Origin: Lentisphaerae bacterium RIFOXYA12_64_32 | Lineage (GTDB): Bacteria > Verrucomicrobiota > Lentisphaeria > Oligosphaerales > YB12-FULL-65-16 | Direction: 5' to 3' | NCBI GenBank assembly: GCA_001803235.1 | Contig: MHBL01000459.1 | Coordinates: 4,840 to 68,839 of the forward strand | Length of the DNA: 64,000 bases | Shown here: piece by piece, positions 1 to 64,000 of the stretch | Position numbering within the stretch: the stretch's first letter is position 1 | How the letters are laid out: every line of letters begins with the position of its first letter | Notes under the pieces: model-generated | What the model saw: the letters and a program-made list of their open reading frames with translations, nothing else | Told to the model about the DNA's origin: nothing | Databases searched by the model: none | Translations under genes and position numbers: made by a program

Positions 1-149
1 GCTCATGAGCGCCAGTCCAAACGCGCGAGATGCCGGGAAATAGCTTGAGCAGGCTGGCCCGAGTTGTGGCTTGTCCGTAGCGGTAACGAAAAAGCGGTGC
101 GTAGACGACGGGGGTAAGCAGCAGAAAAGCGCCTCCTGAACGTCGGGCA

Positions 150-1016
150 ATGCGGATCGTACACTTCTCTGATATTCACATCGGGCGTTGGCCGTCGGGC
201 ACTTCTTTTCTCTTCGACAAGAGGGTCCTGGGGCTGACGAACTACTTCCTGCGCCGCCGGCTTGGCTTCCAGTCCGCTCTTCTGGCCCCGGCGGTGTCGA
301 CGATCCGGGCACTGAACCCCGACTGGATGGTGTGCACGGGGGACATCACGACCGTCGGTTCTCCAGAGGAATTCCAGGCGGTACGGGACGCCTTGGCGCC
401 ACTGATGGCCGACGGTTTGGGGCAACGTCTCATTCTGGTTCCGGGAAATCACGACGTCTATGTTCGGAACCGTGCCTGCCGTGCTGCGCTTGAGGACTGC
501 TTTGCAGGCTGCAACGCCAGCCGCTGGACGTTGGCGGAACTGCCGCAACGGGTCCAGGCCTCGCACCTCTCCCTTTGGGTTGTGGACGAGTGCTGCTGCA
601 CCAACTGGTTGCTGTCTTCCGGACGCGTTTCCGCGGTGACCGCCGGGCAACTCGAGGATTGGCTTGAGGCACCCCGCGTCGCAGGGGAGAAGCGGATCTT
701 GATCGGGCACTTTCCCTTACGGGATCCGGCTGGCGTGCCGCTGGGCTGGCGGCGGCGCTTGGTGGGTGCCGACCGCTTGGCGGCGGCGTTGAGGGACGGG
801 CGGCTGGACGTGTCACTGTGTGGGCACGAACACCGGCCGTTTGTCCGCCGCGAACCCTCCGGTTCCATGGAAGTCTGCGCCGGTGCCCTTCTGGTGTGGG
901 GGAAGATCAATGTCCTCGACTACTGTGAGGCGTCGGGGCGTTTGACCCAAACCTGGGTCGACGTGCCTTGGGGCGCTTTTCCCGCGCCGGCCCTGCCTCT
1001 GCCTGCGCCTTCCTGA
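150..1016 (+). CDS. Calcineurin-like metallophosphoesterase
   Basis: Ordered motifs HFSDIH, CTGDIT, VPGNHD, GHFP, GHEH in a 288-aa ORF. Confidence 0.85.
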   Translation: MRIVHFSDIHIGRWPSGTSFLFDKRVLGLTNYFLRRRLGFQSALLAPAVSTIRALNPDWMVCTGDITTVGSPEEFQAVRDALAPLMADGLGQRLILVPGNHDVYVRNRACRAALEDCFAGCNASRWTLAELPQRVQASHLSLWVVDECCCTNWLLSSGRVSAVTAGQLEDWLEAPRVAGEKRILIGHFPLRDPAGVPLGWRRRLVGADRLAAALRDGRLDVSLCGHEHRPFVRREPSGSMEVCAGALLVWGKINVLDYCEASGRLTQTWVDVPWGAFPAPALPLPAPS

Positions 1017-1191
1017 GGGGGGGGCGCAGGCGGCCCCAAACGCGTGCGGCAGCTTGATCTGAACCATTCTGGCACTACATTACTTTCCCCCGCGACGCCT
1101 CAACGGGGGAGGTGGCAACAAGGGGGTATGGACGGTGTGATTTGGCACGGCCGGACCCCGGTCGCGGGAGCTGGCAAGGAGTCCGCAGACC

Positions 1192-3351
1192 ATGACGAGC
1201 GCGAAGGACAAGGGTGTGTTCTCGGGCCTGATGCCGCAGCCCCGGGTGATTCGACTCCTTGGGGGCACCACGGAGCTGTCCGAGGACGTTCGGCTGGTGA
1301 CCAGCAATGTGCTGCCTCTGCAGCGGAAGGCGATGCGCGGGATCCTGACGGTGGCCAACGTCCGAGTGGTCGCCAACAAGAAGAAGTTTGTCATCGAGGT
1401 CCGGGTTGAGGACCCCGCGAGCATGAAGATGTCGGACGTGCCTGAGGCCGCCCGCGAGGACTACTACGAGCTGGAGCTTTGTGACAGCCGTGTGCTGGTT
1501 CGCACGGCCAGCCAAGCGGGGGCGCTTTGGGGCGTGCAGACGCTGGTCGGGCTGTATCGCGAAGCCGGCGGCAACGGACGGGTCCCCAACGTGCTGGTCC
1601 GGGACTGGCCCGAAATGCCGGTGCGCGGCATTTTCGTGGAGAACAAGTGGGGTCCGGACCGGATGAAGCTGGCGGACTGGCACACGGTCATGGACCGGTT
1701 GGCAGCGCTGAAGATGAACTGCCTCGGAGTGGGTCTGTACGGGTGCTGGGGCAGTTGCCGATACGAAGGTGCGCCCACGGAGTTCCTCATGGTTCCGGTC
1801 CCGGATCATCCGGAACTGAAGACCGAGAAGACGCTGCGCTGGTACAGTCCCAAGCAGCAGGACTGGGTGCAGGAGACCTATCTGCCGGCGATGTTTGCGG
1901 AGGATTTTCTTGCCGAGCTGGTGACCGGGGGCGAGGAGAGAGGCATCACCGTGGTGCCTTTTGTGAACAGCCTCGGCCACAACACCATGATCCCGAGGCT
2001 GTATCCTGCGGTGTCGGCCAAGGCGAAGGACGGTTCGCCCAAGGGCATTGGTTACTGCCTGTCGACTCCCGAGACGCGGCAGTTTATCGAGGCGTTCTAC
2101 GGCAGCATCATCACGCGGTATTTTCGAACCGGTATCCGGTACTTCCATATCCAGCTCGATGAGGTCTGGCCGGATCATCCCGACCCGGCGGACCCGCATC
2201 GGAAGGTTGAGCCGTGGTGTGAGTGCAAGAAGTGCTCGGGGCGGTCCCGCGAGGACAACCTGCGCGACTACATCATCTGGCTGGTGGGCATGCTGGCCGG
2301 CAAGGGCGTCGGCAAGGTGGTGATGTGGAACGACCAACTCACGCGCCACATGAAGGTTCTGGACAAGTCCTTTGTCAAGCGCTTGAAGGACGCCGGGCTG
2401 CAAGACCGGCTGCTCCTGCACTGGTGGTGGTACGACAACAAGAAACTCGACGCCAGCGTGCACGTGAAACTGGGCAAAGCGCTCGGGCTGAACGGCTGGG
2501 TCGCGCCCATGACGTGCTACTTCAATTGGGACCGCCTGGATATCCGCCGCGAGAATGTCGGCCTGATGCTGCGCATGGGGTTGGCGGAAGGCGCCGAAGG
2601 CGCGGTCTCGTATGCTGTCCATGATCCGGCTTGGTCGGACCACGAGGCCCTGCTGGCCGACTACGGCTGGACCGGCAACGTCAAGGAGTCGGTCTCGGAG
2701 GTGCACGGGAAGTGGATACAGGTGCGGTTCCGCGAACGGGCCGGCGCGTTCAAAGCCGCACAGGCGGCACTGGGGAAGGCCGGGACGGCGTTTCCGGCGC
2801 TGCATTCGTGCCACTACTACGCCTACACCTACTGCGGAGAGAAGCCGCCGTTCCCCCGGCCCTACCCGGGCGAGGCCCTGACCGCGCTGGCGGGCATGGA
2901 TGCGGCAAAGGTGAAGAGCGACTTGCAGAATGCCGCGGCGGCCGCCCATACGGCGGTGCAGGGCTTTTCGGAACTGAGCAAGGCGACGGAACCGGCACTG
3001 CCGGCCGACGACCTTGCCTGCGTGCGGAGTTCGCTGGGTGAGGCGGCGCGCATCGAAGGGCTCGCCACGGCTTTCGCGTACCTGTTCACCGCCTGGCAGG
3101 GCGTGCAGAAGAAGAAGGTGACGGACGAACTCGTGGCGGGCTGCAAGGAGGCGCGGAAGGCGCTTCTGGAGTCCATGGCTCTTGTGGAGGCCAACAAGCC
3201 GGAATGGGTCGCCCCATCCTGCCTGCGGGGCCTCAGTGCGCTGTTGGAGTTCCTCGAACAGCTCAGCCGCGACTTGGCCGAGGCGAAGAAGGGGAAAACC
3301 CCGCCGTCCAAGGTCCGGTGGACCGTGGAACATCCGGCGGCGCGGTCCTGA
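1192..3351 (+). CDS. GH20-like glycoside hydrolase (beta-N-acetylhexosaminidase fold)
   Basis: N-terminal GH20 domain-2-like segment (EDYYELEL...ASQAGALWGVQTL), then VRDWPEMPVRGIF and a catalytic-like FHIQLDEVW (canonical HxGxDE); AGGAG RBS upstream. Confidence 0.7.
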   Translation: MTSAKDKGVFSGLMPQPRVIRLLGGTTELSEDVRLVTSNVLPLQRKAMRGILTVANVRVVANKKKFVIEVRVEDPASMKMSDVPEAAREDYYELELCDSRVLVRTASQAGALWGVQTLVGLYREAGGNGRVPNVLVRDWPEMPVRGIFVENKWGPDRMKLADWHTVMDRLAALKMNCLGVGLYGCWGSCRYEGAPTEFLMVPVPDHPELKTEKTLRWYSPKQQDWVQETYLPAMFAEDFLAELVTGGEERGITVVPFVNSLGHNTMIPRLYPAVSAKAKDGSPKGIGYCLSTPETRQFIEAFYGSIITRYFRTGIRYFHIQLDEVWPDHPDPADPHRKVEPWCECKKCSGRSREDNLRDYIIWLVGMLAGKGVGKVVMWNDQLTRHMKVLDKSFVKRLKDAGLQDRLLLHWWWYDNKKLDASVHVKLGKALGLNGWVAPMTCYFNWDRLDIRRENVGLMLRMGLAEGAEGAVSYAVHDPAWSDHEALLADYGWTGNVKESVSEVHGKWIQVRFRERAGAFKAAQAALGKAGTAFPALHSCHYYAYTYCGEKPPFPRPYPGEALTALAGMDAAKVKSDLQNAAAAAHTAVQGFSELSKATEPALPADDLACVRSSLGEAARIEGLATAFAYLFTAWQGVQKKKVTDELVAGCKEARKALLESMALVEANKPEWVAPSCLRGLSALLEFLEQLSRDLAEAKKGKTPPSKVRWTVEHPAARS

Positions 3352-3401
3352 CGGGTGCGTCGATCTGAACCGGGCTGCCACGACTCACGAATCGGTGGCG
3401 G

Positions 3402-3797
3402 TCAGGTCTTGACCGTGTGCATGCGAACGCGGTAGTCGGAGAAATGTTGGTCCGCCGTGACCAGCGTCAGGTTCTCGAGCTGGGCCTGCGCAATCAGCAT
3501 GCGGTCGAATGGATCCTGATGATGGGGTGGTAACGCCCCCGCTCGCAGAGCATGCACCATGGAAATTGGCAGAATCTGGATCGTGTCCTTTGCCAATTCA
3601 CTGGGGAGCAAGTTCTCCGGAGCCGTGTCCAGTTTCAGCTTGCCGAGCCGGTACTTGACGGCGATTTCCCAAACGCTGGCGGTGGAAAAGAATAGTTCCG
3701 TGCCGCCATCTTCCATGAGAGCCCGTGTTTGGGTGTCCAGCCGTTCCGGTTCCAGATACCACCACAGCCAGATGTGGGTGTCGATGAGGTGCCTCAC
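3402..3797 (-). CDS. vapC: PIN-domain toxin (VapC family)
   Basis: LIDTHIWLW, SVWEIAVK, HQDPFDRMLIAQA, LVTAD motifs; GTG start overlaps the antitoxin stop (GTGA). Confidence 0.92.
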   Translation of the reverse strand: MRHLIDTHIWLWWYLEPERLDTQTRALMEDGGTELFFSTASVWEIAVKYRLGKLKLDTAPENLLPSELAKDTIQILPISMVHALRAGALPPHHQDPFDRMLIAQAQLENLTLVTADQHFSDYRVRMHTVKT

Positions 3798-4033
3798 GAA
3801 TAAAACCCTTTCAGGACCTCATCCGGAAGCGGTGCGTCAAAGTCATCCGCGACGGAGCCCTTGCCCCGGCCTCGGCCGGGAACACGTTTGGTCGTGGGGG
3901 GGGCGCAGGGCACGAGGCGGGCGATTTTTTTCCCCGCCCTGGCGATGATAACCTCTTCGCCGCTGGTTACGCTCAGCAACAGGCGACTAAGGTGGGTCTT
4001 TGCTTCGTGGACATTAACAACCATGGTGTGCAT
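3794..4033 (-). CDS. Phd/YefM-family antitoxin
   Basis: VNVHEAKTHLSRLL...GEEVIIARAGKKIARLVP signature; 79 aa; directly upstream of the PIN toxin. Confidence 0.9.
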   Translation of the reverse strand: MHTMVVNVHEAKTHLSRLLLSVTSGEEVIIARAGKKIARLVPCAPPTTKRVPGRGRGKGSVADDFDAPLPDEVLKGFYS

Positions 4034-4054
4034 TCTCCCTGCTGCCTGTTGAAT

Positions 4055-4083
4055 AATATGGACTTAGTCTATGACTTAGTCAA
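4055..4083 (-). promoter_or_regulatory. Putative sigma70 promoter of the TA operon with tandem operator palindromes
   Basis: On the minus strand: TTGACT, 17 nt, CATATT(AT). Two GACT-T-AGTC palindromes at 4061-4069 and 4073-4081 overlap the -35 box and spacer. Confidence 0.6.
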
Positions 4084-4132
4084 TATCATGGCATGCGTTT
4101 CGCCGAAGCGTCGCTGCCACTTCCGCCTGAAT

Positions 4133-4263
4133 GGGCGTGTCGATTTAGCCCACGCGGCCCCAAGTCAGCCCGCGAGGACGCGGGCGCTCCAGCTCGGATG
4201 CAGCACGAATTATGGAGCGCCCGCGTCCTCGCGGGCTCTGGATTCCATTAAATCGACACGCCC
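4133..4263. mobile_element. MITE-like element, TIR GGGCGTGTCGATTTA, enclosing a GGAG-REP inverted pair
   Basis: Perfect 15-bp TIRs at 4133-4147 and 4249-4263; direct repeat TGAAT at 4128-4132 and 4264-4268; internal perfect 24-bp inverted repeat at 4168-4191 and 4213-4236. Confidence 0.7.
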
Positions 4264-4365
4264 TGAATCGCGGGACTCAGGCGGAGACCTCGGGTAGACG
4301 GGGACGCGGGCACTCCAGGGGGGACATGGCGCACGCTGGGAGTGTGATGCTGGCGGCGGCGGAAT

Positions 4366-6627
4366 TCACGGGGAAATCCGCAACTCCACCGGTCCGGCTT
4401 GGGCGCAGACCGCGAGTTCCCCCCGTTCCGCATCGAACTGCCACTGTCCGGCCGCCAAGTCGGTCCCATTCACCCGGATCTGTTTCGGAGGCGCTTTCAG
4501 CGCGATCCGGAATGACCAGGTGCGGTTTGAGGCCTGGCCGGCGAACGTGCCGCGCGTCGCCCCGACGGCAATCCGCACCCCCGCCTTCTCCGCCATCGCG
4601 GTGACCCGGGTGACGGCAAACCGCCCCCGCGCGTGTTCCAGGGATGAGCCGTCGTCTTCGTAGAACTCGAACGCGCTCTCTCGGGCGCCCGGAAACACGT
4701 ACCATTCCACGTTGTCGACCGGGCGTTCGCCGCGGTAAGCCATCAAGGGCCCGAACGGGATGATGGCGCCTTCGCGCACGAACAGACCGCCCCCGCGGTT
4801 CTGCGGCCACGCGATGGTGTGGTCGCATCCCCCGTCGTACACGCGTCCGGTCCAGTAGTCCTTCCACGCGCCGGCGGGGAGGTACACCTCCGGTTTGTAG
4901 ATGGTGACGAGCAGGTCGCGTCCCAGCAGGTACTCGTGCAGGACGTCGCGGCAGCGGCGGTCGGCCTGGAACTCCAACGGCAGCGGGACCATGAGCGGAT
5001 AGCCGGTTTGGGTGGCGCGCCAGGCCCACGAGTAGATGTACGGGATCAGGCGCGCCCGGAGCTGGGCGTAGTCGCGGTGCATGTCGCAGAGCTCCTGGCC
5101 TTGTACCCACGGCATGCGGAAGTAGTTCCAACTGTTGATCTGGCTCCACGGCAGGAGATAGCCGAAATGGAGACCCTCCTTCTGGGCCACCTCCATGTCG
5201 TTGGTGGCCCAACTGTGGGCAACCATGGCCGTATTGAGCATGGCGCCGAGGGTTTCGAGGCGCCCGCCTGTGTCGCCGGTCCACGTTCCCGCCCAGGCCT
5301 GGAACCCGGCCCAGCCGGCAGGGGTGAACACGACGGGGCGCCGGCCCGTGTGTGCGGCGAAGCCTTCGTACATCTGGCGCGCGTACAGGAGCGGGTAGAG
5401 GTTGTGCATTTCGGCGTCCGGCATGCCGTTGCCCCAGCAGCGGTCCGGGTGGTCGAGGACTTGGTAGGCCCCGTCCTGCTTGAAGAAGTCCGCGCACTGA
5501 TCCGTGAATTTCTTCAGGTGCTCGAACCAAGCCTGGTCCCGCTTCGTGACGCGGTCGCTGTACATGGGGTGGCTGAAATGCGCGTCCTGTTCGGCTTCCT
5601 TGTGGAAGAATGCATCAACCCGGGGATCGCCCTTGCCGCAGTCCGGCTGTCCGACTCGGCGCTCCGCCTCAAAGGACAGATCGTAGTCGCAGCAGAGCCA
5701 CAGTTCCATGCGGTAACCCATGCGGCGGATGGCATTGAAGAAGTTGTGCGGGCCGGTGCGGCAGTACGAGGGGATCGGGAAGCGCTGCGCGCTCCAGTCC
5801 TTGTCCACGGAGCCGTCGTAGTTCTTCTCCATCCATCCCGGTTCCAGGCCGATGACGTCGCACGGGATGTTCTCGCGCCGGAAGTTGATCGCGTCGTTGA
5901 CGGCTTCGCAGTCGTTGGCCTGGGTGCGGCAGATGTACCAGAGGCCGAACGCCCAGTCCGGGGGTAGCTTGGGTCTGCCGGTCAGTTCTGTGTAGACGTC
6001 CAGCAGATCGCGAAACGAATCACCCAGCATCACGTAGTAATCCACGATGCCGCGGCCGTCGCGCCACTCGACATGGTTGGGGTCGGACGAGCACAGATCG
6101 AAGACTACGCGGTGTGTGGTATTGACCAGGATGCCGAGGCCGCGGGTGGACATGAAGAACGGGACCGGGATGTACGAGCGGACGTTGCGGACGTGACAGT
6201 CGGCCACGTGCCCCCGGTGGAAGAGCCGTTCCCGCGTCTGGTCGCCGAACCCGGTCCAGTCCTCGTCGGCCGTGGCCTTGAAGCGCACGGCGACGCCCGA
6301 CTCATGATACGTGACGGCGGTCTGCTGAGTTCGCACCGTCCCGCGTGCGTCCGCGACCGCGATGACGGTTCCGTCCGCCGACCAGGATACACGCATCTGG
6401 TCGCTGGCCGCGAAGGCCTTGCCGGCGGTCTTGCCGGTGCGCACCCGGACCCGGGCGCCGGCCGGCGGGGCGATGAAGCCGTAGCGGTTCAGGCCCGTGT
6501 CCGGGAAGTCCCCCGTGCGGCTGAGCTGGATGCGGGCGACCCGGGGCGAGAGGAAGGTGACGCGGAGGGCGGTGTCCGCCTTCAACTCTTGTTCGACGAC
6601 AGAGCGGGCCGGTTTCGTCTTGCTCAT
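4366..6627 (-). CDS. GH31 alpha-glycosidase (YicI/alpha-xylosidase-like)
   Basis: IPVPFFMSTRG, GRPKLPPDWAFGLW, nucleophile-region FFKQDG, acid/base WTGDT, LRARLIPYIYS, YLLGRDLLV, VYLPAGAWKDYWTG, FYEDDG. Confidence 0.85.
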   Translation of the reverse strand: MSKTKPARSVVEQELKADTALRVTFLSPRVARIQLSRTGDFPDTGLNRYGFIAPPAGARVRVRTGKTAGKAFAASDQMRVSWSADGTVIAVADARGTVRTQQTAVTYHESGVAVRFKATADEDWTGFGDQTRERLFHRGHVADCHVRNVRSYIPVPFFMSTRGLGILVNTTHRVVFDLCSSDPNHVEWRDGRGIVDYYVMLGDSFRDLLDVYTELTGRPKLPPDWAFGLWYICRTQANDCEAVNDAINFRRENIPCDVIGLEPGWMEKNYDGSVDKDWSAQRFPIPSYCRTGPHNFFNAIRRMGYRMELWLCCDYDLSFEAERRVGQPDCGKGDPRVDAFFHKEAEQDAHFSHPMYSDRVTKRDQAWFEHLKKFTDQCADFFKQDGAYQVLDHPDRCWGNGMPDAEMHNLYPLLYARQMYEGFAAHTGRRPVVFTPAGWAGFQAWAGTWTGDTGGRLETLGAMLNTAMVAHSWATNDMEVAQKEGLHFGYLLPWSQINSWNYFRMPWVQGQELCDMHRDYAQLRARLIPYIYSWAWRATQTGYPLMVPLPLEFQADRRCRDVLHEYLLGRDLLVTIYKPEVYLPAGAWKDYWTGRVYDGGCDHTIAWPQNRGGGLFVREGAIIPFGPLMAYRGERPVDNVEWYVFPGARESAFEFYEDDGSSLEHARGRFAVTRVTAMAEKAGVRIAVGATRGTFAGQASNRTWSFRIALKAPPKQIRVNGTDLAAGQWQFDAERGELAVCAQAGPVELRISP

Positions 6628-6908
6628 CGTGTGGCGTCCTTCAATCTGTTATTGTTGCCGGACCCATGGAAGGCCGCGCGTCCTGCACGTCGGACTTGTG
6701 TTGTGTCCGGTTTTCCCGTATATAGTGGCGCCGACGCGAATAGCAAGACCGGTGCGAAAAGCCCGGGCCGCGCAGACCGCGCTCCGCTGGTCGACGGCGG
6801 CAAGGTTGCGGGGTATATTGTCAGGGCTGTGGTAGAGGGGCAGCAGACCGCCGCGCCGCGCCGAGGCGGCGGCCGCAGCCGCCGTAACCAAGGGAGCCAG
6901 GGCGAACT

Positions 6909-9353
6909 ATGGACGAGCAACCGGAAAACGAATTTGTGACACCTCAGGTCGTGGAGCCTGAACCTGAGCCGCAGGCCGAGGCCCAGAAGATGGTGCTGGC
7001 CTCGCAGGTTCTTCCGGACCGGCTGTACCTGTTGCCGACGGAGGCCAAGCCGATCTTCCCGGGCCTGCTATTCCCCGTGGTTCAGGCCCCGGGGGCCGAG
7101 GCTGACGTGCTGCGTCTGATCGTGGAGCAGGTTCCGGAACGGGTGGTGGGGTTTGTGCTGCCTAAGGAGCAGACGGAGACGGAAGGCGGGGAATCCCTTC
7201 AGCGCCAGTTATACCGCATCGGGACGGTGGCGCGGGTTCTCAAAATGCAGACGTCCCCCGAGGGGGCTGTCCAGGTGCTGCTGCAGGGGCTGAAGCGGTT
7301 CCAGATTCTGAAGGCCGTTCAGCGGGACAACAAGCTGATGGCTCAGGTTGTCTATCTCGAGGACGTCCGCGTGGAGGGGGATGACGTCAAGGCCTTGTGC
7401 CTGGCGATCATGAACACCATGCGGGACCTGATCAAGCACAACCCGCTGTTTTCCGAAGAGATCCGGATGTTCCTGACCCGCGCGGACTGGAGCGATGCGG
7501 GTCGTTTGGCGGACTTCGCGGTAACCATGACCTCGTCGACGCGCGAAGAGCTCCAGGACGTGCTCGAGTGCCTGGACGTGAAGACGCGGCTGGAGAAGGT
7601 CCTGTTCCTGATGCGCAAGGAGCTGGACATCAACCAGCTCAAGGAGAAGATCACGCACCAGATTGAGGAGAAGATCTCCAAGCAGCAGCGCGAATTTTTC
7701 CTGCGCGAACAGATGAAGGCGATCAAGCAGGAGCTCGGGCTGGAGAAGGACGAGAAGACCGAAGAGCTGGAGAAGTATCAGGCCCGACTGAAGGAACTGG
7801 TGTTGCCGGACGAGGCGAAGGCCCGCATCGAAGAGGAGCTTGACAAACTCAAGCTGCTGCCAACGCAATCGCCGGAGTTCGGGGTGTCGCGCAATTATCT
7901 CGACTGGCTGACCGGGCTGCCCTGGGGCAAGTACTCGGAGGACCAACTGGACGTCCCGGCGGCCCGGAAGGTTCTGGACCGCGACCATTACGGACTGGAT
8001 GACGTGAAGGCGCGGATCCTGGAGTTCATCGGGGTGGCGAAGTTGCGGGGCTCGATCGAGGGCTCAATCCTGTGCCTGATCGGTCCCCCGGGAGTCGGCA
8101 AGACCTCATTGGGGCGGGGCGTGGCCGAGTCGCTGGGCCGGAAGTTCTACCGCTTCTCGTTGGGCGGCATGCGGGACGAAGCAGAGATCAAGGGGCATCG
8201 GCGCACCTACATCGGCGCGTTGCCCGGCAAGGTCATGCAGGCGATCAAGACCGTCGGCACGGCCAACCCGGTCATCATGCTGGACGAGATCGACAAGGTG
8301 GGGGCCTCGTTCCAGGGCGATCCGGCATCGGCGTTGCTCGAGGTCCTTGACCCGGAACAGAACGTGGCGTTCCGAGACCATTATCTCGACGTGCCGTTCG
8401 ATCTCTCGAAAGTCCTTTTCATCGCGACGGCCAATGTGCCGGACACCATTCCGGGGCCGCTGCTGGACCGTATGGAGGTGATCCGCCTCTCCGGGTACAT
8501 CACACAGGAGAAGATCTCGATCGCGCAGCGGCACTTAATCCCCAAGCTGCTGCCGCGCAACGGGCTCACGGTTGAACAGATTGCCTTCAACGTCCCCGCG
8601 TTGCGCAGCATGGTCAACGGCTACGCGCGGGAGGCGGGTGTGCGCGCTCTGGAGAAGTCCATTGGCGGGTGCATGCGTAAGGTGGCGATGTCCCGGGCGG
8701 AGGGAAGAGAGAAGCGCCGGGTTCTGGTTAACCCTGCCAAGGTCGAGAAGTTGCTCGGCAAGCCGGTGTTTACCGACGACCCGTTGATGAAACGGGTCAA
8801 ACCGGGCGTCGTCATGGGCTTGGCGTGGACGCCGCTGGGCGGCACCACGCTGTACGTCGAGGCCATGGCGGTCCCCTCCGAGAATCGCGCCATCAAGCTG
8901 ACGGGCCAGCTGGGCGAGGTCATGGTCGAGTCCTCGCATATCGCCTACTCTCTGGTCAGTTCCAGCACGCGCCGGTTCGGCATCCGGGAGGACTTCTTTG
9001 AGAAGAGGACTATCCATATCCATGTGCCCGCGGGAGCGACGAAGAAAGACGGGCCGTCGGCGGGCGTGACCATGGCCACCGCACTGATCTCCCTGGCCTT
9101 GAACAGAAAGGTGCCGCCGCACGTGGCCATGACCGGGGAGTTGACCCTCACCGGGCGGGTGCTGCCGGTCGGGGGCATCAAGGAGAAGATGATCGCAGCG
9201 ACGCGGTCCAAAGTCCGGCGCGTGATCCTGCCCCACGAGAATCTAAAAGATTTCGAAGAAATCCCCGAGAAGGTGCGGCGCGGCATCAAGCCGTACTACG
9301 TCTCGGACTACCAAGAGGTCTTCGAGCTGGTCTTCGGTGGCGGGCTGCGGTGA
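6909..9353 (+). CDS. lon: ATP-dependent Lon protease
   Basis: Lon N-domain, Walker A GPPGVGKTS, RRTYIGALPG, LDEIDK, DPASALLEVLDPEQN, catalytic KDGPSAG serine and GGIKEK lysine. Confidence 0.97.
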   Translation: MDEQPENEFVTPQVVEPEPEPQAEAQKMVLASQVLPDRLYLLPTEAKPIFPGLLFPVVQAPGAEADVLRLIVEQVPERVVGFVLPKEQTETEGGESLQRQLYRIGTVARVLKMQTSPEGAVQVLLQGLKRFQILKAVQRDNKLMAQVVYLEDVRVEGDDVKALCLAIMNTMRDLIKHNPLFSEEIRMFLTRADWSDAGRLADFAVTMTSSTREELQDVLECLDVKTRLEKVLFLMRKELDINQLKEKITHQIEEKISKQQREFFLREQMKAIKQELGLEKDEKTEELEKYQARLKELVLPDEAKARIEEELDKLKLLPTQSPEFGVSRNYLDWLTGLPWGKYSEDQLDVPAARKVLDRDHYGLDDVKARILEFIGVAKLRGSIEGSILCLIGPPGVGKTSLGRGVAESLGRKFYRFSLGGMRDEAEIKGHRRTYIGALPGKVMQAIKTVGTANPVIMLDEIDKVGASFQGDPASALLEVLDPEQNVAFRDHYLDVPFDLSKVLFIATANVPDTIPGPLLDRMEVIRLSGYITQEKISIAQRHLIPKLLPRNGLTVEQIAFNVPALRSMVNGYAREAGVRALEKSIGGCMRKVAMSRAEGREKRRVLVNPAKVEKLLGKPVFTDDPLMKRVKPGVVMGLAWTPLGGTTLYVEAMAVPSENRAIKLTGQLGEVMVESSHIAYSLVSSSTRRFGIREDFFEKRTIHIHVPAGATKKDGPSAGVTMATALISLALNRKVPPHVAMTGELTLTGRVLPVGGIKEKMIAATRSKVRRVILPHENLKDFEEIPEKVRRGIKPYYVSDYQEVFELVFGGGLR

Positions 9354-9410
9354 ACGCGGGCAGTACCCCGAGTGCCTTTCCGCGCCGGTTCTTGCGAGCG
9401 GTTTCTTTTC

Positions 9411-9794
9411 CGACCTGTGCGGGAAGATCCTGAGAGAGAAAATGCCCCACCATGGACGCCAGGGCGCACCTGTTCGTAGTGGGCTCGCAGTGCGCGGAAC
9501 GAAGTGGAGCGCCAAGAGCCCATCTGGGGCATGGTTCAAGGGTTCACGGTTGGTCGAATCTGCGCTTACATCCGATAACCTGATAACCTTGAACCCCTGA
9601 ACCGTGAACCATGGACGCCAGGGCGTACCTGTTCGTAGTGGGCTCGCAGTGCGCGGAACGAAGTGGAGCGCCAAGAGCCCATCTGGCGTGTTGCGGCGGT
9701 GCGGTGTGGGGATGGTGTCTTGCCCGGCGGACAACCGCCGGGACTGCGACACCACTACGAACGATGCCGTGGCCGGATCTACCCGCACAGGTCG
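9411..9794 (+). mobile_element. MITE, CGACCTGTGC family, interior type A, with a nested GGCATGGTTCA element
   Basis: 20-bp TIRs CGACCTGTGCGGG(A/T)AGATCC at 9411-9430 and 9775-9794; perfect 8-bp TSD TTCTTTTC at 9403-9410 and 9795-9802; 78-bp internal direct repeat at 9450-9527 and 9609-9686. Confidence 0.85.
9528..9613. repeat. Heptamer-periodic inverted-repeat element (GGTTCA-based, type C)
   Basis: GGCATGGTTCAAGGGTTCACGGTT...AACCTTGAACCCCTGAACCGTGAACCATG; homologous to the outer parts of 12418-12705. Confidence 0.75.
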
Positions 9795-9805
9795 TTCTTT
9801 TCCCC

Positions 9806-9834
9806 TTGTGTTCTGCTGTATTCCGCGGTATAGT
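9806..9834 (+). promoter_or_regulatory. Putative sigma70 promoter for the NTase-like/regulator/polysaccharide operon
   Basis: TTGTGT at 9806-9811, 17-nt spacer, TATAGT at 9829-9834; palindrome GTAACGTTAC at 9843-9852 downstream. Confidence 0.45.
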
Positions 9835-9926
9835 TACTTCAGGTAACGTTACGGTAAATCAACGCCCCGGCCGCATAAGCGACGGGGCGGAGCGTGGTTA
9901 GCCTCGGCCCTCACCCAGTCGCCCCA

Positions 9927-10715
9927 ATGCCTGACAACATCTACCTGAGTCTCACCCGCCAGTTCAACGCTGGCCGTGTCCGTGCGGTCGTCTGTTCGGG
10001 GCAGGCTGCCGTCCTGCACCGGGTCGCCATTATGAGCAAGGACGGCGACTGGATTCTGCGCGAGGACGAGGAAGCCCTGTCTCATGTGCTTGGGGTCTTG
10101 ACCAAGCACGGCGCGCGCTATCGTTTCGGTGCGCCCCTTGACCGCCGCTGGTTGGCGGGCGGGTGGAGTGCGCATTTCGAATTCCACGCGGGGCCGCTGC
10201 GTGTGCGGACGGATTTCTTCACCCGCCCCCCTCGGCTGACTCCGGCCGATCTCGAGCGGCTCTGGGCCGGAGCAGAGCAAGCCGACATTCCGGTTGTCGG
10301 GTTGGTGGAGTTGGCGGAGCAGAAGAAGACCAATCGCGAGAAGGATTACGCGGTCATTGGCGAGTTGAGCCGGCGCATGACGGACCCACGCGACCAGTTG
10401 CGGTATTCGCGAAGCGCGCGTGACTTGATCGAGCTCAGCCGCCGGTATCCGGACTTGGTGCAGGCGTTACTGCCGGCGCGACCGTTGCTCGGCCTGATGG
10501 GTGCGGGGATCGAGCCATTGGAGGTCGCTCTGGATGCCGAGCGGCGCCAGGCGATGCACAGGAACGAGGACCGCCTCGCCGTCTTTACCCGGGCCGCGTC
10601 GGCCTGGGCCAGCGCCTGGCCGACCGTGGAGAGGCAGATCGGCGGCCAGTCGTTGCGCGACGCCCATGTGACCGTCATTCGCCACGCGGAGCAGTTGTTG
10701 CCTTTTGCCCCATGA
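9927..10715 (+). CDS. Putative nucleotidyltransferase-fold protein
   Basis: VCSGQAAVLHRVAIMSKDGDW resembles the GG-A-H...T-D-D NTase motif; KKTNREKDY resembles the C-terminal K..R.KD motif; start at ATG 9927 is chosen (alternative GTG 9894). Confidence 0.5.
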   Translation: MPDNIYLSLTRQFNAGRVRAVVCSGQAAVLHRVAIMSKDGDWILREDEEALSHVLGVLTKHGARYRFGAPLDRRWLAGGWSAHFEFHAGPLRVRTDFFTRPPRLTPADLERLWAGAEQADIPVVGLVELAEQKKTNREKDYAVIGELSRRMTDPRDQLRYSRSARDLIELSRRYPDLVQALLPARPLLGLMGAGIEPLEVALDAERRQAMHRNEDRLAVFTRAASAWASAWPTVERQIGGQSLRDAHVTVIRHAEQLLPFAP

Positions 10716-10912
10716 CAACGCCTCTCTACGACGGCCGCGATGAGTTCCTGAGCGAAGAGGACCTGGATCTTCGCAGCCTGACGCAGGATGAGTTGGTGGC
10801 TGCCTGGAACTTGTGGCTGGAGCAGGCCCAGATCACCAACGACCTGGACGCGCACGAGTACGCGCATGGGGTTTTTGTCCGCGTCCCCGCCTCCTGCGGC
10901 CTACCTGAGTAG
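10712..10912 (+). CDS. Small acidic hypothetical protein (66 aa)
   Basis: ATGA overlap with the upstream stop; 5 bp before the next ATG. Confidence 0.6.
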   Translation: MTTPLYDGRDEFLSEEDLDLRSLTQDELVAAWNLWLEQAQITNDLDAHEYAHGVFVRVPASCGLPE

Positions 10913-10917
10913 GTGCC

Positions 10918-11517
10918 ATGCCCCAACTCGACAAACACGCGCTGTACGAGCTCGACATTCTCGAGCACGTCGAAAAGGACAGTCGGCTGAACAACCGGCT
11001 GGTGGCGCAGAAGCTGGGGGTCAGCATCAAGCTCGCCCATGAGATTCTTAAGCGCATGGTCCACAAGGGGTTGCTGCACGTGAAGGTGGTGCATTCGCGG
11101 CGATGGGACTATTTCCTCACGCCGACGGGACTCACGGCGAAAGCGCGGTTGACCCTGGAGTTTCTCGATTTTTCGATGCATTTCTACCGCGAAGCCCGAC
11201 GCCGCAGTTCGCAGGTGTGCCGGGACCTGGCGGAGTCGGGTGTACAGGAGGTCGCGTTTCTGGGCTCGGGGGACCTGGCGGAGATTGCCTACCTCGGGAT
11301 TCAGCAGTGGGGCTTGAGGTTGGCGGCGGTCTACGACGAGCATGCCGACGGGAAGAGGCGGTTTATGAACATCGTGGTGCGCCCGCTGGCCGCTGTGTCC
11401 GAGGCTGCCGGCGGGGCCATTATCATCTGCGCGTATGACGCGACCATGCCGATGCGCAAGGGTTACCTGCCGGAAGGGCTTGAGAGGAGCCCCGGAATGC
11501 GCTGGGTCTTCGAGTAG
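10918..11517 (+). CDS. Winged-helix (MarR-like) EPS-associated transcriptional regulator
   Basis: ELDILEHVE...NRLVAQKLGVSIKL...YFLTPTG..AKARLT wHTH plus a Rossmann-like C-terminus (VAFLGSGDLAEIAY); sits at the head of the polysaccharide locus. Confidence 0.75.
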   Translation: MPQLDKHALYELDILEHVEKDSRLNNRLVAQKLGVSIKLAHEILKRMVHKGLLHVKVVHSRRWDYFLTPTGLTAKARLTLEFLDFSMHFYREARRRSSQVCRDLAESGVQEVAFLGSGDLAEIAYLGIQQWGLRLAAVYDEHADGKRRFMNIVVRPLAAVSEAAGGAIIICAYDATMPMRKGYLPEGLERSPGMRWVFE

Positions 11518-11568
11518 GGCGGGCGGAGCGTCGAGGAGCCTGAGGTGGCGTCAAGACCACGAAGAATG

Positions 11569-11740
11569 CGACGTGTGCAATAAACGGAACACGGGCACGA
11601 CACCTTCTGACCGTACCGCGGGCGGCCCCCCGCCCGTGTCTCGGCACGTGGGCAGCACAAGGTTCGGGTGGCGGCCGGAGGGCCGCCCGCGGTACAGTAT
11701 CTCAGACGAGCCGATCTCGCTCCCCTTGTTGCGCAGGTCG
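11569..11740. mobile_element. MITE, CGACCTGTGC family (CAATAA subtype), with a GTACCGCGGGCGGCCC hairpin pair
   Basis: Ends CGACGTGTGCAATAA and TTGTTGCGCAGGTCG; TSD GAAGAATG/AAAGAATG (7/8); internal perfect 16-bp inverted repeat at 11613-11628 and 11680-11695. Confidence 0.7.
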
Positions 11741-11745
11741 AAAGA

Positions 11746-12411
11746 ATGAAACCCAAGTGTCTCACTGGCGTGTACGTGGCAGTGCTGGATCTGCTCAGAT
11801 CCTCGACGCTCCTGACCCGCGTGATCTACGGGGTGCGAGTAGAACGGAAGATCCTGTCCCTCAACTGGGATCTCACGACGATCGTCCTCAAGAAGGCGAT
11901 TGACACCGAATTCGGCGCGGCGGCAAGGGATGTCCTTGACATGGGATGCGGGCACCTTGCCATCCTGGGGCAATACATCAAGAAAAGGCATCCCGAGAGT
12001 CGAGTGACGAGCGTTGACATCTACCAGGAGCTCCTGGACAACGCAGCGCTCAACGCGCGGGAAAACGCTGTGGCCATTTCGTTCGTGCGCAGCGACCTCT
12101 ACGAGAATGTCAAGGGTCCGTACAATTGCATCGTGTTCAACCCTCCGTACATACCCGTCGACTCCAAGCCCCTGCCTTATCCGAAGACGGGCTATTCGGG
12201 GCCGGACGGCACCGAAACCATGCGTGCCTTTCTCGGGCAGTCCAAGCCCTACCTTGCGCCGGGGGGCATGATCCTGCTTGGGGTCAACTGCTTCTATGTG
12301 CCGTACGAGAAGGTCCTCGCGATCATTGACGAATACGGGTACGTGGTCAGGAATGTCGTGTCGCGACGTTTCAACACCTCGAAGGCCTTTGTCATTCAGC
12401 CGAACGGCTGA
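11746..12411 (+). CDS. Class I SAM methyltransferase, HemK/MTS-like
   Basis: VLDMGCGHLAI, VDIY, SDLY and VFNPPY motifs; ATG 11746 lies within the right-hand TSD copy. Confidence 0.8.
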   Translation: MKPKCLTGVYVAVLDLLRSSTLLTRVIYGVRVERKILSLNWDLTTIVLKKAIDTEFGAAARDVLDMGCGHLAILGQYIKKRHPESRVTSVDIYQELLDNAALNARENAVAISFVRSDLYENVKGPYNCIVFNPPYIPVDSKPLPYPKTGYSGPDGTETMRAFLGQSKPYLAPGGMILLGVNCFYVPYEKVLAIIDEYGYVVRNVVSRRFNTSKAFVIQPNG

Positions 12412-12417
12412 AGGAAA

Positions 12418-12705
12418 GGCATGGTTCAAAGGTTCACCGTTCCGGGGTTCACGGTTGGTCGAATCCGTGCTTGCATTCGAAGTGACTACGCAGGTGGATG
12501 GGCTGAAGGGGCTTAGGCTGAAGGAAGAATCAGGCGGAGTCGTACGAAACTCGACGCGTTCTACCCGGATGACGGCTGCGGGTGGGTTCGATTCGGACCG
12601 TCAAGGCGCTCCACCTTCAGCCTAACAGCCTTCAGCCTGAGCAACCTGAGTAGTTACCATACCGATAGCCCCACAACCTTGAACCTCTGAACCGTGAACC
12701 CTGCC
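12418..12705. mobile_element. Type C heptamer element (TIR GGCANGGTTCA) containing a nested type D element
   Basis: TIRs GGCATGGTTCA and TGAACCCTGCC; TSD GAAGGAAA/GAAGGGAA (7/8) at 12410-12417 and 12706-12713. Confidence 0.7.
12482..12657. mobile_element. MITE, GTRACTACTCAG family, interior type D (GGCTGAA heptamers)
   Basis: Ends GTGACTACGCAGG and CCTGAGTAGTTAC; close reverse-complement homolog of 14430-14605; degenerate TSD CATTCGAA/CATACCGA. Confidence 0.75.
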
Positions 12706-12718
12706 GAAGGGAACGCGC

Positions 12719-14455
12719 ATGAATGTCCTGGGGCTCAGTTTCCACTGCTATGACACATCCGCGTGTCTGTTCCAAGACGAGCGGCTGGTTGCCTTTGCCG
12801 AAGAGGAACGCTTCACGCGCGTGAAGCATGCCGTGGACGTGTTCCCGGTGAATGCGCTGAAGTACTGCCTGAAGCAGGGCGGGCTTTCCCTCGAAGAAGT
12901 GGACGCCATCGCTTTTGGTTTTGACGTCGACAGGCACGACAGCGGTGACATGCGGAAATTCTATGACTCGATGCCCTACGACAAGGACGAAGGGACGAAG
13001 GCCTGGGAGCGCCACAATATCGGGCTGTTTTCGGCGGAGAACATGAAGGCGTACCTGCAGTTGAAGCTGCGGAAAGCCGGCCTGACGTGCGCGCTGCCGC
13101 CGTTGAAGTGCTACTCGCACCACCTGAGTCACGCTGCGAGTGCCTACTACTGCTCGGGGTTCCAGGAGGCCATTACCATCACCATGGATGGCAGTGGCGA
13201 CGACAATGCCGCGGTCCTGTGGAAGTGCGGTGGCGACAGGATCGAGGAAGTCAAGGCGATCAAGATTCCCCACTCTCTCGGCTGGCTCTATGCCGCAATC
13301 ACCGAATATCTGGGTTTCGACGCGAACAGCGGTGAGGGCAAAGTCATGGGCTTGGCGCCCTACGGGGCCGCCGTCCCCGAGGTCGAGGCGGCGTTCGACC
13401 AGTTGATACAGATCCGTCGGGGCGAGTACAGCATTGACCCGTACAGCATCTTCTACGGCAAGCACACCTACAACCCGCGCTTCACGGACAAGATGGCGGG
13501 GCTGCTGCCCATTCCGCCCAAGCACAGCAAGGCGGACTTGTTTGCGGGCTACCAGAACATCGCGTTCAGTCTGCAGGACCGGCTGGAGAAGGCCGTGATC
13601 GAGCTGACCCGCTTTCTGGTGGACAAGACGGGTATCCGGAATTTGTGCCTGGGAGGAGGGGTCGCCCTAAACTGCAAGGCGAACGGCAAGATCTGGGCTC
13701 AGTGCGAGTTGGACGGCATTTTCGTCCAGCCGATAAGTTCCGACGCGGGGACCTGCTTGGGGGCGTCGCTCCTGTGTCTGAAGGACCACGGCATTTCACC
13801 GCGCATCCCGTTCACCCATGCGTACCTGGGGCCTGAGTACAGCAACGAGGAGATCCAGCGGGCGCTGGACGCGAACAAGCTGACGTACCGGAAGCTCGAG
13901 AATGTCCCGCGGGCCGCCGCGGAACTGCTGCGCGACGACAAGATCATCGGCTGGTTCCAGGGGCGCATGGAAGCCGGCCCGCGCGCCCTAGGCGGGCGGA
14001 GCATACTGGCAAGTCCGCTCAAAGCCGACATGAAGGACCGGGTGAACGATCAGGTCAAGTTCCGGGACCCGTGGCGTCCTTTCTGTCCGTCCGTGTTGTA
14101 TGAGAAGGCGGGCGAGTATGTCGAACACATGTGCTTCCATCCGTTCATGATTCTGGCGTTCAAGGTCAGGCAGGAGAGAGTCAAGGATATTCCGGCCGTG
14201 GTACATGTGGATGGAACCGCAAGGCCGCAGATGGTGAGACGAGAGGACAACGAACGGTACTACGAGATGATCAAGTGCTTTGGAGAAATGACCGGTGTCC
14301 CGGTGGTGCTGAACACCTCGTTCAATGTGAAGGGCGAGCCCATCGTGTGCTCGCCGCTGGACGCGATCCGGTGTTTCTACGGCACGGGACTGGACGCGTT
14401 GGTGATGGGTGATTTCCTCTTGACGAAGGGTCACTACTCAGGTTGTTTAGGCTGA
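12719..14455 (+). CDS. Carbamoyltransferase (NodU/CmcH/TobZ family)
   Basis: AEEERFTRVKH, HHLSHAASAYY, DGSGD, GGVALNCKAN, GPRALGGRSILA, KFRDPWRPF, LNTSFN; the last 9 codons come from an inserted MITE. Confidence 0.92.
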   Translation: MNVLGLSFHCYDTSACLFQDERLVAFAEEERFTRVKHAVDVFPVNALKYCLKQGGLSLEEVDAIAFGFDVDRHDSGDMRKFYDSMPYDKDEGTKAWERHNIGLFSAENMKAYLQLKLRKAGLTCALPPLKCYSHHLSHAASAYYCSGFQEAITITMDGSGDDNAAVLWKCGGDRIEEVKAIKIPHSLGWLYAAITEYLGFDANSGEGKVMGLAPYGAAVPEVEAAFDQLIQIRRGEYSIDPYSIFYGKHTYNPRFTDKMAGLLPIPPKHSKADLFAGYQNIAFSLQDRLEKAVIELTRFLVDKTGIRNLCLGGGVALNCKANGKIWAQCELDGIFVQPISSDAGTCLGASLLCLKDHGISPRIPFTHAYLGPEYSNEEIQRALDANKLTYRKLENVPRAAAELLRDDKIIGWFQGRMEAGPRALGGRSILASPLKADMKDRVNDQVKFRDPWRPFCPSVLYEKAGEYVEHMCFHPFMILAFKVRQERVKDIPAVVHVDGTARPQMVRREDNERYYEMIKCFGEMTGVPVVLNTSFNVKGEPIVCSPLDAIRCFYGTGLDALVMGDFLLTKGHYSGCLG

Positions 14456-14605
14456 AGGCTGTTAGGCTGAAGGTGAAGAGCCTTGACGGTCCGAATCGAG
14501 CACACCCGCGGCCACCATCCGGCTTGAACGCATCGAGTTCCGTACGACTCCGCCTTGTTCTTCCTTCAGCCTAAGCCCCTTCAGCCTATCCACCTGAGTA
14601 GCTGT
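14430..14605. mobile_element. MITE, GTRACTACTCAG family, interior type D
   Basis: Ends GTCACTACTCAGG and CCTGAGTAGCTGT; perfect TSD GACGAAGG at 14422-14429 and 14606-14613. Confidence 0.85.
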
Positions 14606-14623
14606 GACGAAGGAAGGTTCCCG

Positions 14624-15310
14624 ATGAGAGTCCTGCACTTTGGCGCACACGGCGATGACGAAGTCCTCGGAGTGGGAGGGACTCTGGCCAGGTACGCCGA
14701 CGAAGGCCACGACGGTTTCGCCGCGATCTTTGTCGGCCGGATGAACCGGCGGCTGGCCGAGACCATTGGGACACGGTACGACGACAATGTGATCGCGCTG
14801 AGGAAGCGGCAGAGCCAGGAGGCCGCTGGCATTCTTGGCCTGAAAGAAACGCGGTTTCTCGATTTCGAGGATGAGACGCTGGACGAGGACCTGCTCGGCT
14901 GCACACTGGCCACGGAGCGGCTGATCAAGGAGCTGAAGCCGAACGTGGTGTTCATCCACCACCGGGGCGACTCGAACCAGGACCACCGGGGCATGTTCAA
15001 AGCCGCGATTGTCGCCTGCCGGCAGTTCGCGGGCACAACCTTGAGCGACATCTATTGCTACGAGACCCTGTCCACCACCGAACAGTCACCGGTTTGCGCC
15101 GAGTACGCGTTTCTTCCCAACTACTACGTAAACATCCAGAGCACGCTGGAGCGGAAGCTCGACGCAATGAAATGCTACAAGGATGAGCCCTGCGCGTTCC
15201 CACACCCTCGGTCCCTGGAGGGGATCATGGCTCTTGCCAGGGTTCGAGGCATGGCAGTGGGGTTCACCGCCGCGGAGGCCTTTATGACGTATCGGCGAAC
15301 TTGCGTTTGA
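14624..15310 (+). CDS. PIG-L/LmbE family deacetylase
   Basis: HFGAHGDDEVLGVGGTLA, HHRGDSNQDH, YETLSTTE, FPHPRS, AEAF. Confidence 0.88.
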   Translation: MRVLHFGAHGDDEVLGVGGTLARYADEGHDGFAAIFVGRMNRRLAETIGTRYDDNVIALRKRQSQEAAGILGLKETRFLDFEDETLDEDLLGCTLATERLIKELKPNVVFIHHRGDSNQDHRGMFKAAIVACRQFAGTTLSDIYCYETLSTTEQSPVCAEYAFLPNYYVNIQSTLERKLDAMKCYKDEPCAFPHPRSLEGIMALARVRGMAVGFTAAEAFMTYRRTCV

Positions 15311-15374
15311 GGCGGGGCGGGAACCGGCGGGTGGTTCATGGCCTGGGAAAGGAGAGAGCAGTGGAGCGTCGGGT

Positions 15375-16280
15375 ATGAGCACCGATGAGATCTGCGGACT
15401 GGAAGAGAACCAACTATACCGTTTTCTCCGGTCCCTTGGTGTTTGCGCCGCAGACTCGGTGGAGGAGTTCTATCCCAGGGTCCGGGACCGCGCGGATGTG
15501 GCTGTTCTGCGCTGCCGGCGTTCGGGGGTGATCTTTCTGTCCCGGACCGACCATCTGGCGCCTTCCCGCCACCTGGCGACCGAGGGGCTTAACTACTGGA
15601 ACACGAAGACCCGCGAGGAAGCCGTTCTGAGTTGTCTGGCAGATGATCGCCGGCGCGCGTCTTTTCTTATGCCTTGGGTTGCCAACAAGCGGTGGCTTGA
15701 CTTTGGGACTGGAGTCGGCGGACTGCTCGACTTGCTTGTGGACCATGCCGCGGCAGCCTACGCCGTGGAGCCACAACCGGGCCCCCGAAGAATGCTTCAA
15801 GATGCAGGGTATCAGGTCTTCGCGGGGCTTGAGGACGTCACCGTTGAGGCCTTGGATGTGGTGACGATGTTCCATGTTTTGGAGCACCTCGTGGATCCGG
15901 TCGGAGTCCTGAAGGCGTTGCGGGTACGGCTGGTGCCGGGCGGCCGCATTGTCGTCGAGCTGCCACACGCCAGGGATTTTCTAGTCACGTTTCTGGACAA
16001 CGAGGCCTTCAAAGCTTTCACCTTCTGGAGTGAACACACGGTGTTACACACTCGGGAGAGCCTTCGCCTCACGATGGAGGCTGCTGGCTTCACGCACGTG
16101 GTGGTGGAAGGGGTGCAACGGTACCCCATCTCCAACCACCTGCACTGGCTGGCGAAGGGCAAGCCGGGGGGGCATCAGTGTTGGGGCATGCTCGACACTC
16201 CGGAGATGAATATGGCCTATGCACAGATGCTCAACCGGCTCGACTTCACAGACACGCTGATCGCGATCGGCGAGAAATGA
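15375..16280 (+). CDS. Class I SAM methyltransferase
   Basis: WLDFGTGVGGLL, AVEP, DVVTMFHVLEHLVDP, LVPGGRIVVELP. Confidence 0.85.
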   Translation: MSTDEICGLEENQLYRFLRSLGVCAADSVEEFYPRVRDRADVAVLRCRRSGVIFLSRTDHLAPSRHLATEGLNYWNTKTREEAVLSCLADDRRRASFLMPWVANKRWLDFGTGVGGLLDLLVDHAAAAYAVEPQPGPRRMLQDAGYQVFAGLEDVTVEALDVVTMFHVLEHLVDPVGVLKALRVRLVPGGRIVVELPHARDFLVTFLDNEAFKAFTFWSEHTVLHTRESLRLTMEAAGFTHVVVEGVQRYPISNHLHWLAKGKPGGHQCWGMLDTPEMNMAYAQMLNRLDFTDTLIAIGEK

Positions 16281-16465
16281 GTGAGCACCGGCACGCCGAG
16301 AAGAGTGTTCCGACTTCACGGGCGTGGCGTGATGTGCAGGTGTCCACACTCTCGGCCCGTGGAAGGGGTCGATACCCCTTGCCCGGGGTCGGAGGATGGC
16401 GGCGGAGCCCGTCATGGTGTATCGGCGGACTTGGTTTGTAGGCGGTTACAGAAGGAGTTGCCAGC

Positions 16466-17380
16466 ATGAACACAGCGAAACCGGCCGCAGTGTCCCCGAG
16501 TGTTGATGGCTGTCGGGCAGGGGCAGGAGCCCCCCCGTATTGCTTCATCATTGCCGAGATTGGCATCAACCACAATGGCGACCTTGGCGTGGCCAAGCGG
16601 CTGATCGAGGTGGCCAAGGTTGCTGGTTGTGATGCGGTGAAATTCCAGAAGCGCACCATTGACCGGGTCTACACGAAAGAGTCACTGGACGCGCCCCGGG
16701 AAAGTCCCTGGGGGACGACAAACCGGCAGCAGAAAGAACACTTGGAGTTTGGGTTGTCAGAGTACCAGGCGATAGACGTTCACTGCAAGACGCTGGGCAT
16801 CGAATGGTTCGCCTCAGCCTGGGACCTGGAGAGCCTGGCCTTCCTGGAACGGCTCAACCCCAAGCACCACAAGGTAGCCTCGGCCATGATTGTCGACGAG
16901 ACCTTCCTCCGCGCCGTGGCGGCTTGCGGAAAGTACACCTTCATTTCCACGGGGCTGTGCACGCTTGAGGATGTCGACCGCGCGGTGGCGATCTTCCGCG
17001 AGGCCGGATGCCCGTTCGAGCTGATGCACTGCGTTGGGACCTATCCCATGGACGAGGCCAAAGCCAACCTCCGGGTCATCGACACACTCCGGGAACGATA
17101 TGGGTGTCCGGTTGGGTACAGCGGACACGAGGCGGGGGGGCTGGCGGTCTCCTGTGCCGCCGCTGCCCTCGGAATCACCTCCCTGGAGCGACATATCACG
17201 TTGGACAGGACGATGTATGGGTCCGATCAGGCCGCATCTGTCGAACCGATGGGACTCATGATGCTGGTCGGTGCGGTCCGCAAGATCGCCGCCGCCATGG
17301 GCGACGGGGTGAAACGCTACCTGCCGGAGGAGAAGAAGGTCGCCGAAAAGCTGCGACAGCACCTGCCCTTGAAGTCCTGA
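16466..17380 (+). CDS. neuB: NeuB-family nonulosonic acid synthase (short form, no C-terminal SAF domain)
   Basis: IIAEIGINHNGD, DAVKFQKR, KVASA, STG, LMHCVGTYP, GYSGHE, LERHITLDRTMYGSDQAASVEP. Confidence 0.88.
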   Translation: MNTAKPAAVSPSVDGCRAGAGAPPYCFIIAEIGINHNGDLGVAKRLIEVAKVAGCDAVKFQKRTIDRVYTKESLDAPRESPWGTTNRQQKEHLEFGLSEYQAIDVHCKTLGIEWFASAWDLESLAFLERLNPKHHKVASAMIVDETFLRAVAACGKYTFISTGLCTLEDVDRAVAIFREAGCPFELMHCVGTYPMDEAKANLRVIDTLRERYGCPVGYSGHEAGGLAVSCAAAALGITSLERHITLDRTMYGSDQAASVEPMGLMMLVGAVRKIAAAMGDGVKRYLPEEKKVAEKLRQHLPLKS

Positions 17381-17416
17381 TTCGGGGACGTTGCGGGATC
17401 TCAAGAGGAGACGTTC

Positions 17417-18226
17417 TTGTTGTCGTCCGGAAACGTAAACCCCGAGTCCAGCGGCGGGCAAGCCGGGGCGAGCCGCAAGGCTGAGGGCCCCAGCGTCCTG
17501 CGAGACCCCGCCTATCTGGATGTCACCTATTCGACCCAGGTGGCACCTCGCGGCGCTTACCCGGACTGCCTGGGCCGCTGGCTGCTCGATCACGCGTTCC
17601 GAAGGCCGGGGCGTCTGCTCGATGTTGGCTGTGGCCGCGGGGATTACCTGGATGTCTTCAGCCGGCTGGGGTTTGCGGTCGCGGGGGTAGACATATCCCC
17701 TCGCGCCGCAGAGCTTGCGCCGTCGGCGGAAGTGCGAGTTGCCGATCTCGAGACCGAGCCGATGCCGTTCCCGCCGTCGAGTTTCGATTTCGTCTTCAGC
17801 AAATCGGTGGTCGAGCATCTTCGGCAGCCGGGGGGCGTATTCCCGAAGATCCTCGATGTCCTTAAGCCTGGCGGCGTAGCCGTCATCATGACCCCGAGTT
17901 GGGAACACAATTCCTGGGGGCCATTCTACATCGACCACACGCATGTGACGCCGTTCACCATTCTGTCGCTTGCGGACCTGTTCCAGACGACCGGCTTCGA
18001 AGCGGTGGAGGTGAGTTACTTCCGCCAGTTGCCATTCCTGTGGCGTTTTCGCTTCCTGGCGCCTTTGGTGTGGCTGCTGGCCCGTTTGCCCTTGCCGTAC
18101 CGGCCGTATCATCCTTCGGCGCCGTGGCCCGATGGGTTCAACAAACTGGTCCGGTTCTCGAAGGAGGTCATGATCCTGGGGATTGCGCGAAAGCCACTGC
18201 CGGGTGCGCAGAAGGAGAGTGCATGA
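17417..18226 (+). CDS. Class I SAM methyltransferase
   Basis: LLDVGCGRG, GVDIS, FDFVFSKSVVEH, LKPGG; start uncertain (TTG). Confidence 0.82.
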   Translation: MLSSGNVNPESSGGQAGASRKAEGPSVLRDPAYLDVTYSTQVAPRGAYPDCLGRWLLDHAFRRPGRLLDVGCGRGDYLDVFSRLGFAVAGVDISPRAAELAPSAEVRVADLETEPMPFPPSSFDFVFSKSVVEHLRQPGGVFPKILDVLKPGGVAVIMTPSWEHNSWGPFYIDHTHVTPFTILSLADLFQTTGFEAVEVSYFRQLPFLWRFRFLAPLVWLLARLPLPYRPYHPSAPWPDGFNKLVRFSKEVMILGIARKPLPGAQKESA

Positions 18227-19002
18227 GCGGCGCCCAGAACCTGACCGTGGCGATCGTTCCCGCACGAGCCGGGTCGAAGGGCGTTGCAGGCAAGAACATC
18301 AGAATTGTCGGTGGCCATCCGGTCATTGCCTACACGATTGCCGCCTGCCGACTGAGCAAAGAGATCGACCGGACCGTCGTGTCTACGGACTCACCCGAGA
18401 TCGCGGATATCGCACGACGGTACGGCGCTGAAGTGCCGTTCCTGCGTCCCGCAGAACTGGCGCGTGATGACTCGGGGGACATCGACTACGTGCGGCACGC
18501 CGTGGACTGGCTCGAGGAGCACGAGGGAAGCATTCCAGAACGGATTGCCCAAATGAGGCCGACGACACCGTTGCGGGATCCGGCGGTGATCGACCAGGGA
18601 ATATCGTTCTTCAAGGAGCACCCCGATGCCACGTCCATGCGTTCCGGGCACGAGGTGGCCGAACCGCCCGAGAAGATGCTCAGGATCAGAGACGGCTTCT
18701 TCGCGGGGCTCTTTCCGGAGGACCCACGCCCCGAGTACTTCAACCTGCCGCGCCAGGTCTTCCCCCCGGCTTACCATCCGAACGGGTACTTGGACATTGT
18801 CAGGCCCGAATTCATCCGCCGGACCGGCAAGCTGTACGGTGACAGGATCCTGGCGTTCGTCACGCCGTCTGCCATAGAGATCGACACGGTCGACGACATC
18901 GACTACCTCAACTTCCATGTCGGACGGGGTGGGCACAGGCTGCTGTCGTCCCTGGACGAGCAGGCTTCTCTCCGTGCCGTCCGCAGCCATCAGGAGTCTT
19001 AA
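18223..19002 (+). CDS. neuA: CMP-nonulosonic acid synthetase (acylneuraminate cytidylyltransferase)
   Basis: AIVPARAGSKGVAGKNI, VSTDS, VPFLRPAELARD, RPTTPLR, LPRQ, PNGYLDI, EIDTVDD; ATGA overlap. Confidence 0.88.
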   Translation: MSGAQNLTVAIVPARAGSKGVAGKNIRIVGGHPVIAYTIAACRLSKEIDRTVVSTDSPEIADIARRYGAEVPFLRPAELARDDSGDIDYVRHAVDWLEEHEGSIPERIAQMRPTTPLRDPAVIDQGISFFKEHPDATSMRSGHEVAEPPEKMLRIRDGFFAGLFPEDPRPEYFNLPRQVFPPAYHPNGYLDIVRPEFIRRTGKLYGDRILAFVTPSAIEIDTVDDIDYLNFHVGRGGHRLLSSLDEQASLRAVRSHQES

Positions 19003-19004
19003 AC

Positions 19005-20384
19005 TTGTCAGCGTCACGTTTTCCCCTAGTCCCTAGCGAGGTGCCCCGCGTAGAAACGAAGCACCGGCGGATTGTCACGGCGATTCCCGTGCCGCAGGCC
19101 CTGCCGGTGCTGGAGACGTTGGCGCGCTGCGAATCGGTCGCCATGCACGGGCAGTTGCCGGTGGTCTGGGACACGGCGGAAGGTTTTCAGGTGCGCGATG
19201 TGTGGGGGAACCAGTGGATCGACTTCACCTCGACGATCTTCGTGGCCAACGCCGGGCACGCGAACCCAAGGATCGTCGCCGCCCTGCGCCGAGTGCTGGA
19301 CAAGCCCCTGCTGCATGCCTACAACTACGGGACGGCCATCCGGGCCGAGTACCTTCAGTACCTGATCGACCACACGCCGGCGCAGTTCGAGAAGGCCTGC
19401 CTGTTCAGTGCCGGCACCGAGGCGACGGAGGCGGCTCTGCGCCTGATGCGGCTGCACGCCGCGAAGACTGGTAAACGGCGTCCCGGGATCGTGGCCTTGG
19501 AAGGCTGCTTCCACGGCGAAACCTTGGGCGCGCGGATGCTAGGCCACAATCCGGCCAAGAAACGCTGGGTCGGGTATCTCGACCCCAATATCCACCACAT
19601 CCCTTTCCCGTATCCGTGGCGCGAACAGGCCGTGCGGCAGCCGGCAGCCTTTTTCGAGGCCACCATGGCGGAACTGCTGGCGCGGGAGGGGCTGGACCCG
19701 CAGGCCGATCTGGCCGGGTTCATGCTAGAAACCTTTCAGGGCTGGGCGGCGGCCTTCTATCCGCCCGATTATGTGCACGCCCTGCACACGTTTGCCCGCC
19801 GGCATGGCATGCTGATCACCTTTGACGAAATGCAGGCCGGTTTCGGACGGACCGGCCGGCTCTTCGGTTACATGCACTACGGCATCGAGCCGGACCTGAT
19901 GTGCTGCGGCAAGGGAGCTTCCTCCAGCGTGCCGCTGTCTCTCATTCTCGGGCCGACTTCCGTCCTGGACCTGCCCGAGCACGGCGACATGTACTCTACG
20001 CACTCCGCCAACCCCATGGCCTGCGCCGCGGGCCTGGCCAACCTGCAAGCGCTTCTGGACGACGGGCTGATTGAGAATGCCGCCCGTCTCGGTGCGGTGT
20101 TCCACGCGAAACTGGAGGCCTTGCAGGAACGGTACCCTTGCCTCATCTCGCGTGTGTGCGGTAAAGGTCTGATTGCGGCGGTGATCTTCACCGACCCCGC
20201 TGGCGCGCCGCTGGCGCCGCTCTGCGACCGGATCGCCGAACTGGCCATGCAGCGTGGACTGCTTGTGGTCCACACGGGGCGTGAGTCGATCAAATTGGCG
20301 CCCCCGCTCTGCATTACGGAAGAGGCGTTGACCGAGGGAATAGATGTGTTGGAGTCCTGCGTCCGCGATCTGACCGGAGGCTGA
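19005..20384 (+). CDS. Class III PLP aminotransferase
   Basis: DVWGNQWIDFTS, SAGTEATEAALR, FHGETLGA, DEMQAGFGRTG, CGKG, STHSANP. Confidence 0.88.
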   Translation: MSASRFPLVPSEVPRVETKHRRIVTAIPVPQALPVLETLARCESVAMHGQLPVVWDTAEGFQVRDVWGNQWIDFTSTIFVANAGHANPRIVAALRRVLDKPLLHAYNYGTAIRAEYLQYLIDHTPAQFEKACLFSAGTEATEAALRLMRLHAAKTGKRRPGIVALEGCFHGETLGARMLGHNPAKKRWVGYLDPNIHHIPFPYPWREQAVRQPAAFFEATMAELLAREGLDPQADLAGFMLETFQGWAAAFYPPDYVHALHTFARRHGMLITFDEMQAGFGRTGRLFGYMHYGIEPDLMCCGKGASSSVPLSLILGPTSVLDLPEHGDMYSTHSANPMACAAGLANLQALLDDGLIENAARLGAVFHAKLEALQERYPCLISRVCGKGLIAAVIFTDPAGAPLAPLCDRIAELAMQRGLLVVHTGRESIKLAPPLCITEEALTEGIDVLESCVRDLTGG

Positions 20385-20387
20385 CAA

Positions 20388-20831
20388 GTGGTCCGTGCCG
20401 TGCGACACTTTGGGATCGTGGTGCGAGACATGCAGGCCATGCTGCGCTTCTACCGCGACCTTCTCGGTCTGACAGTCCAGCGGGACGCACTGGAGTCTGG
20501 CGTGTTTGTCGACACCCTTCTGGGGCTGCCGGGAGTTGAGGTGCGTACAGTCAAGCTGGGTCTTGGCACTTCCGGCGCAGTGGTCGAGCTGCTCGAATTC
20601 CGCTCGCATCGCGAGGCGGCCCGGGCGCCGCGATGCATCTACTCGGCGGGTCCGACGCACCTGGCGTTGACGGTGGATGGCCTGGACGCGGTGTACCGCG
20701 AACTGTCCACGCGGGGCGTGCGATTCATCTCCCGTCCGCAAACGGCCCCAGACCAGGGCGCGCGCGTCGCTTTCTGCTTCGATCCGGAGGGCACGCCCGT
20801 GGAGTTGGTGGAGGTGTTCCCCGCACCATGA
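20388..20831 (+). CDS. VOC/glyoxalase family protein
   Basis: RHFGIVVRD...FYRDLLG, VELLEF, THLALTVD, FDPEGTPVELVE. Confidence 0.85.
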   Translation: MVRAVRHFGIVVRDMQAMLRFYRDLLGLTVQRDALESGVFVDTLLGLPGVEVRTVKLGLGTSGAVVELLEFRSHREAARAPRCIYSAGPTHLALTVDGLDAVYRELSTRGVRFISRPQTAPDQGARVAFCFDPEGTPVELVEVFPAP

Positions 20832-21730
20832 CGGACACTCCGAAAGGACCAGGTACGTCCAATGCGCCGTTCCACGGCGTAGGCGCTGGCTTGAGTGGGC
20901 TGGCCAACATCAACGTCGAGCTCACCAGCAGGTGCAACAAGAACTGCTGGATGTGTGGCCGGCGCAGGATCGAGCGCGAGTATCCGGAACTTGCCTTGCG
21001 CTACGGCGACATGGAGTTCGAGTTAGCGGAGAGGATCGCCGGGCAGTTGCCTCCGGGTGTCGTGGTGCAGCTCCACAACAATGGCGAACCGCTGCTATAC
21101 CCCCGCCTGGGCGAGGCCATCGCCCTGTTCCGGGATCAGATCACCCAGTTCGACACGAATGGCAAACTGCTGCTTGACAAGGCCCATGAGATCATCGGCG
21201 TCTTGGATACCATGGCCATATCCGTGATCGAGAATGATCCAGAGTCCGAGGCGCAACTGGCGATCATCGAGGAATTCCTATCGCTGAAGGGGGATCGGAA
21301 GCCTTACACGTTGTTACGACTGAACGGCGCCATCGACGAGCGCAAGTATGACAGGCTTGGCCTTGTCTACGCCAGAAGGGCGCTTCACTCGCCGATGGGA
21401 AGCTACCAGTACCAGAGAGCCGCCCCCACCGTCCCCGAGGTCGGCATATGTCTGGATTTCCTGCACCATCTGGCGATAAGCGCGGATGGCAGCGTCTCAA
21501 TCTGCGTGCGATTTGACCCGTTACGGCTTGGCGTTCTCGGAAACGTCAGGGATCGCGCCTTGGCCGAACTGTGGAACGGACCCAAGCGCGCGGAATGGCT
21601 TGAGTGCCACAAGCGGGGGCTCCGGAGTCAGGTTCCGCTGTGTTCCTACTGTCACTTCTGGGGAGTCCCCACTTCGTCGGCGGGACGTGAGTTGCCTGGG
21701 CAAGACAAAGGCGCCGCAAGTGTCCCATAA
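20828..21730 (+). CDS. Radical SAM protein with a SPASM/twitch-like C-terminus
   Basis: ELTSRCNKNCWMC (CX3CX2C), NNGEPLL, TNG, C-terminal C...AISADGSVSIC...LCSYC; ATGA overlap. Confidence 0.85.
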   Translation: MTDTPKGPGTSNAPFHGVGAGLSGLANINVELTSRCNKNCWMCGRRRIEREYPELALRYGDMEFELAERIAGQLPPGVVVQLHNNGEPLLYPRLGEAIALFRDQITQFDTNGKLLLDKAHEIIGVLDTMAISVIENDPESEAQLAIIEEFLSLKGDRKPYTLLRLNGAIDERKYDRLGLVYARRALHSPMGSYQYQRAAPTVPEVGICLDFLHHLAISADGSVSICVRFDPLRLGVLGNVRDRALAELWNGPKRAEWLECHKRGLRSQVPLCSYCHFWGVPTSSAGRELPGQDKGAASVP

Positions 21731-23339
21731 AGAGCAACTGGCACCAGTGCTTGCCGCTGACTTCCGAGAAGTGGTCGGCTTCTACCACCATGTCCTTCCG
21801 GAGCTTGCAGACTGGCTCAACAACTTCCACGGGATCGACCGGTCGCAGGAGTTCTGGAACGTGCTCCTGGGACCGGCATTGCTCAATTTCTTCTCCATCG
21901 TCAAGGGGTACGGCGCGCCGTATGATCTTGCCCGGGACGTATGCCCCAGCAGCGCGACCCCGTTTCCCCCCCCTTTCGATGCCCGGCAGGTCTACGCCAA
22001 ACTCATCGCGGGTGAGCTCGACCCGTTGCTGGGCAAGGGGGTGGAAGCCAGGATTGATCTTGCATCCGTTTTCGTTGTACCTGGACCTGGCGGGGGCTTG
22101 GACGGGCTCTTTTTCGCCCTGAACCGTAACCTGTTCTGTGCCGATTTCTTCATCCCGGCCGCTCTCGCCAGGAAGCTGCGGCTGCGGTTCGGGTCCTTCC
22201 CGTTTCTGCGGCTTCCGCCCTCGCCCGGGGTAACGGTCTGTCCCGACGCAGCCGCGCGAGGGCGGCTGGTTGATGCCTTGCTACCGAGCGCGCGGAACGA
22301 GTTTGAGGTCGAGGCGACCCGAAAGCTGTACTGGGCGTTCCCGGTCAATCTGCTGGAGCACTTTGCGGCACTGTACGGCTGGAGTGACAGGGCGTCTCGG
22401 CGTTTCCGCTGCGTGGTCGTTTCCAACCAGTACCTCTCAGACTCCCGGGTCCTCTTCATCATGGCGTGGATGCGAGAGCGCGGCGGTCTGCTGCTAGGTA
22501 GACCCCACGGTTCCACCTATGGGATGATCCCCGACTTCATGTTCGAGTACTGCGAGCGCATGATTTCTGACTACTACCTCACCTGGGGCTGGGTGGATAC
22601 CGTGCCTGGTAGCCGCGCCAAGTGCGTGCCTCTGCCGGAGCCGCGACTCAGCGTCTTTTACAATACGTACCGGGAGGCAGGCGGCCCGGTACTCTGGGTG
22701 GCCAACACATTCTACAGGCAGGTGCTTCTGTTGTCGCCGGGCTTTCCGCTGCCGTGCGAGATGGCCGCCTGGTACAAGTCCAAGGCAGACTTCCTGGATG
22801 CTGTCCCGCAGTCGCTTCAGGAGGCTCTGTTCTACCGTCCTCACCCTAGCTATCTTGTGTACGACTGGGATCGCGAGGAGAAGGAGTTCGAGGCCAGGTT
22901 CCCAGCGGATCGAGTCGTCAAGGGGAGAGACCTCCGGGAACAGATGAAGTCCAGCAGAATGGTGTTGCTGGACCACCCGGGGACGGCCCTTCAAGAGGCC
23001 ATGGCCCTGAACACACCGTGTGTCTGCTTCTGGGAACCTGAGCTTTTCGCGTTCCGCAGCGGATTTGCACAGGTGATGGACACTCTTGCGAGCGTTGGGA
23101 TCTTCCAGCCGTCTCCAGCCCGTCTGGCCACCCACCTGCGCTCGATAGAGGGAAGAGCCTCGGAGTGGTGGAATGCCGCTGAGACCCAGCAGGCCCGGCA
23201 TGTGTTCATGGAGTCTTTCGCCAGGTCTTCCCAGCACAGCACATATACCTGGCTGAACCTTTTCGACCTCTTCCGGCAGTACCTGGCCGGCAGGATGTCA
23301 AGGGAGGAATTGGACCAGCATCTTGCATCTCTGCGATGA
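21720..23339 (+). CDS. LIC12162-family putative surface-carbohydrate transferase
   Basis: LNNFHGIDRSQEFWNVLLGP, PHGSTYG, E..ISDYYLTWGW, YRPHP, DHPGTALQEAMALNTP; family assignment is from memory; GTG start inferred. Confidence 0.65.
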   Translation: MSHKEQLAPVLAADFREVVGFYHHVLPELADWLNNFHGIDRSQEFWNVLLGPALLNFFSIVKGYGAPYDLARDVCPSSATPFPPPFDARQVYAKLIAGELDPLLGKGVEARIDLASVFVVPGPGGGLDGLFFALNRNLFCADFFIPAALARKLRLRFGSFPFLRLPPSPGVTVCPDAAARGRLVDALLPSARNEFEVEATRKLYWAFPVNLLEHFAALYGWSDRASRRFRCVVVSNQYLSDSRVLFIMAWMRERGGLLLGRPHGSTYGMIPDFMFEYCERMISDYYLTWGWVDTVPGSRAKCVPLPEPRLSVFYNTYREAGGPVLWVANTFYRQVLLLSPGFPLPCEMAAWYKSKADFLDAVPQSLQEALFYRPHPSYLVYDWDREEKEFEARFPADRVVKGRDLREQMKSSRMVLLDHPGTALQEAMALNTPCVCFWEPELFAFRSGFAQVMDTLASVGIFQPSPARLATHLRSIEGRASEWWNAAETQQARHVFMESFARSSQHSTYTWLNLFDLFRQYLAGRMSREELDQHLASLR

Positions 23340-23358
23340 TGCGGGCCTTCCCGGCTCG

Positions 23359-24906
23359 ATGGATTCCGTCAAAAAACGATTTGTCGCTACGTTCTCGTCA
23401 AAGGCCGTAGCGTTTATCGTGGGCCTGGCCACGGCAGGAATCGTGCCGAGGTCGCTGGGCCCCCTCCAGTACGGCAATTACCAGTTTCTCAACAGTACCT
23501 TTCTGGAGGTTAAGAACCTGACCGACCTAGGGGTTTCAAGTGCGTTCTTCACGGATGCATGCAAGAACAAACGGACGGGAATCGTGGCCCTGCTGTTTCT
23601 GCTGTGGGAGTTGCTGCAGAATGCGGTCATTGTCACAGGTATTGCGGTGTCGGTCTATCTGGGATGGGCGGGTGAGATTTGGCCCCAGCAGGAACCCCGG
23701 ATCATCTTCTGCGTCGCCGGCGTCTCCATGCTGACCATTCTCGAAGGGAGGTTCCTAAGTCTTGCCGACGCGAAGGCGCTGACCGTCTATGCGCAAGTTG
23801 CCAAGACCGTCTGTTACCTGCTGCAAGTCGCGTTGGTGGTCTCGCTGTTCTTGGCGGACAGGCTGGACCTGAGGGCCTACATCGTTCTCAACTACGTTGT
23901 GCTCTCGGTTTCCGTAACCATCCTTTGCGTCTATTTCTTCGCGAAAAGAGACTCGCTTTTCGTCAATGACTGCACGAAGGCGGCCGTACGTGAAACCGTA
24001 CGCTACATGCGAAGCTATTGCTCGCCTTTGGCCATCTACACCATTGTGGGGTTTCTGTATGCTTTCTTCAACCGGTGGTTTCTCCAACGAACCGGCGGCG
24101 GCACGCAACATGGATACTACTCACTCGCCTTCAACGGCTCCCAGATCATCATGATCTTTTCCTGCTCGATGACCCCGATCTTCTGGCGGGAGATGTCGGC
24201 CTCGTTCGGCGACGGTGACTTCGGCCGGATTCGACAGTTCTTCGAGAAGAATCACAAACTGTTCTTCTCCATCACTTGTTTCATCTCGGCATTCATGTGT
24301 ATCCAGGCCGCATTCATTGTCAGACTGTTCGCCGGAGAGTCTTTTTCGGCAGCGGTGTGGCCGTTCATGCTCATGGTGTTCTACCCCGCCCATCAGACTT
24401 TCGGCCAGTTGGGGGGGACGATGTTCCTAGCCACCGACCGAACCCTGCAGTTGCGGAACATTGCGACTCTCTGCATGGTTGCGGGCGCAGCCTTGACCTA
24501 TTTCCTGGTTGCACCCCGCGTGGGTCGGGTCCCTGGCCTGGGCTTGGGATCGCTGGGCTTGGCGATCCAGATGCTCCTGTTCCAGGTGGTCTACGTGAAT
24601 GTCCTGCTCTTCTCTAACTGCCGGTACTTGTCCCTGTCCTACCCGCACTATCTCTGGTATCAGGTCTGGGTCATCGCCCTGTTCCTTCTGTTGGCCGCTT
24701 TGTCGAGTGCCCTCGGTTTTTCGGTGTCTTCCTTCCTGCCCTTGCCGAAGAATGCGGCGGGCATGGTGGCGTTCGTTGCCTCTGGCACAATCTACGCGGC
24801 CTTGGGCATGTTGAGCGTCTTGAGCTACCCTGCGATCTGTGGCGTCGAGCGAGAGGAAATGCGCTCGATCCTTGGGAAGATTCTCGCCGTCAGGATCATT
24901 CGGTGA
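23359..24906 (+). CDS. wzx: Wzx-type polysaccharide flippase
   Basis: [21 protein letters not shown], multiple hydrophobic segments, GYYSLAF. Confidence 0.8.
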
Positions 24907-25027
24907 GTCTGCTTGTGCATGCTGTCGCCAGGTTGCGGCCTTCTCTGGGATTGAGGCCTTGGCTCGTAGCCGGTGGTCTCGGTGCAGGGCGAAGGCAGGA
25001 GGTGGCTACCATGGAGGGGCCAGGAGA

Positions 25028-26635
25028 ATGACGGATGCGAGGAAAACCGCCCGGTTGCGGCAGTTGATCGCGCGCCCCGAACTGACGTTCCTGATGGAGG
25101 CGCACAATGGCCTTTCGGCCCGAATCGCGCAGGACGTCGGGTTTGAGGGACTTTGGGCCAGCGGCTTGAGTATCTCGGCGGCTCTGGGTGTCCGCGACAA
25201 CAATGAGGCCAGTTGGACGCAAGTGCTGGAAGTGGTCGAGTTCATGAGCGATGCCACGCAGATCCCGATTCTGCTCGACGGCGACACGGGCTACGGGAAC
25301 TTCAACAATGTCCGCCGCCTGGTCCGCAAACTCGAGCAGCGCCAGGTGGCGGGTGTGTGCATCGAGGACAAGCTCTTCCCCAAGACCAACTCCTACATCC
25401 GCGGCGAACAGCAACCCCTGGCGGATGTCGACGAGTTCTGCGGCCGGATCGCGGCCGGCAAGGACGCGCAGACGGATCCAGACTTCGTCATTGTGGCCCG
25501 GACGGAGGCCTTCATCGCCGGGTGGGGGCTGGACGAGGCCTTGCGTCGAGCCGAGGCGTATCGCCGAGCCGGAGCCGACGCCATCCTGGTTCACAGCAAG
25601 AAGAGTACGGCGTCGGATATCGAGTTGTTCATGAAGGAGTGGCAGCGTCGGCTGCCGGTGATCATTGTGCCGACGACCTACTACTCGACGCCTACGGAGC
25701 GGTTTCGCGAGTTGGGCGTGGCCGCGGTCATCTGGGCCAACCACGGGTTGCGAGGGGCGTTGTGGGCCATGCAGGACGTGTACCGGCAGATACATCGCGA
25801 CCAGTCGCTGGTCAACGTTGAGGACCGTGTTGCACCGATGGCGGATGTCTTTCGGCTCCAGGGCGCTCAGGAACTGCTGGAGGACGAACGGCGTTACCTG
25901 CCCTCCCGTACCGGACAGTACCGGGCCGTCATCCTGGCGGCTGGCCAGGGGGCCGAACTGGACACGTTGACCCGCGACCAGCCAAAGTGCCTCTTGCCGA
26001 TCAACAACAAGCCGGTGCTCACGACCCTGATTGGGTGTTTCAACGAGGTGGGGGTCAAGGACGTCGTCGTGGTTCGCGGCTTCGGCAAGGAACTGCTCGT
26101 GGGGCCGAACTACCGCTGGATTGACAACGACGAACACGCCACGACGCGCGATCTGTACTCGCTCTACCTGGCGCGCGGGGAATTGGACGGTCCGGTGCTG
26201 ATCTCCTACGGAGACATCATTCTCCGCAAGTACCTGGTGGAAGACTTGCTCAATATGCCTGGCGGGGTGGCTGTGGTCATTGACGCCGACCTGCGCGCTG
26301 GCGGCAAGCGACGTGATCTGGCGCTCTGCAGCGAGCCCTACTCAAACGCGTTCTTCAATCGGCGAATCCAACTGCGGCGTGTCTGGTCGGGAAGTGACAT
26401 CTCGTCGGCCCATGGCCAGTGGCCGGGCATCCTGGCGGCCACAGCGACCGGCACGGAGAGCCTGCGCCGCACGCTTAACCGGATGGCCGAGACGCGCGAC
26501 ATCCGCAGTCTGTCCGTCACCGATCTGCTTCAGGAGTTGACCGCGGAGACGGTCGTTGACGTTGTCTACTGCAAGGGCGGCTGGATCGGCATCAATGATG
26601 TCAGTGACTACCAACAAGCCGGGCGATTCCAGTGA
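25028..26635 (+). CDS. pepM: Phosphoenolpyruvate mutase fused to a C-terminal NTP-transferase (cytidylyltransferase-like) domain
   Basis: [27 protein letters not shown], signature [25 protein letters not shown]; then AVILAAGQG...PKCLL...ISYGDI...WIGIND; AGGAG RBS. Confidence 0.95.
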
Positions 26636-27774
26636 TCAATACGGCACAATTCGGCGACTTGCTTCGGTCTTACGGCTATGACTTCTGCACGGGCGTGCCC
26701 TGCTCATTCCTCAAGGGGCTGATCAACGATGCCCTGAACCAGACGGATTACATCATAGCGCCCAACGAAGGGGAAGCCGTGGCGATTGCCTCGGGGGCCT
26801 GGCTGGGAGGGCGAAAGCCGGTCGTGCTTCTCCAGAATTCAGGGCTGGGCAATGCGGTCAACCCGCTCAGTTCGCTGAACTACGTCTTCCGTATTCCCGT
26901 GCTGGGTTTCGTCAGTCTACGTGGCGAACCGGGCCAGAAGGATGAACCGCAACACGTGCTGATGGGGCAGATCACGACCGGGATGCTGGACCTGCTGCGC
27001 ATTCGGTGGGAATTCCTCGACCCGGATATCACTACGGCAGCAGGCCAACTCGCCCGCGCGGACGCGGCCGTGGCAGAGAGAGAGTCATTCTTTTTCGTGG
27101 TCCGCAGGAAGACGTTCACCGACGTGCCCTTGGCGCCCAGAGTGCAGGTGGTGCAACCGCGCTCCGTGCCGGGGGTGGCAGATGATGTTGGTCCGCGACC
27201 GAGCCGCGTGCTGGTTCTGAGGACTGTTCTGGAGTATGCCGGTGACGCCGTGATCATTGCCACGACGGGGTACACGGGCCGGGAACTCTACGAACTGGGG
27301 GACCGGAAGCAGAATTTCTACATGGTTGGCTCCATGGGGTGTGCCAGTTCACTGGGCCTGGGCTTGGCTCTGGCGCAACCGCGGCGCAGAGTCATCGTGC
27401 TGGACGGCGACGGCGCAGCTTTGATGCGGCTTGGAGCTTTGACGACCCTCGGTTGCTGTGCCCCGGCAAACCTGCTTCATCTGGTCTTGGACAATGGCTG
27501 CTACGAGTCCACCGGCGCCCAGCAGACGGTCTCGGCCAGCGTGGATTTCGCCGGGGTCGCGGCGGCATGTGGATACCCGCTGGCAGAATCGCTGCCTTCG
27601 CTGTCCAGTTTTTCAGAGTTTGTCAGGATCTGGATGAACAACTCTGCTCCCCAGCTTGCCCTCGGGCGGATTCGGATTGCCGTCGGAGCGGCAGTGGGTT
27701 TGTCGCGGCCGACCCTGTCTCCCCCGGACGTCGCCGAGCGGCTGCGCGGCAGTGCGGGGGTGTCCTCGGAATGA
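26632..27774 (+). CDS. ppd: Phosphonopyruvate decarboxylase
   Basis: [62 protein letters not shown], ThDP motif [20 protein letters not shown]. Confidence 0.93.
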
Positions 27775-27877
27775 GCCGAACGGATGGAGTTGTGGTCACT
27801 TGTTGTGGCGCCGGGAGTCTGTGCCGGCCGCGGAGCTGAGGTCGAGTATCAGTCCGGGACAGTTGAAAGAACCGCGG

Positions 27878-29314
27878 ATGAAGACGCCGAAAGTCATGCT
27901 GGTTTGTCCGCCCAGGACCATTCTCAGGTCCAGCGTGAAGCGATGCTGCACTCCGATTGGCCTCGCGTATGTTGCGGCGGTCCTTGAGAAGAACGAAGTG
28001 GAAGTCCAAGTTCTGGACGCCTTTGCGGAAGGCTATGACACCGAAGAGGACGTGGGGGGTGGCTATGTGAAGGTCGGGCTGTCGGCCGTCGACATACAGC
28101 AACGTATTTCGGCCTTCTCGCCGGACTTTGTGGGCGTGACCTGCGCTTTCACCAGCGAGATAGGCAACGCCACCGACGTCTGCAGGTTGGTCAAGAAGCA
28201 GGATCCCCGGATTTCCGTGGTCCTCGGCGGATTGCATCCAACCAACTACCCTCTTGAAACGTTGGCAATGTGTCCGGAGATCGACTTTATCATCCTGGGG
28301 GAAGGCGAGTTCAGGATGCTGAAACTTGTGCGGGGCGAAAGGGATTTCGACGGCCTTGTCGACGGCAAGACTCACACGGTGAACCTGCCACGAACGCGTA
28401 TCGAGAATCTGGACGAGCTGCCGTTCCCCGCAAGGCACTTGCTGAAGATGGATCTCTACCTGAAGATCAACAAACACATCTCCCCATACCCCAGAAAGCA
28501 ACGTACGGAGCAAATTCTGACCAGTCGAGGGTGTCCCGGGCAGTGTGTGTTCTGCACCAGCAGCAGGTTCTGGGGCGCGAAGTTCAGGAAGCGCAGTCCT
28601 GAGAATGTGATCGAGGAGATGAAATACCTCATCAAAGAGTACGGAGTCGAGGAGTTTCAGTTTACGGACGACAGCATGACTCTGGATCGAGCGCGGGCGA
28701 TGCGGATATTCGAGATGATGGAACCGCTGGATGTGATCTTCTGCATGGCCAACGGGACCTTTGTCAACTCCCTGGACGAGGAGCTGATCCGGCACATGCG
28801 AAGGGCGGGGTGTTACCAGATCACCTTCTCCGTCGAGAGCGGGAGCAAAAGAAGTCTTGAGTTGATGAGAAAGCACGTGAACCTCGACCGGGTCAAGCCG
28901 CTGGTCCGATGCTCGCAGCGTTTAGGCATAAGCTGTCACGCCACCTTCGTCCTTGGCATCCCCGGTGAGGCGCCAGAGGACATCAGGGCATCCTTCAGGT
29001 TCGCGGCTAACTGCGATTTTGACTCGGCGTCCTTCTTTGTCGTCTCGCCGCTTCCCGGATCGGAACTCTACGATCTGTGTGTGCAGCAGAATTACCTCAC
29101 CGATACGTCGTTTGACAAGATGGACTTCAAGTCCGCGAAGATCAACAACCCGTCTCTGCCGCCGCTGCTTCTGGAGCGGTTGATCATCAACCAGAACACC
29201 CTTTTCATTGTGAAGTATCTTGTGAGGCACCCCGTTAAGTTTTTCAGAAAGTACGGGCTTTTCATGTTGAACAATCCGCGCGAGATCCCCAAGGTATTCG
29301 GGAGGGTCACCTGA
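27878..29314 (+). CDS. Cobalamin-binding radical SAM protein (class B methyltransferase-like) #1
   Basis: PIGLAYVAAVLE, GGLHPT, GEGE, LPFPARHL, TSRGCPGQCVFC, RSPENVIEE, FTDD, VESG. Confidence 0.9.
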   Translation: MKTPKVMLVCPPRTILRSSVKRCCTPIGLAYVAAVLEKNEVEVQVLDAFAEGYDTEEDVGGGYVKVGLSAVDIQQRISAFSPDFVGVTCAFTSEIGNATDVCRLVKKQDPRISVVLGGLHPTNYPLETLAMCPEIDFIILGEGEFRMLKLVRGERDFDGLVDGKTHTVNLPRTRIENLDELPFPARHLLKMDLYLKINKHISPYPRKQRTEQILTSRGCPGQCVFCTSSRFWGAKFRKRSPENVIEEMKYLIKEYGVEEFQFTDDSMTLDRARAMRIFEMMEPLDVIFCMANGTFVNSLDEELIRHMRRAGCYQITFSVESGSKRSLELMRKHVNLDRVKPLVRCSQRLGISCHATFVLGIPGEAPEDIRASFRFAANCDFDSASFFVVSPLPGSELYDLCVQQNYLTDTSFDKMDFKSAKINNPSLPPLLLERLIINQNTLFIVKYLVRHPVKFFRKYGLFMLNNPREIPKVFGRVT

Positions 29315-29320
29315 TTGACG

Positions 29321-31222
29321 ATGCGAGCGATCATTTTGGCGGCAGGCATGGGAACGCGGCTTCGCCGAGTCTTGGGAGGCAGGCCCAAGCCTCTGTTTGA
29401 GGTCGGCGGCATGAGCCTGTTGGAGCATTCGCTGACGTCGCTGGCGGTGGCCGGAATCCGGGAGGTTGCGGTCGTGGTCGGGTATGAGGGGGGGGCAATA
29501 CGCCAAACGCTGGCCAACGTTGCGGGAGGCCTTGCCCTGGAAGTCGTCGAGAATCGTCTTTACGGGACAACGGGCAGCATGCACTCCCTCCACCTGGCGC
29601 TGCCACGGCCGCAGGAGTGCCTGGTTCTGGATGGCGACATCGTCTACTCGCCGGAGATCCTGACCCGCCTTCTCGGAAGCCGGGACGAAGATGTCGTTGC
29701 GCTCGCGGAGTGCTCCGGGAGCGGCGACGAGGTCTACGTGACTCTGGACGAGAAGGGGACCGTGTCGCACCTGGGCAAGACGCATCCTGACGGCGGTACG
29801 GTCTTGGAGTTCACGGGAATTGCGAAGTTCTCCGTGCCGTTCCTGGAGAGCTTGATCCTGCTTCACGAGGAGAACTTCCGCAACGGGATCCAGGGTGAGT
29901 ACTGGGAGGACTGTGCTTTCAGGGCGGCAAGGCTGCAGCCTTGGTATGGGCTGTTCACGCCTCTGCCGTGGTCGGAAGTGGACAAAGAGGCGGATGTCCC
30001 ACGGGCGGAGCGAGTTCTCCGGGAAATCGGCAGAACTCACCCTCACTTGCGGGCCGGTGCAGGGAAGATAGAGTTCGGTCTGATGCACACGCCAATGACC
30101 CCCGTCAAGCGGAACATTCTGTTGAATCCCGGTCCGGCCACGACGACCGACACGGTCAAGTACGCGCAGGTGGTCCCGGACATTTGCCCTCGGGAGGCCG
30201 AGTTTACCGCCTTGCTTGCCAGGATTGGCCTTGCCTTGGTGCGGATCGCCGAAAGCACGGAAGACGAGCATGCCGCCGTCCTCTTTGGCGGCTCCGGGAC
30301 CGCGGTGATGGATGCCGTCGTCAACTCCATGGTCCCGGCCGCCGGCAAGCTGGCGATCGTTGACAACGGCGCCTACGGCCGTCGGCTGGTGCAGATTGCC
30401 CGGAGCTATGGTATCGCGCCTGCCGTCATTTCGTTGCCGTGGACAGTTCCCGTAACCCCCGCCATGGTCCGCAAGGTCTTGGCCGAGGATCGAGCCATCA
30501 CGGGCTTGACCATGGTGCACCATGAGACCACCACCGGATTGGTTAACCCGGTGGCTGAAATAGGACCCGTTGCGGCCGAGTTCGGTTGCCTCTTTGCCGT
30601 CGACGGAATCTCCAGCTTTGCCGGCATGCCCCTGGACGTGAGGGGAGCGGGGATTGACTTCCTTCTCTCCACCTCGAACAAGTGCCTTCAGGGAATGCCG
30701 GGGGTGGCTTTTGTGATTGCCAGCCGGACCGCCCTGGAAAGGATTCGCGACTATCCACGGCGTTCTTACTACCTGAATCTCTACGACCAGCACACCAGCC
30801 TCCAGCGCACGGGCGAGATGCGCTTCACCGCCCCGGTGCAGTGTTTCTACGCCCTGGAACAAGCGATCCGGGAGTTCAAGGCCGAGGGAGCTGTCGCCCG
30901 GCACAAGCGCTACGCGGACTGTTCTGTATGTCTTCGGGCGGGGTTGCGTGAGTTGGGGTTCTCCCTGCTGCTGGACGACGCGGTCGCCTCAACGATGATG
31001 ACCACGGTCGTCGAACCTGCCCATCCCCTCTGGCGCTTCTCCACGGTCCATGACGAACTGTACCGGCGCGGGTTTACCATCTACCCCGGAAAGCTATCTG
31101 CAGCCCGCACGTTTCGCCTTGCCAACATCGGGGCCATCACGCTGGACGATATCCGCGCGTTTCTTGCCGCGCTCCGTGACGTGTTGACTGGAATGGGACT
31201 GAAGCGGGAGGATCTGCATTGA
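29321..31222 (+). CDS. NTP-transferase (PntC/LicC-like) fused to 2-aminoethylphosphonate transaminase
   Basis: N-terminus MRAIILAAGMGTRL...PKPL...LDGD...WSEVDKEAD; C-terminus ILLNPGPATT, GSGT, NGAYG, HHETTTG, VDGISSF, STSNKCLQGMPG, RFTAPVQ, IYPGK, FRLANIG (PhnW/AepZ family). Confidence 0.92.
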   Translation: MRAIILAAGMGTRLRRVLGGRPKPLFEVGGMSLLEHSLTSLAVAGIREVAVVVGYEGGAIRQTLANVAGGLALEVVENRLYGTTGSMHSLHLALPRPQECLVLDGDIVYSPEILTRLLGSRDEDVVALAECSGSGDEVYVTLDEKGTVSHLGKTHPDGGTVLEFTGIAKFSVPFLESLILLHEENFRNGIQGEYWEDCAFRAARLQPWYGLFTPLPWSEVDKEADVPRAERVLREIGRTHPHLRAGAGKIEFGLMHTPMTPVKRNILLNPGPATTTDTVKYAQVVPDICPREAEFTALLARIGLALVRIAESTEDEHAAVLFGGSGTAVMDAVVNSMVPAAGKLAIVDNGAYGRRLVQIARSYGIAPAVISLPWTVPVTPAMVRKVLAEDRAITGLTMVHHETTTGLVNPVAEIGPVAAEFGCLFAVDGISSFAGMPLDVRGAGIDFLLSTSNKCLQGMPGVAFVIASRTALERIRDYPRRSYYLNLYDQHTSLQRTGEMRFTAPVQCFYALEQAIREFKAEGAVARHKRYADCSVCLRAGLRELGFSLLLDDAVASTMMTTVVEPAHPLWRFSTVHDELYRRGFTIYPGKLSAARTFRLANIGAITLDDIRAFLAALRDVLTGMGLKREDLH

Positions 31223-32016
31223 ACTTCGGTGAGATCCGGGCCCAGATGTACGCCCACAACCTCCGGGGTTACCCGTGTTTGCTGGACTGGCGCCACAGCC
31301 CCTACACCTGCCTCAAGGCGCGCTACTACATGGAGTTCAGTGCGGTACTGGTCTGGTTCCTGCAGAAGACGCCCATCACGGCCAACATGGTCACCGTCGC
31401 TTATGTCGCCTGCGGATTTGCGACCATGATCCTGCTGGCCGTGCCCAGCCGATGGGCTGTCCTGGCGGCCATTCTGGTTGCCTTCAACAAGGGGATCTTC
31501 GACTGGAGTGATGGCGCTTTGGCGCGTCTGCGTGGGCAGTGTTCGGGCAAAGGGCACATTCTCGACTGCTACGGCGCCATTGTCAACGACGTCGGACTGC
31601 TCACCGGTCTGGGGCTTTACGTGGCAACGCGGTCAGGCCAGGATCTCTACTGGCTTGCTGTGCCCGTCATTCCGGTCCTCTACGCACTCGATCTTCCCCG
31701 GTTCCGCGACCACATATTGCAGACTACACCTCCTGCCGTCCAGGATGCTCAGTCCAGCGACCGGTGTGCGCTCAAAGGAGCAGAAGAGACGCCGGCCGTC
31801 TCCCGCCTGTCATGGCGCGGCCAGGCTTTTACTGCGTTTGAGGCCATTCTGGACGCTCGTGCCCGGGGTGTGGATACCATCTGTGCTATCCTGGCTATGG
31901 AACTCGCAACGGACATCCGCATCTCATGGGCTGTCTTTCTCTTCCTGGTCTTCAAACACATCGTGATCTACGTGCTGCAGACGGGAAGGTACCTGGCCTC
32001 TGGACCTGACGCCTGA
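31219..32016 (+). CDS. CDP-alcohol phosphatidyltransferase family protein
   Basis: ITANMVT and the signature FDWSDGALARLRGQCSGKGHILD (D..DG..AR...G...D); TTGA overlap. Confidence 0.85.
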   Translation: MNFGEIRAQMYAHNLRGYPCLLDWRHSPYTCLKARYYMEFSAVLVWFLQKTPITANMVTVAYVACGFATMILLAVPSRWAVLAAILVAFNKGIFDWSDGALARLRGQCSGKGHILDCYGAIVNDVGLLTGLGLYVATRSGQDLYWLAVPVIPVLYALDLPRFRDHILQTTPPAVQDAQSSDRCALKGAEETPAVSRLSWRGQAFTAFEAILDARARGVDTICAILAMELATDIRISWAVFLFLVFKHIVIYVLQTGRYLASGPDA

Positions 32017-32038
32017 AACTCAACCGCCTTCGCCACCG

Positions 32039-34081
32039 GTGAGCTTCCGCTGCCCGACGTGCAGGGATCCGCTTGCTCAAGAGACGGAGCACCTTGTCTG
32101 CCGGCGCTGCGAACGTCACTACCCGCTGGTGCGCGGCATTCCGGATTTCCGGACCGAATCAGGGTACTGGTGCAACGTTTCCCGGCAGGTGCTGCGGGAA
32201 CTTGTCGACGACGCCCGGACCTCCGGCGACTGGCGAGCCGCCGCCAACCGCCATGTCCCTGACTACGTCGAGCATTTCACCTCACGGGGCCGCGCGGACT
32301 TCCGTTTCCTCCTCCCCCTCGACAGAACCTCGGTGGTCCTCGATGCGGGGGCCATGTGGGGTGGAATCACCGTGCCGATGGCACCCGAGGCCGGTACGGT
32401 CTATGCGGTCGACAAGACGCTCGAAACCATCGAGTTCCTCGACCTGCGAGCCAAGCAGAGCGGGCTTGGCAACGTCCGCGTCTGTGCCTGCGGGTTGGAC
32501 AAGCTTCCTTTCCAGGACGGCTTTTTCGACATTGTCATCCTTTCCGGAGTGCTGGAGTGGGTTGCCGTTGATGAGGAAACGGTCTTGGCCCGGGATTACT
32601 TCCAGCCGCGGCACGACCGACGTTCCTACGGCCTGGCCCCGGAACGCGTTCAGACTGACGTCCTGACGGAACTACGGCGCGTGCTCAAGGCGACCGGGGT
32701 TCTGTGTCTCGCAATCGAAAATCGCTATGGGCTTCCCTACTTCCTGGGGAAACCGGATGACCACGTGAACGTCAGGTTCGTACCGCTCCTACCGCGGCGT
32801 TTGGCGAACCTTGTGACGCAGTGGCGACTGAACTCACCGTATCGTACCTACACCCACTCAGACCGGGCCCTGCGATCCATGCTGGGTGAAGCTGGTTTCG
32901 ACACCGTGAAGGTCATGGGGTGTTCGCCGCACTACATCGAACCCGATTTCATCTGCAACCAAGTCAGGGCCAGGTACTATCTCAGAAAGCACCGGCATCG
33001 GCTGGGACGAAAGTACGGCCTGATGTCCAGACTCCTCCCCGCCTCCCTTCTGTCGAAGACCATTCCGAGCTTCGTCGTCCTCGCTGGGGGGGCAAACGGC
33101 ACCCAAACCGAGCAGGCCAAACTGGCTCGGGTTTTCGATGACGCCATGGCGCACAAGGCGGTCGGTCCGGTTCGGGAACTCGCCTTGGTCGATAGCCGCA
33201 AGGGTGATGACCTGCCGGCGTGTTTCGAGGTCTGGACGGCCGACGGCTCTGTCCCAAGCCATTTCTGCAAGGTGGCGCGCGACCCCGGTGCCGCGGCGAT
33301 TCTCAAAGACGAGTGCGAGAACATGGGCCGGTTCCATGCCGCTTGCCGCGAGCCCTTCGGTGCCGTGGTTCCTCCCCAAGCCCTTGTCGAACGGGATGAC
33401 GTTCGCATGTTGATTTACCGACACCTGGGCGGCAAGGTCAGCACGCCCAAGGCTCTGTATCGCGGCTTTCTGGCTACCCGTCGCCTTGAGCACGCGGCCC
33501 TGCGGGCGATCGAGTTGTTGTGCGAATTCCAGCGGCAGACGTTCCAGCGGAAGGTCCGCATGAGAGACCTGTTGACAGCCCTTGACGGCTGGCTCGCCCG
33601 CATCGGCGTCCTTGACGCCGCCTCGGCGGCGAACGTCGCTCACCTCAGGGAGGAGCTCGAGAGACTCGGGGACCGGGAACTGCCGGTGTGTGCCGTCCAC
33701 GGCGATTTCAACCTGGGGAACATCATGGTGTGTGGCAAGGAGCGGTACCTCCTGGATTTCGAGCACTACGAGGACACGGGGCTCCCGTTCTTTGACCTTG
33801 GGAACATAACGATATCGACGCTGCTGATGGCCTTCGACGCCCGCGTCTTCCTCGGCCAGGAGCATCATCGTAGGGCCGTCGCCCTTTTCCGATCCTGGGT
33901 TTCCGCGTATCAGAAGTTGAGTGGGATCGACACCGAGGTGCTCCGCTTTCTCTGTCCTCTGGCAGCCTTGGAGCAGAAGGCGAAGACCTATCCCGCGCAC
34001 CGGGATCCGGCCACATATCCCATGTTCCCGGACCCCGTGTTCACAAAACTGTTGGCCCCCCGTGAGTCTTTCTGGCAGTAA
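32039..34081 (+). CDS. Trm112-like Zn knuckle + class I methyltransferase + APH/kinase-like fusion protein
   Basis: CPTC...CRRC...GIPDF; VLDAGAMWG, LPFQDGFFD, GVLEW, AIENRYG; C-terminal VHGDFNLGNI...LDFE...DL. Confidence 0.75.
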   Translation: MSFRCPTCRDPLAQETEHLVCRRCERHYPLVRGIPDFRTESGYWCNVSRQVLRELVDDARTSGDWRAAANRHVPDYVEHFTSRGRADFRFLLPLDRTSVVLDAGAMWGGITVPMAPEAGTVYAVDKTLETIEFLDLRAKQSGLGNVRVCACGLDKLPFQDGFFDIVILSGVLEWVAVDEETVLARDYFQPRHDRRSYGLAPERVQTDVLTELRRVLKATGVLCLAIENRYGLPYFLGKPDDHVNVRFVPLLPRRLANLVTQWRLNSPYRTYTHSDRALRSMLGEAGFDTVKVMGCSPHYIEPDFICNQVRARYYLRKHRHRLGRKYGLMSRLLPASLLSKTIPSFVVLAGGANGTQTEQAKLARVFDDAMAHKAVGPVRELALVDSRKGDDLPACFEVWTADGSVPSHFCKVARDPGAAAILKDECENMGRFHAACREPFGAVVPPQALVERDDVRMLIYRHLGGKVSTPKALYRGFLATRRLEHAALRAIELLCEFQRQTFQRKVRMRDLLTALDGWLARIGVLDAASAANVAHLREELERLGDRELPVCAVHGDFNLGNIMVCGKERYLLDFEHYEDTGLPFFDLGNITISTLLMAFDARVFLGQEHHRRAVALFRSWVSAYQKLSGIDTEVLRFLCPLAALEQKAKTYPAHRDPATYPMFPDPVFTKLLAPRESFWQ

Positions 34082-34090
34082 CTGACGACG

Positions 34091-35647
34091 ATGCACGGAC
34101 GTCTGCACAAAGTCCTTCTGATCAATCCCCCCGTTACGCTTCTCCCCGACAAGCGGAACTTCAACGTGAATTTCCCGACGGGGCTGGCCTACGTGGCCGC
34201 GGCTCTGGAGCTGGGCGGATATGAAGTCGCGGTCCTGGACGCCATCGCCGAGGGCTACGACCGTCAGGTCCTGGTCGGAGAAGGGCCTGAGCAAAGGCTG
34301 CAACTCGGCCTGTCGAACGAAGCGATCTCGGAGCGCGTAAAGGCGTGCCGCCCCGACGTCGTCGGAATCAGTGCCATGTTCTCGTTCCAGCGCGAGAACT
34401 ACCACCGGGTTGCGGCGACGGTGAAGACGGCGGGGCCCAACACTCTGGTGATCGTGGGTGGCGCCCATGCGACGGCCGACCCCCGCGAGGTGATGTCCGA
34501 CGCGCAGGTCGACTATGTCGTGATCGGCGAGGGCGAAAAGACCAGCGTCGAACTTCTTGACCACCTTTCCAGTGGCCGCGATACCTGCACGCTGGATGGA
34601 ATCGCCTACCGTGATTCCCAAGGTGTGACATGGGTCAGACCGCCTACCTCCCTTCTGAAGGTGGACGACCTTCCGATGCCTGCCCGCCATCTCTTCCCGG
34701 TGGAGCGTTACTTCGCGGCCGGGCAGCGCCATGGTGCCCATCGGGGGGCCGGGTTTCGGAGCCTGCCGATCCTCACGTCACGGGGGTGTCCGTTCCACTG
34801 CTGTTTCTGTTCCGCCTACCAGATGTTCGGGCGCACCTACCGGGCCAGAGACGCCGCCGCCGTGCTCGCGGAGATCGACGAATTGGTCAAGACCTACAAC
34901 GTGGAAGACATCTACCTCAACGACGACCAGTTCCTGGCCCAGAAAGCCAGGGCGATGCGGATCCTCGACGGGATCATCGCGAAGAACTACGGAATCACCT
35001 TCGATGCGCCGAACGGGATCTCCCCGTGGATGTTGGACGAGGAGATCGCCGCCAAGCTGAGAAAGGCCGGATTCCGGGACCTGTTCATCGCCGTCGAGTC
35101 CGGGAATCAGTGGGTCCTCGATAACATCATACGCAAACCGGTTCAACTGCGCGACATCCCAGACAAGGTGCAGATCCTCAAGAGGCAGGGTTTCAAGATA
35201 TCGGTCGCCTTGGTGGTTGGGAGTTTCTCGGACACGCATGTGGAAACCCTGCAGCAGATGCAGGACTCTTTCGATTACGTAACGGGTCTGGACGTTGATG
35301 ACTTGACCGTCTCGGCCCTTACCCCCCACGCCGGATCGTCGGCCTTCGAGGTAGGGCAGAGGCGCGGCTACATTGGTGCGCAGTACACCGAAAGTGGCTA
35401 CGACCGGTCCCAGGTCAACACGCCCCTGTGGACCAGCGAAGAGGTGAACCGACTCATCGTGATCGAGAAGGCGCTCTTCTTCCGGAGGAGACACGGGTTG
35501 GTCAGGTTTGCCGTGAGGCCGTTCCTGAGAACCTGCAGGTCGGTCCTGCTCAAGCCTCGGTACAGACTGCTCGACGCGCTCCATCGTTGGTGTCGCATCT
35601 GGCGTAGGAAGAGCGTGCCGAGCGCCGCAATCGGAAGCTTGGTTTGA
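34091..35647 (+). CDS. Cobalamin-binding radical SAM protein #2
   Basis: PTGLAYVAAAL, GGAHAT, GEGEKT, SRGCPFHCCFC, DDQF, VESGNQ. Confidence 0.9.
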   Translation: MHGRLHKVLLINPPVTLLPDKRNFNVNFPTGLAYVAAALELGGYEVAVLDAIAEGYDRQVLVGEGPEQRLQLGLSNEAISERVKACRPDVVGISAMFSFQRENYHRVAATVKTAGPNTLVIVGGAHATADPREVMSDAQVDYVVIGEGEKTSVELLDHLSSGRDTCTLDGIAYRDSQGVTWVRPPTSLLKVDDLPMPARHLFPVERYFAAGQRHGAHRGAGFRSLPILTSRGCPFHCCFCSAYQMFGRTYRARDAAAVLAEIDELVKTYNVEDIYLNDDQFLAQKARAMRILDGIIAKNYGITFDAPNGISPWMLDEEIAAKLRKAGFRDLFIAVESGNQWVLDNIIRKPVQLRDIPDKVQILKRQGFKISVALVVGSFSDTHVETLQQMQDSFDYVTGLDVDDLTVSALTPHAGSSAFEVGQRRGYIGAQYTESGYDRSQVNTPLWTSEEVNRLIVIEKALFFRRRHGLVRFAVRPFLRTCRSVLLKPRYRLLDALHRWCRIWRRKSVPSAAIGSLV

Positions 35648-35652
35648 CCCCG

Positions 35653-36579
35653 ATGGTCTCCGTCGTCATCCCCTGCTACAACGCCGCCGCGTTCATCGGC
35701 GAGGCCGTCGGGTCAGCCTTGATGCAGACGATGCGAGACCTGGAGGTCATTGTCGTCGACGATGGCTCTACGGACGACACGGCCGACATCGTCAGGGGTA
35801 TCGACGACGCCCGCGTGCAGTACATTTTCCAGGAGAACGCGAGCCAGGCGATGGCCAGGAATGCCGGCATCGGCGTCGCCCGTGGTGAGTTCGTCGCTTT
35901 TCTCGATGCGGATGACCGATGGTACCCCGAGAAACTGGCGAAGCAGATGCCGCTCTTCACGACTCCGGACGTCGGCCTGGTCTGCTGCCAGTTCGACATC
36001 GCTGACCCAGAAGGAACCGTCGTGACCCGGGGCCGGCAAAGGTTGCATCGGGGCCGCGTGTTGGCTCAGCTTCTTCTCGATAACTTCGTCTGTTGCTCAT
36101 CCGTGGTGGTCAGGTCTTCACTTCTCCATGGCGAGCACCGTTTCAGGGCGGGGCGGAAGGGGGTGGAGGACTGGGACCTGTGGCTGAGGCTGGCGATGCG
36201 AAGCCAGTTCGACTTCGTCGAGGAGGCGTTGCTTGGCTATCGTGCGCACCCAGGCTCAGTATCCCGGAACCTGGACTTAATCGTCGAGGGCGTGCGTGTG
36301 ACGGCCACGGCCACGGAACGCGACATCCGTTCCAGGTGCGCCCCAAGCGAGCAGGCCGGCCTACTGCGGAATCTGCACCGGGCCTTGGCGCGTGAAAACA
36401 TGGCTTACGCGCACTGGCTGTTGCGTGAAAGCAGGAACGCGGATGCGGCGGGAGCCTGCAAAGCGGCGCTGCGGGTCGCGCGCCCAACTCTTGGCATCCT
36501 GCGCGACGCAGCAAAGTTCGCAGTTAAGGCGGGGGTTTGGGGGATCCTTGGAAGACCCGGGCACGGGAATGGTCGCTGA
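35653..36579 (+). CDS. GT2 glycosyltransferase
   Basis: VSVVIPCYN, VVDDGSTD, ARNAGI, FLDADD, EDWDLWLR. Confidence 0.92.
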   Translation: MVSVVIPCYNAAAFIGEAVGSALMQTMRDLEVIVVDDGSTDDTADIVRGIDDARVQYIFQENASQAMARNAGIGVARGEFVAFLDADDRWYPEKLAKQMPLFTTPDVGLVCCQFDIADPEGTVVTRGRQRLHRGRVLAQLLLDNFVCCSSVVVRSSLLHGEHRFRAGRKGVEDWDLWLRLAMRSQFDFVEEALLGYRAHPGSVSRNLDLIVEGVRVTATATERDIRSRCAPSEQAGLLRNLHRALARENMAYAHWLLRESRNADAAGACKAALRVARPTLGILRDAAKFAVKAGVWGILGRPGHGNGR

Positions 36580-36670
36580 AGTGAGGTCGGGCCGGTCTGG
36601 ACAGGCTCTCCGGAAACGGGCTGTCAAGCGATGATCCAGTGAGTCGTGCGGGACCGCCCGTGGATATCAC

Positions 36671-38146
36671 ATGCGTATGAAAGTCCTCTTTGTCTACCCC
36701 GGCTACATTGTGCGGGAGGTGCCGCTTAACCTCCTCTACGTGAGTGCCTGTGCCCGGGCTCGCGGGCACGAGTGCCGGCTCTTCCACTTCAGCGAGTTCC
36801 GGGTCCCTGAATGGTTCCGGTCGACCGGCGACCGGATCGCCGAGCGATTCGGCACCATCCTCGACGAGTACCGCCCGGATGTGGTCGGCTTCAGCGTGAT
36901 GGTTCAGGACTATCAGGTCACGAAGCGCCTCACCTCCCTGGCCAAAAAGCGCGGCGCGACGGTGATCTGGGGCGGGATCGAGGCGATCCTCGAACCGTTG
37001 CGGTGTCTCTCCGAGCCGGACGTTGACTTCGTCTGCACCGGTGAGGGCGAGGCGGTGTTCCCCGAGTTCCTCGCCTTTCTCCAGAACGGCCGCACGGGTT
37101 CGCCGCCGCGGGGCATATGGTATCGGGACGAAGCCGGCAAACCGATCGACAACGGCCGGCCGGACCTGATTGCGGACTTGGATGCGCTGCCGTTTCCCGA
37201 TCGCGAGCTGCTGCCGGCCCGCTACTACCGTGCCGAATTGACCGGCGCGAACGTCATGACGGCGCGCGGGTGTCCGTTCCCCTGCACGTTCTGCCAGAAC
37301 CAACGACTCATGGACATCTTCCGTGGGCATGGAAGTTTTGTGCGCTATCGCAGCCTCGAGAGTGTACTGCAGGAGATGGAGTGGCTGGTCAAGACCTACG
37401 ATTCGCCCTGTTTCTACATGTCCGATGAAATTTTCACGCTCAACCGGGCCCGGGTCTTGGAGTTCTGCCGAGTGTATCCCTCCCGGATCGGCAGGCCTTT
37501 CCTGGTCCAGACGCGAGTCGACCGCATGGATGAAGAACTGGCCGAAGCGGTGAGCCGGGCGGGCTGCGTCCTGGTCAACTTGGCCATCGAGAGCGGGAAC
37601 GACGAGATCCGGTGTCAGGTGCTGGGGAAAGGCACGTCCCGGGAGCAGATCGAAAAGGCGTTTCGCGTCGTGCACGAGCATGGGATGATGTCGTCCAGCT
37701 TCAACATGATCGGAGTGCCCGGGGAGACCCTCGCGAGTATCTGGGACACCATTGAGGTGAACCGCAAGCTCAAACCCGACCGGATCCTGTGCTCGATCTT
37801 CATGCCTCTGCCCGGAACTGAACTGGGCGAATCCTGCCGCGCCAAAGGAATGACGCGGGGCAATGTCTACGAAACGACCAACTACTACTCCCAGGTCACT
37901 GTCGATCTGCCGGGAATCCGCCCCCGGACGCTCATCGGATACCAGGGGTTCTTTGATTGGTTTGTTCTACTTCCCAGATGGCTGCACCCGGCGGTCCACG
38001 CGCTGCGCATTCTCTATCAGCTGGCCGTGCCGCCGGACCTGCCGCGGCATACCCCGCTGCGGAAAGCCCGGGAAATCGTGGTGGAGTTCGTTTACCAGAG
38101 CAAGCGCTTTCTGCCCGGCAAACGCCTGAAGGTCAAGACACGCTGA
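36671..38146 (+). CDS. Cobalamin-binding radical SAM protein #3
   Basis: PLNLLYVSA, WGGIEA, GEGE, LPFPDREL, ARGCPFPCTFC, SDEIF, IESGN, NMIGVPGET. Confidence 0.9.
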   Translation: MRMKVLFVYPGYIVREVPLNLLYVSACARARGHECRLFHFSEFRVPEWFRSTGDRIAERFGTILDEYRPDVVGFSVMVQDYQVTKRLTSLAKKRGATVIWGGIEAILEPLRCLSEPDVDFVCTGEGEAVFPEFLAFLQNGRTGSPPRGIWYRDEAGKPIDNGRPDLIADLDALPFPDRELLPARYYRAELTGANVMTARGCPFPCTFCQNQRLMDIFRGHGSFVRYRSLESVLQEMEWLVKTYDSPCFYMSDEIFTLNRARVLEFCRVYPSRIGRPFLVQTRVDRMDEELAEAVSRAGCVLVNLAIESGNDEIRCQVLGKGTSREQIEKAFRVVHEHGMMSSSFNMIGVPGETLASIWDTIEVNRKLKPDRILCSIFMPLPGTELGESCRAKGMTRGNVYETTNYYSQVTVDLPGIRPRTLIGYQGFFDWFVLLPRWLHPAVHALRILYQLAVPPDLPRHTPLRKAREIVVEFVYQSKRFLPGKRLKVKTR

Positions 38147-38183
38147 AGATGGGACTCACGTGTTCGGTGTTCAGCGAAGGAAT

Positions 38184-38372
38184 CGACCTGTGCGGGTAAA
38201 TCCGACCGCGCGGAAGTACGGCCGCAGTGGCTCGGCGCGTCCCGCGCCGAAGCGGGGTGCGCCGGCCGGCCTGTCCGGCGAAGCTGCCTGGGCGAAGTCG
38301 GATCCCCGGCCGAGGGCCTCGGGCCGGGACGGCCCCGAGCACCCTGCTGCGGTCCCGGAGGTCCCGCGCCAC
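38184..38372 (+). repeat. Type B hairpin repeat with a single CGACCTGTGC end
   Basis: Begins CGACCTGTGCGGGTAAATCC; GTGGCTCGGCGCGTCCCGCGCCG...GGTCCCGGAGGTCCCGCGCCAC body also found at 43483-43618 and (reversed) 63494-63683. Confidence 0.8.
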
Positions 38373-38473
38373 GGCCTGCCACTGCGCACAACGTGCTCAG
38401 CCCGAACACCGAAACCCTGATTCCAGCACGCGCGGTGTGATCGCTGAGTAGTTCTGAAGATGAAAGACTGAAG

Positions 38474-39814
38474 ATGAAGGTCCTGCTGGTCAACTTACCG
38501 TTCTACCGGCTCATGGGCAGCCACTACAACGGGCTGAACCTGGGACTGTGCTACATTGCGGCCGTGCTGAATCAGAGAGGGCACGCCTGCCGGATCTACA
38601 ACGGCGATTACCTCGATTCCGAAGTGTACCCCGACCAAGTGCAGCTTTTCAACGGCATCGACTCCTACAAGGTTGCACACTCCAACTCAAATCACCCTAT
38701 CTGGCAGGAGACGGTCCAGGCGATCCTGGCCTCTGAGCCGGATTTCGTCGGGCTCTCGATCTTCACCGCGGATTTTCCCGCGGCCCGCATTGTCGCCAGC
38801 CTCCTGAAAGAGCGCCGGCCAGAGACCCGGGTGGTGGTCGGCGGGCCGCATGTTACCGTCAGTGGCGGCAAAGTCCTCGAGGAATGCCCCGCGATCGACT
38901 ACGCGGTCGTCGGCGAGGGCGAGTTCGCTATGCGCGACCTGGTCGACGGCGTCGCGCCCGAGACGGTGCCGGGGCTGGTCTGGCGCCGGGATGGAAAGGT
39001 GGTTTCCGGCTTGCCTGCGGCCCCGATCGAGGACCTTGACGCGCTGCCGTTTCCGGACCGGGCGCACTTCCACCCACCCGGGGCTCGCTACAATACGCAC
39101 TTTGTCCTCACCTCCCGGGGTTGCCCCAATTGCTGCACGTTCTGCGCCAGCCCGCGCATCTGGAACCACCGGGTTCACTTCCGCAGCATCGACAGCGTGG
39201 TGGCCGAACTCCAGGCGCTCAAGGATTCCGGCCAACGGTTTGTCCAGTTTCAGGACGATACCTTCACGTACCGCAAAGAGCGCCTGCTCGGATTGATGGA
39301 TGAGATGGTGAAACGGGAGCTCGGGCTGTCGTGGATCTGCGACACCCGCCTGACGTGCATCGACGCTGAGATCCTCGAAGCCATGAAGCGGGCCGGTTGT
39401 GCGCGGGTGAAGGTCGGGATCGAATCGGGAAGCCCCCGCATTCTCAAGGCGATCCGCAAGGGAATCACTCCTGAGCTTGCCCTGGAGAAGACGGCGCTGA
39501 TCAAGAGCGTCGGCCTGGGCCTGGGCGTTTATTTCATGATCGGGTTCCCCGGCGAGACGAATGAGGACGCGCGCCAGACCATCGAACTCGCCAAGCGCAT
39601 CGGCGCCGATTATTACAGTCTCTCCATCGTGGCGCCCTACCTCGGGACCGAGATCTACAACGACCACGTTGCGTCGGGCGCCGTCTCCGAGAAGAACCAC
39701 TGGGAGTACTTCTTCCACCAGAGCAAAGAGTTGATTCTCACCTCCGGGATTGACCCCGCCATCGTCGATGAGTTCCTCGCTCTCAATCAATACGGCAAAG
39801 GAAAGCGAATATGA
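38474..39814 (+). CDS. Cobalamin-binding radical SAM protein #4
   Basis: NLGLCYIAAVL, GGPHVT, GEGE, SRGCPNCCTFC, DDTF, GIESG, FMIGFPGET. Confidence 0.9.
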   Translation: MKVLLVNLPFYRLMGSHYNGLNLGLCYIAAVLNQRGHACRIYNGDYLDSEVYPDQVQLFNGIDSYKVAHSNSNHPIWQETVQAILASEPDFVGLSIFTADFPAARIVASLLKERRPETRVVVGGPHVTVSGGKVLEECPAIDYAVVGEGEFAMRDLVDGVAPETVPGLVWRRDGKVVSGLPAAPIEDLDALPFPDRAHFHPPGARYNTHFVLTSRGCPNCCTFCASPRIWNHRVHFRSIDSVVAELQALKDSGQRFVQFQDDTFTYRKERLLGLMDEMVKRELGLSWICDTRLTCIDAEILEAMKRAGCARVKVGIESGSPRILKAIRKGITPELALEKTALIKSVGLGLGVYFMIGFPGETNEDARQTIELAKRIGADYYSLSIVAPYLGTEIYNDHVASGAVSEKNHWEYFFHQSKELILTSGIDPAIVDEFLALNQYGKGKRI

Positions 39815-40965
39815 GTTCCGCGGTGAAGGTCCCCTTGCTCCGTCTTTCTTACTCCGACGCCGAGGTCCGCGAACTCCAGGACGAACTGGCCGCGATCCTC
39901 CGCAGCAACTACCTCACCATGGCGAGCCGCGTCAAGGAGTTTGAGCGGCTGTTCGCCGGGTTCTGCGGCACCCGCTTTGCCCTCGGCACCAACAGCGGGA
40001 CCAGTGCCCTGGAGATCCCGCTCCGCGCCTTGCGTGTTGCCGGCGGCAGCGTCGTGATGCCCTCCAACACGTACATGGCCACGCCCATTGCGGCGGTCAA
40101 GGCCGGGGCCAAGGTCATCTTTACCGACTGCGAAGCCGACAACCTACAGATGGACCCTGACGACCTGGACCGGAAGATCCGGGACGACACGCGGGCCGTT
40201 CTCCTGGTTCACATTGGCGGCATCATTTCGCCCCGGCTCGAGGAAATCCAGCGTATCTGCGCTCGGCGCGGGGTGCCGCTGGTGGAGGATGCCGCCCACG
40301 CCCATGGCGCCGAGTATCGCGACCGACGTGCGGGCAGCTTTGGCGAGGCCGCGGGTTTTTCGTTCTATCCCACCAAAGTGCTGACCACCGCCGAGGGCGG
40401 CATGATGACCACTGACCGCGAGGACCTCTATCAGTTGGGCACCGTGTTTCGGGAACATGGCAAGGCGGACCACGGTTTCAACGTCCACACCGAGATCGGC
40501 GACAACTGGCGATTCAGCGAGATTCACGCCGCGCTCGGCATTCAGCAAATGCGAAAGGCCGACTCCATCCTGGCCGAGCGCCGCCGGCTCGCAGCACTCT
40601 ATGACCGCTTGCTCGACACCGTGCCCGAGATCCGTCCGCTACGGATTCCCGCGCACGTGCGGTCCGCCTACTACAAGTACATCGTGTTCCTGCCGGCGCA
40701 TCTCTCCCGCGACCGGCTGAAGTCGAGGCTGAAGGACGAATTCGGCGTCATGCTGACGGGGGAAGTTTACTCTGATCCCTGCCACTCCCAGCCGGTCTTC
40801 ACCCGGCAGCCGGAGCTGGTGGCCAACGCGGCGGGTGATCGGTTCCCGGCCACGGAAACCGTCTGCCGCCAACACGCCTGCCTGCCACTCTACCCCGGAC
40901 TGCGGGACGAGGAGGCGGCGTATGTCGTCCAGAGTTTGAAACAGGTGCTCGTCACATGGAACTGA
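39811..40965 (+). CDS. DegT/DnrJ/EryC1/StrS sugar aminotransferase
   Basis: NSGTSAL, EDAAHAHGA, FSFYPTKVLTTAEGGM, GDNWR, CLPLYP. Confidence 0.92.
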   Translation: MSSAVKVPLLRLSYSDAEVRELQDELAAILRSNYLTMASRVKEFERLFAGFCGTRFALGTNSGTSALEIPLRALRVAGGSVVMPSNTYMATPIAAVKAGAKVIFTDCEADNLQMDPDDLDRKIRDDTRAVLLVHIGGIISPRLEEIQRICARRGVPLVEDAAHAHGAEYRDRRAGSFGEAAGFSFYPTKVLTTAEGGMMTTDREDLYQLGTVFREHGKADHGFNVHTEIGDNWRFSEIHAALGIQQMRKADSILAERRRLAALYDRLLDTVPEIRPLRIPAHVRSAYYKYIVFLPAHLSRDRLKSRLKDEFGVMLTGEVYSDPCHSQPVFTRQPELVANAAGDRFPATETVCRQHACLPLYPGLRDEEAAYVVQSLKQVLVTWN

Positions 40966-41927
40966 GCGGCCGCAAATTCCTGGTTACCGGCGGAGCCGGT
41001 TTCATCGGCTCCCACTTGGTCGACACCTTGCTCCGCGAAGGTGCCGGAGAGGTCGTCGTCTTCGACAATCTTGTCCGTGGGACCCAGGCTAACCTGGACA
41101 GCGCGCGCCATGATCCGCGGCTCAAGGTCTTCCCTGTCGAACGGGCCGATCTCATGGATCGAACGGCCGTTGCGGAGGCCGTGCAGGGCGTTCACGGCGT
41201 CTTCCACATGGCCTCACATTGTCTGGGGGCCTGCCAGGAGAACCCACGGGCCGGATTTGACGCCAATGTCGTTGGGACCTACAACCTGCTCGAGGCCTGC
41301 GTCGCGAACGATCGCCCGCGCGTGCTCTTCTCGTCCAGTTCGTCGGTCTACGGCAATGCCCGCTATGTGCCGATGGATGAGCAGCACCCGTTCAACAATC
41401 GCAACTTCTACGGCGCCGGCAAGATCTGCGGCGAGGCCCTGTGCCGTGTCTTCCACGCCGAATACGGCCTTCCCTATGTGGCGCTGCGCTACATGAATGT
41501 CTATGGACCACGGCAGGACTACCGCGGCACCTACGTGGCGGTGATCATGCGCATCATCGATCGGCTGCACCAGGGCCTGCCCCCCATCGTCAATGGCGAC
41601 GGCTCGCAGCGTTTCGACTTTGTCTATGTCGAAGACGTATGCCGCGCCAATCTCCTGGCCATGGAGAAGGACGCGACCGTGGACGAGGCCATCAATATCA
41701 GTTCCGGCAGCAGCACCTCCGTACTGGAACTCTGTCGCCGGATCATGGCGCTTATGCAGCGGGAACTGCCCGTCGAATTTGTGCCCCAGAAAACCGACGT
41801 CCTGGTCACCCATCGGGTCGGCAGCACGGAGAAGGCCGCGACCCTCCTGGGGTTCACGGCGTCGACCCCCCTGGACGAGGGACTGCGCCAGACGATCCGT
41901 TGGAAGCTGAACCGTCGCGATGGGTGA
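40956..41927 (+). CDS. NAD-dependent epimerase/dehydratase (extended SDR)
   Basis: LVTGGAGFIGSHL, SSSSVYG, YGAGK, RYMNVYGPRQ, DFVYVED. Confidence 0.92.
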   Translation: MELSGRKFLVTGGAGFIGSHLVDTLLREGAGEVVVFDNLVRGTQANLDSARHDPRLKVFPVERADLMDRTAVAEAVQGVHGVFHMASHCLGACQENPRAGFDANVVGTYNLLEACVANDRPRVLFSSSSSVYGNARYVPMDEQHPFNNRNFYGAGKICGEALCRVFHAEYGLPYVALRYMNVYGPRQDYRGTYVAVIMRIIDRLHQGLPPIVNGDGSQRFDFVYVEDVCRANLLAMEKDATVDEAINISSGSSTSVLELCRRIMALMQRELPVEFVPQKTDVLVTHRVGSTEKAATLLGFTASTPLDEGLRQTIRWKLNRRDG

Positions 41928-42260
41928 CGGTTGAGGTTGCCTAGGCTGAAGGTGGAGAACGCTGGCGGTCCGGGTCGGGCGATACCAAGGCCGTCACCCA
42001 GCTCGCAGTGCACCGAATGCACCCGTGCCCGGCCTGATCTTCTTCCTTCGTGACTACTCAGGTAGACAGGAGTCAGAATGGGGACGCCAGTAGCGACAGT
42101 CGTGGACTCAGAAGACGCTGTTGCTGCCGATTTGCCGCCGCTAATCAAGGCGTTCCGCACGTTGCTGGACGCTGTTGCACTTTCCATTCTGAATTCTGAC
42201 TCCTGGCTTCTGACTACCTGAGTGGTTACCTTCCCTCAGCCTATCCACCTGAAGAATTCC
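41924..42260. mobile_element. Decayed type D MITE (GTRACTACTCAG family) containing nested element E
   Basis: Ends GTGACGGTTGAGG and CCTGAAGAATTCC; CCTAGGCTGAAGGT and CAGCCTATCCACCTGA match 14430-14605; TSD CGCGATGG/CGCGATTG (7/8). Confidence 0.65.
42050..42229. mobile_element. MITE, GTRACTACTCAG family, interior type E (TTCTGAC/TCCTGRC heptamers)
   Basis: 16-bp TIRs GTGACTACTCAGGTAG and CTACCTGAGTGGTTAC; TSD CTTCCTTC/CTTCCCTC (7/8). Confidence 0.8.
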
Positions 42261-42275
42261 CGCGATTGAATCGAG

Positions 42276-43481
42276 ATGAACAAGATCCGCCTGCTTTACG
42301 TGTCGTCCTCCCTGAACAACGGCCACGAGCTCAATTTCCTCGGCCGCCTGTCCGCCGATGAACGGCTCGACGTGACGGTCGCGTCCTCGAACCAACTGGA
42401 TTGCCTGCCGGAGATCCGCAAACTCCCGGTGCGGCTGTTCTTCGCCAAGGGACTCCCGGCACGGTTCAAGTTCCGGCCGTTGACGGCCCTGTGCAACAAG
42501 CTGAACAACGCGTTCTTTCAGCAGATGATCCGGCGCATCCTGTCCCGGCAGTCGATCGACATCATTCACTCGGGGTGGCTGACTCAGGACAGCTACCTGG
42601 CGCTGCGCACGGGTTTTCATCCCGTTCTGGCCATGGCCTGGGGCAGTGATGTGCTCCCGGACCCGTTTGTCGTCAATGCCCATCAGTCCAGAAGGGTGTT
42701 GAAGAAGCTGCGGTTCACCGCCGGGCACGCCGACACCATCTACTGCGACTGCAGGGCTGTGGCCGAGACGCTCTGCACCCTGACCGGGGTCGCACCGGAA
42801 AAACTCCGAATATTCCTGCAGCTCGGTGTGGAAACGGCGGTGTTCAGGCCGGACGCGGCCCTGGCGGCTGAAGCCCGCCGGGAATGGGCCGTGGCCCCCA
42901 AGACCAACGTCCTGATCATGACTCGGCGGCTCGACCCGGCGTACGGAGTGGCGGACTACCTTCATGCCCTGGCTCTGCTGCGGAATCGCGTCGCCTGCCC
43001 GTTCCTTGCCGTGCTGGCCGGGGAAGGCTCTCTGGAAGGACAACTCAAGGAACTGACCCGGGACCTGGGCCTCCAGGACAGTGTCGTCTTCGTTGGCGCC
43101 AAGCCGCGCCAGGATCTGCCGCGGTACCTGAACGGCGCTGACCTCTATGTGTCCACGTCGCTCAGCGACGGCACATCCATCAGCCTGCTTGAGGCGATGA
43201 GTTGTGGGCTGCCGGTTGTCGTTACGGATGTTCCGGCCAACCTGGAGTGGGTGCGGGACGGCTACAACGGGGCCGTTGCGGCTAGAGGCGACCCCCAGTC
43301 GATTGCCCAGGCGCTCCAGTCCGTGCTTGAGGACCCGGCCAAACGCGCCCTGTTCAGAGAGCGCAACCGGGCCCTTGCCCTCGAGCGAATTGAAGCGTCA
43401 AGGAACTACGAGACCCTGGTCGACCTGTATCGTGCCTTGGTGGCCGCGCACGCGGCCTCCGGAGCCTCCGGCCGTTGCTGA
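42276..43481 (+). CDS. GT4 glycosyltransferase
   Basis: AMAWGSDV, MTRRLDP, ADLYVSTSLSDGTSISLLEAMSCGLPVVVTDVP. Confidence 0.9.
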   Translation: MNKIRLLYVSSSLNNGHELNFLGRLSADERLDVTVASSNQLDCLPEIRKLPVRLFFAKGLPARFKFRPLTALCNKLNNAFFQQMIRRILSRQSIDIIHSGWLTQDSYLALRTGFHPVLAMAWGSDVLPDPFVVNAHQSRRVLKKLRFTAGHADTIYCDCRAVAETLCTLTGVAPEKLRIFLQLGVETAVFRPDAALAAEARREWAVAPKTNVLIMTRRLDPAYGVADYLHALALLRNRVACPFLAVLAGEGSLEGQLKELTRDLGLQDSVVFVGAKPRQDLPRYLNGADLYVSTSLSDGTSISLLEAMSCGLPVVVTDVPANLEWVRDGYNGAVAARGDPQSIAQALQSVLEDPAKRALFRERNRALALERIEASRNYETLVDLYRALVAAHAASGASGRC

Positions 43482-43482
43482 G

Positions 43483-43618
43483 GACCTGTGACGAAAGCGG
43501 TGGCTCGGCGCGTCCCGCGCCGAAGTGGGGTGCGTCCGCCGCGGCCGGTCCCCGGCCGAGGGCCTCGGGCCGGGACGGCCTCGAGCACCCTGCTGCGGTC
43601 CCGGAGGTCCCGCGCCAC
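43483..43618 (+). repeat. Type B hairpin repeat (shortened copy)
   Basis: GACCTGTG remnant, then GTGGCTCGGCGCGTCCCGCGCCG...GAGGTCCCGCGCCAC. Confidence 0.75.
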
Positions 43619-43667
43619 TGCCCGAAGTAGCCCCGTCCGTAACCGTATAGATAGGGACCGAACCGCT

Positions 43668-45524
43668 GTGTGTGGCATTGCGGGAATCATTGGCAGCGCT
43701 GACGAGAAGACCCTCGGCAGGATGGTCGACGCGTTGCGGCACCGCGGCCCTGACGACCGGGGGACGAAGTGCTTTCCAGAGCACAAGGCGGCGCTGGGGC
43801 ATTGCCGTCTGTCGATCATCGACCTGTCGGCGGCCGGGCACCAGCCCATGTCATGCCCGGACGGCCGCGTCTGGATTACGTACAACGGCGAGGTGTACAA
43901 TTACCGCGAACTGCGCCGGGAACTGGAGGGCAAGGGCCACGCGTTCCGGACGCAGACCGACACGGAAGTCGTGCTGGCGGCGTACGTCGAGTGGGGCGAG
44001 GAATGCCTACCGCGCCTGCGCGGCATGTTCGCCTTCGCGGTTCTCGACCTGCGACGCGGCGAACCGCGCGTTTTTCTGGCCCGGGACCGGTTCGGCATCA
44101 AGCCCCTCTACTACGCAGAAACCTCGCGTGGTCTAGTTTTTGCCTCCGAGGTCCGTGCCTTTCTCGCCAGCGGGCTGGTCGAGCGCCGGGCGGATCGGCA
44201 GGCTGTCTGGGACTACCTCTCGCTCGGATCGGTGCCGCAGTCGGGCACCATCCTGGCGCAGGTCAAGGCACTGCCGGCGGCGCACGCCATGCGCGTGGAC
44301 GCCGCCGGTCGAGTGGTGCGAACCTGGCGTTACTGGAACCTGGCGGAGTCCGCAGGCCGCGAGCCGATCCCCGTCGTCACCCTCGATGATGCGGCTCGGA
44401 ACCTGCGGGCGCGGCTCGAGGAGGCAACCCGCCTGCATATGATCGCCGACGTGCCGGTCGGCGCGTTCTTCAGCGGCGGCATGGACTCCACGGCGGTTGT
44501 CGCCCTGATGAACCGGATCGGCGGGAAGCCGGTGCGCACGTTCACCGTCCGGTTCGCCGACCTTGGCCCCGGCCGGGACGAGGGGGACTGGGCGCGTCGC
44601 GCCGCGGCCGCCGTGGGCGCCGAGCACCACGAGGTCGCCGTTACGGCCACGGACGTGGCCGCCCACTGGGATCGGATCATTGAGGCGCTCGATCAGCCTA
44701 GCATCGACGGGGTCAACACGTTCTTCGTCTCGAAAGCCGCGGCCGGGGCGGTCACGGTCGCGCTTTCCGGCTGCGGCGGCGACGAACTTTTCGCCGGGTA
44801 CCCGCATTTCGAGAGCTACCGCCGTGCCGCAGGACGTGCGACACGTGTTCCGGCAGGACTTACCGCCCGCGATGTCACGGGCAGGTTGCCGGCAGCCGTC
44901 CGGCGGCGCCTGCTGCCCCTGCTTGCCCCTGCCGAAAGGCTGCACGCGGTGCGCAGCCTGGCGTCCGAGGCCCAGAAGCGGCACCTGCTGTCGGGCGAGT
45001 TCCTGGCCGGATGGGCGCCGCGGAACTCCGCCGCCAGGTTTGAAAGCATGGTGCGGCCGGGGCTGGACCCTGTGGCCCAAATGAGCTACGCTGAGGTCTC
45101 ATCCTACTTGGCCGACACGCTCCTGCGGGATACCGACGCGATGAGCATGGCGCACTCGCTCGAGGTCCGCCCCGTGTTGCTCGACCACGTACTGGCGGAG
45201 TTCGCCTTCGCCCTGCCCGCGGAACTCAAGCTGGACCGAGGAGTGGGCAAGCTGGTGTTGCGCCGGGCGGTCCGGGACCTGCTGCCCGACGAAGTACAGA
45301 CCCGCCCCAAAGTCGGGTTCGAGTTCCCGTTCCACTCCTGGTTGGCGGGTGCTTTGCGGGAGCGCCTCCGGGACACACTGGCCGGCCAGGCCGCCAAGGC
45401 GGTGTTCCGGTCGGGCTGGCTCACTCGCTGCGCACGTCCGCCGCGGTCGGACCGTGACGCTGGCGAGGCTTGGCGCACTCTGATCCTGCTCGGATGGCTG
45501 GAGAGAACACGGTGTGATCTCTGA
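43668..45524 (+). CDS. asnB: Asparagine synthase-like glutamine amidotransferase
   Basis: GTG start then Ntn Cys (CGIAG), HRGPD, GHQPM, YNGEVYN, RDRFGIKPLYY, SGGMDS, SGCGGDELFAGY, MAHSLEVR. Confidence 0.92.
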   Translation: MCGIAGIIGSADEKTLGRMVDALRHRGPDDRGTKCFPEHKAALGHCRLSIIDLSAAGHQPMSCPDGRVWITYNGEVYNYRELRRELEGKGHAFRTQTDTEVVLAAYVEWGEECLPRLRGMFAFAVLDLRRGEPRVFLARDRFGIKPLYYAETSRGLVFASEVRAFLASGLVERRADRQAVWDYLSLGSVPQSGTILAQVKALPAAHAMRVDAAGRVVRTWRYWNLAESAGREPIPVVTLDDAARNLRARLEEATRLHMIADVPVGAFFSGGMDSTAVVALMNRIGGKPVRTFTVRFADLGPGRDEGDWARRAAAAVGAEHHEVAVTATDVAAHWDRIIEALDQPSIDGVNTFFVSKAAAGAVTVALSGCGGDELFAGYPHFESYRRAAGRATRVPAGLTARDVTGRLPAAVRRRLLPLLAPAERLHAVRSLASEAQKRHLLSGEFLAGWAPRNSAARFESMVRPGLDPVAQMSYAEVSSYLADTLLRDTDAMSMAHSLEVRPVLLDHVLAEFAFALPAELKLDRGVGKLVLRRAVRDLLPDEVQTRPKVGFEFPFHSWLAGALRERLRDTLAGQAAKAVFRSGWLTRCARPPRSDRDAGEAWRTLILLGWLERTRCDL

Positions 45525-45527
45525 CTT

Positions 45528-45766
45528 GTAACTACTCAGGTACCCCGATTGGGAGACCCCTGTGGCCTTGTGCCACAGGTGAATCAGGTTCACTGGCTAC
45601 AACGCCGGCGCTTCTCCCCTCCCGTATCCCGCCCGCCGCCGGCGGGCGGGATACGGGAGAGTGGGGGTGGCTTCGGGCTAGCTGGCGAACCTGATTCACC
45701 TGCCACGCAAGGTGGCAGGGGTCTCCAAGACGAGACGGCGGATTCCGCGCCTAGCTGAGTAGTTAC
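45528..45766. mobile_element. MITE, GTAACTACTCAG family, interior type F (arm-hairpin-arm)
   Basis: TIRs GTAACTACTCAG and CTGAGTAGTTAC; perfect TSD TCTGACTT at 45520-45527 and 45767-45774; about 40-bp inverted arms at 45552-45591 and 45687-45726; perfect 19-bp central stem at 45619-45659. Confidence 0.88.
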
Positions 45767-45902
45767 TCTGACTTCAACGACAAGCCGGCGCCTCAGCAGT
45801 ACGGACCGGCGGGCGAACCGGAGAACGGCGTGGGAACGTGTGGTGATCAGGCAGCAGGGCCCATTCAGCCTCGCCGATAGTATTGGTAAATGCAGAATAG
45901 TC

Positions 45903-45931
45903 TTGACTAATTCGCATTTCTACTGTATAAA
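45903..45931 (+). promoter_or_regulatory. Near-consensus sigma70 promoter, probably leaderless transcript
   Basis: TTGACT at 45903-45908, 17-nt spacer, TATAAA at 45926-45931; ATG at 45937 with no SD sequence. Confidence 0.65.
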
Positions 45932-45936
45932 TACAC

Positions 45937-47076
45937 ATGATTCGGTGGCGGGAAAACCAGGTACGGCAGGATCTCGCGAAGAAACTGGTCTTCTTGATTG
46001 GCCCGCGTCAGGTCGGCAAGACCTTCCTGGCGCGCCAGATAGCCGCGGGATGGAACGCGGTGTATCTGAACTACGACAGCTTCGCCGATCGCGAAGTCAT
46101 TGCCAAGATGCGGTGGCCCGCTGCGGCTGAACTGGTCCTTTTCGACGAAATCCATAAGCTCGACGGTTGGAAGCAGTATCTCAAAGGGGTATACGACACT
46201 CGCCCTGCACATCAGCAGCTTCTGGTCACGGGGAGCGCCCGCCTGGACACCTTCAGACAGGGAGGCGAATCCATGGCGGGGCGGTTCTTCACCCATCACC
46301 TTATGCCGCTGACCCCGTGCGAACTCCGCCGCGTTGAAAACGTGCCTCTCGACCTGCGCAAGGCGGAGCGACTCATTACCCGCGGGGGCTTTCCGGAACC
46401 GTTCCTGGCCGAGACCGATGTTGAGGCGGACCGCTGGCGGCGCGACTATGTGGATGGGTTGATCCGGGAAGACATTCTCGACTTCTCCAACCTCCACGAC
46501 CTGCGCTCGCTGAAGTTGGTTCTTGAACTCCTGCGCCGCAGGGTTGGTTCGCCAGTGTCCATGTCCTCCATCGCCCGCGATGCCGCTTTGGCTCCCAACA
46601 CGGTCAAACGCTACCTTGAAGTATTCGAGGCGCTGTGCATCGTTTTCCGCATCTTTCCGCATTCGCGCAATATCGGCCGCTCGCTGCTGAAAGAGCCCAA
46701 AGTGTACTTCTACGACACAGGGCTGGTCCTTGGCGACCGTGGCGTCCGGGTAGAGAATCACGCGGCGGTGGCCTTGCTGGCCCATGTCTTCGAGTTGCGG
46801 GACCTGCAAGGCGCGGACGCCGAGCTTCGCTACCTCCGCACCAAGGAGGGACGCGAGGTGGATTTCTGTGTCACCCGGGACGATTCGCCGGTTCTCATGG
46901 CTGAGGTGAAGCTCTCCGATCCGGAGCCGGACCGCAGTCTGCGGTGGTTCCATACCACATTCGGCATTCCGGCGGTACAACTTGTCCACGACCTGCGGCA
47001 GGACGAAGACCACAACGATATCGCGGTAAGGCGTCTCAATCCCTGGCTCGAAGAGATAGATGCCGTATGCCGATAG
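45937..47076 (+). CDS. AAA+ ATPase (AAA_14 + DUF4143-type)
   Basis: Walker A GPRQVGKT, FDEIHK, VTGSA, ESMAGR, GGFPE, PKVYFYDTG, EVDF, EVK. Confidence 0.85.
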   Translation: MIRWRENQVRQDLAKKLVFLIGPRQVGKTFLARQIAAGWNAVYLNYDSFADREVIAKMRWPAAAELVLFDEIHKLDGWKQYLKGVYDTRPAHQQLLVTGSARLDTFRQGGESMAGRFFTHHLMPLTPCELRRVENVPLDLRKAERLITRGGFPEPFLAETDVEADRWRRDYVDGLIREDILDFSNLHDLRSLKLVLELLRRRVGSPVSMSSIARDAALAPNTVKRYLEVFEALCIVFRIFPHSRNIGRSLLKEPKVYFYDTGLVLGDRGVRVENHAAVALLAHVFELRDLQGADAELRYLRTKEGREVDFCVTRDDSPVLMAEVKLSDPEPDRSLRWFHTTFGIPAVQLVHDLRQDEDHNDIAVRRLNPWLEEIDAVCR

Positions 47077-48788
47077 CGAAACCCGCCGCCAACAGGTACG
47101 GCGCCTCCACGCCTGGCGTGCCGGTCATCGCGGTCGCGTGCGGATTCGTCGCCGTGGCCCTGTCGCGGATCCAGGAGCCGGTCGCCCAGGACGAGATCAA
47201 CTGGCTCTTCACCGCCGATGTCTTCCTGAATGAGGGGCACCGAACAACATCCCCGGTCGCGATGTTTTCGCCGCACCTGTACGTCAACCTCGTCTGGCTG
47301 TGCCTCAAGCTGTTCGGCCCCGGAGTGGCGGTGGCCCGCATTCCGGGCGTCCTCGCCTGGGTCCTGACTCTGGCGCTGGTGTGCGTCGTCGTCCGACGGT
47401 CGCGTCCAGCGGACGCCGGGACCGCACCGTGCCAGGCGTTCGTGGCCGTGCTGCTCTGTGCGTCGCTGCCTGCCGCAGTCCAGGCAGCGGCCATCATCGA
47501 CATCGACAACACGGTACTGGTCCCGGCCACCGTGGCGCTTTGTTACGCCTTCGAACGCCTGCTCAAAGAACGATCGGTTGCCTGGCACCTGGCATTCGCC
47601 CTGCTGATGTGTTTGGCGCTGTGGTGCCGGACCACGACACCGTTGGTGCTCATGCCCGTGTTTGTGGCCGTCGCTGCGCTGAGCGGCGGCGCTGGTGCGG
47701 CGGTCCGCGTCGGCGGCTGGGCTGCGCTCGGGGGTGCCGCATTCGCCGGCACCTGGCTGGTGTACTGCAAGGCGTTCGGGTTTAACGTCTGGGGGCCGCT
47801 GTCGTACACCGGGGGCTCACTCGTCTACCGGAGCATCGGGTCCGGTGGTTTCTCGGTTTCATGGTTCGCTCAGAGCCTGGTGTACCTGGTCCTCTGGACC
47901 GGCATGCTGACCCCCGTCCTGATCCTGTGGATCACGGGTTCGCGCCTGCGCTCGTGGTGGCGGGAACGCTGTGTCCGGCCGGAGGATATCTACCTGCTGG
48001 GCGGCTTGGCTTTGGTGATTGGTTACACGTTCGTGGGCGGCGCCGTGTACGGGTTTCCGAAGCATCACTGCCCGGGATTCCCCCTGCTTTGCATCGCGGC
48101 AGGCCTGGCGATGCCGAAGGCGGGCGGGTTGTGCGGCCGGCGCCTGTGGCTGCTGGTCCTGGCCCTGGCTGCCGCGGCGGCCCTGGTGCAATACCTGGTT
48201 GTGGGCGACCTGTTGCGCGTCATCCGTTGCGATCTCCGCACCGCAGTGCTGGAGCATGCTTCGGTTCGGCCGTTCGTCGTGTCTGCGGCCGTGCGGGCGA
48301 TCCTGGGATTCGGGATGTGCGCAGGGCTGGTCGGCCTGTCCAGCCGCGTCCACGGCGGGCGGGCGCTCCTGCTCCCGGTCGCCCTCGTCGTGGTGGTTCT
48401 GGGGGTGAACATGGGCTTGGTCGTCTTGCAGCAGGTCCGTCCCTACTACAAGGGCTACAACTACGGCGGGTCCGGCACCGTCGAGACAGCGCGGCGGCTG
48501 GATAAATGTGTGCCCGCCGCGCAGGAGATCATAGCCCCCTCCGAGGTGGTCTATTACCTCCACCGCGAGAGGCGCTATCACGAGAACGAGTTCTGGGACA
48601 GCCCCGAACGGCTGCGGGTTGCCTTGGAGGATCCACGCACCGGCGCGTTTGTCATCAGCCCCATGACGCACACCGTGGCGCAAGTCCGACAGACGACGGG
48701 CGATGGCGAGGTCGCGCGGTTGCTGCGCGAGCAGTTCATGACGGAGCGGATCGGTTCGTTCCGGGTCTCGACCAGGAAGCACGAATGA
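47067..48788 (+). CDS. Polytopic membrane protein, GT-C (PMT-like) candidate
   Basis: QDE loop after TM1, HLY.L.W...FG....ARIP, many hydrophobic segments, soluble C-terminal tail. Confidence 0.6.
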   Translation: MPIAKPAANRYGASTPGVPVIAVACGFVAVALSRIQEPVAQDEINWLFTADVFLNEGHRTTSPVAMFSPHLYVNLVWLCLKLFGPGVAVARIPGVLAWVLTLALVCVVVRRSRPADAGTAPCQAFVAVLLCASLPAAVQAAAIIDIDNTVLVPATVALCYAFERLLKERSVAWHLAFALLMCLALWCRTTTPLVLMPVFVAVAALSGGAGAAVRVGGWAALGGAAFAGTWLVYCKAFGFNVWGPLSYTGGSLVYRSIGSGGFSVSWFAQSLVYLVLWTGMLTPVLILWITGSRLRSWWRERCVRPEDIYLLGGLALVIGYTFVGGAVYGFPKHHCPGFPLLCIAAGLAMPKAGGLCGRRLWLLVLALAAAAALVQYLVVGDLLRVIRCDLRTAVLEHASVRPFVVSAAVRAILGFGMCAGLVGLSSRVHGGRALLLPVALVVVVLGVNMGLVVLQQVRPYYKGYNYGGSGTVETARRLDKCVPAAQEIIAPSEVVYYLHRERRYHENEFWDSPERLRVALEDPRTGAFVISPMTHTVAQVRQTTGDGEVARLLREQFMTERIGSFRVSTRKHE

Positions 48789-48902
48789 CTTGGCCCGCGG
48801 CGGGCACGGTCGGAGCCGCGTTGGTGCCCGCAGCGGATGGCCTTCCCTTCTCCCAGGTGCCCCGCTCTGGGCATGTCAGAACCGGCAGAGGCAGCATCCC
48901 GC

Positions 48903-49667
48903 ATGATGGATAGCGGAAACGAAGGCGAGGCCGTGCAGAACGCGATCAGCCGTGACTTGGCGGTGCTTCGCGGAACTGCCAACTACCGCGAATGGATTCA
49001 TCGGATATGCGTCCCGTTCATCGGGAAACGGATCCTCGAGGTGGGCGCGGGCATTGGCAACTACACGGAGAAGCTCCTCGGGGCTGACTGCGTTTTGGCC
49101 ACCGATGTCTATCCCCCCTATGTCCGGGAATTGGCGCGACGGTTTGGCTCGGCCGCGAACGTCAAGGTCTCGCAGCTAGACGTGTCGTGCATTGAGCCGC
49201 AGGCCGCCGCCCGCATCATGGCAGAGCGGCTGGATACGGTTCTGATGTTCAATGTCCTCGAGCATATTGCGGATCAACCCCCATGCGTCCGCAGCCTGCT
49301 CTCCCTGATCGAGCCGGGAGGACAAGTCGTTGTCGTTGGCCCGGCGATCCCTTTCCTGTTCAACAGTCTCGACCGTGCATACGGCCACTATCGCCGGCAC
49401 ACGGTGCAGGAGTTCCGTGACCTTGAACGGGAAATGCAGTTCAGAGTTGTCCATGCGAGATACTTCAACATTGTCGGGGTGGCCGGCTGGTGTCTGAATG
49501 GGGCACTTCTCCGCAGAGCACAGCTCTCTGTGTTCCAGACACGTACGTTTGACCTTCTCGTTCCGCTGCTGAGGAGAGTGGAGAGTGTGTTCCCGGTCGG
49601 CTTTGGCCTGTCAGTGGTTGTCGTCCTGCGGAAGGTGTCCGGCGCCTTGCCGCCGGAAGTGACGTGA
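48903..49667 (+). CDS. Class I SAM methyltransferase
   Basis: ILEVGAGIGNY, NVLEHIADQ, PGG, GHYRRHT; start uncertain (48837, 48873 or 48903). Confidence 0.82.
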   Translation: MMDSGNEGEAVQNAISRDLAVLRGTANYREWIHRICVPFIGKRILEVGAGIGNYTEKLLGADCVLATDVYPPYVRELARRFGSAANVKVSQLDVSCIEPQAAARIMAERLDTVLMFNVLEHIADQPPCVRSLLSLIEPGGQVVVVGPAIPFLFNSLDRAYGHYRRHTVQEFRDLEREMQFRVVHARYFNIVGVAGWCLNGALLRRAQLSVFQTRTFDLLVPLLRRVESVFPVGFGLSVVVVLRKVSGALPPEVT

Positions 49668-49691
49668 GGCATGTTCCGAAGGGAGTGACGA

Positions 49692-50591
49692 ATGCAGGAT
49701 ACATGCAGGCTCTGTGGGGGATCCCACACCTTCGTGCGATACAGACTCGGCAATCATACGGTCCGTCGCTGCAGGGACTGCGCCTTCATGTGGCTGACGC
49801 CGGTTCCCACTCCCGAGGAACTGCGAGCCGTCTATGGGGAGGGTTACTTCGCAAACGATCATTTCATGAGCGGACAGGACTCGGATATCTATGGGTACTA
49901 CGACTACCTGGCCGAACGGTTCGATCGACAGAGCGGGTATGTTGACTTCCTGAGAGAGGTCCGGTCTGGGGGGTTCACGGGCGGCGAGAAGCCAGCGCGA
50001 TTGCTGGACATCGGGTGCGGTTTTGGGTTCCTGCTGGATGTGGCCCAAGACGAGGGTTTCCAGGTCGAGGGTGTCGAGTTCAACGAGCGGGTCGTGGCAA
50101 CGGCCAAGGCAAAGTACAGTTTCCCCATCTACTGCGGGGATGTGGCGGACTTCCCAGGCAAGGGTTATGATGTGATCACCATGTTCGATGTGATCGAACA
50201 CGTTCTGGACCCCTTTGCGGTGATAGAGAAGTGCTGCAGTATGGTCAGAGTGGGGGGACTCGTGGTCATCGTCACGATGGATTCGGACAGCCCGGTGTCG
50301 CTGCTGTTCGGCAAGCGTCTAGAGGACTTCCGAAGGGTCAGGGAGCATCTGACTTTCTGGACGAGGCGGAGTATTGGGCGACTCTTGGAGGAGCGGGGGT
50401 TCGGCGTGAAGCGAATCCGCTACTACGGACACACATTCAAGCTGGGGTTCCTGGCCAAGAGAGTTTCCATGTGCAGCGCCGCACTGGGGTGGCTCCCGGC
50501 GAAAGCGGTTGCGGCGTTCGGTATAGCCGATGTGCGGATCAGGCTGAACCCCCTCACGAAGATGATGGTCCTTGCGGTACGGGAGCGGTAG
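49692..50591 (+). CDS. Class I SAM methyltransferase with an N-terminal Zn motif
   Basis: CRLC...CRDC, LLDIGCGFGFLL, YDVITMFDVIEHVLDP, EHLTFW. Confidence 0.85.
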   Translation: MQDTCRLCGGSHTFVRYRLGNHTVRRCRDCAFMWLTPVPTPEELRAVYGEGYFANDHFMSGQDSDIYGYYDYLAERFDRQSGYVDFLREVRSGGFTGGEKPARLLDIGCGFGFLLDVAQDEGFQVEGVEFNERVVATAKAKYSFPIYCGDVADFPGKGYDVITMFDVIEHVLDPFAVIEKCCSMVRVGGLVVIVTMDSDSPVSLLFGKRLEDFRRVREHLTFWTRRSIGRLLEERGFGVKRIRYYGHTFKLGFLAKRVSMCSAALGWLPAKAVAAFGIADVRIRLNPLTKMMVLAVRER

Positions 50592-50622
50592 GCTGCGGGC
50601 ACACTGCGAGAGAGGTGAGACC

Positions 50623-51834
50623 ATGGTGCGGCTTTCGAATAGCGACGATTGGACAGGGGGGCGGTCTCGGGAGGGTTGGCTGGGCTATCCGCCCCGGGTG
50701 TGGGCGGGGTTGCTGGTTGTCGGCTTTTTTCTGCAGGTTGCGGGGATGCTGTATGCCAACGGCGGGGTCTTCCATGCGGGGGATTCAGAGCAGTACATCG
50801 GAAGTGCCGACAATGTGTTGCACGGTCTGCCCCCCGTGGGATTCCGCAGTGCGTACATTGGGTACGTCATGGTCGTGGCGACGTTCAAGTTCCTGGGGCT
50901 TGGCCTGCCGGGTGTCGTGGCGTTTCAGGTGGTTCTCGCCTTGGTGACTGCAATGGCCGTCTTCGATCTCGGCAGGAAGGCGGGGGGAATGGGGGCGGGC
51001 TACATGGCGGCGGCCTTGTTCCTCTGGAATCCGGATGTCGTCAGGTGGCACGTCTACATTCTGTCGGACTCAACCTACATGTCGATGGTGGTTCTGACGG
51101 TGTGGAGCGCCCACCGTGCCACAGAGCGGCGGACGCCGGGCGCACTTGCCATCGCTCTTGTGCTTCTGTGCGCGGCGACGCTGATCCGTCCACACGGCTG
51201 GGTACTCCCGCCAGCGGTCTTCGGGTCCTGGGCGATCCTTCTTCCCACGAGTCAGTGGAAGCGAGCCTTCTTCCTCGGGGCGGTAGTCGTAACGTTCCTT
51301 CTCCTGATGGTGTGTGGATCGTACTTCAAGGAGAAGAGAAAGGAGGCGACGGACTCGGTCCAGCGGCTGTTCTGCGGGCATGTGTTCGGCGCTCCCCCGA
51401 ATCCGTGGGCGGTGAGTATGCCCGTGTCTATGCCCGGTGACGACAGGGAGGTCGCCCGATACATCCTCAGGCACCCCCTTGCCTGCGCCAAGCTGGGGTT
51501 GGCAAGGATCGGAGCCGAAGTCGTTCACGGTCGCCCGTACTTCTCAGTTCGTCACAACCTGTTCATCGTCGTGGTCTACCCGGCGCTCTACCTCCTGGCT
51601 CTATGGAGTTGTTTTCGGCTCTGGCGTACTCCCCTGGTGCTTCTCGTCCTGATGGTCGCAACTGGCCACAGTGGCGTTGTTGCCCTGACGTTTGCCGATA
51701 TCGATGGGCGAACCGTCCTTTACATGTACGCGCTGTTGGCAGTCCTGGCGTCGTTGTCTCTGGCCCGCTTGGTGGGGCGGACTGATCTCGGCCCGCATGA
51801 ACCGGCACCGTCCGCCCCGAATCGTCAGGCATAG
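50623..51834 (+). CDS. Polytopic membrane protein, GT-C candidate
   Basis: GDSEQY loop, GY..F...F, ILSDS, LIRPHG, many TM segments; GAGGTG RBS. Confidence 0.6.
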   Translation: MVRLSNSDDWTGGRSREGWLGYPPRVWAGLLVVGFFLQVAGMLYANGGVFHAGDSEQYIGSADNVLHGLPPVGFRSAYIGYVMVVATFKFLGLGLPGVVAFQVVLALVTAMAVFDLGRKAGGMGAGYMAAALFLWNPDVVRWHVYILSDSTYMSMVVLTVWSAHRATERRTPGALAIALVLLCAATLIRPHGWVLPPAVFGSWAILLPTSQWKRAFFLGAVVVTFLLLMVCGSYFKEKRKEATDSVQRLFCGHVFGAPPNPWAVSMPVSMPGDDREVARYILRHPLACAKLGLARIGAEVVHGRPYFSVRHNLFIVVVYPALYLLALWSCFRLWRTPLVLLVLMVATGHSGVVALTFADIDGRTVLYMYALLAVLASLSLARLVGRTDLGPHEPAPSAPNRQA

Positions 51835-52003
51835 CGCTCTGCCTTTGCGCCGGCCCATCGCGTGTCCTGCCTGTGCGGCAGACGGACGATTTGGCGGGTG
51901 AGGACGGCGGGGATCTCGCACCGGGAAAGAGGGTCGAGGTCTCCCCAACGGCAGTCGGTCATCTGGTGTTGTGGCTGCAGTCCACCAACGGAGATACTGC
52001 CCG

Positions 52004-53335
52004 TTGCGAATCCTTCAAGTCAACACCGCCGACTCGGGCGGGGGCGCCGAGGGGTCGGCCATGCGGCTGGTCGAGGAGTACCGGCGGCGTGGCCACGATT
52101 CCTGGCTGGCGGTCGGGCGCAAGTATGGCGTCGATCCCGACGTCCTTGAGATTCCGGTCGCCCCGGCGCCGGGCGCAGCGGGGCGACTGCTCCAGGGGCT
52201 GGCCACGGGCTTACGCCGGCGGTTTTCGGGCAACAGTGTGGTGCGGGCCCTGGAACGACGGTCGCTGCAGATCGCCGACCCCGAACGCCGCCGCGCCTGG
52301 TGGCGCGGCCACGAGGTCTTTCACTTCCCGGGCTCGCGACAACTGCTGCAGTTGTCGCCGCGCGTGCCGGACATCGTGCATTGCCACAACCTGCACGGTT
52401 GGTATTTCGACCTGACCTTCCTGCCGGAACTGAGCCGGCAAGTGCCCGTGGTCCTGAATCTGCGCGACGCCTGGCTGCTCACCGGGCACTGCGCGCACTT
52501 TTTCAACTGTGAACGCTGGAAGCACGGCTGCGGCCAGTGTCCGGACCTCCAGACCTATCCCGCGATCCGACGCGACGCTACGGCCGCGAACTGGCAGCGC
52601 AAGGCCGAGATCTATGCCGCCAGCCGGCTTTACGTCACCACCATCTCGCAGTGGCTCGCGGACTGTGTGCGCGAGTCCATGCTCAAGCCCATGGAGTGTC
52701 GCGTCATCCCCAACGGCATCGACCTGGATGTGTTCCGGCCCGGCGACAAGGTGCAAGCCCGACAGGCGTTGGACTTGCCTCTGGACCGGCGAATCGTGCT
52801 CTTCGCAGGGACAGGCCTGCGCCAGAACCCCTTCAAGGACTATTCGACCGCGCGGCGCGCCATGGCGCTGGCTGCCGCACGGGCCAGCGCGGCGGACGGG
52901 GGGCTGCTGTTCCTCTGTCTCGGTTCGCACGGTCAAACCGAGGTGGACGGCCCGCTGACCGTACGGCATGTGCCGTTCGTGCGGAGTCCGCAACGGATGG
53001 CGGAGTACTACCGCGCCGCCGACGTCTACCTCCATGCGGCCAGAGCCGAGGCGTTCGGCAAGGCGGTCACCGAGGCCATGGCGTGCGGGACCCCGGTGGT
53101 CGCCTCCCGCGTCGGCGGCATTCCCGAACAGGTGGTGGACGGCCAGACCGGGTTCCTGGTCCCCGTCGGCGACGGCGACGCCATGGCAGAGCGGCTCACC
53201 GGATTGCTGGCCGACCCTGGCCTGCGGGCAGAGGCGGGGTGGCGCGCGGCGCAGCGCGGCGCGACGTTCTCGCTGACACGCCAAGTCGACAGCTTCCTTG
53301 CCTGGTACGAGGAGATCATCGACCTGTGCGGGTAA
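52004..53335 (+). CDS. GT4 glycosyltransferase (WcaC-like)
   Basis: [68 protein letters not shown]; the stop codon is supplied by a MITE TIR. Confidence 0.9.
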
Positions 53336-53581
53336 ATCCTGAGAGAGAAGAGGCCCCACCGTGGACGCCAGGATGCGCCTGTTCGTAGTGGGCTCGCAGT
53401 GCGCGGAACGAAGTGGAGCGCCAAGAGCCCATCCGGCGCGTTGCGGCGGTCTGGCGCGGGGATGGTGTCTTGCCCGGCGGACAACCGCCGGGACTGCGAC
53501 ACCACTACGAGCGGCGCCGCGACCGATGCCTGTTCGCACGAGGGCGTCATCCCGCGCGGCTGGATCTACCCGTACAGGTCG
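53320..53581 (+). mobile_element. MITE, CGACCTGTGC family, interior type A
   Basis: TIRs at 53320-53339 and 53562-53581; TSD GAGATCAT/GGGATTAT (6/8, both transitions); interior homologous to 9411-9794. Confidence 0.85.
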
Positions 53582-53776
53582 GGGATTATGGCCGCCACAA
53601 GACGCGCTTCGTAATGCCTCGCCGCGCCTCCGGTCTTGAGTTCCGGTCCCGGTGCGGTACCTTCACTGGGCCGTTCGCACTTGCGGTTCAGCCAACGTTC
53701 CGAGTCGGGTTACTGGGAACACAACAGGTCCAAGGCGTGCGGCAGGTGTGGTTTCACAACTGAGAAGGTCCTGAGC

Positions 53777-54790
53777 TTGATCAACATCGCGGTTTTGGGC
53801 TGTGGACACTGGGGTGGGAACTATCTGCGCCTGGGCAGCGCTGCGGAGGGAGTCCGACTCGTTGCCTGCGCCGACGCCAGCCAGGAGCGCGTGGCGGCGG
53901 TGCGGCGGATGTATCCCGAGGTCGAGGCTTCGACCTCGGCGTCCGACATTCTGGCCAGGGACGACATCCAAGCCGTGGTGATCGCTACGCCCACGGAGAC
54001 CCACTACCTGTTGGCCAGGCAAGCATTGGAGTCCGGAAAGGACGTCTTGTGCGAGAAACCACTCACCGCTTCCGTCGGCGAGGCGGCGGAGCTGGTGCGG
54101 ATATCGCAAGACCGGAACCGGATCCTGATGACTGGGCACATTTTCCTCTTCAACCCAGGGATTCGGAAGGTGCGGGATTGCATCACCGCGGGTGAATGCG
54201 GGAAGCCCTGCTACCTGCACTCCGTCCGCACGAACCTCGGCCCGTTCCGGCGTGACGTGAACGTCGTCTGGGACCTGGCGCCCCACGATATTTCCATCTT
54301 CTCATACCTGCTGGGGGCACAGCCGTTCCGGGTCTGGGCCAAGGGCGAATCATTCCTTCAACCGGGCATTGAGGACGTGGCGTTCATCACGCTGGCCTAT
54401 CCGGACAAGGTACTAGGCCATATGCACGTCAGTTGGCTGGAGCCCAGGAAGGTGCGCCAGATCACGGTCATCGGGGACAAGAAGATGGTTGGCTGGGACG
54501 ACCTCGACCCCGTCGGCCCTGTCCGCGTCTACGACAAGAGCGTTGGCCGGGACCGGTTCTACGACAACTTCGGCGAGTTCTGCCTCCTGGCGCGCGAAGG
54601 AGACATCACGATTCCGCGAGTGACCCTGGGCGAGCCCCTGAAGGCGGAATTCGCCCACTTCCTCGATTGTGTGACCACCCGCAAGGCGCCCGTCACGGAT
54701 GGCGCCAACGGGTTGCAGGTGGTCAAGGTGCTCGCCGCGATTCAGCGCTCGATGCAGCAGGATGGCTTGCCACAGGAGGTGGATGCATGA
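53777..54790 (+). CDS. Gfo/Idh/MocA oxidoreductase (WbpB/GnnA-like)
   Basis: IAVLGCGHWG, IATPTETH, VLCEKP, WDLAPHD, SWLEP; TTG start inferred. Confidence 0.88.
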   Translation: MINIAVLGCGHWGGNYLRLGSAAEGVRLVACADASQERVAAVRRMYPEVEASTSASDILARDDIQAVVIATPTETHYLLARQALESGKDVLCEKPLTASVGEAAELVRISQDRNRILMTGHIFLFNPGIRKVRDCITAGECGKPCYLHSVRTNLGPFRRDVNVVWDLAPHDISIFSYLLGAQPFRVWAKGESFLQPGIEDVAFITLAYPDKVLGHMHVSWLEPRKVRQITVIGDKKMVGWDDLDPVGPVRVYDKSVGRDRFYDNFGEFCLLAREGDITIPRVTLGEPLKAEFAHFLDCVTTRKAPVTDGANGLQVVKVLAAIQRSMQQDGLPQEVDA

Positions 54791-56196
54791 CGACTGAAGC
54801 GGCTGACGCGGTGTCTCCCGCTGACCCCTTGGTCTCTGTGGGGCCGGGCAGTCATGTTGACCCCCAGGCAACCGTCGGTAGTGTTCCCGGCCGCAAGGTT
54901 GCCAGCCTGGTCGGCAGCATTGGCCGCAACGCGACGATCCGCTCGGGGACCGTGATCTATGCCGGGACGCAGATCGGCGAGGGGTTCGAGACGGGGCACC
55001 ACGTCGTCATCCGGGAGGAAAACCGGATCGGTGACCATTTCCGCATATGGAACAACTCGACCGTCGATTACGGCTGCATCATCGGCAACGGCGTCCGCAT
55101 CCACTGCGGCGTGTATGTCGCGCAGTACACAACGATCGAAGACGATGTGTTCATCGCCCCTGGCGTGATGATCGGCAACGACCCGCATCCGATATGCACG
55201 CGGTGCATGAAGGGGCCCACCATCAAGCGGGGTGCGAGAATCGGCCTGAACGCCACGCTGCTGCCCCGCGTGATCATCGGCGAGGGCGCTCTGGTGGGTG
55301 CGGGTGCGGTAGTCACCCGGGATGTGCCGCCCGGGGCGGTCGTTGCCGGCAATCCTGCCAGAGTCATTAACTCCGTGGCCAATCTGACCTGCAAAGCCGG
55401 GATCCTGGATCGGCCCTATGGTCAGGTCAAGTGCGAGCCGCCCCCGGCCGGGACGGCGCGCGGCGCGACAACGTCCGGCGCGCGGGCAATCCTCGTCCTG
55501 CCGGCCCTCAACGAAGTGGGGAAGATCAGCCGCGTCATCGATCGGACCAAGGCCCTGGAGGGCGGGTTCATCGAGGAAATCCTTGTCGTTGACGACGGCT
55601 CGACGGACCGCACGGCCGACGAGTCGGCGGAGCATGGCGCCAAGGTCATCAAGCACCCGAAGAACATGGGGGTTGGGGCCGCCATCCGCACCGGGATTGA
55701 CTATGCCATTCAGAATCAGTTTGATATCGTCGTGGTCATGGGCTCCGACGACCAGGACAATCCGAGCGAGATTCCGCGGGTCCTCCGGCCGATCCTGCAT
55801 GACCACTTCGTCTTTGTCCAAGGGTCCAGATACCTGGCGGGCGGCGCACGGGTCAACATCCCCCTTTTCCGACGGGTCACCACGGCCATCTACTCGGTGC
55901 TGTTCAAGACCATCATTCGGTTTCCCGTGACGGACGGCACCAACGGGTTCCGTGCCTTCCGCACCTCCGTGCTCAAGGACCGGTCCATCAATCTGTGGCA
56001 GGCGTGGCTGGACCACTACGAGCTCGAGCCGTACCTGTTCTATAAGGTCATCGAAACGGGGCTTCCGGTCACCGAGGTGCCGGTGACGAAACGGTATCCC
56101 AAGGGGAAAGTCGGCTATACCAAGATGGTCCCGATCCTCGACTGGTGGAGCATTCTCCGGCCGCTGGTCTACCTCCGCCTGGGTCTGCGCAAGTAA
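54787..56196 (+). CDS. Hexapeptide N-acetyltransferase fused to a DPM1-like GT2
   Basis: LbH repeats (IG..A.I..G..I), VAGNPAR; linker; then LVLPALNE, VDDGSTD, GSDDQDNP, VQGSRY, TDGTNGFRAF. Confidence 0.85.
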   Translation: MTTEAADAVSPADPLVSVGPGSHVDPQATVGSVPGRKVASLVGSIGRNATIRSGTVIYAGTQIGEGFETGHHVVIREENRIGDHFRIWNNSTVDYGCIIGNGVRIHCGVYVAQYTTIEDDVFIAPGVMIGNDPHPICTRCMKGPTIKRGARIGLNATLLPRVIIGEGALVGAGAVVTRDVPPGAVVAGNPARVINSVANLTCKAGILDRPYGQVKCEPPPAGTARGATTSGARAILVLPALNEVGKISRVIDRTKALEGGFIEEILVVDDGSTDRTADESAEHGAKVIKHPKNMGVGAAIRTGIDYAIQNQFDIVVVMGSDDQDNPSEIPRVLRPILHDHFVFVQGSRYLAGGARVNIPLFRRVTTAIYSVLFKTIIRFPVTDGTNGFRAFRTSVLKDRSINLWQAWLDHYELEPYLFYKVIETGLPVTEVPVTKRYPKGKVGYTKMVPILDWWSILRPLVYLRLGLRK

Positions 56197-56197
56197 G

Positions 56198-56421
56198 CGA
56201 CCAGTGCAATACCCCGACCCCACCGGCCTTGTGCCGGTGGTGAAGGAGGTTGGTTTGGCTAAGCGGACCGTCCCCCGCCCGGATTTTCCTCTTCTCCGGT
56301 CGGACCGCGGCCGCTGTCCGACCGGAGAAGAGGGGGGCCACGGATCGACCAGCCGTTGGACCTGCTTCACCACCGGCGCAAGGCCGGTGGGGTCGCCAAG
56401 CCGTCCCTATTGCACAGGTCG
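56198..56421. mobile_element. MITE, CGACCTGTGC family (CAATA subtype), with an F-like arm-hairpin-arm interior
   Basis: Ends CGACCAGTGCAATA and TATTGCACAGGTCG; TSD CAAGTAAG/AAAATAAG (6/8); 30-bp inverted arms at 56216-56245 and 56365-56394; 18-bp central stem at 56288-56333. Confidence 0.75.
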
Positions 56422-56441
56422 AAAATAAGAGGGCCTCTCGC

Positions 56442-57545
56442 ATGCAAGTGCCATTCCTGGACCTGAAGACTCAGTACGAGACCATGGCGGTCGAACTGAA
56501 CGAGGCCGTCACGGCCGTCATGAAACGAGGGGACTTCATCCTCGGCAAGGAGGTCGGGCTCTTCGAGCAGGAGTTCGCCGCCTTCTGTGGGGTACGCCAC
56601 GCCGTCGGCGTGGCGTCGGGGACCGACGCGCTGATTCTGGCCTTGATGGCCGACGGCATCGGCCCGGGCGACGAGGTCATCACTGCCGCCAACACCTTCA
56701 TCGCCACGGTGCTGGCCATTTCCGCCGTTGGCGCCAAGCCCGTACTGGTGGATATCGACCCGACCACCGACACGCTCGACATAGACAAAGCCACCGCAGC
56801 GGTTACCGCGCGAACCCGGGCCGTCATCCCGGTGCACCTCTATGGGCAGACCGCCGACATGGACCGGGTGCTGCAACTGGCTCGCACCTGCAATCTGAAG
56901 GTCATTGAGGACGCCTGCCAGGCCCACGGCGCCGACTTCCGTACGCGCATGGCCGGATCCATGGGGCATGCCGGGTGTTTCAGCTTCTACCCCGGCAAGA
57001 ACCTCGGTGCGTACGGCGACGGAGGGATGGTGGTCACCGACGACGGCGATCTTGCCGCCCGACTGCGAATGCTCCGCAACTACGGGCAGCGGGTCAAGTA
57101 CTGCCACGAACTGCGAGGCATGAACAGCCGGCTGGATACCCTGCAGGCGGCCGTGCTGCGGGTGAAGTTGAAGCGGCTTCCGGCGTGGAACGAGGCGCGG
57201 CGTGCTCACGCGTGCCGTTACAACGAACAGCTCAAGGATTCGGGGGTCGTGACCCCGGTCGAGGCGCCGGGGCGGAAGCATATCTACCACCTCTATGTCG
57301 TCAGGACCCAGAACCGCGAAGGCCTGCGACAACACTTGGAAGGGCGTGGTGTCGCCGTTGGCATTCACTACCCTGTGCCCGTTCATCTGCAAGCAGCTTA
57401 CAAGGACCTGGGATACGCTGAAGGCGCCTTCCCGATCACCGAACAACACGCGGCGCACGTCCTCTCCCTGCCCATGTTTCCGGAACTGACGGAAGAACAG
57501 ATTGGTTACACCGTCACGGCCGTCCGCGAAGCCGCCGCTCGGTGA
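56442..57545 (+). CDS. DegT/DnrJ/EryC1/StrS aminotransferase (WbpE-like)
   Basis: VPFLDLKTQY, ASGTDAL, PVHLYGQ, EDACQAHGA, SFYPGKNLGAYGDGG, NSRLDTLQAA, SLPMFP. Confidence 0.93.
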   Translation: MQVPFLDLKTQYETMAVELNEAVTAVMKRGDFILGKEVGLFEQEFAAFCGVRHAVGVASGTDALILALMADGIGPGDEVITAANTFIATVLAISAVGAKPVLVDIDPTTDTLDIDKATAAVTARTRAVIPVHLYGQTADMDRVLQLARTCNLKVIEDACQAHGADFRTRMAGSMGHAGCFSFYPGKNLGAYGDGGMVVTDDGDLAARLRMLRNYGQRVKYCHELRGMNSRLDTLQAAVLRVKLKRLPAWNEARRAHACRYNEQLKDSGVVTPVEAPGRKHIYHLYVVRTQNREGLRQHLEGRGVAVGIHYPVPVHLQAAYKDLGYAEGAFPITEQHAAHVLSLPMFPELTEEQIGYTVTAVREAAAR

Positions 57546-57574
57546 CATCGTTGTCGAAACGAAACCGAAGACAC

Positions 57575-57654
57575 CCAGAGCCCGCGAGGACGCGGGCGCT
57601 CCAGGAGTTGGCACGGGGCCTGACTTGGAGCGCCCGCGTTCTCGCGGGCTCTGG
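57575..57654. repeat. GGAG-REP inverted doublet (REPIN-like)
   Basis: 29-bp arms CCAGAGCCCGCGAGGACGCGGGCGCTCCA and its reverse complement (1 mismatch); same unit as 4168-4236. Confidence 0.8.
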
Positions 57655-57715
57655 AAGCGACGTTGTCAGTTTCACCTTGGCATGACCGGGCGGGATCCCG
57701 CCCGGGGGGACTCTG

Positions 57716-59053
57716 ATGCCCGAAACCACCTCTTCCTGTACCAGTACTTCCACGAAACCGGGCTGGCCCGAGCTTGCCGCTCTCGCCTACCTGGCGCTGC
57801 TGCCGTTGAACATCCAGCTCCGCGGACCGCTTTTTGCTCACGACCTGCTGGTCCCCGTGCTGGTCGCGGCCGTGCTCCGCTCCGGACGACTGCGGGATGC
57901 ATTTCGGCTTCCGGGGCTGCTGCTGACCGTATTTCTGGGCCTGGCCGGCCTGGCAACCCTCTGCCACGGGTTGGCTCGCCGCGACCTGTATGAGCTTGCC
58001 ATCTTCGCGTATATGGCGGTGGTATTCTGGTTCTTCCGCACCGTTGAACTGGACCGGAAGCGCCTCCACTGGCTGGGCCTGACGATCCTGACGGTCTTTT
58101 GCGCGTACGCGGCGGGGCAGGCGGTCCTGGGCGTCCACGACACCTATGCCGCCTACGAGGGAACGACCCTCGGTTTCATGGCGAAGCGGTTCTTTTTCAC
58201 GTTCGCCCATCCGAACCTTGCGGGCTCCTACTACGTGCTGCCTGTCCTGTGCATCATGTTGGCGTACTACGCGGGGTCAGGCCTTGGCATTTGCAATTGG
58301 CTACCTGCCAATTGCAAATGCCAAGGCCTGACCCCGGAGTGGGGGTTGCGGCTCCTGCTCGTGGGGGTTCTGTGCGTGCCGCTGCTTCTGACGGTTAGCC
58401 GGCACATGCTTATCAGCCTGGCGGTGATCCTGCCGTTTGCCCTCGGGCCGGTGGTCGGCGTGCGCCGTGGGACCGTGTTTCCGGCCAGCGGAACCGTTCT
58501 CGCCCTTGTTTTCGGCCTGTTCTATCTCACGCTCCTGGTGCCGTTCTTCCCCCTCCAGCGCGAGTTTCCGTTCTTCAATCATGCCACATGGGGTATGTAT
58601 ACGATCCATCAGGTGGTCTACGGCAAGATGATCCTGCTGGATCTGAAGTCGTTTTTCATGGGTGTCGGTCGCGCCGGCGTGTACGACCTGTACCCGCAGT
58701 TGGTGAATGTGGAGGGGGCGCGGGCCATCCTGGCTCAGTACAAGAGCGAGTTTTGCATGCCTGCGTTCACCACCTACATGGACGCACACAACGAGTACCT
58801 GAACCTCGCCACAGCCTTCGGCGTGCCCGCGATGGCGGCCTGCTACGCCTTCTGGATCGCCGCGGCGGGCGCCGTACCGCGGCGCAACCGCTGGCACGGC
58901 CTGCTCTGCCTGTTCGTCGCGGCGGTGTGCCTGGCCTCACTGTGGGATGACCTTCTGAGCAAGCGTTGGATCTGGGCGTCGCTGGGGATTCTGGTTGGGC
59001 AGGCGGACCGGGCCGCGGCGGCCACTGACAAGGGAGAGGGGCATGGATCTTAG
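57716..59053 (+). CDS. O-antigen polymerase/ligase-like membrane protein
   Basis: Multiple TM segments, TFAHPN motif, large loop ending DAHNEYLNLA.AFGVP. Confidence 0.7.
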   Translation: MPETTSSCTSTSTKPGWPELAALAYLALLPLNIQLRGPLFAHDLLVPVLVAAVLRSGRLRDAFRLPGLLLTVFLGLAGLATLCHGLARRDLYELAIFAYMAVVFWFFRTVELDRKRLHWLGLTILTVFCAYAAGQAVLGVHDTYAAYEGTTLGFMAKRFFFTFAHPNLAGSYYVLPVLCIMLAYYAGSGLGICNWLPANCKCQGLTPEWGLRLLLVGVLCVPLLLTVSRHMLISLAVILPFALGPVVGVRRGTVFPASGTVLALVFGLFYLTLLVPFFPLQREFPFFNHATWGMYTIHQVVYGKMILLDLKSFFMGVGRAGVYDLYPQLVNVEGARAILAQYKSEFCMPAFTTYMDAHNEYLNLATAFGVPAMAACYAFWIAAAGAVPRRNRWHGLLCLFVAAVCLASLWDDLLSKRWIWASLGILVGQADRAAAATDKGEGHGS

Positions 59054-60209
59054 CGTTGTGTTCCCCTGTCTGAACGAGGAGCAGACCTTGGGCTTCTGCA
59101 TCGGCGAGGTGCGGAATGCTCTCGAGTCGACCGGCATCAGCTACGAAATCGTCGTCGCCGACAACGGCAGCACCGACGGCTCGATGCGCGTGGCCGAAAG
59201 CGCCGGGGCGCGAGTCGTGCCGGTCGCCGAGAAGGGATACGGGGCCGCGGTCAATGGTGGAATTGTCGCTGCCCAGGGAAAGTATGCGATCTTCGCAGAC
59301 GCAGACGGCAGCTACCGGCTCGGCGACGCACCGGCGTTGTATCGCAAGGCGGAAGAGGCCAGTGCCGACATGGTGGTGGCTTCCCGGCTGAAGGGCGAGA
59401 TCGAGCCAGGCGCCATGCCGCCGCTACACCGGTACCTGGGCACGCCGGTGCTGACCTGGCTCATCAACCGGCTCTACGGGGGCCGCCTGTCCGACTGCAA
59501 TTCCGGCTTCCGGTGTGTGCGCCGGGACGCCTATGAGTCGTGGGGGATTCGGGCCAGCGGCATGGAATTCGCCAGCGAGCTGCTGGTCAAGGCCCTGAAA
59601 CACCGCGCCGTCATTGTAGAGGTGCGGTCCGGACTGCGCCCCGACCGCCGGTCCAGGCCACCGCACCTGCGCACGTGGCGAGACGGCATGCGCCACCTGC
59701 TGTTCATCCTCTCCGAGCGCCCGGAGCTGTTCGAATGGACCGGGCTGGCACTGCTCGTCGCAACCTCACTGCTGCAGGTCTTGGCATTCGCCGTCGGTCC
59801 GACCCGGATCGGATGCCTCAACGTGTTCGACTATCACAGCCAGGCGCTGTTGATTCCTCTCGGCTGCGCCGGCATCCAGCTCTACCTTTTCAGTTGCTAC
59901 CTCTTTCTCTCGGGGACGGACCACTCCACCGCCCTGACACGTAACCTGCTCCGACTGAATGAGGCGTGGCTCCTGCTGCTGCTGCTCGGGCTCTGCTCGG
60001 TCGAAGGCCTCGGCCTGCTGTGGATCCTGTGGAAGTGGACCCAATCGCACTTCGCCAATATCGACCTGATCCGCGCCGTCCTGTTCGTGACTCATTTCCT
60101 GTGCGTGCTCGGATTCCTCAGTGTCGGACTGCTGGGCATCCATGTGTTCAAGAACCGGTACAGGCAACTTGGTGGCCCGTTGCGGGACGGGGCAGGCAAG
60201 AGCGGGTGA
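59043..60209 (+). CDS. DPM1-like GT2 glycosyltransferase with C-terminal TM helices
   Basis: SVVFPCLNEE, ADNGSTDGS, KGYG, DADGSY, GSR-equivalent ASRLKG, SDCNSGFR, GMEFASE, HLRTWRDGMRHL. Confidence 0.9.
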   Translation: MDLSVVFPCLNEEQTLGFCIGEVRNALESTGISYEIVVADNGSTDGSMRVAESAGARVVPVAEKGYGAAVNGGIVAAQGKYAIFADADGSYRLGDAPALYRKAEEASADMVVASRLKGEIEPGAMPPLHRYLGTPVLTWLINRLYGGRLSDCNSGFRCVRRDAYESWGIRASGMEFASELLVKALKHRAVIVEVRSGLRPDRRSRPPHLRTWRDGMRHLLFILSERPELFEWTGLALLVATSLLQVLAFAVGPTRIGCLNVFDYHSQALLIPLGCAGIQLYLFSCYLFLSGTDHSTALTRNLLRLNEAWLLLLLLGLCSVEGLGLLWILWKWTQSHFANIDLIRAVLFVTHFLCVLGFLSVGLLGIHVFKNRYRQLGGPLRDGAGKSG

Positions 60210-60245
60210 GTCGTCGCGAAATGGGGGCCGGAGCGGCCCGCAAAT

Positions 60246-62297
60246 GTGAATCCCAAAGTTCACCAAACCATTCACGGCCCTTCTGCGGTCTGTCACCACC
60301 AGCCGACGCCCGCCCGGCGGCGCTTGGCGGTGCAGGCCGTCACTTTGCTGCTTGGGCTTCTTGGCGTCCCGTTCTTCGCTGCCGCCGGAACGACCCTCGA
60401 GATTACCCCGGCGACACCCCTTTTCGCCGCGCCGTCGATCGCCGCCAAGGTGATCCGGGTCGTTGACTCCGATACGACCCTGGACGTGCTGGAGACCCGG
60501 AACGTCTTCGTCGAAGAGAATCCTGCCGTAAGACTCCAGCGGGAGTGGCACCCGTTGCTGATGGCCGCGCAGTTCCACAGGGTCCGTCTTGACCCGACGA
60601 CCGAGGCATGGGTGAGTCAGGATTTCCGATACGACACCGAGACCCGTCTGGTGGTGCCGGTCTGCTACCCGTATGCCCGATTCATGTTCCTCTATGCGCT
60701 GGCCTGCATCGGGTTTGCCGGCCTGTTGCTGTACGGCGCGCGGCGCGGGCACTTGAGGGAGGTGTTCCGCGGTGGACACGAGCTGATCTTCACGCGTGCG
60801 ACCGGTGTTTGGTGCGTCGTTCTGATCGTCACGTTGCGCCTGCTTCTCCTGGCCTGGGTCCGACTGAACGCGGGCAATCTCTTCCCGCGTCCGGTCGACG
60901 AGCTTGGCTACTTCAACGTTGGGGCCGGGATCCTCAGCGGGCGTTTCGGAGAGCCCTGGAATTTCACGATCGGATTGCCCATCCTCTACATCCCCGTGAT
61001 GGCGGCCCTGCGCATTTCGAATCACGACGACATGGCCGTCTGCTTCTCGTTCGTCAACAGTGTGGTTTTTTTCCCTGCCGCGCTGGTCCTGGTCTTTTGG
61101 GTCGTGCAACGCCTCGCCAAGGCGTCGCGGCCGGCCCTCGTCGTCGCGCTGCTGTGGGCCGTGCTCCCGTTCTTCTATTTCCCCGTGGAGTTCCACTCGA
61201 CGTCGCCGACGGTCGAGCCCCTGTTCAAGAGCGTGTTTGCCACGCCCGACTTCGATTCGGCCAGTTACCGGCTGTACTACATCTTCACCGCGGTCGGTCT
61301 CAATGGCATGAGCGAAGCGGCGTCCGCCCTGTTCATCCTGTTGACCGTTTACCTGGCGCTGTCTCTCGAGCCGGGGACACGGCAAGTGCTGATCGTGGGC
61401 GGGCTCTTTGGGTTCGCGTGCATGATTCGCATCAACAACATCTTCTTTGCGCCGCTGCTGGCGTACCTGTTTTGGGTCGGAAACAAGGCGGCCGGTGCAG
61501 GGCTCGGCGACAACCTCCGGCGTGCGCTCATGGCCGTCGTGGCATTCATCGTGGTGTTCTCACCGCAGTTCGTCCTGAACCAAGTCCAGTTCGGGAACCC
61601 CTTGACGTTTCCGTACGTCCTGCACAGCACGGGCGCCGCCAGAGGATTCGAACTCTCATGCCTGCCGCGGGGAATCCCGCTCATCGTCGGGTGCAACTAT
61701 GTGCTGATGAGCGCTGCCGCCGTGGGGTTGCTGTTCTTCCGGAGCCGCTTTCTCAGGAACACCCTGGGGTTGTGGGCTATCCCCTTGGTCGTTTTTTTCG
61801 CGGGCTATGCCGTTGCGGGCGCGAGCCCGATCCGGTTCATTCTGACGGCGCACCCAGCGCTCATCGCGGCCTTCGTCTGCACCGACGTCTGGACGGAGGC
61901 GGACTGGAAGTGCCGTCTCGCGGCGGCCGCGATCGTGACGGCCAATTTCGTGCTGGTCTCGCCGGTCGCACGGTTCACTCCGTCGTTCCCGTTCGCGCTC
62001 GAGCAGTGGGCCGGTGGCATCATGGTGGCTCGGCACCTGGCGATCTGGGTTCCGCTGCTCTCGGTCGGGGTGGCCGTGTTTGTCCTCCGTGGCGCACCCC
62101 GCCTTCTTGTTTTCGTGATCGCCATTCTGACGCTCTTCAATGCCGGCAGTCCCCAGTTTGTCTTTGCGTTGTTACTCGGCGTCTTGGGGTGGATTGGTTT
62201 CGACTGGGCGCGCGACGGCGCCGTGACCCTGAGGACACCGCCCTGCAGGCCGTCGGGCAGCGAACCCCAAACATCGGGTTGCGCGGGGGGGGGCTGA
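60246..62297 (+). CDS. Membrane protein: signal-like N-terminus, SH3-like soluble domain, GT-C-like TM region
   Basis: Hydrophobic leader, soluble segment (LDVLETR...AWVS), DELGY loop, SEAAS...IRINN motifs, many TM segments. Confidence 0.55.
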   Translation: MNPKVHQTIHGPSAVCHHQPTPARRRLAVQAVTLLLGLLGVPFFAAAGTTLEITPATPLFAAPSIAAKVIRVVDSDTTLDVLETRNVFVEENPAVRLQREWHPLLMAAQFHRVRLDPTTEAWVSQDFRYDTETRLVVPVCYPYARFMFLYALACIGFAGLLLYGARRGHLREVFRGGHELIFTRATGVWCVVLIVTLRLLLLAWVRLNAGNLFPRPVDELGYFNVGAGILSGRFGEPWNFTIGLPILYIPVMAALRISNHDDMAVCFSFVNSVVFFPAALVLVFWVVQRLAKASRPALVVALLWAVLPFFYFPVEFHSTSPTVEPLFKSVFATPDFDSASYRLYYIFTAVGLNGMSEAASALFILLTVYLALSLEPGTRQVLIVGGLFGFACMIRINNIFFAPLLAYLFWVGNKAAGAGLGDNLRRALMAVVAFIVVFSPQFVLNQVQFGNPLTFPYVLHSTGAARGFELSCLPRGIPLIVGCNYVLMSAAAVGLLFFRSRFLRNTLGLWAIPLVVFFAGYAVAGASPIRFILTAHPALIAAFVCTDVWTEADWKCRLAAAAIVTANFVLVSPVARFTPSFPFALEQWAGGIMVARHLAIWVPLLSVGVAVFVLRGAPRLLVFVIAILTLFNAGSPQFVFALLLGVLGWIGFDWARDGAVTLRTPPCRPSGSEPQTSGCAGGG

Positions 62298-62419
62298 GGC
62301 GGGGCATGGAACGTCTTGACGAGAGCGCGCCGGGGGCGCGCCGGAGACGCATTGCCCGTCTCACAATAGTCTTCAGCCCGTGAGAAGGTTCTGGACAAGG
62401 TTTGGCATAGCGACAATGA

Positions 62420-62690
62420 CGACCCGTGCGGGTGAATCTGGTCACGGCACCGTTCGTAGTGGTGTCGCAGTCCCGGTCCCGCCTGACAGGCGGGATCCGC
62501 CGGGCAAGACACCATCTCGACACCACGCGGCCGCAACACGCCCGGCTTCGGTCAGAAACTTCTCCGCGACACGCCAGATGGGCTCTTGGCGCTCCACTTC
62601 GTTCCGCGCACTGCGAGCCCACTACGAACAGGCGCATCCTGGCGTCCATGGCGGGGCTTCTTCTCTCTCAAGATTTACCCGCACAGGTCG
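62420..62690 (-). mobile_element. MITE, CGACCTGTGC family, interior type A (reverse orientation)
   Basis: TIRs at 62420-62439 and 62671-62690; perfect TSD GACAATGA at 62412-62419 and 62691-62698. Confidence 0.88.
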
Positions 62691-62705
62691 GACAATGATA
62701 AGACG

Positions 62706-63455
62706 ATGAGTCCGAACTACGGCGTCATCACCATCTGCCTGAACGCGGCCGGCACGCTGCGCCGCTGCCTGGACTCGGTCCTGAGCCAGACAGCGCCGCC
62801 GGCGCAGTACGTGCTCGTCGACGGTGGTTCGACGGACGGGTCGCTTGAGATCCTGCGGGAGGCCGTAACGGCAGCGCCGTCGCGTTGGCCTTCGACCGAG
62901 GTGCGCCTGCTGCAGCAAACGGCCGGCGGCGGGATTCCGGCGGCGTGGAACCTGGGCCTGCGCGAACTCCGCACCGATGTGGTCTTCATCTTGAACAGCG
63001 ACGACTGGTACGCGCCCGACACCGGAGCCGTCGTGCTCGAATTCTTCACCGCCCACCCGGACGCGGACCTGCTGGCGACCGGGGTCCGTTTCTGTACCGG
63101 TCCGGATGACCCCGGAGCGGTGATAGCGTACCCGAAATCGTTCCGTCTGTTTCCGTTTCTCATGCCGGTGATGCATCCCGGCTGTTTCGTGCGCCGCTCC
63201 GTCTACGAGCGGCTGGGCCTGTTTGACGAGTCGCTCAGCATCTCGGCGGACTACGATTTTGTCTATCGCTGTTTCAGAAGCGGCATGAGGATCGCGACAC
63301 TCGGGAAATCGTTCACCAGCATGCAGATCGGTGGCCGGGCCGGCCGCAGTCGGCCAACGGCGCGGCGCGAGACCCTGCAGGTGGGCCTGCGCCACTCGCG
63401 GTTTGCCTTACTGCCCTGGATGGCATACGGTCTGAGGGTCATCCTGGGCCGGTAA
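62706..63455 (+). CDS. GT2 glycosyltransferase (WfgS/WcaE-like)
   Basis: VITICLN, VDGGSTDGS, AWNLG, LNSDDW, HPGCFVRR, ADYDF. Confidence 0.9.
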   Translation: MSPNYGVITICLNAAGTLRRCLDSVLSQTAPPAQYVLVDGGSTDGSLEILREAVTAAPSRWPSTEVRLLQQTAGGGIPAAWNLGLRELRTDVVFILNSDDWYAPDTGAVVLEFFTAHPDADLLATGVRFCTGPDDPGAVIAYPKSFRLFPFLMPVMHPGCFVRRSVYERLGLFDESLSISADYDFVYRCFRSGMRIATLGKSFTSMQIGGRAGRSRPTARRETLQVGLRHSRFALLPWMAYGLRVILGR

Positions 63456-63494
63456 CCGTCCGTCCGCTCCGCGATCGTCAGCAACGACGGACGG
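63456..63494 (+). terminator. Possible hairpin after the GT2 gene
   Basis: CCGTCCGTC at 63456-63464 pairs with GACGGACGG at 63486-63494; no U-tract. Confidence 0.25.
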
Positions 63495-63683
63495 TGGCGC
63501 GGGACCTCCGGGACCGCAGTGGGGTACCTCGGTTCGTCCCGAACCGAGACCCTCGGCCGGGGATCCGTCTTCGCCCAGGCAGCTTCGCCGGACAAGCCCG
63601 GCCGACGCACCCTGCTTCGGCGCGGGACGCGCCGAGCCACTGCGGCCGTACCTATGCGAGGCTGGATTTAGCCGCGCAGGTTG
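63494..63683 (-). repeat. Type B hairpin repeat with a single CGACCTGTGC-like end (reverse orientation)
   Basis: Reverse complement of 38184-38372; ends GGATTTAGCCGCGCAGGTTG. Confidence 0.8.
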
Positions 63684-63703
63684 AAAGGCCTCAACGTACG
63701 CTC

Positions 63704-64000
63704 ATGTGCGGTATCACCGGAATCTTTCACGTCAGTGATGGCGACGGCACGGCGCCGTGGCATGATCTGCTACGGTCGATGACCGCCGCCTTGGCACACC
63801 GTGGTCCGGACGACGAAGGCATCGAGGCGGGCGGGTTCTGGGGCCTGGGGACGCGGCGTCTGGCCATCATCGGCGTCCCGTCCGGCCATCAGCCGATGGC
63901 CAATGAGGACCGTACACTGTGGGTGACCTTCAATGGCGAGATTTACAACCACAACGTCTTGCGGCGGAAGCTGAAAGAGCAAGGACACCAGTTCCGGACG
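63704..64000 (+). CDS. asnB: Second asparagine synthase-like amidotransferase (5' part, runs off the window)
   Basis: Manually translated MCGITGIF...AHRGPDDEG...RRLAIIG...GHQPMANED...TFNGEIYNH; absent from the ORF track because it has no stop in the window. Confidence 0.88.
   Translation, partial: MCGITGIFHVSDGDGTAPWHDLLRSMTAALAHRGPDDEGIEAGGFWGLGTRRLAIIGVPSGHQPMANEDRTLWVTFNGEIYNHNVLRRKLKEQGHQFRT

Follow-up and report, generated by a model that had tools for sequence, protein, structure and literature searches.

Small non-coding elements with interchangeable hairpin-pair cores are present in the window, the whole 64,000-nucleotide stretch of DNA analysed here. This stretch is probably a sample of a genome-wide population comprising several independent TIR/TSD MITEs, each defined by its termini, duplication length and choice of target. 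The shell-and-core elements are unusually modular, yet they are a form of known mobile DNA. The genome itself is a 10.6 Mb PVC-group groundwater MAG in 503 contigs with 4.8% estimated contamination, and the same sequences are present in independent groundwater runs. No Rfam family matched anywhere within the window.

An earlier note on this DNA had described four TIR types with TSDs. These are real MITE-type elements, with motifs far above chance, peaks in TSD length and no duplication in mismatched shell-end pairs (0/149). We refer to the shells as S1 (CGACCTGTGC, CGACC), S2 (GTAACTACTCAG), S3 (GTAATGCGTCAG), S4 (GGCATGGTTCA) and S5 (GGGCGTGTCGATTTA, GGGCG). By comparison with shuffles, the window contains six exact copies of CGACCTGTGC (0.25 expected), four of GTRACTACTCAG (0 expected), four of GGCANGGTTCA (0.15 expected) and two of GGGCGTGTCGATTTA (0 expected), and the ends at 11569, 56198, 62420, 12482 and 14430 are found once one or two mismatches are allowed. 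Genome-wide, the frequency of exactly identical flanks has its sole peak at k=8 for S1 (25/216 pairs), S3 (53/188) and S2 (7/18). S1 has an 8-bp TSD at AT-rich targets, and S2 and S3 (GTAA....TCAG) have an 8-bp TSD without target bias, as is IS66-like; TSD composition is 71% AT for S1 and 35% AT for S3, in a genome of 35% AT. For S4, exact identity at k=8 was seen in 2/23 pairs, its 8-bp duplication resting on 10/25 pairs with at least 6/8 matches. The 5-bp TSD originally assigned to GGGCG is instead one of 4 bp, since S5 flanks are identical in 39/84 pairs at k=4 and in 12/84 at k=5. TSD-like matches also exceed chance, with 88/278 CGACC pairs reaching at least 6/8 genome-wide and a shifted-flank control giving 0. 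A de novo scan requiring an exact 8-bp TSD and TIRs of at least 10/12 recovered the same shells, including minimal 51-56-bp S3 palindromes. The CGACC elements split into subfamilies that are alike far beyond 10 bp (GGGTAAATC.., AATAAG.. and AAGCAGCGGATCGAG..), and each S2 subfamily has its own subterminal short repeats. GTAACATGGGAG and GTTTCATGGGAG were tried as alternative termini and rejected: because a TSD was seen in 0/91 pairs with a GTAATGCGTCAG end, and because a conserved CGCGA precedes both motifs, they are internal junctions.

Among the individual TSDs proposed for the window, those at 9411, 62420, 14430 and 45528 are complete (8/8) and most others match at 6/8-7/8, with the exceptions of 12482 (5/8) and 41924 (eroded). 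The S1a shell encloses an A core at 9411..9794 (+ strand; CGACCTGTGCGGG..; TSD TTCTTTTC, 8/8), at 53320..53581 (+ strand; 262 bp; TSD 6/8) and, reversed, at 62420..62690 (- strand; TSD GACAATGA, 8/8). About 40-50 full genome copies exist of the S1a-A type represented at 53320, and nested in the element at 9411 is an S4 element (9528-9613), with 78 bp of the A arm duplicated around it. The S1b shell surrounds a Y core (GTACCGCGGGCGG doublet) at 11569..11740 (+ strand; CGACGTGTGCAATAAAC..; TSD GAAGAATG/AAAGAATG, 7/8) and an F2 core at 56198..56421 (+ strand; CGACCAGTGCAATA..; 224 bp; TSD 6/8). A further CGACC end, beyond those listed in the earlier note, is a left S1a TIR followed by an R2b/R2 RAYT-type REPIN core at 38184..38400 (+ strand); the right TIR and ~70 nt on the right are missing from this truncated composite, whose interior matches the intact composite at C490:12755 with 96% identity over 172 nt.

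D/E cores are found in S2 elements at 14430..14605 (+ strand; GTCACTACTCAG.., with TAGGCTGAAGG subterminal repeats; TSD GACGAAGG, 8/8) and at 12482-12657, where the element, its TSD decayed to just 5/8, interrupts an S4 element at 12418..12705 (+ strand; GGCATGGTTCA TIRs, GGTTCA subterminal repeats; TSD 7/8). Uninterrupted S4 copies of 103-107 bp elsewhere in the genome act as the empty sites for this insertion. At 41926..42262 (+ strand), a badly eroded S2/D-type element hosts a younger S2 element at 42050-42229 (TSD CTTCCTTC/CTTCCCTC, 7/8), and at 45528..45766 (+ strand; TSD TCTGACTT, 8/8) the GTAACTACTCAG shell carries an F core. A second TSD-bounded copy of that S2-F composite is present at C27:21057 (TSD CACGCATC), and at C279:22625 its right half and right TIR alone remain. 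The S5 element at 4133..4263 (no strand assigned; 131 bp, GGGCGTGTCGATTTA TIRs) has an H hairpin-doublet core and sits within a REP-like hairpin loop, between the flanks CCGCC-TGAA(T) and TGAA(T)-CGCGG, the family duplication being 4 bp. Shell-less units occur too: an R2b+R2 REPIN-type unit at 43482..43625 (+ strand) resembles the RAYT gene flanks at C337, with 84-92% identity to both, and an H hairpin doublet at 57575..57660 (no strand assigned) is without paired shell ends, its right flank being like the S3-alpha subterminal region. The elements are located inside long contigs with unique genes on either side. Repeats also sit at gene borders within a large biosynthetic locus, with possible effects on expression there.

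The earlier statement that one shell encloses unrelated interiors holds for both CGACC and GTAATGCGTCAG. Genome-wide, the 88 TSD-verified S1 shells contain Y (25), A (28), R2 (12), F2 (8), R3 (1) or other cores (13), and the S3 shells (n=79) contain K (at least 32), F (11-13), H (4) or none (21), the coreless forms being the minimal 51-56-bp ones. Tabulating shells against interiors revealed that interiors are not all confined to a single shell: K is found in S3, S5 and S8, F in S2 and S3, and H in S3 and S5, where each S5 element, with either H or K, is exactly 131 bp. The proposal that interiors are swappable was thus borne out for K, F and H, and not for A, Y, F2 and D/E, the main cores in the window, which are each limited to one shell type and could be native cores of separate MITE subfamilies. 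The 107-bp S1c and 51-56-bp S3 'empty shells' could be deletion products rather than precursors. Composites are repeated, with differing TSDs, at dozens of loci and so have spread as units. S1a-A and S1a-R2 have ~70 nt of left subterminal sequence in common and different centres, and compensatory stem changes between the F and F2 arms can be read from sequence. As had been suggested, the interiors are inverted hairpin doublets, and they fold back strongly into long hairpins (z = -5 to -14).

The same genome has hairpin-doublet repeats of several families at high copy number, and at least two of these families derive from the flanks of Y1/HUH transposase genes. The genome has 12 Y1_Tnp matches, one of which is a RAYT. 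The protein encoded at C337:30237-30881 scores 84.3 bits on the NCBIfam REP-associated tyrosine transposase model NF047646 (cut-off 80), and its gene has R2/R2b on both sides; R2 is part of a bona fide RAYT/REPIN system. Both R2 and H are plentiful without a shell. R2 mostly occurs in that form, yet it makes up the core of 12 TSD-verified CGACC elements, and the flank of the C337 RAYT gene matches S1a-R2 interiors at 90% identity over 114 nt. The two flanks of the C172 IS200-like gene, with the ORF missing, make up the S1b-R3 MITE (identity of 98% across 55 nt and of 84% across 92 nt). About 80 copies of this composite are present in G018, from another family of the order, where a clean TSD was seen in 1/6 S1b copies inspected. 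Judged by these sequence matches, the REPIN link is demonstrated for the R2 and R3 cores only. The earlier description of the cargo as REPIN-like therefore stands for R2 and R3, which lie next to a RAYT and an IS200-like gene, respectively, and is overstated for A, K, H and Y, where it has shape alone as its basis: no Y1 gene in the genome has any of these cores on both sides. Near Y1 genes, a single F-type arm was seen, at C362 only. The GTAG head is present in R1 (CGTAGT..), in the A arms (GTTCGTAGTGG) and in many R2 copies, and is absent from K, H, Y and F. R1, the true GTAG REP of this genome, is never cargo in shells, but is the target of the GGGCG element.

S5 pairs lie in REP hairpin loops (TTCA/TGAA) in 35/78 cases, compared with 5/20,000 in the control, and the 4-bp duplication falls within the loop. 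Two separate positions within S4 copies have received an S2 insertion, in both cases with an 8-bp duplication, and eight S4 copies are intact. Filled and empty sites are seen as paralogous pairs only, namely S2 in S4 copies and S5 in REPs, with other S4 copies and REPs intact. The genome is the sole representative of its family among those compared, and the stretch is shared by no relative there. Logan contig-level read data, in which contigs break at repeats, contained no excision or empty-site joints. The fragmentation of the MAG is explained by these same repeats, at which its contigs break.

We also evaluated candidate transposase partners. IS66-family DDE genes are present in the genome (PF03050, 7 hits), and the resident IS66-family ends are of the GTAA..TCA type (GTAACTTCTCAA, GTAAGAGTTCAG, GTAACCGTTCA and GTAAGCGTTCAG). 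A GTAA start combined with an 8-bp TSD is the IS66-family signature in the ISfinder family description, and the association drawn earlier is upheld in that such ends co-occur here with IS66-family transposases. The best TIR matches to a resident IS66 element are 10/12 for S2 (the IS on C410) and 8/12 for S3; the GTAA-type ends thus appear to fit the resident transposases at family level only. To our knowledge, no IS family matches the S1 ends. The search for full IS copies with the same ends was unsuccessful: autonomous IS with ends identical to S2 or S3 were not found, nor was an autonomous DDE element with CGACC, GGCATGG or GGGCG ends, in a fragmented assembly that leaves absence unproven. 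Matching ends 0.7-8 kb apart, with a TSD or extended TIR similarity, included no pair enclosing a transposase, and TIRs around every ISL3 and DDE_Tnp_1 locus and the C127 IS66 locus included no S1/S4/S5 ends. Scans of ORFs beside unpaired CGACC ends and on small contigs, both too noisy, gave no S1/S4/S5 IS. An IS256-type transposase is absent from the genome.

These data allow us to propose a mechanism. A cut-and-paste enzyme acting in trans would need just the terminal 10-20 bp of its substrate. Because only these bases matter, any foldback DNA between two matching termini would be moved and co-amplified, giving rise to shells with different cores. The mobilising enzymes would be DDE transposases, of the IS66 family for the GTAA ends. 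Cores may enter by nested insertion, by palindromic repeats recombining and undergoing internal deletion between them, or by both; nested insertion is a plausible route since hairpin loops are demonstrably a preferred target here, and a palindromic core may be favoured for drawing the two termini close to each other. The earlier notion that DDE-mobilised ends capture and spread cargo agrees, as to spread, with composites at many loci with different TSDs; capture we infer, as nested insertion, internal deletion and recombination are indistinguishable here. More tentatively, it is possible that two mechanistically different transposition systems are coupled in this lineage, with DDE-type termini repeatedly taking up hairpin doublets of Y1/HUH origin, hairpin loops serving as entry points for new shell-core combinations, and REPIN-like DNA, which is normally inherited vertically with a single-copy RAYT, gaining cut-and-paste transposition as a second means of multiplying and of spreading horizontally. 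The S1b-R3 composite, found in two families of the order, would be an example of such coupling.

It is unlikely that no exchange occurred and that every pairing of shell and core arose independently by deletion from an IS of its own, related transposases accounting for the shared terminal bases and subterminal IS DNA for the interiors. The similarity of the CGACC subfamilies well past 10 bp, the subterminal repeats peculiar to each S2 subfamily and the restriction of A, Y, F2 and D/E to one shell type each would fit such an origin. However, the boundaries of K, F and H are precise and identical across shells that differ in TIR, TSD length (8 versus 4 bp) and target, Y1-gene flanks that mostly occur without a shell are identical to the R2 and R3 cores, the left side common to S1a-A and S1a-R2 encloses different centres, and a parent IS was found for no combination. 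We consider it improbable that the hairpin doublets were instead primary, mobilised by Y1/HUH enzymes and actively inserting into MITE foldbacks as single-stranded hairpin targets, with passive shells amplified later in a systematic two-layer system. The insertion of S5 in REP loops, the Y1_Tnp complement including a RAYT, the plentiful shell-free R2 and H, the sharp core boundaries in every context and the compensatory changes between F and F2 arms all favour this order of events, but A, K, H and Y flank no Y1 gene, a lone F-type arm beside one such gene is all that was seen, and a conserved tetranucleotide target beside the cores is not established. Each composite family also has one fixed core position, which argues for one or few origin events rather than recurrent insertion.

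That MAG binning or chimeric assembly created the composites, or that the TIR/TSD matches are fortuitous, is highly improbable. The contig number, the estimated contamination and the breakage of contigs at repeats lend this some weight, but the elements lie between unique genes inside long contigs, identical composites occupy dozens of loci with distinct TSDs, independent groundwater runs contain the same sequences, and chance is excluded by the TSD-length peak and the mismatched-pair control.

Bacterial MITEs derived from DDE IS, such as Correia/NEMIS, RUP and Nezha, are likewise short, non-coding, intergenic foldback elements with TIRs, a fixed-length TSD and many copies. Here, in contrast, many unrelated cores occur per set of termini, the same core occurs under different termini, and no full-length partner with identical ends was found. 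Mobile insertion cassettes (MICs), such as MIC231 of Bacillus cereus, and other carriers of passenger DNA bounded by TIRs lack a transposase, have IS-type termini around variable passengers and are mobilised in trans. The present elements similarly enclose variable passenger DNA between IS-type termini with no transposase, but their passengers are non-coding hairpin repeats or Y1-element remnants rather than genes, and they are much smaller and far more numerous. The term mobile insertion cassette is in use (PMC6199540). REP/REPIN-RAYT systems also consist of GC-rich inverted hairpin doublets in hundreds of copies (Nunvar 2010, PMC2817692; Bertels & Rainey 2011, PMC3116915; Di Nocera 2013, PMC3733652), and here too R2 flanks a protein passing the RAYT model and R1 forms classic doublets with a GTAG head. 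Unlike in those systems, some doublets here lie in TIR/TSD shells and are duplicated with footprints of 8 bp, whereas movement of the RAYT type leaves no such trace, and Y1 genes are not associated with most of the cores found in shells (A, K, H and Y). Enterobacterial BIMEs (bacterial interspersed mosaic elements) are likewise mosaics of REP hairpins and other conserved motifs, but are without TIRs or TSDs and are not thought to be mobile as DDE-type units. Insertion sequences that target REPs include IS1397/ISKpn1, IS621 and IS1594 (reviewed in PMC3184786). Like IS1397 in PU loops, S5 inserts specifically in the REP hairpin loop with a 4-bp duplication; it differs in being 131 bp long and non-autonomous, with GGGCG... 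termini for which end-pair searches found no matching transposase.

The prevailing view of REPINs is that they are long-lived, inherited vertically and partnered with a single RAYT, and of MITEs that they are short-lived parasites of DDE transposases. The multiplication of RAYT-type or Y1-flank hairpins in TIR/TSD shells would show that these two worlds exchange parts and that MITE termini can transport foldback DNA generally. The shell-by-core matrix is a natural experiment bearing on the minimal sequence needed by the transposase and on why MITE interiors are often palindromic.

As read from the sequence, the elements in the window carry the inverted termini (TIRs) and flanking direct repeats (TSDs) that the earlier note had claimed for them. 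Their four end motifs are over-represented, with 6, 4, 4 and 2 exact matches against shuffle expectations of 0.25, 0, 0.15 and 0, and the other listed ends were found once one or two mismatches were allowed. TSDs match at 8/8 positions for the elements at 9411-9794 (TTCTTTTC), 14430-14605 (GACGAAGG), 45528-45766 (TCTGACTT) and 62420-62690 (GACAATGA), at 7/8 for 11569-11740, 12418-12705 and 42050-42229, at 6/8 for 53320-53581 and 56198-56421, and at 5/8 for 12482-12657; the TSD of 41926-42262 is eroded and that of 4133-4263 reads TGAA(T). One further CGACC end, at 38184, had been missed. At 28281-39144 the window also holds several diverged paralogous segments with common motifs (..GGCGAGGGCGA.. 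and CPF.C-type cysteine motifs), whose sequence suggests that related radical-SAM-like genes follow one another here; MITEs lie at a number of the gene boundaries in this locus.

To place these elements in context, we evaluated end pairs across the source genome (10.64 Mb, 65% GC, 503 contigs). Flanks matching at 6/8 or more positions were found for 88/278 CGACCTGTGC pairs, 14/21 GTAACTACTCAG pairs and 10/25 GGCATGGTTCA pairs; the shifted-flank control for the first gave 0, and unlike end pairs showed a duplication in 0/149 cases. These controls contradict the possibility that TSD-like matches are no better than chance. Duplication length was evaluated as exact identity of k bases either side of an end pair, with k varied. 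Identity peaks only at k=8 for the CGACC shell S1 (25/216) and for the GTAA-type shells S2 (GTAACTACTCAG; 7/18) and S3 (GTAATGCGTCAG; 53/188), in agreement with the 8-bp TSD proposed for the S1 and S2 ends. For S4 (GGCATGGTTCA) exact identity is limited to 2/23 pairs at k=8 and a single one at k=3; the main support for an 8-bp duplication in this family therefore comes from the near-matches. The GGGCG shell, S5, peaks at k=4 (39/84), and its family duplication is therefore 4 bp rather than the 5 bp first assigned to it. A motif-free scan (exact 8-bp repeat, TIR of at least 10/12) found the same shells again, the commonest genome-wide being GTAATGCGTCAG, at 51 to 447 bp. Duplications are 71% A+T for S1 and 35% for S3, in a genome of 35% A+T, which indicates that the shells differ in target choice; they probably differ in enzyme.

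Scoring 15 probes for the interiors, or cores, and 10 end motifs across the genome showed that a single shell type encloses unrelated interiors, as had been proposed. Among 88 TSD-verified S1 elements the core was Y in 25, A in 28, R2 in 12, F2 in 8, R3 in 1 and none of the probes in 13; S1 itself comprises subfamilies that have extended termini (GGGTAAATC.., AATAAG.. and AAGCAGCGGATCGAG..) and differ in their centres. The 79 verified S3 elements hold K (at least 32), F (11-13), H (4) or no probe (21, including 51-56-bp perfect palindromes), and the 14 verified S2 elements hold their own short-repeat cores or F. S5 (14 verified by the 4-bp test; 66 end pairs listed) holds H or K, both at exactly 131 bp. 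Since K occurs in S3, S5 and S8 shells, F in S2 and S3, and H in S3 and S5, interiors are not each tied to one fixed shell genome-wide; most window interiors are, and A, Y, F2 and D/E are each limited to a single shell type. The majority of F copies lie in GTAATGCGTCAG shells and not in the GTAACTACTCAG shell first described. Read from the sequence, F arms are homologous to F2 arms, and their stems show compensatory changes.

The description of the interiors as REPIN-like holds in part. The genome has 12 Y1_Tnp matches, one of which (C337:30237-30881) passes the NCBIfam REP-associated tyrosine transposase model (84.3 bits, cut-off 80) and has the R2/R2b repeat at both sides. Of the roughly 300 copies of this repeat, two thirds lie more than 300 bp from any shell end; the window unit at 43482-43625 carries no shell. 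The repeat and the C337 gene together form an ordinary RAYT/REPIN system. Twelve S1a elements with good TSDs have R2b+R2 as their centre, with 90% identity to the RAYT flank over 114 nt. The 38184 copy belongs to this class, sharing 96% identity over 172 nt with an intact one on C490; ~70 nt and the TIR have been lost on its right side. The interior of a 269-bp S1b element (C55:66272) consists of both flanks of an IS200-like gene on C172 with the ORF absent (downstream 98% over 55 nt; upstream 84% over 92 nt). In a genome from another family of the same order, this S1b-R3 composite recurs as a CGACCTGTGCAATAAG-ended 262-bp repeat (for example L102:3204-3465 and L103:136-397). That genome has 165 S1b ends, equivalent to about 80 elements provided that almost all are part of this repeat, as in 6/6 inspected pairs; a clean 8-bp TSD was seen in only 1/6, and the right flank GTAAATAT is common to two. 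Y1 genes in both genomes bear R3 hairpins, yet no CGACC ends. None of the source genome's Y1 genes is flanked by A, K, H or Y cores, for which the REPIN label reflects shape only, and its classic GTAG REP, R1 (CGTAGTYCCGCSTTYASGCGGTCCGG; about 245 doublet-forming sites), is never cargo. Elsewhere among the Y1 genes, a tandem CGACACC heptamer array (C172:10140-10330) follows immediately after the R3 hairpin downstream of the IS200-like gene. Two proteins of 264-294 aa (C214:1263-2144 and C362:151-942) match the Y1_Tnp model, the former in two distinct regions, its Y1 domain being duplicated; each gene is bordered by its own CTTG/CAAG-loop hairpins, and a single F-type arm lies ~150 nt downstream of that on C362.

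S5 stands in a different relation to REPs. Its 4-bp duplication (TTCA/TGAA or TTTA/TAAA) lies between complementary 5-nt stems in 35/78 pairs, compared with 5/20,000 control positions, and a GTAG head adjoins the stem in 22 of those 35. These non-random flanks indicate that S5 targets the loops of R1-type REP hairpins, in the manner of IS1397-type elements in enterobacterial REPs (PMC3184786).

Members of each composite class are scattered over many loci and flanked by differing duplications (the 79 S3 elements have 79 distinct TSDs, the 88 S1 elements 81), and so the composites move as units. Paralogous comparison provides empty sites: two S4 copies hold S2 at different positions, with 8 bp of S4 duplicated each time, next to eight copies without insertion, and intact R1 hairpins exist alongside S5-interrupted ones. 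Contig-level metagenome data gave only raised depth over elements and contig breaks. An S4 element nested in an A core (9528-9613; window 9450-9688) lies between two direct copies of a 78-bp stretch of the A arm (9450-9527 and 9611-9688) instead of an 8-bp duplication; this could reflect a widely staggered cut or synthesis during repair. A further abundant end motif, CCAGGGCTGTTT (266+259 ends, for example C106:18622 and C56:29089), forms 183 close pairs with an 8-bp TSD in only 4; this element probably duplicates another length, or nothing.

We looked for the enzymes among the genome's transposases. Seven IS66-family DDE matches were found, with copy ends GTAACTTCTCAA, GTAAGAGTTCAG, GTAACCGTTCA and GTAAGCGTTCAG. 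These have a GTAA....TCA(G) skeleton in common with S2 and S3, consistent at family level with the suggested IS66 link, although identity is 10/12 at best. Full IS copies carrying the same ends were not seen for S1, S4 or S5, whose ends enclosed no transposase in this assembly, which breaks at these repeats; partners may therefore be unassembled. IS256-type genes are absent from the genome, and the ends of the single ISL3 copy and of the IS4/5-type copies differ from those of the shells. A DDE_Tnp_1 gene at C151:24300-26700 lies between long 7-bp repeat arrays (TGATCAG/TTATCAG), its inverted termini. Many contigs start within a GTAATGCGTCAGCGCCCCCG end, at a depth of about 40 nt (for example C185:40-59, C267:39-58, C277:40-59, C295:40-59 and C346:40-59), marking this repeat family as a main cause of assembly fragmentation.

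The component parts of the system are of known kinds: MITEs (with IS66-like ends in the case of S2 and S3), RAYT/REPIN systems (PMC3116915, PMC2817692, PMC3733652) and REP-targeting insertion (PMC3184786). The mosaic itself resembles BIMEs, which are mosaic repeat arrays, and the shells resemble MICs, which are TIR-bounded passenger carriers. A limited literature search found no precedent for REPIN or Y1-flank DNA packaged and amplified within TIR/TSD shells, or for one hairpin core under termini with different duplication lengths. The host is an uncultured groundwater bacterium of the PVC group, whose Lon protease has 71-73% identity to Kiritimatiellota and Lentisphaerota MAG homologues.

All elements fold back with their termini paired (z = -5 to -14). 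The best-supported model is one where transposases recognise termini only, and matching termini carry any foldback DNA between them. Cores may have entered shells by nested insertion, given that hairpin loops are a demonstrated target in this genome, by recombination, or through deletions joining short repeats within palindromes. Longer elements could give rise to the 107-bp S1c and 51-56-bp S3 forms if the DNA between CAGT or CCGGCCGG repeats were deleted. The position of the core is fixed within each composite family, which indicates few origin events for each, followed by amplification.

Follow-up and report, generated by a model that had tools for sequence, protein, structure and literature searches.

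A surface-glycan locus of a Lentisphaerae bacterium joins an aminoethylphosphonate pathway to four cobalamin-type radical SAM proteins, one of them a candidate CMP-phosphonate C-methyltransferase

In Streptomyces, the first steps of fosfomycin biosynthesis (Fom1/Fom2/Fom3) resemble the locus described here in the PepM–nucleotidyltransferase fusion, the Ppd and the cobalamin radical SAM enzyme carried in the operon. To our knowledge, Fom3 is the only characterised B12-dependent radical SAM enzyme (B12-rSAM) acting on a CMP-phosphonate. In the similarity network of a review, Fom3 groups with HpnJ and MoeK5. A second relevant system is Tde1415/PntC of Treponema denticola, whose formation of CMP-2-aminoethylphosphonate (CMP-AEP) was shown experimentally (Rice et al. 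2019, PMC6697681), in a paper from which the term 'radical SAM' is absent. The Pnt clusters described so far transfer unmodified AEP, unlike what we propose below. In addition, two class B radical SAM systems have ties to phosphonate or phosphinate chemistry, namely SD_1168 (Sden_1168) from Shewanella denitrificans and PhpK/BcpD. SD_1168, an enzyme of unknown physiological substrate, has been suggested to act as a C-methylase (PMC9204698); the class B enzymes characterised so far are mostly methylases (PMC9204698, PMC12931638).

The window analysed here, a stretch of 64,000 nucleotides from Lentisphaerae bacterium RIFOXYA12_64_32, contains a surface-glycan locus of roughly 48 kb (about 11.6–59 kb of the window) with genes for NeuB, a CMP-sugar synthetase, a Wzx-type flippase, GT2 and GT4 glycosyltransferases, DegT, PMT_2 and a Wzy-like protein. 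Within it, the interval 25028–39814 encodes the full route from PEP to AEP together with four intact cobalamin-type radical SAM proteins (rSAM1–rSAM4). The first-pass annotation had reported such a route, with one B12-rSAM between ppd and the transaminase and three more downstream, and all the genes it named are found intact on the + strand at the positions listed below. Each of the four proteins matches PF02310 and PF04055 and has one CX3CX2C motif; with a B12-binding domain and a radical SAM core of this kind, they are predicted class B (cobalamin-dependent) radical SAM enzymes. Their pairwise identity is only 26–32%, so they are not recent duplicates. At E<=1e-40, rSAM1 has six B12-rSAM matches in the 10.6-Mb genome, three of them in the window, and rSAM3 is a fourth copy there; all four lie within 12 kb, and this clustering is not chance. 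The genome also encodes CobS. From pepM through GT2, neighbouring genes overlap by 4 bases or are separated by short gaps, and no excess of terminators over chance was found between them.

The first five genes of the interval are as follows.

25028–26635, + strand: PepM, C-terminally fused to an NTP_transf_3 (PntC/LicC-type) nucleotidyltransferase domain (TIGR02320, PF12804)
26632–27774, + strand: Ppd, phosphonopyruvate decarboxylase (TIGR03297), its start overlapping the pepM stop by 4 bases
27878–29314, + strand: rSAM1, cobalamin-type radical SAM protein, proposed CMP-AEP C-methyltransferase (PF02310, PF04055, clade context)
29315–31222, + strand: predicted bifunctional PntC cytidylyltransferase and AEP transaminase of Tde1415 type (6PD1/6PD2, TIGR03301)
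31219–32016, + strand: CDP-alcohol-phosphotransferase-like membrane protein (PF01066)

The complete AEP route is confirmed, and its three core enzymes all pass curated equivalog cut-offs. PepM scores 387 bits on TIGR02320 (cut-off 320) and contains the PepM-specific EDKxxxxxNS motif; its ATG at 25028 is preceded by GGAGG, and PF12804 covers residues 363–479 of the long ORF. Ppd scores 381 bits on TIGR03297 (cut-off 312), with both TPP_enzyme_N and TPP_enzyme_C matched. The C-terminal half of 29315–31222 is an AEP transaminase (406 bits on TIGR03301, cut-off 361). Its N-terminal half, unmentioned in the first-pass annotation, is an NTP_transf_3 domain. The whole protein aligns end-to-end with PDB 6PD1 (E=2.8e-119, query residues 2–629 on chain residues 2–614), and both this full-length alignment and the domain order identify it as a PntC–AEPT fusion of Tde1415 type.

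The parallel with Fom1 and Fom3 drawn in the first-pass annotation is thus borne out by two fusions, that of PepM to a nucleotidyltransferase and that of PntC to AEPT. The two systems would also share their logic, as the phosphonate may be bound to CMP before radical C-methylation. However, they differ in several respects. The fused domain of Fom1 is N-terminal and belongs to PF01467, whereas that on the present PepM is C-terminal and belongs to PF12804, a PepM–NTP_transf_3 arrangement typical of Tde1415/PntC-type surface-phosphonate clusters. Fosfomycin proceeds through the alcohol HEP via FomC, while the present locus makes the amine AEP via the transaminase. Moreover, the window has neither a FomD hydrolase nor a Fom4 epoxidase; instead, the CDP-alcohol-phosphotransferase-like protein and glycan genes follow, and the product would therefore stay surface-bound.

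The CDP-alcohol-phosphotransferase-like protein matches PF01066 at 6e-9 with 36.8 bits (cut-off 22). The full motif of CDP-alcohol phosphatidyltransferases is D(x)2DG(x)2AR(x)8G(x)3D(x)3D, of which the protein keeps DWSDGALAR(x8)GHILD, that is, the part through G(x)3D, and lacks the final DxxxD. Homologues from three pepM loci (L099, L100 and L002) have the same DxxxD-less variant. We propose that the protein may hand the CMP-bound phosphonyl group on to an acceptor. Like the neighbouring 32039–34081, the gene lies inside the interval and was not listed in the first-pass annotation.

The rSAM1 protein has the cluster motif CPGQCVFC and its AF2 model (pLDDT 91) most closely matches TsrM, AprD4, MgmA, CysS and TokK in Foldseek. 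Superposition of the model on TsrM, MgmA, CysS, TokK and OxsB gives TM scores of 0.64–0.70, consistent with a predicted fold like that of known B12-rSAM methylases. The clade of rSAM1 is specifically embedded in phosphonate operons. Relatives at 47–68% identity occur in pepM operons in 5/6 loci, and those at 47–66% identity directly adjoin ppd, aepT or pntC on five independent contigs; three of the five have the order ppd–rSAM–aepT. In the well-supported clade (tree support 99), the context is known for nine members, a small sample drawn from metagenomic contigs; eight of them are phosphonate-linked, usually adjoining the AEP transaminase. Among related B12-rSAMs that fall outside the clade, 2/159 loci show a pepM link (Fisher test p=7e-9). 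One clade member (L188, 42% identity) carries an N-terminally fused PntC-like domain and adjoins an AEPT 48% identical to that of the window, and this PntC–rSAM fusion supports a nucleotide-bound substrate. A protein from the neighbouring clade (P0079, 40% identity) has been named 'phosphonoacetaldehyde methylase' by JGI. The best curated match for rSAM1 and all 30 relatives tested is NF038361, which bears the name of the Sden_1168-family P-methyltransferase, reaching E=7.6e-130 in the best relative.

The second group of genes lies directly downstream.

32039–34081, + strand: Zn-ribbon, class I methyltransferase and APH-type kinase in one fusion protein (Methyltransf_11/25 and APH, Pfam)
34091–35647, + strand: rSAM2, cobalamin-type radical SAM protein (PF02310, PF04055)
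35644–36579, + strand: GT2 glycosyltransferase (PF00535 at 1e-34), its start overlapping the rSAM2 stop by 4 bases

rSAM2 travels with the methyltransferase-kinase and GT2 as a block of nonulosonic-acid loci. Its homologues in L099 (63% identity), L100 (46%) and L101 (41%) each lie before or near a GT2 gene in a NeuB locus, and GT2 homologues adjoin those of rSAM2 in L099 and L100 and that of rSAM4 in L190. L099 is syntenic with the window over 12 genes, including a homologue of 32039–34081 (50% identity) at the equivalent position beside the rSAM2 homologue. At the sequence level, 32039–34081 matches neither WbdD nor any kinase of solved structure. NF038361 is again the best curated match of rSAM2, whose clade is the sister of the rSAM1 clade. 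Three of the four known contexts of the rSAM2 clade are pepM-linked; pepM is absent within 10 kb in L101.

The remaining features form a third group.

36671–38146, + strand: rSAM3, rare cobalamin-type radical SAM protein (PF02310, PF04055)
38216–38372, no strand assigned: MITE-like repeat between rSAM3 and rSAM4 (blastn copies elsewhere in the window)
38474–39814, + strand: rSAM4, cobalamin-type radical SAM protein, opening the rSAM4–DegT–epimerase–GT4 cassette (PF02310, PF04055)
39811–40965, + strand: DegT-type sugar aminotransferase (PF01041 at 2e-98)
40956–41927, + strand: NAD-dependent epimerase/dehydratase (PF01370 at 1e-59)
42276–43481, + strand: GT4 glycosyltransferase, last gene of the cassette (PF00534 at 1e-37)

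At >=40% identity, rSAM3 is represented by only three clusters among 1.8 billion proteins, while the family of rSAM4 is large and uncharacterised, with members in Chloroflexota, Margulisiibacteriota and other groups. In L189, a homologue of rSAM3 (59% identity) is directly upstream of one of rSAM4, with a gap of ~55 bases and a pepM-free neighbourhood. The rSAM4 homologues of L189 and L190 (61% and 55% identity) are followed, in the same gene order as in the window, by DegT (63–69%), the epimerase (62–64%) and, at the equivalent position, GT4 (41–43%). No pepM was found within 10 kb of these closest-relative cassettes (GT2, rSAM3, rSAM4, DegT, epimerase, GT4), and 0/33 leaves of the rSAM4 clade are pepM-linked. 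By their gene neighbours, rSAM3 and rSAM4 look like sugar enzymes; the company of DegT, epimerase/dehydratase and glycosyltransferase genes fits action on a sugar, as in the sugar C-methylating B12-rSAMs GenK, GenD1 and MoeK5. The MITE-like repeat has blastn copies at 63494–63651 (90% identity) and, partially, at 43500–43618.

We favour, with moderate confidence, a reading in which one surface-glycan locus contributes two or three modules to the interval and rSAM1 C-methylates CMP-AEP, rather than a single phosphonate pathway tailored by four enzymes. Module 1 (25028–32016) would make a phosphonate head group and deliver it. Phosphonoacetaldehyde would arise from PEP through PepM and Ppd, and the Tde1415-type fusion would turn it into AEP and then couple this to CMP. 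rSAM1, a predicted class B enzyme with cobalamin and a 4Fe–4S cluster, may then modify the CMP-bound phosphonate, and its likeliest reaction would copy that of Fom3 on CMP-2-hydroxyethylphosphonate: a 5'-deoxyadenosyl radical would take hydrogen from C2 (or C1), and a methyl group would come from methylcobalamin, giving CMP-aminopropylphosphonate. Finally, a hydroxyl of a glycan or lipid would receive the phosphonyl group through the CDP-alcohol-phosphotransferase-like protein. Module 2 (32039–36579) is the conserved nonulosonic-acid block of methyltransferase-kinase, rSAM2 and GT2, whereas module 3 (36671–43481) would act as a pepM-independent sugar-nucleotide cassette that probably makes a radical-modified amino sugar. 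Fom3-like C-methylation of CMP-AEP is the best reading because of the clade context, the PntC-fused clade member and the Tde1415-matching fusion of the window. The analysis shows the gene identities, the conserved neighbourhoods and the fusion; the substrate and chemistry of each rSAM are inferred, methylation as the commonest chemistry of the class. Counting against the proposed scheme, the nucleotidyltransferase domain fused to PepM is left without a role, rSAM1 falls short of the threshold in each curated family, and its nearest relative of known context, described below, has no pepM close by. The division into modules is not clean either, given the largely pepM-linked rSAM2 clade and the weaker relatives of rSAM3 (27–32% identity) in the pepM loci L002, L085 and L100.

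Other readings concern the reaction and the substrate of rSAM1. OxsB, BchE and HpnJ belong to the same class and perform other cobalamin-radical chemistry, and rSAM1 might likewise serve the phosphonate pathway through a rearrangement, dehydrogenation, epimerisation, or ring or C–C bond formation on a phosphonate intermediate. We regard this as unlikely. The pepM linkage is equally strong under either reading, HpnJ and BchE, neither of them a simple methylase, are the next-best curated families after Sden_1168, and AprD4, a dehydratase, is among the two best structural matches; against these stand the predominance of methylases among characterised class B enzymes, the methylase activity of Fom3 on a CMP-phosphonate, and the few other obvious reactions open to AEP. 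A role of rSAM1 on a sugar nucleotide, a lipid or the acceptor glycan, with pepM met only through a common type of surface-polymer locus, is distinctly improbable. Among relatives of known context, the nearest (L084, 68% identity) does lie between GT2 and PMT_2 genes, with pepM absent within 10 kb either side and 27 kb of the contig outside the view, and uncultured bacteria and archaea commonly carry the wider family (<=40% identity) in glycan loci without a nearby pepM. However, five loci place the gene inside the core AEP genes and not among glycosyltransferases, the PntC-like fusion occurs within the clade, and other rSAM families of the same glycan loci are without such pepM linkage.

In its widest form, the idea of the first-pass annotation would extend phosphonate tailoring to all four proteins; it is supported for rSAM1 and not for the four together. 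A pathway in which all of them tailor the phosphonate, by several C-methylations or other steps, would fit their position within a short stretch of one strand, the two or three B12-rSAMs found in the pepM loci L002, L086, L099 and L100, and a Magnetococcales genome whose second pepM is directly preceded by a B12-rSAM. Such a pathway is nevertheless very unlikely, as AEP offers no more than two carbons for modification, rSAM3 and rSAM4 homologues keep DegT, epimerase and GT4 in pepM-free loci, and an rSAM2 homologue sits in a NeuB locus that is pepM-free within 10 kb. The caveat that the radical SAMs could act on sugars probably applies to at least two of them, rSAM3 and rSAM4. None of the four proteins reaches the curated cut-offs of the Sden_1168, PhpK, HpnJ or HpnR families: on NF038361 (cut-off 575 bits) rSAM1 scores 348–352, rSAM2 237, rSAM4 140 and rSAM3 88; on PhpK/BcpD (TIGR04479, cut-off 600 bits) they score 75–133, with rSAM1 at 85; on HpnJ (TIGR03471, cut-off 578 bits) <=198; and on HpnR (TIGR04367, cut-off 650 bits) <=104, with hopanoid genes absent nearby. 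These scores also bear on a P-methylated product. A P-methyltransferase like PhpK, or like SD_1168 in vitro, would yield a phosphinate (C–P–C) head group, and the leading position of NF038361 among the matches of rSAM1 and its 30 relatives agrees with it, but rSAM1 stays well below the cut-offs of both families, and the C-methylase role proposed for SD_1168 points elsewhere. As established in phosphinothricin biochemistry, P-methylation requires a P–H phosphinate, the type of substrate used by PhpK. The locus has no HEPD, phosphonoformate or carboxy-PEP steps towards an H-phosphinate, and because none of its genes would make a P–H substrate, this option is chemically implausible and has hardly any claim to be correct.

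C-methylation of CMP-AEP by rSAM1 remains our preferred reading, and no publication describing C-methylated AEP was found. If this reading is true, methylated AEP would be a head group not yet reported, placed on a cell-surface polymer.

The glycan genes of the window form one long row on the plus strand (about 11.6–59 kb), with the 2-aminoethylphosphonate (AEP) and radical SAM genes in the middle. The row encodes methyltransferases, a carbamoyltransferase, a PIG-L deacetylase, NeuB, a CMP-sugar synthetase, a class III aminotransferase and a SPASM radical SAM protein, together with a 617-residue protein, a Wzx-type flippase, GT2 and GT4 proteins, DegT aminotransferases, two PMT_2 proteins and a Wzy-like protein. 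The first-pass annotation had described the middle interval as an AEP route interleaved with four cobalamin-type (B12) radical SAM proteins (rSAM1–rSAM4), which is borne out by family cut-offs, domains and motifs. Each of the four contains a B12-binding domain, a radical SAM domain and a single CX3CX2C motif, and their pairwise identity is only 26–32%. From pepM to the GT2 gene, neighbors overlap by 4 bases or are separated by short gaps; a promoter/terminator scan gave no signal above chance.

Genes of the AEP and radical SAM interval (window coordinates)
25028–26635, plus strand, PepM fused to an NTP_transf_3 domain
26632–27774, plus strand, Ppd
27878–29314, plus strand, rSAM1
29315–31222, plus strand, NTP_transf_3 and AEP transaminase fusion
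31219–32016, plus strand, CDP-alcohol-phosphotransferase-like protein
32039–34081, plus strand, methyltransferase/APH-kinase fusion with a Zn-ribbon
34091–35647, plus strand, rSAM2
35644–36579, plus strand, GT2
36671–38146, plus strand, rSAM3
38474–39814, plus strand, rSAM4, followed by DegT, epimerase/dehydratase and GT4 genes

The 327-base gap between rSAM3 and rSAM4 is mostly occupied by a MITE-like repeat (38216–38372); the same junction in the homologous locus L189 measures about 55 bases. Other copies of the repeat are located at 63494–63651 and, as a partial copy, at 43500–43618. The partial copy sits within the 5' extension of an asparagine-synthase ORF, so the start of this gene is probably downstream of 43488. 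Elsewhere in the genome, at least three further B12 radical SAM paralogues are found (contigs C373, C19 and C194), and CobS is encoded.

PepM, Ppd and the AEP transaminase each score above their NCBIfam equivalog cut-off. The ten-residue PepM motif is present, and GGAGG precedes the ATG at 25028. The 29315–31222 protein aligns end to end with Tde1415 from Treponema denticola (PDB 6PD1/6PD2, E = 2.8e-119), which was shown by Rice et al. to transaminate phosphonoacetaldehyde and AEP and to form CMP-AEP (PMC6697681). Moreover, a fused nucleotidyltransferase, for which Fom1 set the precedent, is carried by about 60% of PepM proteins (PMC6697681). The alignment and these published data therefore define a standard phosphonyl-tailoring (Pnt) core in the window. 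The adjoining CDP-alcohol-phosphotransferase-like protein keeps DxxDGxxAR(x8)GxxxD and lacks the final DxxxD, a variant that recurs in the homologues of three other pepM loci (L099, L100 and L002). Because this active-site truncation is common to all four loci, the sequences suggest that the CDP-alcohol-phosphotransferase-like proteins of these pepM loci form a distinct subfamily.

Among the four radical SAM proteins, rSAM1 is very probably an enzyme of the phosphonate pathway. A homologue search over 5.8 billion proteins revealed a close group at 47–72% identity to rSAM1, followed by a far larger set of sequences at around 40%, drawn from Omnitrophota, DPANN and other archaea, Planctomycetota and further groups. 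Gene context was inspected for six members of the close group. L002 (66%) contains PepM-NTase, a class V aminotransferase, an NTase and a CDP-alcohol-type transferase, and the locus of the P0012 protein (66%) runs PepM-NTase, Ppd, aepT, rSAM, NTase. L085 (62%) has LicD, rSAM, aepT, ppd and CTP_transf-PepM, while L086 (51%) and L087 (47%) carry pepM, ppd, rSAM, aepT and NTase in the order of the window. The sixth member, L084 (68%), is surrounded by GT2, PMT_2 and LPG_synthase_TM genes, with pepM absent within 10 kb. The background consists of loci from scans of genome and metagenome contigs with profiles of the rSAM1 clade; among the matches listed, all at or below 40% identity, only 2 of the 159 loci have pepM within 10 kb.

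This linkage is accompanied by a well-defined grouping. In a FastTree phylogeny of 318 B12 radical SAM sequences, rSAM1 falls in a 31-leaf clade (support 99), which also includes the ppd-adjacent enzyme of L099, a pepM-linked cyanobacterial protein (L004) and a fusion protein (L188); of the nine clade members whose context is known, eight are phosphonate-linked, and a Fisher test of 6/7 versus the background of 2/159 gives p = 7e-9. The L188 protein carries a PntC-like domain (31% identical to that of the window) N-terminal to an rSAM1-type enzyme (42%), and the adjoining gene product is an AEP transaminase with 48% identity to that of the window. One genome thus joins PntC to the transaminase and another joins it to the radical SAM enzyme, which hints more strongly than any other observation that the radical SAM enzyme acts on a CMP-bound phosphonate. 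No rSAM1 orthologue was found in forty genomes of the same order, and taxonomy is therefore uninformative on the locus.

The chemistry of rSAM1 can be considered in the light of fosfomycin biosynthesis, in which Fom3 methylates CMP-2-hydroxyethylphosphonate at C2 via methylcobalamin and a 5'-deoxyadenosyl radical (reviews PMC9204698, PMC12931638). By analogy, rSAM1 would convert CMP-AEP to a C-methylated CMP-aminophosphonate, and the CDP-alcohol-type protein would then transfer the C-methylated aminophosphonate. Such methylation of CMP-AEP is plausible, the likeness to Fom3 being proposed from pathway logic rather than from sequence comparison. The PDB contained no close reference sequence for a comparison with Fom3, PhpK, GenK and HpnP, and curated HMM cut-offs stood in for a phylogeny against these enzymes. 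The best curated family for rSAM1 is Sden_1168, at 348 bits versus a cut-off of 575, and the same family is best-matching but below cut-off for all 30 rSAM1 relatives tested. According to a review (PMC9204698), SD_1168 has no known natural substrate, and no true member of the Sden_1168 family was found in 401 gammaproteobacterial genomes scanned. The AF2 model of rSAM1 (pLDDT 91) shares its fold with TsrM, MgmA, CysS, TokK and OxsB, and also with AprD4. P-methylation, the other reaction initially proposed, requires a P-H phosphinate. It is unlikely for rSAM1, because genes of the phosphinate route are absent from the locus; in addition, rSAM1 reaches only 85 bits against the PhpK model. The proposal of a C-methylated phosphonate is plausible for rSAM1, whose clade lies mostly in phosphonate operons, and is not supported for all four radical SAM proteins together.

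The clade of rSAM2 (8 leaves, support 99) is sister to that of rSAM1 inside a 49-leaf clade (support 88). L099 shares a 12-gene synteny with the window, including the SPASM radical SAM protein (66%), flippase (56%), methyltransferase-kinase (50%), rSAM2 (63%), GT2 (49%), CDP-alcohol type (40%), PepM-NTase (52%) and AEPT (47%). In L100, from a Magnetococcales genome, a first set comprises NeuB, an NTase, rSAM2 (46%) and GT2, and in L101, a NeuB locus lacking pepM within 10 kb, the rSAM2 homologue (41%) adjoins an NTase. From these contexts, rSAM2 follows the block of nonulosonic-acid genes, NTase or kinase and GT2 no less closely than it follows pepM, and a nucleotide-activated small molecule would be a plausible target. 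The position adjoining rSAM2 is occupied in L100 and L101 by an NTP-transferase, not by the methyltransferase-kinase. The Zn-ribbon/methyltransferase/APH-kinase fusion (32039–34081) is kept beside rSAM2 in L099 at 50% identity; a WbdD-like capping role was considered for it, and its sequence matched no solved kinase.

Phosphonate tailoring had also been suggested for rSAM3 and rSAM4, which most likely act on sugars. Their cassette recurs in L189, as GT2, rSAM3 (59%), rSAM4 (61%), DegT (63%), epimerase (62%) and GT4 (43%), and in L190, as GT2 (45%), rSAM4 (55%), DegT (69%), epimerase (64%) and GT4 (41%), both without pepM within 10 kb. The rSAM4 family is large and well conserved (about 448 residues), and none of the 33 leaves in its clade is pepM-linked. 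rSAM3 is a rare protein: three representative clusters reach at least 40% identity, and its sole close context is L189. It can be placed in the sugar cassette with less confidence than rSAM4, because weaker relatives (27–32%) occur in the pepM loci L002, L085 and L100. A B12 radical SAM gene close to pepM is thus not automatically a phosphonate enzyme, as two of the four belong here to a sugar cassette.

Other loci display further arrangements. Beyond its rSAM2 set, L100 (GCA_015232405.1, 15567–21458) carries a second set consisting of a CDP-alcohol-type transferase, a B12 radical SAM protein, Fe-ADH, a CTP_transf_like cytidylyltransferase, Ppd and PepM-NTase; it is analogous to Fom1, Fom2, FomC and Fom3 of the hydroxyethylphosphonate route and lies within a glycan locus containing NeuB. 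Elsewhere in this Magnetococcales genome, a B12 radical SAM gene is found directly upstream of a second pepM (G042:C23:5280-7668), and the genome gives 19 B12 radical SAM matches at E ≤ 1e-30. L002 (GCA_028279655.1, 3872–15092) is a pepM locus without a recognizable Ppd; it contains a CTP_transf_like and citrate-synthase-like fusion, an HD protein, two aminotransferases and three B12 radical SAM proteins, and its pathway may diverge at an early step, through phosphonomethylmalate or phosphonoalanine. The 617-residue protein of the window (21486–23339) had no match in a local Pfam scan; it is 38% identical to an L099 protein, and its L099 and L100 homologues both carry Pfam LIC12162 (PF27859). 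In all three loci it immediately precedes a flippase or NTase, downstream of NeuB and NeuA, and is a candidate nonulosonic acid transferase.

Plain AEP and its N-methyl and hydroxy forms are generally taken to account for most cell-surface phosphonates. Full-text literature searches found no report of natural aminopropylphosphonate or of a B12 radical SAM enzyme in AEP or Pnt clusters, and an inventory of pepM neighborhoods mentions radical SAM only for one Campylobacter group. We tentatively propose, with somewhat less than even confidence and by analogy with Fom3, that the rSAM1 clade may be a CMP-aminoethylphosphonate C-methyltransferase yielding a head group such as 2-aminopropylphosphonate, unreported from nature, and that, together with L100-type loci, the early fosfomycin "antibiotic" chemistry may be a widespread surface decoration in uncultured bacteria and archaea. 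Four genes and CMP-AEP, for which an enzymatic synthesis has been published, would allow a direct test. The presence of a conserved cobalamin radical enzyme among the AEP/CMP-AEP genes predicts a new natural phosphonate, and the large, mostly uncharacterized class B radical SAM family gains a defined predicted substrate for one of its members.

Follow-up and report, generated by a model that had tools for sequence, protein, structure and literature searches.

Short, high-copy extragenic hairpins are known from the REP/REPIN-RAYT systems of E. coli and Pseudomonas (Nunvar 2010; Bertels & Rainey 2011, PMC3116915; Ton-Hoang 2012, PMC3333891; Messing 2012, PMC3479197). The elements described here resemble them: their hairpins are also short, extragenic and abundant, have conserved single-stranded flanks, form inverted doublets as well as tandem or mosaic clusters, vary in stem sequence between lineages while pairing is kept, and are accompanied by a single-copy Y1/HUH gene that is itself hairpin-flanked. 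A second comparison comes from the class 3 TnpAY1 'REPtron-like' genes, a rare Y1 group of Planctomycetes and Acidobacteria with the published motifs NHVH, W[TA] and YV[VI][AENY]EQ and a length of ~178 aa (Quentin et al. 2018, PMC6006769), with which we grouped the TIRYT/TIRtrons for comparison (Di Nocera et al. 2013, PMC3733652).

We analysed a stretch of 64,000 nucleotides from Lentisphaerae bacterium RIFOXYA12_64_32 (hereafter the window). It contains two elements, e1 (45528-45766) and e2 (56198-56421), each with two inverted arms around a central GC palindrome; a preliminary description had reported this shared architecture, and all the features it described were present. The e1 element is bounded by two copies of a perfect 8-bp target-site duplication, TCTGACTT (45520-45527 and 45767-45774). 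Its 12-bp terminal inverted repeats are of IS66 type (GTAA-N4-TCAG), reading GTAACTACTCAG on the left (45528-45539, plus strand) and, in plus-strand letters, CTGAGTAGTTAC on the right (45755-45766, minus strand). The left arm (45555-45583, plus strand) is GACC-CCTGTGGC-CTTGT-GCCACAGG-TGAA, an A-type (A') REP-like hairpin with the stem TGTGG/CCACA, and the right arm (45695-45723, minus strand, read on that strand) is GACC-CCTGCCAC-CTTGC-GTGGCAGG-TGAA, a B-type hairpin with the stem TGCCA/TGGCA. Between them, the central palindrome (45619-45659) forms a perfect, GC-rich 20-bp pairing of 45619-45638 with 45640-45659 around a 1-nt loop, with a pyrimidine-rich run on the 5' side and a purine-rich run on the 3' side.

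The e2 element has terminal inverted repeats of the abundant CGACCTGTGC end type, CGACCAGTGCAATA (56198-56211, plus strand) and TATTGCACAGGTCG (plus-strand letters; 56408-56421, minus strand), which match at 13 of 14 positions. They are flanked by an imperfect target-site duplication, CAAGTAAG (56190-56197) and AAAATAAG (56422-56429), identical at six of eight positions. Both arms are C-type hairpins with the stem ACCGG/CCGGT: GACC-CCACCGGC-CTTGT-GCCGGTGG-TGAA on the left (56216-56244, plus strand) and GACC-CCACCGGC-CTTGC-GCCGGTGG-TGAA on the right (56366-56394, minus-strand reading). The central palindrome (56288-56333) pairs CCTCTTCTCCGGTCGGACCGCGG (56288-56310) with CCGCTGTCCGACCGGAGAAGAGG (56311-56333) at 96% complementarity, 18 bp of it perfect. 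Both elements belong to a glycan operon, where each sits precisely in the interval from one gene's stop codon to the following gene. The left duplication of e1 includes the TGA stop codon (45522-45524) of an asparagine synthase gene (ORF 43488-45524, Asn_synthase), and the left 8-mer of e2 includes the TAA stop codon (56194-56196) of a hexapeptide/GT2 gene; a DegT aminotransferase gene starts at 56442, 21 nt downstream of e2.

The arms have the consensus GACC-CC-N6-CTYGY-N6'-GG-TGAA, with a 3' extension in the fuller form TGAAnnAGRTY. Each forms an 8-bp hairpin in which CC, N5 and C pair with G, N5 and GG around the 5-nt loop CTTGY. The motif is rare, and the arms of e1 and e2 have its flanks, loop and 3' extension in common; the pattern GACCCC-N5-CCTTGYG-N5-GGTGAA matched four times in the window, compared with 0.00 matches expected from 100 shuffles. 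The genome holds 201 exact and about 300 loose copies, roughly five times as many as any other genome sampled. The motif also occurs in genomes of Planctomycetota, Verrucomicrobiota, Kiritimatiellia and Lentisphaeria, with loop and flanks conserved across phyla.

Selection on arm pairing, which the preliminary description had suggested, is strongly supported. Among 79 distinct arms, all five free stem pairs varied on both sides, and 94.9% of stem cells paired, compared with 72% after shuffling and 37-55% with slid partners. In other genomes, 80% of arms had perfect Watson-Crick stems, versus 6% when their halves were shuffled. Mismatches on the canonical strand were G:T 31 times and A:C nine times (p = 7e-4; the counts take in copies related by descent), an excess that fits folding of one strand.

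Genomic association ties these hairpins to one transposase. The source genome has an intact Y1/HUH gene (contig C362, 151-939) with such hairpins on both flanks; its immediate hairpins have another stem (GGCGCC) and other flanks (CCGCCC/AGCG), and the only neighbouring arm with GACC/TGAA flanks is at 1077-1105. Hairpins with a CTYGY loop adjoined the Y1 gene in 22 of 23 loci examined. When loci were picked by protein alone, 8-bp hairpins with this loop were present on both sides of the gene in 11 of 11, and they also flank the gene in L132-L134, L138, L154, L155 and L157-L159. Conversely, three loci retrieved only by their match to the arm pattern (L078, L031 and L059) have homologues of the C362 protein beside the arms, and genome G002 has just two exact arms, which flank the gene. 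In a set of 301 genomes from the phylum, arm and gene co-occurred (Fisher p = 6e-10), and the gene was present in all eight genomes with at least five arms. Nine of the 18 gene-bearing genomes had no exact-pattern arm; variant flanks are possible there. Judged from sequence, these data identify the arm as the flanking DNA hairpin of a family of ~265-aa, two-lobed Y1/HUH transposases. This family, with no fewer than 951 members, is distributed over Planctomycetota, Verrucomicrobiota and allied groups and bears the JGI name 'REP element-mobilizing transposase RayT'.

The protein matches PF01797 in two stretches and has two lobes resembling IS200 TnpA. The Y..Q tyrosine motif is retained in the N lobe, where HUH has been lost, and the HUH motif persists in the C lobe; Y120, Q124, H211, H213 and Y257 were invariant in 44 homologues. 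The AlphaFold model (mean pLDDT 93.6) has two lobes with the same beta-beta-alpha-beta-beta-alpha-beta-alpha order, and its best matches among solved structures were TnpA of ISDra2, IS200 and IS608; the RAYT structure 4ER8 came further down the list.

These features set the system apart from its described relatives. In contrast to REP/REPIN-RAYT systems, the arms lack a 5' GT[AG]G tag and instead conserve the flanks GACC and TGAAnnAGRTY and the loop CTYGY, and the motif is conserved across phyla rather than species-specific. The doublet spacer is ~110 nt and contains a long palindrome of its own, and the doublets of this genome are enclosed in shells of DDE-type MITEs that have target-site duplications. 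The enzyme, with its two lobes, ~265 aa and IS200-like Y..Q motif, does not belong to the class-2 RAYTs, and its match to the NCBIfam REP_Tyr_transpos model reached only E = 0.012. The system resembles class 3 TnpAY1 in that its arms are preceded by nnGA-CC and its motif also matches an acidobacterial MAG, but protein motifs and length distinguish the two, the enzyme here having PDH[LV]H and, in a separate N lobe, Y[IV]xxQ. With IS200/IS605 elements (IS608 and ISDra2) it has in common the TnpA fold, hairpins on both sides of the gene and evidence consistent with recognition of one folded strand. Unlike those elements, it has a single gene copy per genome rather than a multi-copy IS, a fused two-lobed chain rather than a homodimer, and hairpins that have multiplied and dispersed on their own. 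No tnpB was seen beside the Y1 gene among the called genes of L155-L159.

The outer shell of both elements is a DDE-type MITE. IS66 ends start with GTAA, and IS66 makes 8-bp target duplications. The shells of e1 and of a related main family (~54 full copies of ~290 bp with GTAATGCGTCAG ends) are like IS66-derived MITEs, being small, ORF-free and multi-copy, with ends starting in GTAA and 8-bp duplications, found in many main-family copies. High arm identity within this family is partly an ascertainment artefact, because the copies were chosen by the arm motif. IS66 transposase genes are present in the genome with GTAA-N4-TCAG ends of their own, and the IS66-family transposase contigs end in GTAAGAGTTCAG, GTAACCGTTCAG or GTAAGCGTTCAG; we found no arm on these contigs and no IS66 copy whose ends are identical to GTAACTACTCAG or GTAATGCGTCAG. 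Unlike IS66-derived MITEs, the elements have an interior unrelated to IS66 sequence, a REPIN-like module, and no autonomous partner was identified for the e2 end type. This end type has ~2,600 end-like copies in the genome, and e2-type copies have A-rich, partly decayed 8-bp duplications.

The preliminary description had placed the interiors in two terminal inverted repeat families; this was correct for e1 and e2, but arm-bearing interiors occur within at least five terminal shell types of this genome. Over 85% of its arms are found in inverted orientation at 4-50 nt inward of a recognisable terminal module. The arm is independent of the shells, since several shell types carry it and most MITEs with the same ends are armless: 80 of 88 paired elements with a duplication for the CGACCTGTGC end type, and 42 of 49 and 8 of 9 for two other end types. 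The end GTAACTACTCAGGTA flanks at least four other kinds of interior. An 'empty' e1 or e2 shell was not found. The arm also exists outside terminal inverted repeats, in a doublet of this genome without inverted ends (C364, 27054-27303) and in two relatives (G007 and G024) with the arm-centre-arm layout, tandem arms and no shell.

In the interior of each element, one REP-like hairpin is present as a head-to-head, REPIN-like doublet around a central palindrome, and the best explanation of each element is that it combines two sorts of mobile DNA in a chimera. We consider it likely that REPIN-like doublets, made of the flanking hairpins of the Y1/HUH family, were captured by unrelated MITE shells and are spreading with them. 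The GACC...TGAA strand, when single-stranded, would fold into the 8-bp hairpin. The Y1 enzyme would recognise the hairpin shape, the loop and the conserved single-stranded flanks, which would explain covariation in the stems alongside a constant loop and constant flanks. In this genome, doublets may have become enclosed by, or inserted into, several unrelated shells; possible routes are insertion, flanking by two ends and descent from one ancestor. They would now be copied mainly in trans by the DDE transposases of the shells, which would explain the fivefold arm excess.

An unlikely alternative is that the hairpins persist chiefly because they serve the host, as has been reported for E. coli REPs, the Y1 gene being only their origin and the MITE shells their carriers. 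Candidate functions are an RNA or DNA structural signal, for example one that protects mRNA 3' ends or directs processing between genes of the operon, and a binding site for a nucleoid or topology protein. Their position inside the operon means that e1 and e2 would be co-transcribed, and both complete elements, as single strands, fold far more stably than shuffles (z = -10.5 and -13.6). Conservation of loop and flanks across phyla also suits a host role, and tolerance of G:T pairs suits RNA as well as single-stranded DNA. However, a doublet transcript would contain one canonical-sense and one antisense arm, with CUUGY as the loop of the former and RCAAG as that of the latter. Rfam contained no family matching the hairpins, and their tight adjacency to one transposase family is what a selfish or co-evolving pair of enzyme and substrate predicts.

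Still less probable is the exchange that the preliminary description had proposed, in which recombination moved a single arm-hairpin-arm cargo between the GTAACTACTCAG and CGACCWGTGCAATA families. The two elements do have a common three-part layout and homologous arms, which are more than generic GC-rich hairpins, and the same kind of interior does occur in different shells. It is not one swapped interior, however: alignment between the interior of e1 and that of e2 is limited to the arms and ~15 nt (74-78% identity), their central stems do not align, and their stem classes differ (A'/B in e1, C/C in e2). The nearest relatives of the e1 interior are in the GTAATGCGTCAG main family (72-76% over 172 nt, more than 100 matches), whereas those of the e2 interior are F3-shell and C148-type elements. 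The module is also older than both shells, being present in further families of the order as well as in other phyla.

The least probable reading takes the arms as subterminal DDE transposase sites (compare Mu, Tn7 and IS21), palindromic because a dimeric protein binds them as double-stranded DNA, which would suit their inverted placement near shell ends and would likewise give 'compensated' changes, but unrelated end types have the arm in common, most MITEs with the same ends and the IS66 transposase contigs lack it, in other genomes arms are free of inverted ends and are found in tandem arrays and next to Y1 genes, and the G:T excess is specific to one strand.

The preliminary description had also read the difference between the two e1 stems as compensatory change. 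The difference is real and both stems pair, but it did not arise as a compensatory event within this copy: about 50 doublets of the main family combine an A-type with a B-type arm, and the stem difference is a fixed feature of the family.

Both elements that the preliminary description had picked out in the window (C459:4840-68839, in an assembly of 10.6 Mb with 65% GC and 503 contigs) lie where it had placed them, and both carry DDE-type ends and target duplications. The first, e1, spans 45528-45766 (239 bp), has GTAACTACTCAG ends and lies between two identical 8-bp direct copies of TCTGACTT; its terminal inverted repeats are identical at 12 of 12 positions (93% over 15 nt). Inside it, an inverted pair of arms at 45555-45583 (+) and 45695-45723 (-) surrounds a centre with a perfect 20-bp stem. 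The second, e2, spans 56198-56421 (224 bp) and has the ends CGACCAGTGCAATA and TATTGCACAGGTCG, with 13 of 14 terminal positions identical and flanking 8-mers that agree at 6 of 8 positions; its arms, at 56216-56244 (+) and 56366-56394 (-), enclose a 23-nt palindrome that is 96% complementary. Each arm is an 8-bp hairpin in which CC, N5 and C pair with G, N5 and GG around a 5-nt loop, CTTGY, with GACC (5') and TGAA (3') as single-stranded flanks. The arm pattern matched four times in the window, with no match expected. A known RNA family was rejected as the identity of the elements, as an Rfam scan of the window at the gathering score gave 0 matches.

We found approximately six e1-type and 20 e2-type copies; e1 and e2 contain no ORF, and both have the features that define MITEs, namely terminal inverted repeats, a duplication of fixed length and a small, ORF-free, multicopy body. 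Duplications of 8 bp were also present in other copies of these families, including many copies of the main family, the abundant arm-bearing elements related to the e1 interior. Both elements lie between genes of a surface-glycan operon, in gaps that are very short, and both insertions hit a stop codon, so that the stop now lies in the left duplication copy: that of the asparagine synthase gene at 45520-45527 for e1, and that of the GT2/hexapeptide gene at 56190-56197 for e2, 21 nt downstream of which the DegT gene starts. The native gene ends were kept at both insertions, and the intergenic gaps were enlarged by approximately 230 bp within the operon.

With CTYGY accepted as the loop, the whole genome holds 201 exact arms; 297 arms have three or fewer mismatches. 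Among 980 perfect CC-N6-N5-N6'-GG hairpins (strand-wise counts), 314 had a CTYGY loop, compared with 0-2 for each of five control loops. The stems fall into classes A (CGTGG/CCACG, 5' half/3' half), A' (TGTGG/CCACA), B (TGCCA/TGGCA), B' (TGCCG/CGGCA) and C (ACCGG/CCGGT), and 80 head-to-head arm pairs occur at a spacing of 139-165 nt, approximately 50 of them A/B heterotypic and 20 C/C. The differing left and right stems of e1 had been taken for a compensatory change within that copy; with approximately 50 A/B pairs in the genome, the difference is instead a fixed family layout. A second class of 8-bp hairpins with CTYGY loops has other flanks (GCGCCG-CC-N6-CTYGY-N6'-GG-GGCGAC, approximately 75 perfect copies; stems GCCCGG, ACGGGC, ACCGAG and others; for example, C362:5432, right flank, and C366:55040-55095) and resides in other repeat modules abutting the main family.

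Covariation does exist between arms. We compared 79 distinct arms from many genomes, in which the search pattern holds three of the stem pairs constant. Each of the other five, free pairs had changed on both sides, in 155 cells, and 94.9% of cells paired, compared with 72.4% after shuffling (0 of 500 shuffles reached the observed value) and 37-55% when partners were slid. Perfect Watson-Crick pairing was seen in 80% of arms from other genomes, against 6% with halves shuffled. Pairing thus constrains the evolution of the arm hairpin. On the strand read from GACC to TGAA, mismatches were G:T in 31 cases and A:C in 9 (p = 7e-4, with copies that are not all independent), an excess predicted by a single-strand fold and not by a double-stranded palindromic protein site. 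The 3' flank extends into a further conserved stretch, TGAAnnAGRTY, that the search did not impose.

The same arms are enclosed by several kinds of shell, that is, outer terminal sequences. Full copies of the main family (approximately 290 bp, approximately 54 copies) consist of GTAATGCGTCAG, 16 nt, a B arm, the central palindrome, an A arm, 37 nt and CTSACGCATTAC. Arms are likewise enclosed by the e2-type shell with terminal sequence CGACCTGTGCAATA, by shell F3 (GCTAGTGCTCGGCCGCCAGAAGT...), which is apparently a decayed e2-type element within a further shell, by shell F4 (TAGGGCTATGTACTTGACTCAACC) and by the main family's mosaic end modules, of types (ii) and (iii), for which the left and right sides assort independently. 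A reading of the F4 outer sequence, 'TTGACT...', as a small-RNA promoter was rejected, because its 24 nt are repeated inverted at the opposite end and are thus a terminal repeat. The outer ends of the main family freely combine three terminal modules on the left and right (GTAATGCGTCAG; CGCGAGTAACATGGGAG...; TCTTGGTTCCGGCTACGCCGGGTTAGGAG), with mosaic-ended examples at C18:10297, C174:93 and C335:18046; modules CGCGAGTAACATGGGAG... and TCTTGGTTCCGGCTACGCCGGGTTAGGAG run on into further repeat units, giving an onion-like nesting of palindromic repeats.

Members of the IS66 family have ends that start with 5'-GTAA and an 8-bp duplication. The e1 shell has 5'-GTAA ends and an 8-bp duplication, as in an IS66-derived MITE, and the genome contains IS66 (DDE_Tnp_IS66) transposase genes, with seven PF03050 matches. 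The ends on the IS66 transposase contigs (GTAAGAGTTCAG, GTAACCGTTCAG, GTAAGCGTTCAG or GTAACTTCTCAA) are of the e1-like type, and none is identical to those of e1. We considered whether the arms might belong to IS66 elements themselves, but no arms were found in the IS66 transposase contigs of this genome, and this reading was rejected. Most MITEs with the same ends are also arm-free (80 of 88 with CGACCTGTGC, 42 of 49 with GTAATGCGTCAG and 8 of 9 with GTAACTACTCAG ends); taken with the arm-free IS66 contigs, this indicates that the shells are ordinary DDE-type MITE ends. The e1 and main-family shells are IS66-like, and the arm is not a defining part of them. An autonomous IS bounded by the arms was rejected as well, since arm pairs 1-6 kb apart hold ordinary genes (a LacI-type regulator, an ammonium transporter and an S41 peptidase) and no transposase. 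In the assembly, no 0.8-4 kb element with CGACCTGTGC ends and a duplication was found as an autonomous partner; since the assembly breaks at exactly these repeats, it may lack full-length partners.

The preliminary description had proposed that a shared interior was exchanged between the two shells. The arms and layout of the two interiors are indeed related, but a single swap between both shells is unlikely, because the interiors are related only in these respects. The e1 interior matched more than 100 copies in comparison with the main family, at 72-76% identity over 172 nt, and GTAACTACTCAG ends are paired with an e1-type interior only approximately six times. End GTAACTACTCAGGTA flanks at least four other kinds of interior. 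The ends GTGACTACTCAGGTA / GTAACTACTCAGGTA also bound runs of hexamers such as (GTCAGA/GCCAGA)n, (GGGTTC)n or (GGCTGA)n, as at window positions 42050-42229 (C459:46889-47068), so that one end type is combined with several unrelated interiors; solo GTAACTACTCAG-type ends occur elsewhere on C459, some of them in the window.

To our knowledge, nearly all work on REP/RAYT biology comes from Proteobacteria, and REPs are usually pictured as species-specific. The exact arm motif contradicts that picture: it spans phyla and was present in many other genomes, with stems that differ yet pair. According to the records, these include Planctomycetota (among them Pirellulales, Isosphaeraceae-like MAGs and Kuenenia), Verrucomicrobiota, Kiritimatiellia and Lentisphaeria/Victivallales, together with one acidobacterial and one Elusimicrobia MAG; a reversed control pattern gave 0 matches in every genome searched. 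Two relatives (G007 and G024) have the arm-centre-arm layout in intergenic DNA, with several arms in tandem on either side of the centre, and no terminal repeats were seen around these loci. The arm does, then, occur outside terminal inverted repeats, and the hairpin is older than the shells and independent of them. Tandem periods of 46-74 nt in relatives suggested CRISPR-like arrays, a reading that was dropped because arms are also found next to Y1 genes as inverted doublets and do not have the ends of CRISPR repeats. The 201 exact arms of this genome compare with 37 or fewer in any other genome sampled.

A Y1_Tnp search of this genome yielded a 263-aa ORF at C362:151-939, bracketed on two sides by CC-GGCGCC-CTTGC-GGCGCC-GG hairpins, with a GACC/TGAA arm 140 nt downstream. 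Homologues of its product lay beside arms in loci fetched by the arm pattern alone: L078, from a Planctomycetota MAG; L031, from a Verrucomicrobiota MAG; and L059, a gene remnant only. Four of 41 relatives (G000, G001, G002 and G007) had strong homologues, and the only two exact arms of the G002 genome flank its Y1 gene. At loci reached through the protein only (L154, L155, L157-L159 and L160-L170), 8-bp hairpins with CTYGY loops adjoin the gene, often several in tandem, L156 being the sole exception among protein-reached loci. Altogether, repeats flanked the Y1 gene at 22 of 23 loci. In a sample of 301 genomes of the phylum, arms were present in 13, the gene in 18 and both in 9 (Fisher's exact p = 6e-10), and all eight genomes with five or more arms had the gene. 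The gene is mostly present as one close copy per genome, and the hairpins are dispersed independently of it. Inside e1 and e2, then, the hairpin that flanks a family of Y1 genes is present as a doublet. Other Y1 genes here (on C60, C172, C468, C294 and others) were rejected as arm-linked, having no flanking arms. A 160-aa RAYT-like gene (within C172:9547-10144) lies between inverted CCCAGGG-CAACG-CCCTGGG hairpins, and a 294-aa two-lobed distant homologue (within C214:1054-2698) has flanking CCACGGG-CTTGA-CCCGTGG hairpins; with these two genes, each with hairpins of its own, the genome hosts several REPtron-like systems.

The Y1 family has at least 951 members of approximately 265 aa, labelled 'REP element-mobilizing transposase RayT' by JGI. 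The Pfam Y1_Tnp and NCBIfam IS200 models each match the protein in two stretches, and it scored 15.5 bits with NF047646 REP_Tyr_transpos (cut-off 80) and 44 bits with NF033573 IS200 (cut-off 55). Five residues (Y120, Q124, H211, H213 and Y257) were invariant across 44 homologues. The N half has an IS200-like tyrosine motif, LGDN...Y[IV]xxQ (Y120..Q124), with Q-x-[TF] in place of a lost HUH motif; the C half has PDH[LV]H (the HUH motif, with H211 and H213) a terminal GTF[GS]EY and a second invariant tyrosine, Y257. The AlphaFold model (mean pLDDT 93.6, pTM 0.90) shows two lobes with identical strand and helix order. The best matches among solved structures, ISDra2 TnpA, Sulfolobus IS200 TnpA and IS608 TnpA, cover one lobe each, and E. 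coli TnpA_REP (4ER8) ranked lower. The C362 protein resembles the IS200 TnpA dimer joined into a single chain, and we infer that it is a fused pseudo-dimer whose lobes would share one composite active site.

The closest functional analogue of the arms and their Y1 gene is REP/RAYT and REPIN biology (PMC3116915, PMC3333891, PMC3479197). Like canonical REPs, the arms are high-copy, extragenic, imperfect palindromes of 20-40 nt, and the Y1 gene is bracketed by repeats. Unlike canonical REPs, which have a 5' GT[AG]G tetranucleotide at the foot, the arm has the foot (n)nGACC, followed by the stem CC, and unlike class-2 RAYTs (YI..NP) the protein has the tyrosine motif Y..Q and is not a RAYT (TnpA_REP) member. 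As in REPINs, two inverted repeats form one long hairpin: the genome has the 80 head-to-head pairs, and computed folding bears this out for the whole e1 and e2 elements. REPINs are moved as a unit by a single-copy RAYT without target duplication, whereas copies in this genome carry DDE-type duplications although the Y1 gene is single-copy. The protein shares the Y1 HUH TnpA fold, with HUH and Tyr motifs, with IS200/IS605, but those are multicopy autonomous IS with different left-end and right-end hairpins, and this gene mostly occurs as one close copy per genome. Quentin et al. 2018 (PMC6006769) described 'class 3', a rare group of Y1 proteins from Planctomycetes and Acidobacteria. In their account, atypical hairpins with a CnGA foot, which may be present in many copies, flank the class 3 genes. 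Class 3 proteins have NHVH, W[TA] and YV[VI][AENY]EQ in approximately 178 aa, compared with PDH[LV]H and Y[IV]xxQ in approximately 265 aa here; the arm foot here is CAGA, CCGA or CGGA, but also TAGA, GAGA or GCGA, followed by CC. Di Nocera et al. 2013 (PMC3733652) reported TIR-flanked Y1 genes and noted that a planctomycete has many tyrosine transposases flanked by repeats. A full-text literature search returned no description of the GACC-CC-N6-CTYGY-N6'-GG-TGAA motif or of the two-lobed protein, and no REPIN-like doublets inside DDE MITEs with duplications, which is not proof of novelty in any of the three cases.

On these results, the Y1 protein probably recognises the top strand in its folded form and processes it. 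Several MITE shells probably took up the doublets, whether by insertion, enclosure between two ends or nesting, and the DDE route would account for the exceptional number of arms. A bolder reading is plausible as a whole, though short of probable. A REP-type system with one conserved hairpin, GACC-CC-N6-CTYGY-N6'-GG-TGAA, would extend across the PVC group, served by a putative, previously undescribed single-chain, two-lobed Y1 nuclease whose composite active site would join the C-lobe HUH motif to the N-lobe tyrosine. In this 10.6-Mb genome, at least five unrelated DDE MITE shells would have taken up its REPIN-like doublets. The chimeras might be movable in two ways, by Y1 single-strand 'peel and paste' and by DDE double-strand cut or copy, and palindromic doublets may seed new MITE families.

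What began as a curiosity about shared cargo becomes a testable enzyme-substrate pair. One partner is a short DNA hairpin whose loop and flanks are fixed while its stem covaries freely; the other is a compact HUH protein of two lobes, known from over 900 sequences in Planctomycetota, Verrucomicrobiota and allies. The arms offer a natural series of covarying stems with which to study hairpin recognition by Y1 enzymes, and an HUH enzyme that consists of one chain and has a defined hairpin target could serve as a sequence-specific single-stranded-DNA tag. REPIN-like doublets nested in DDE MITEs are a case of one mobile element hitch-hiking on another, and such nesting may account for the repeat load and fragmentation of this genome. 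Arm-bearing repeats are a main cause of its division into 503 contigs; dozens of contigs start or stop inside an arm or approximately 90-120 nt away from one (for example, C6:8, C55:13, C218:2, C260:6 and C474:4).
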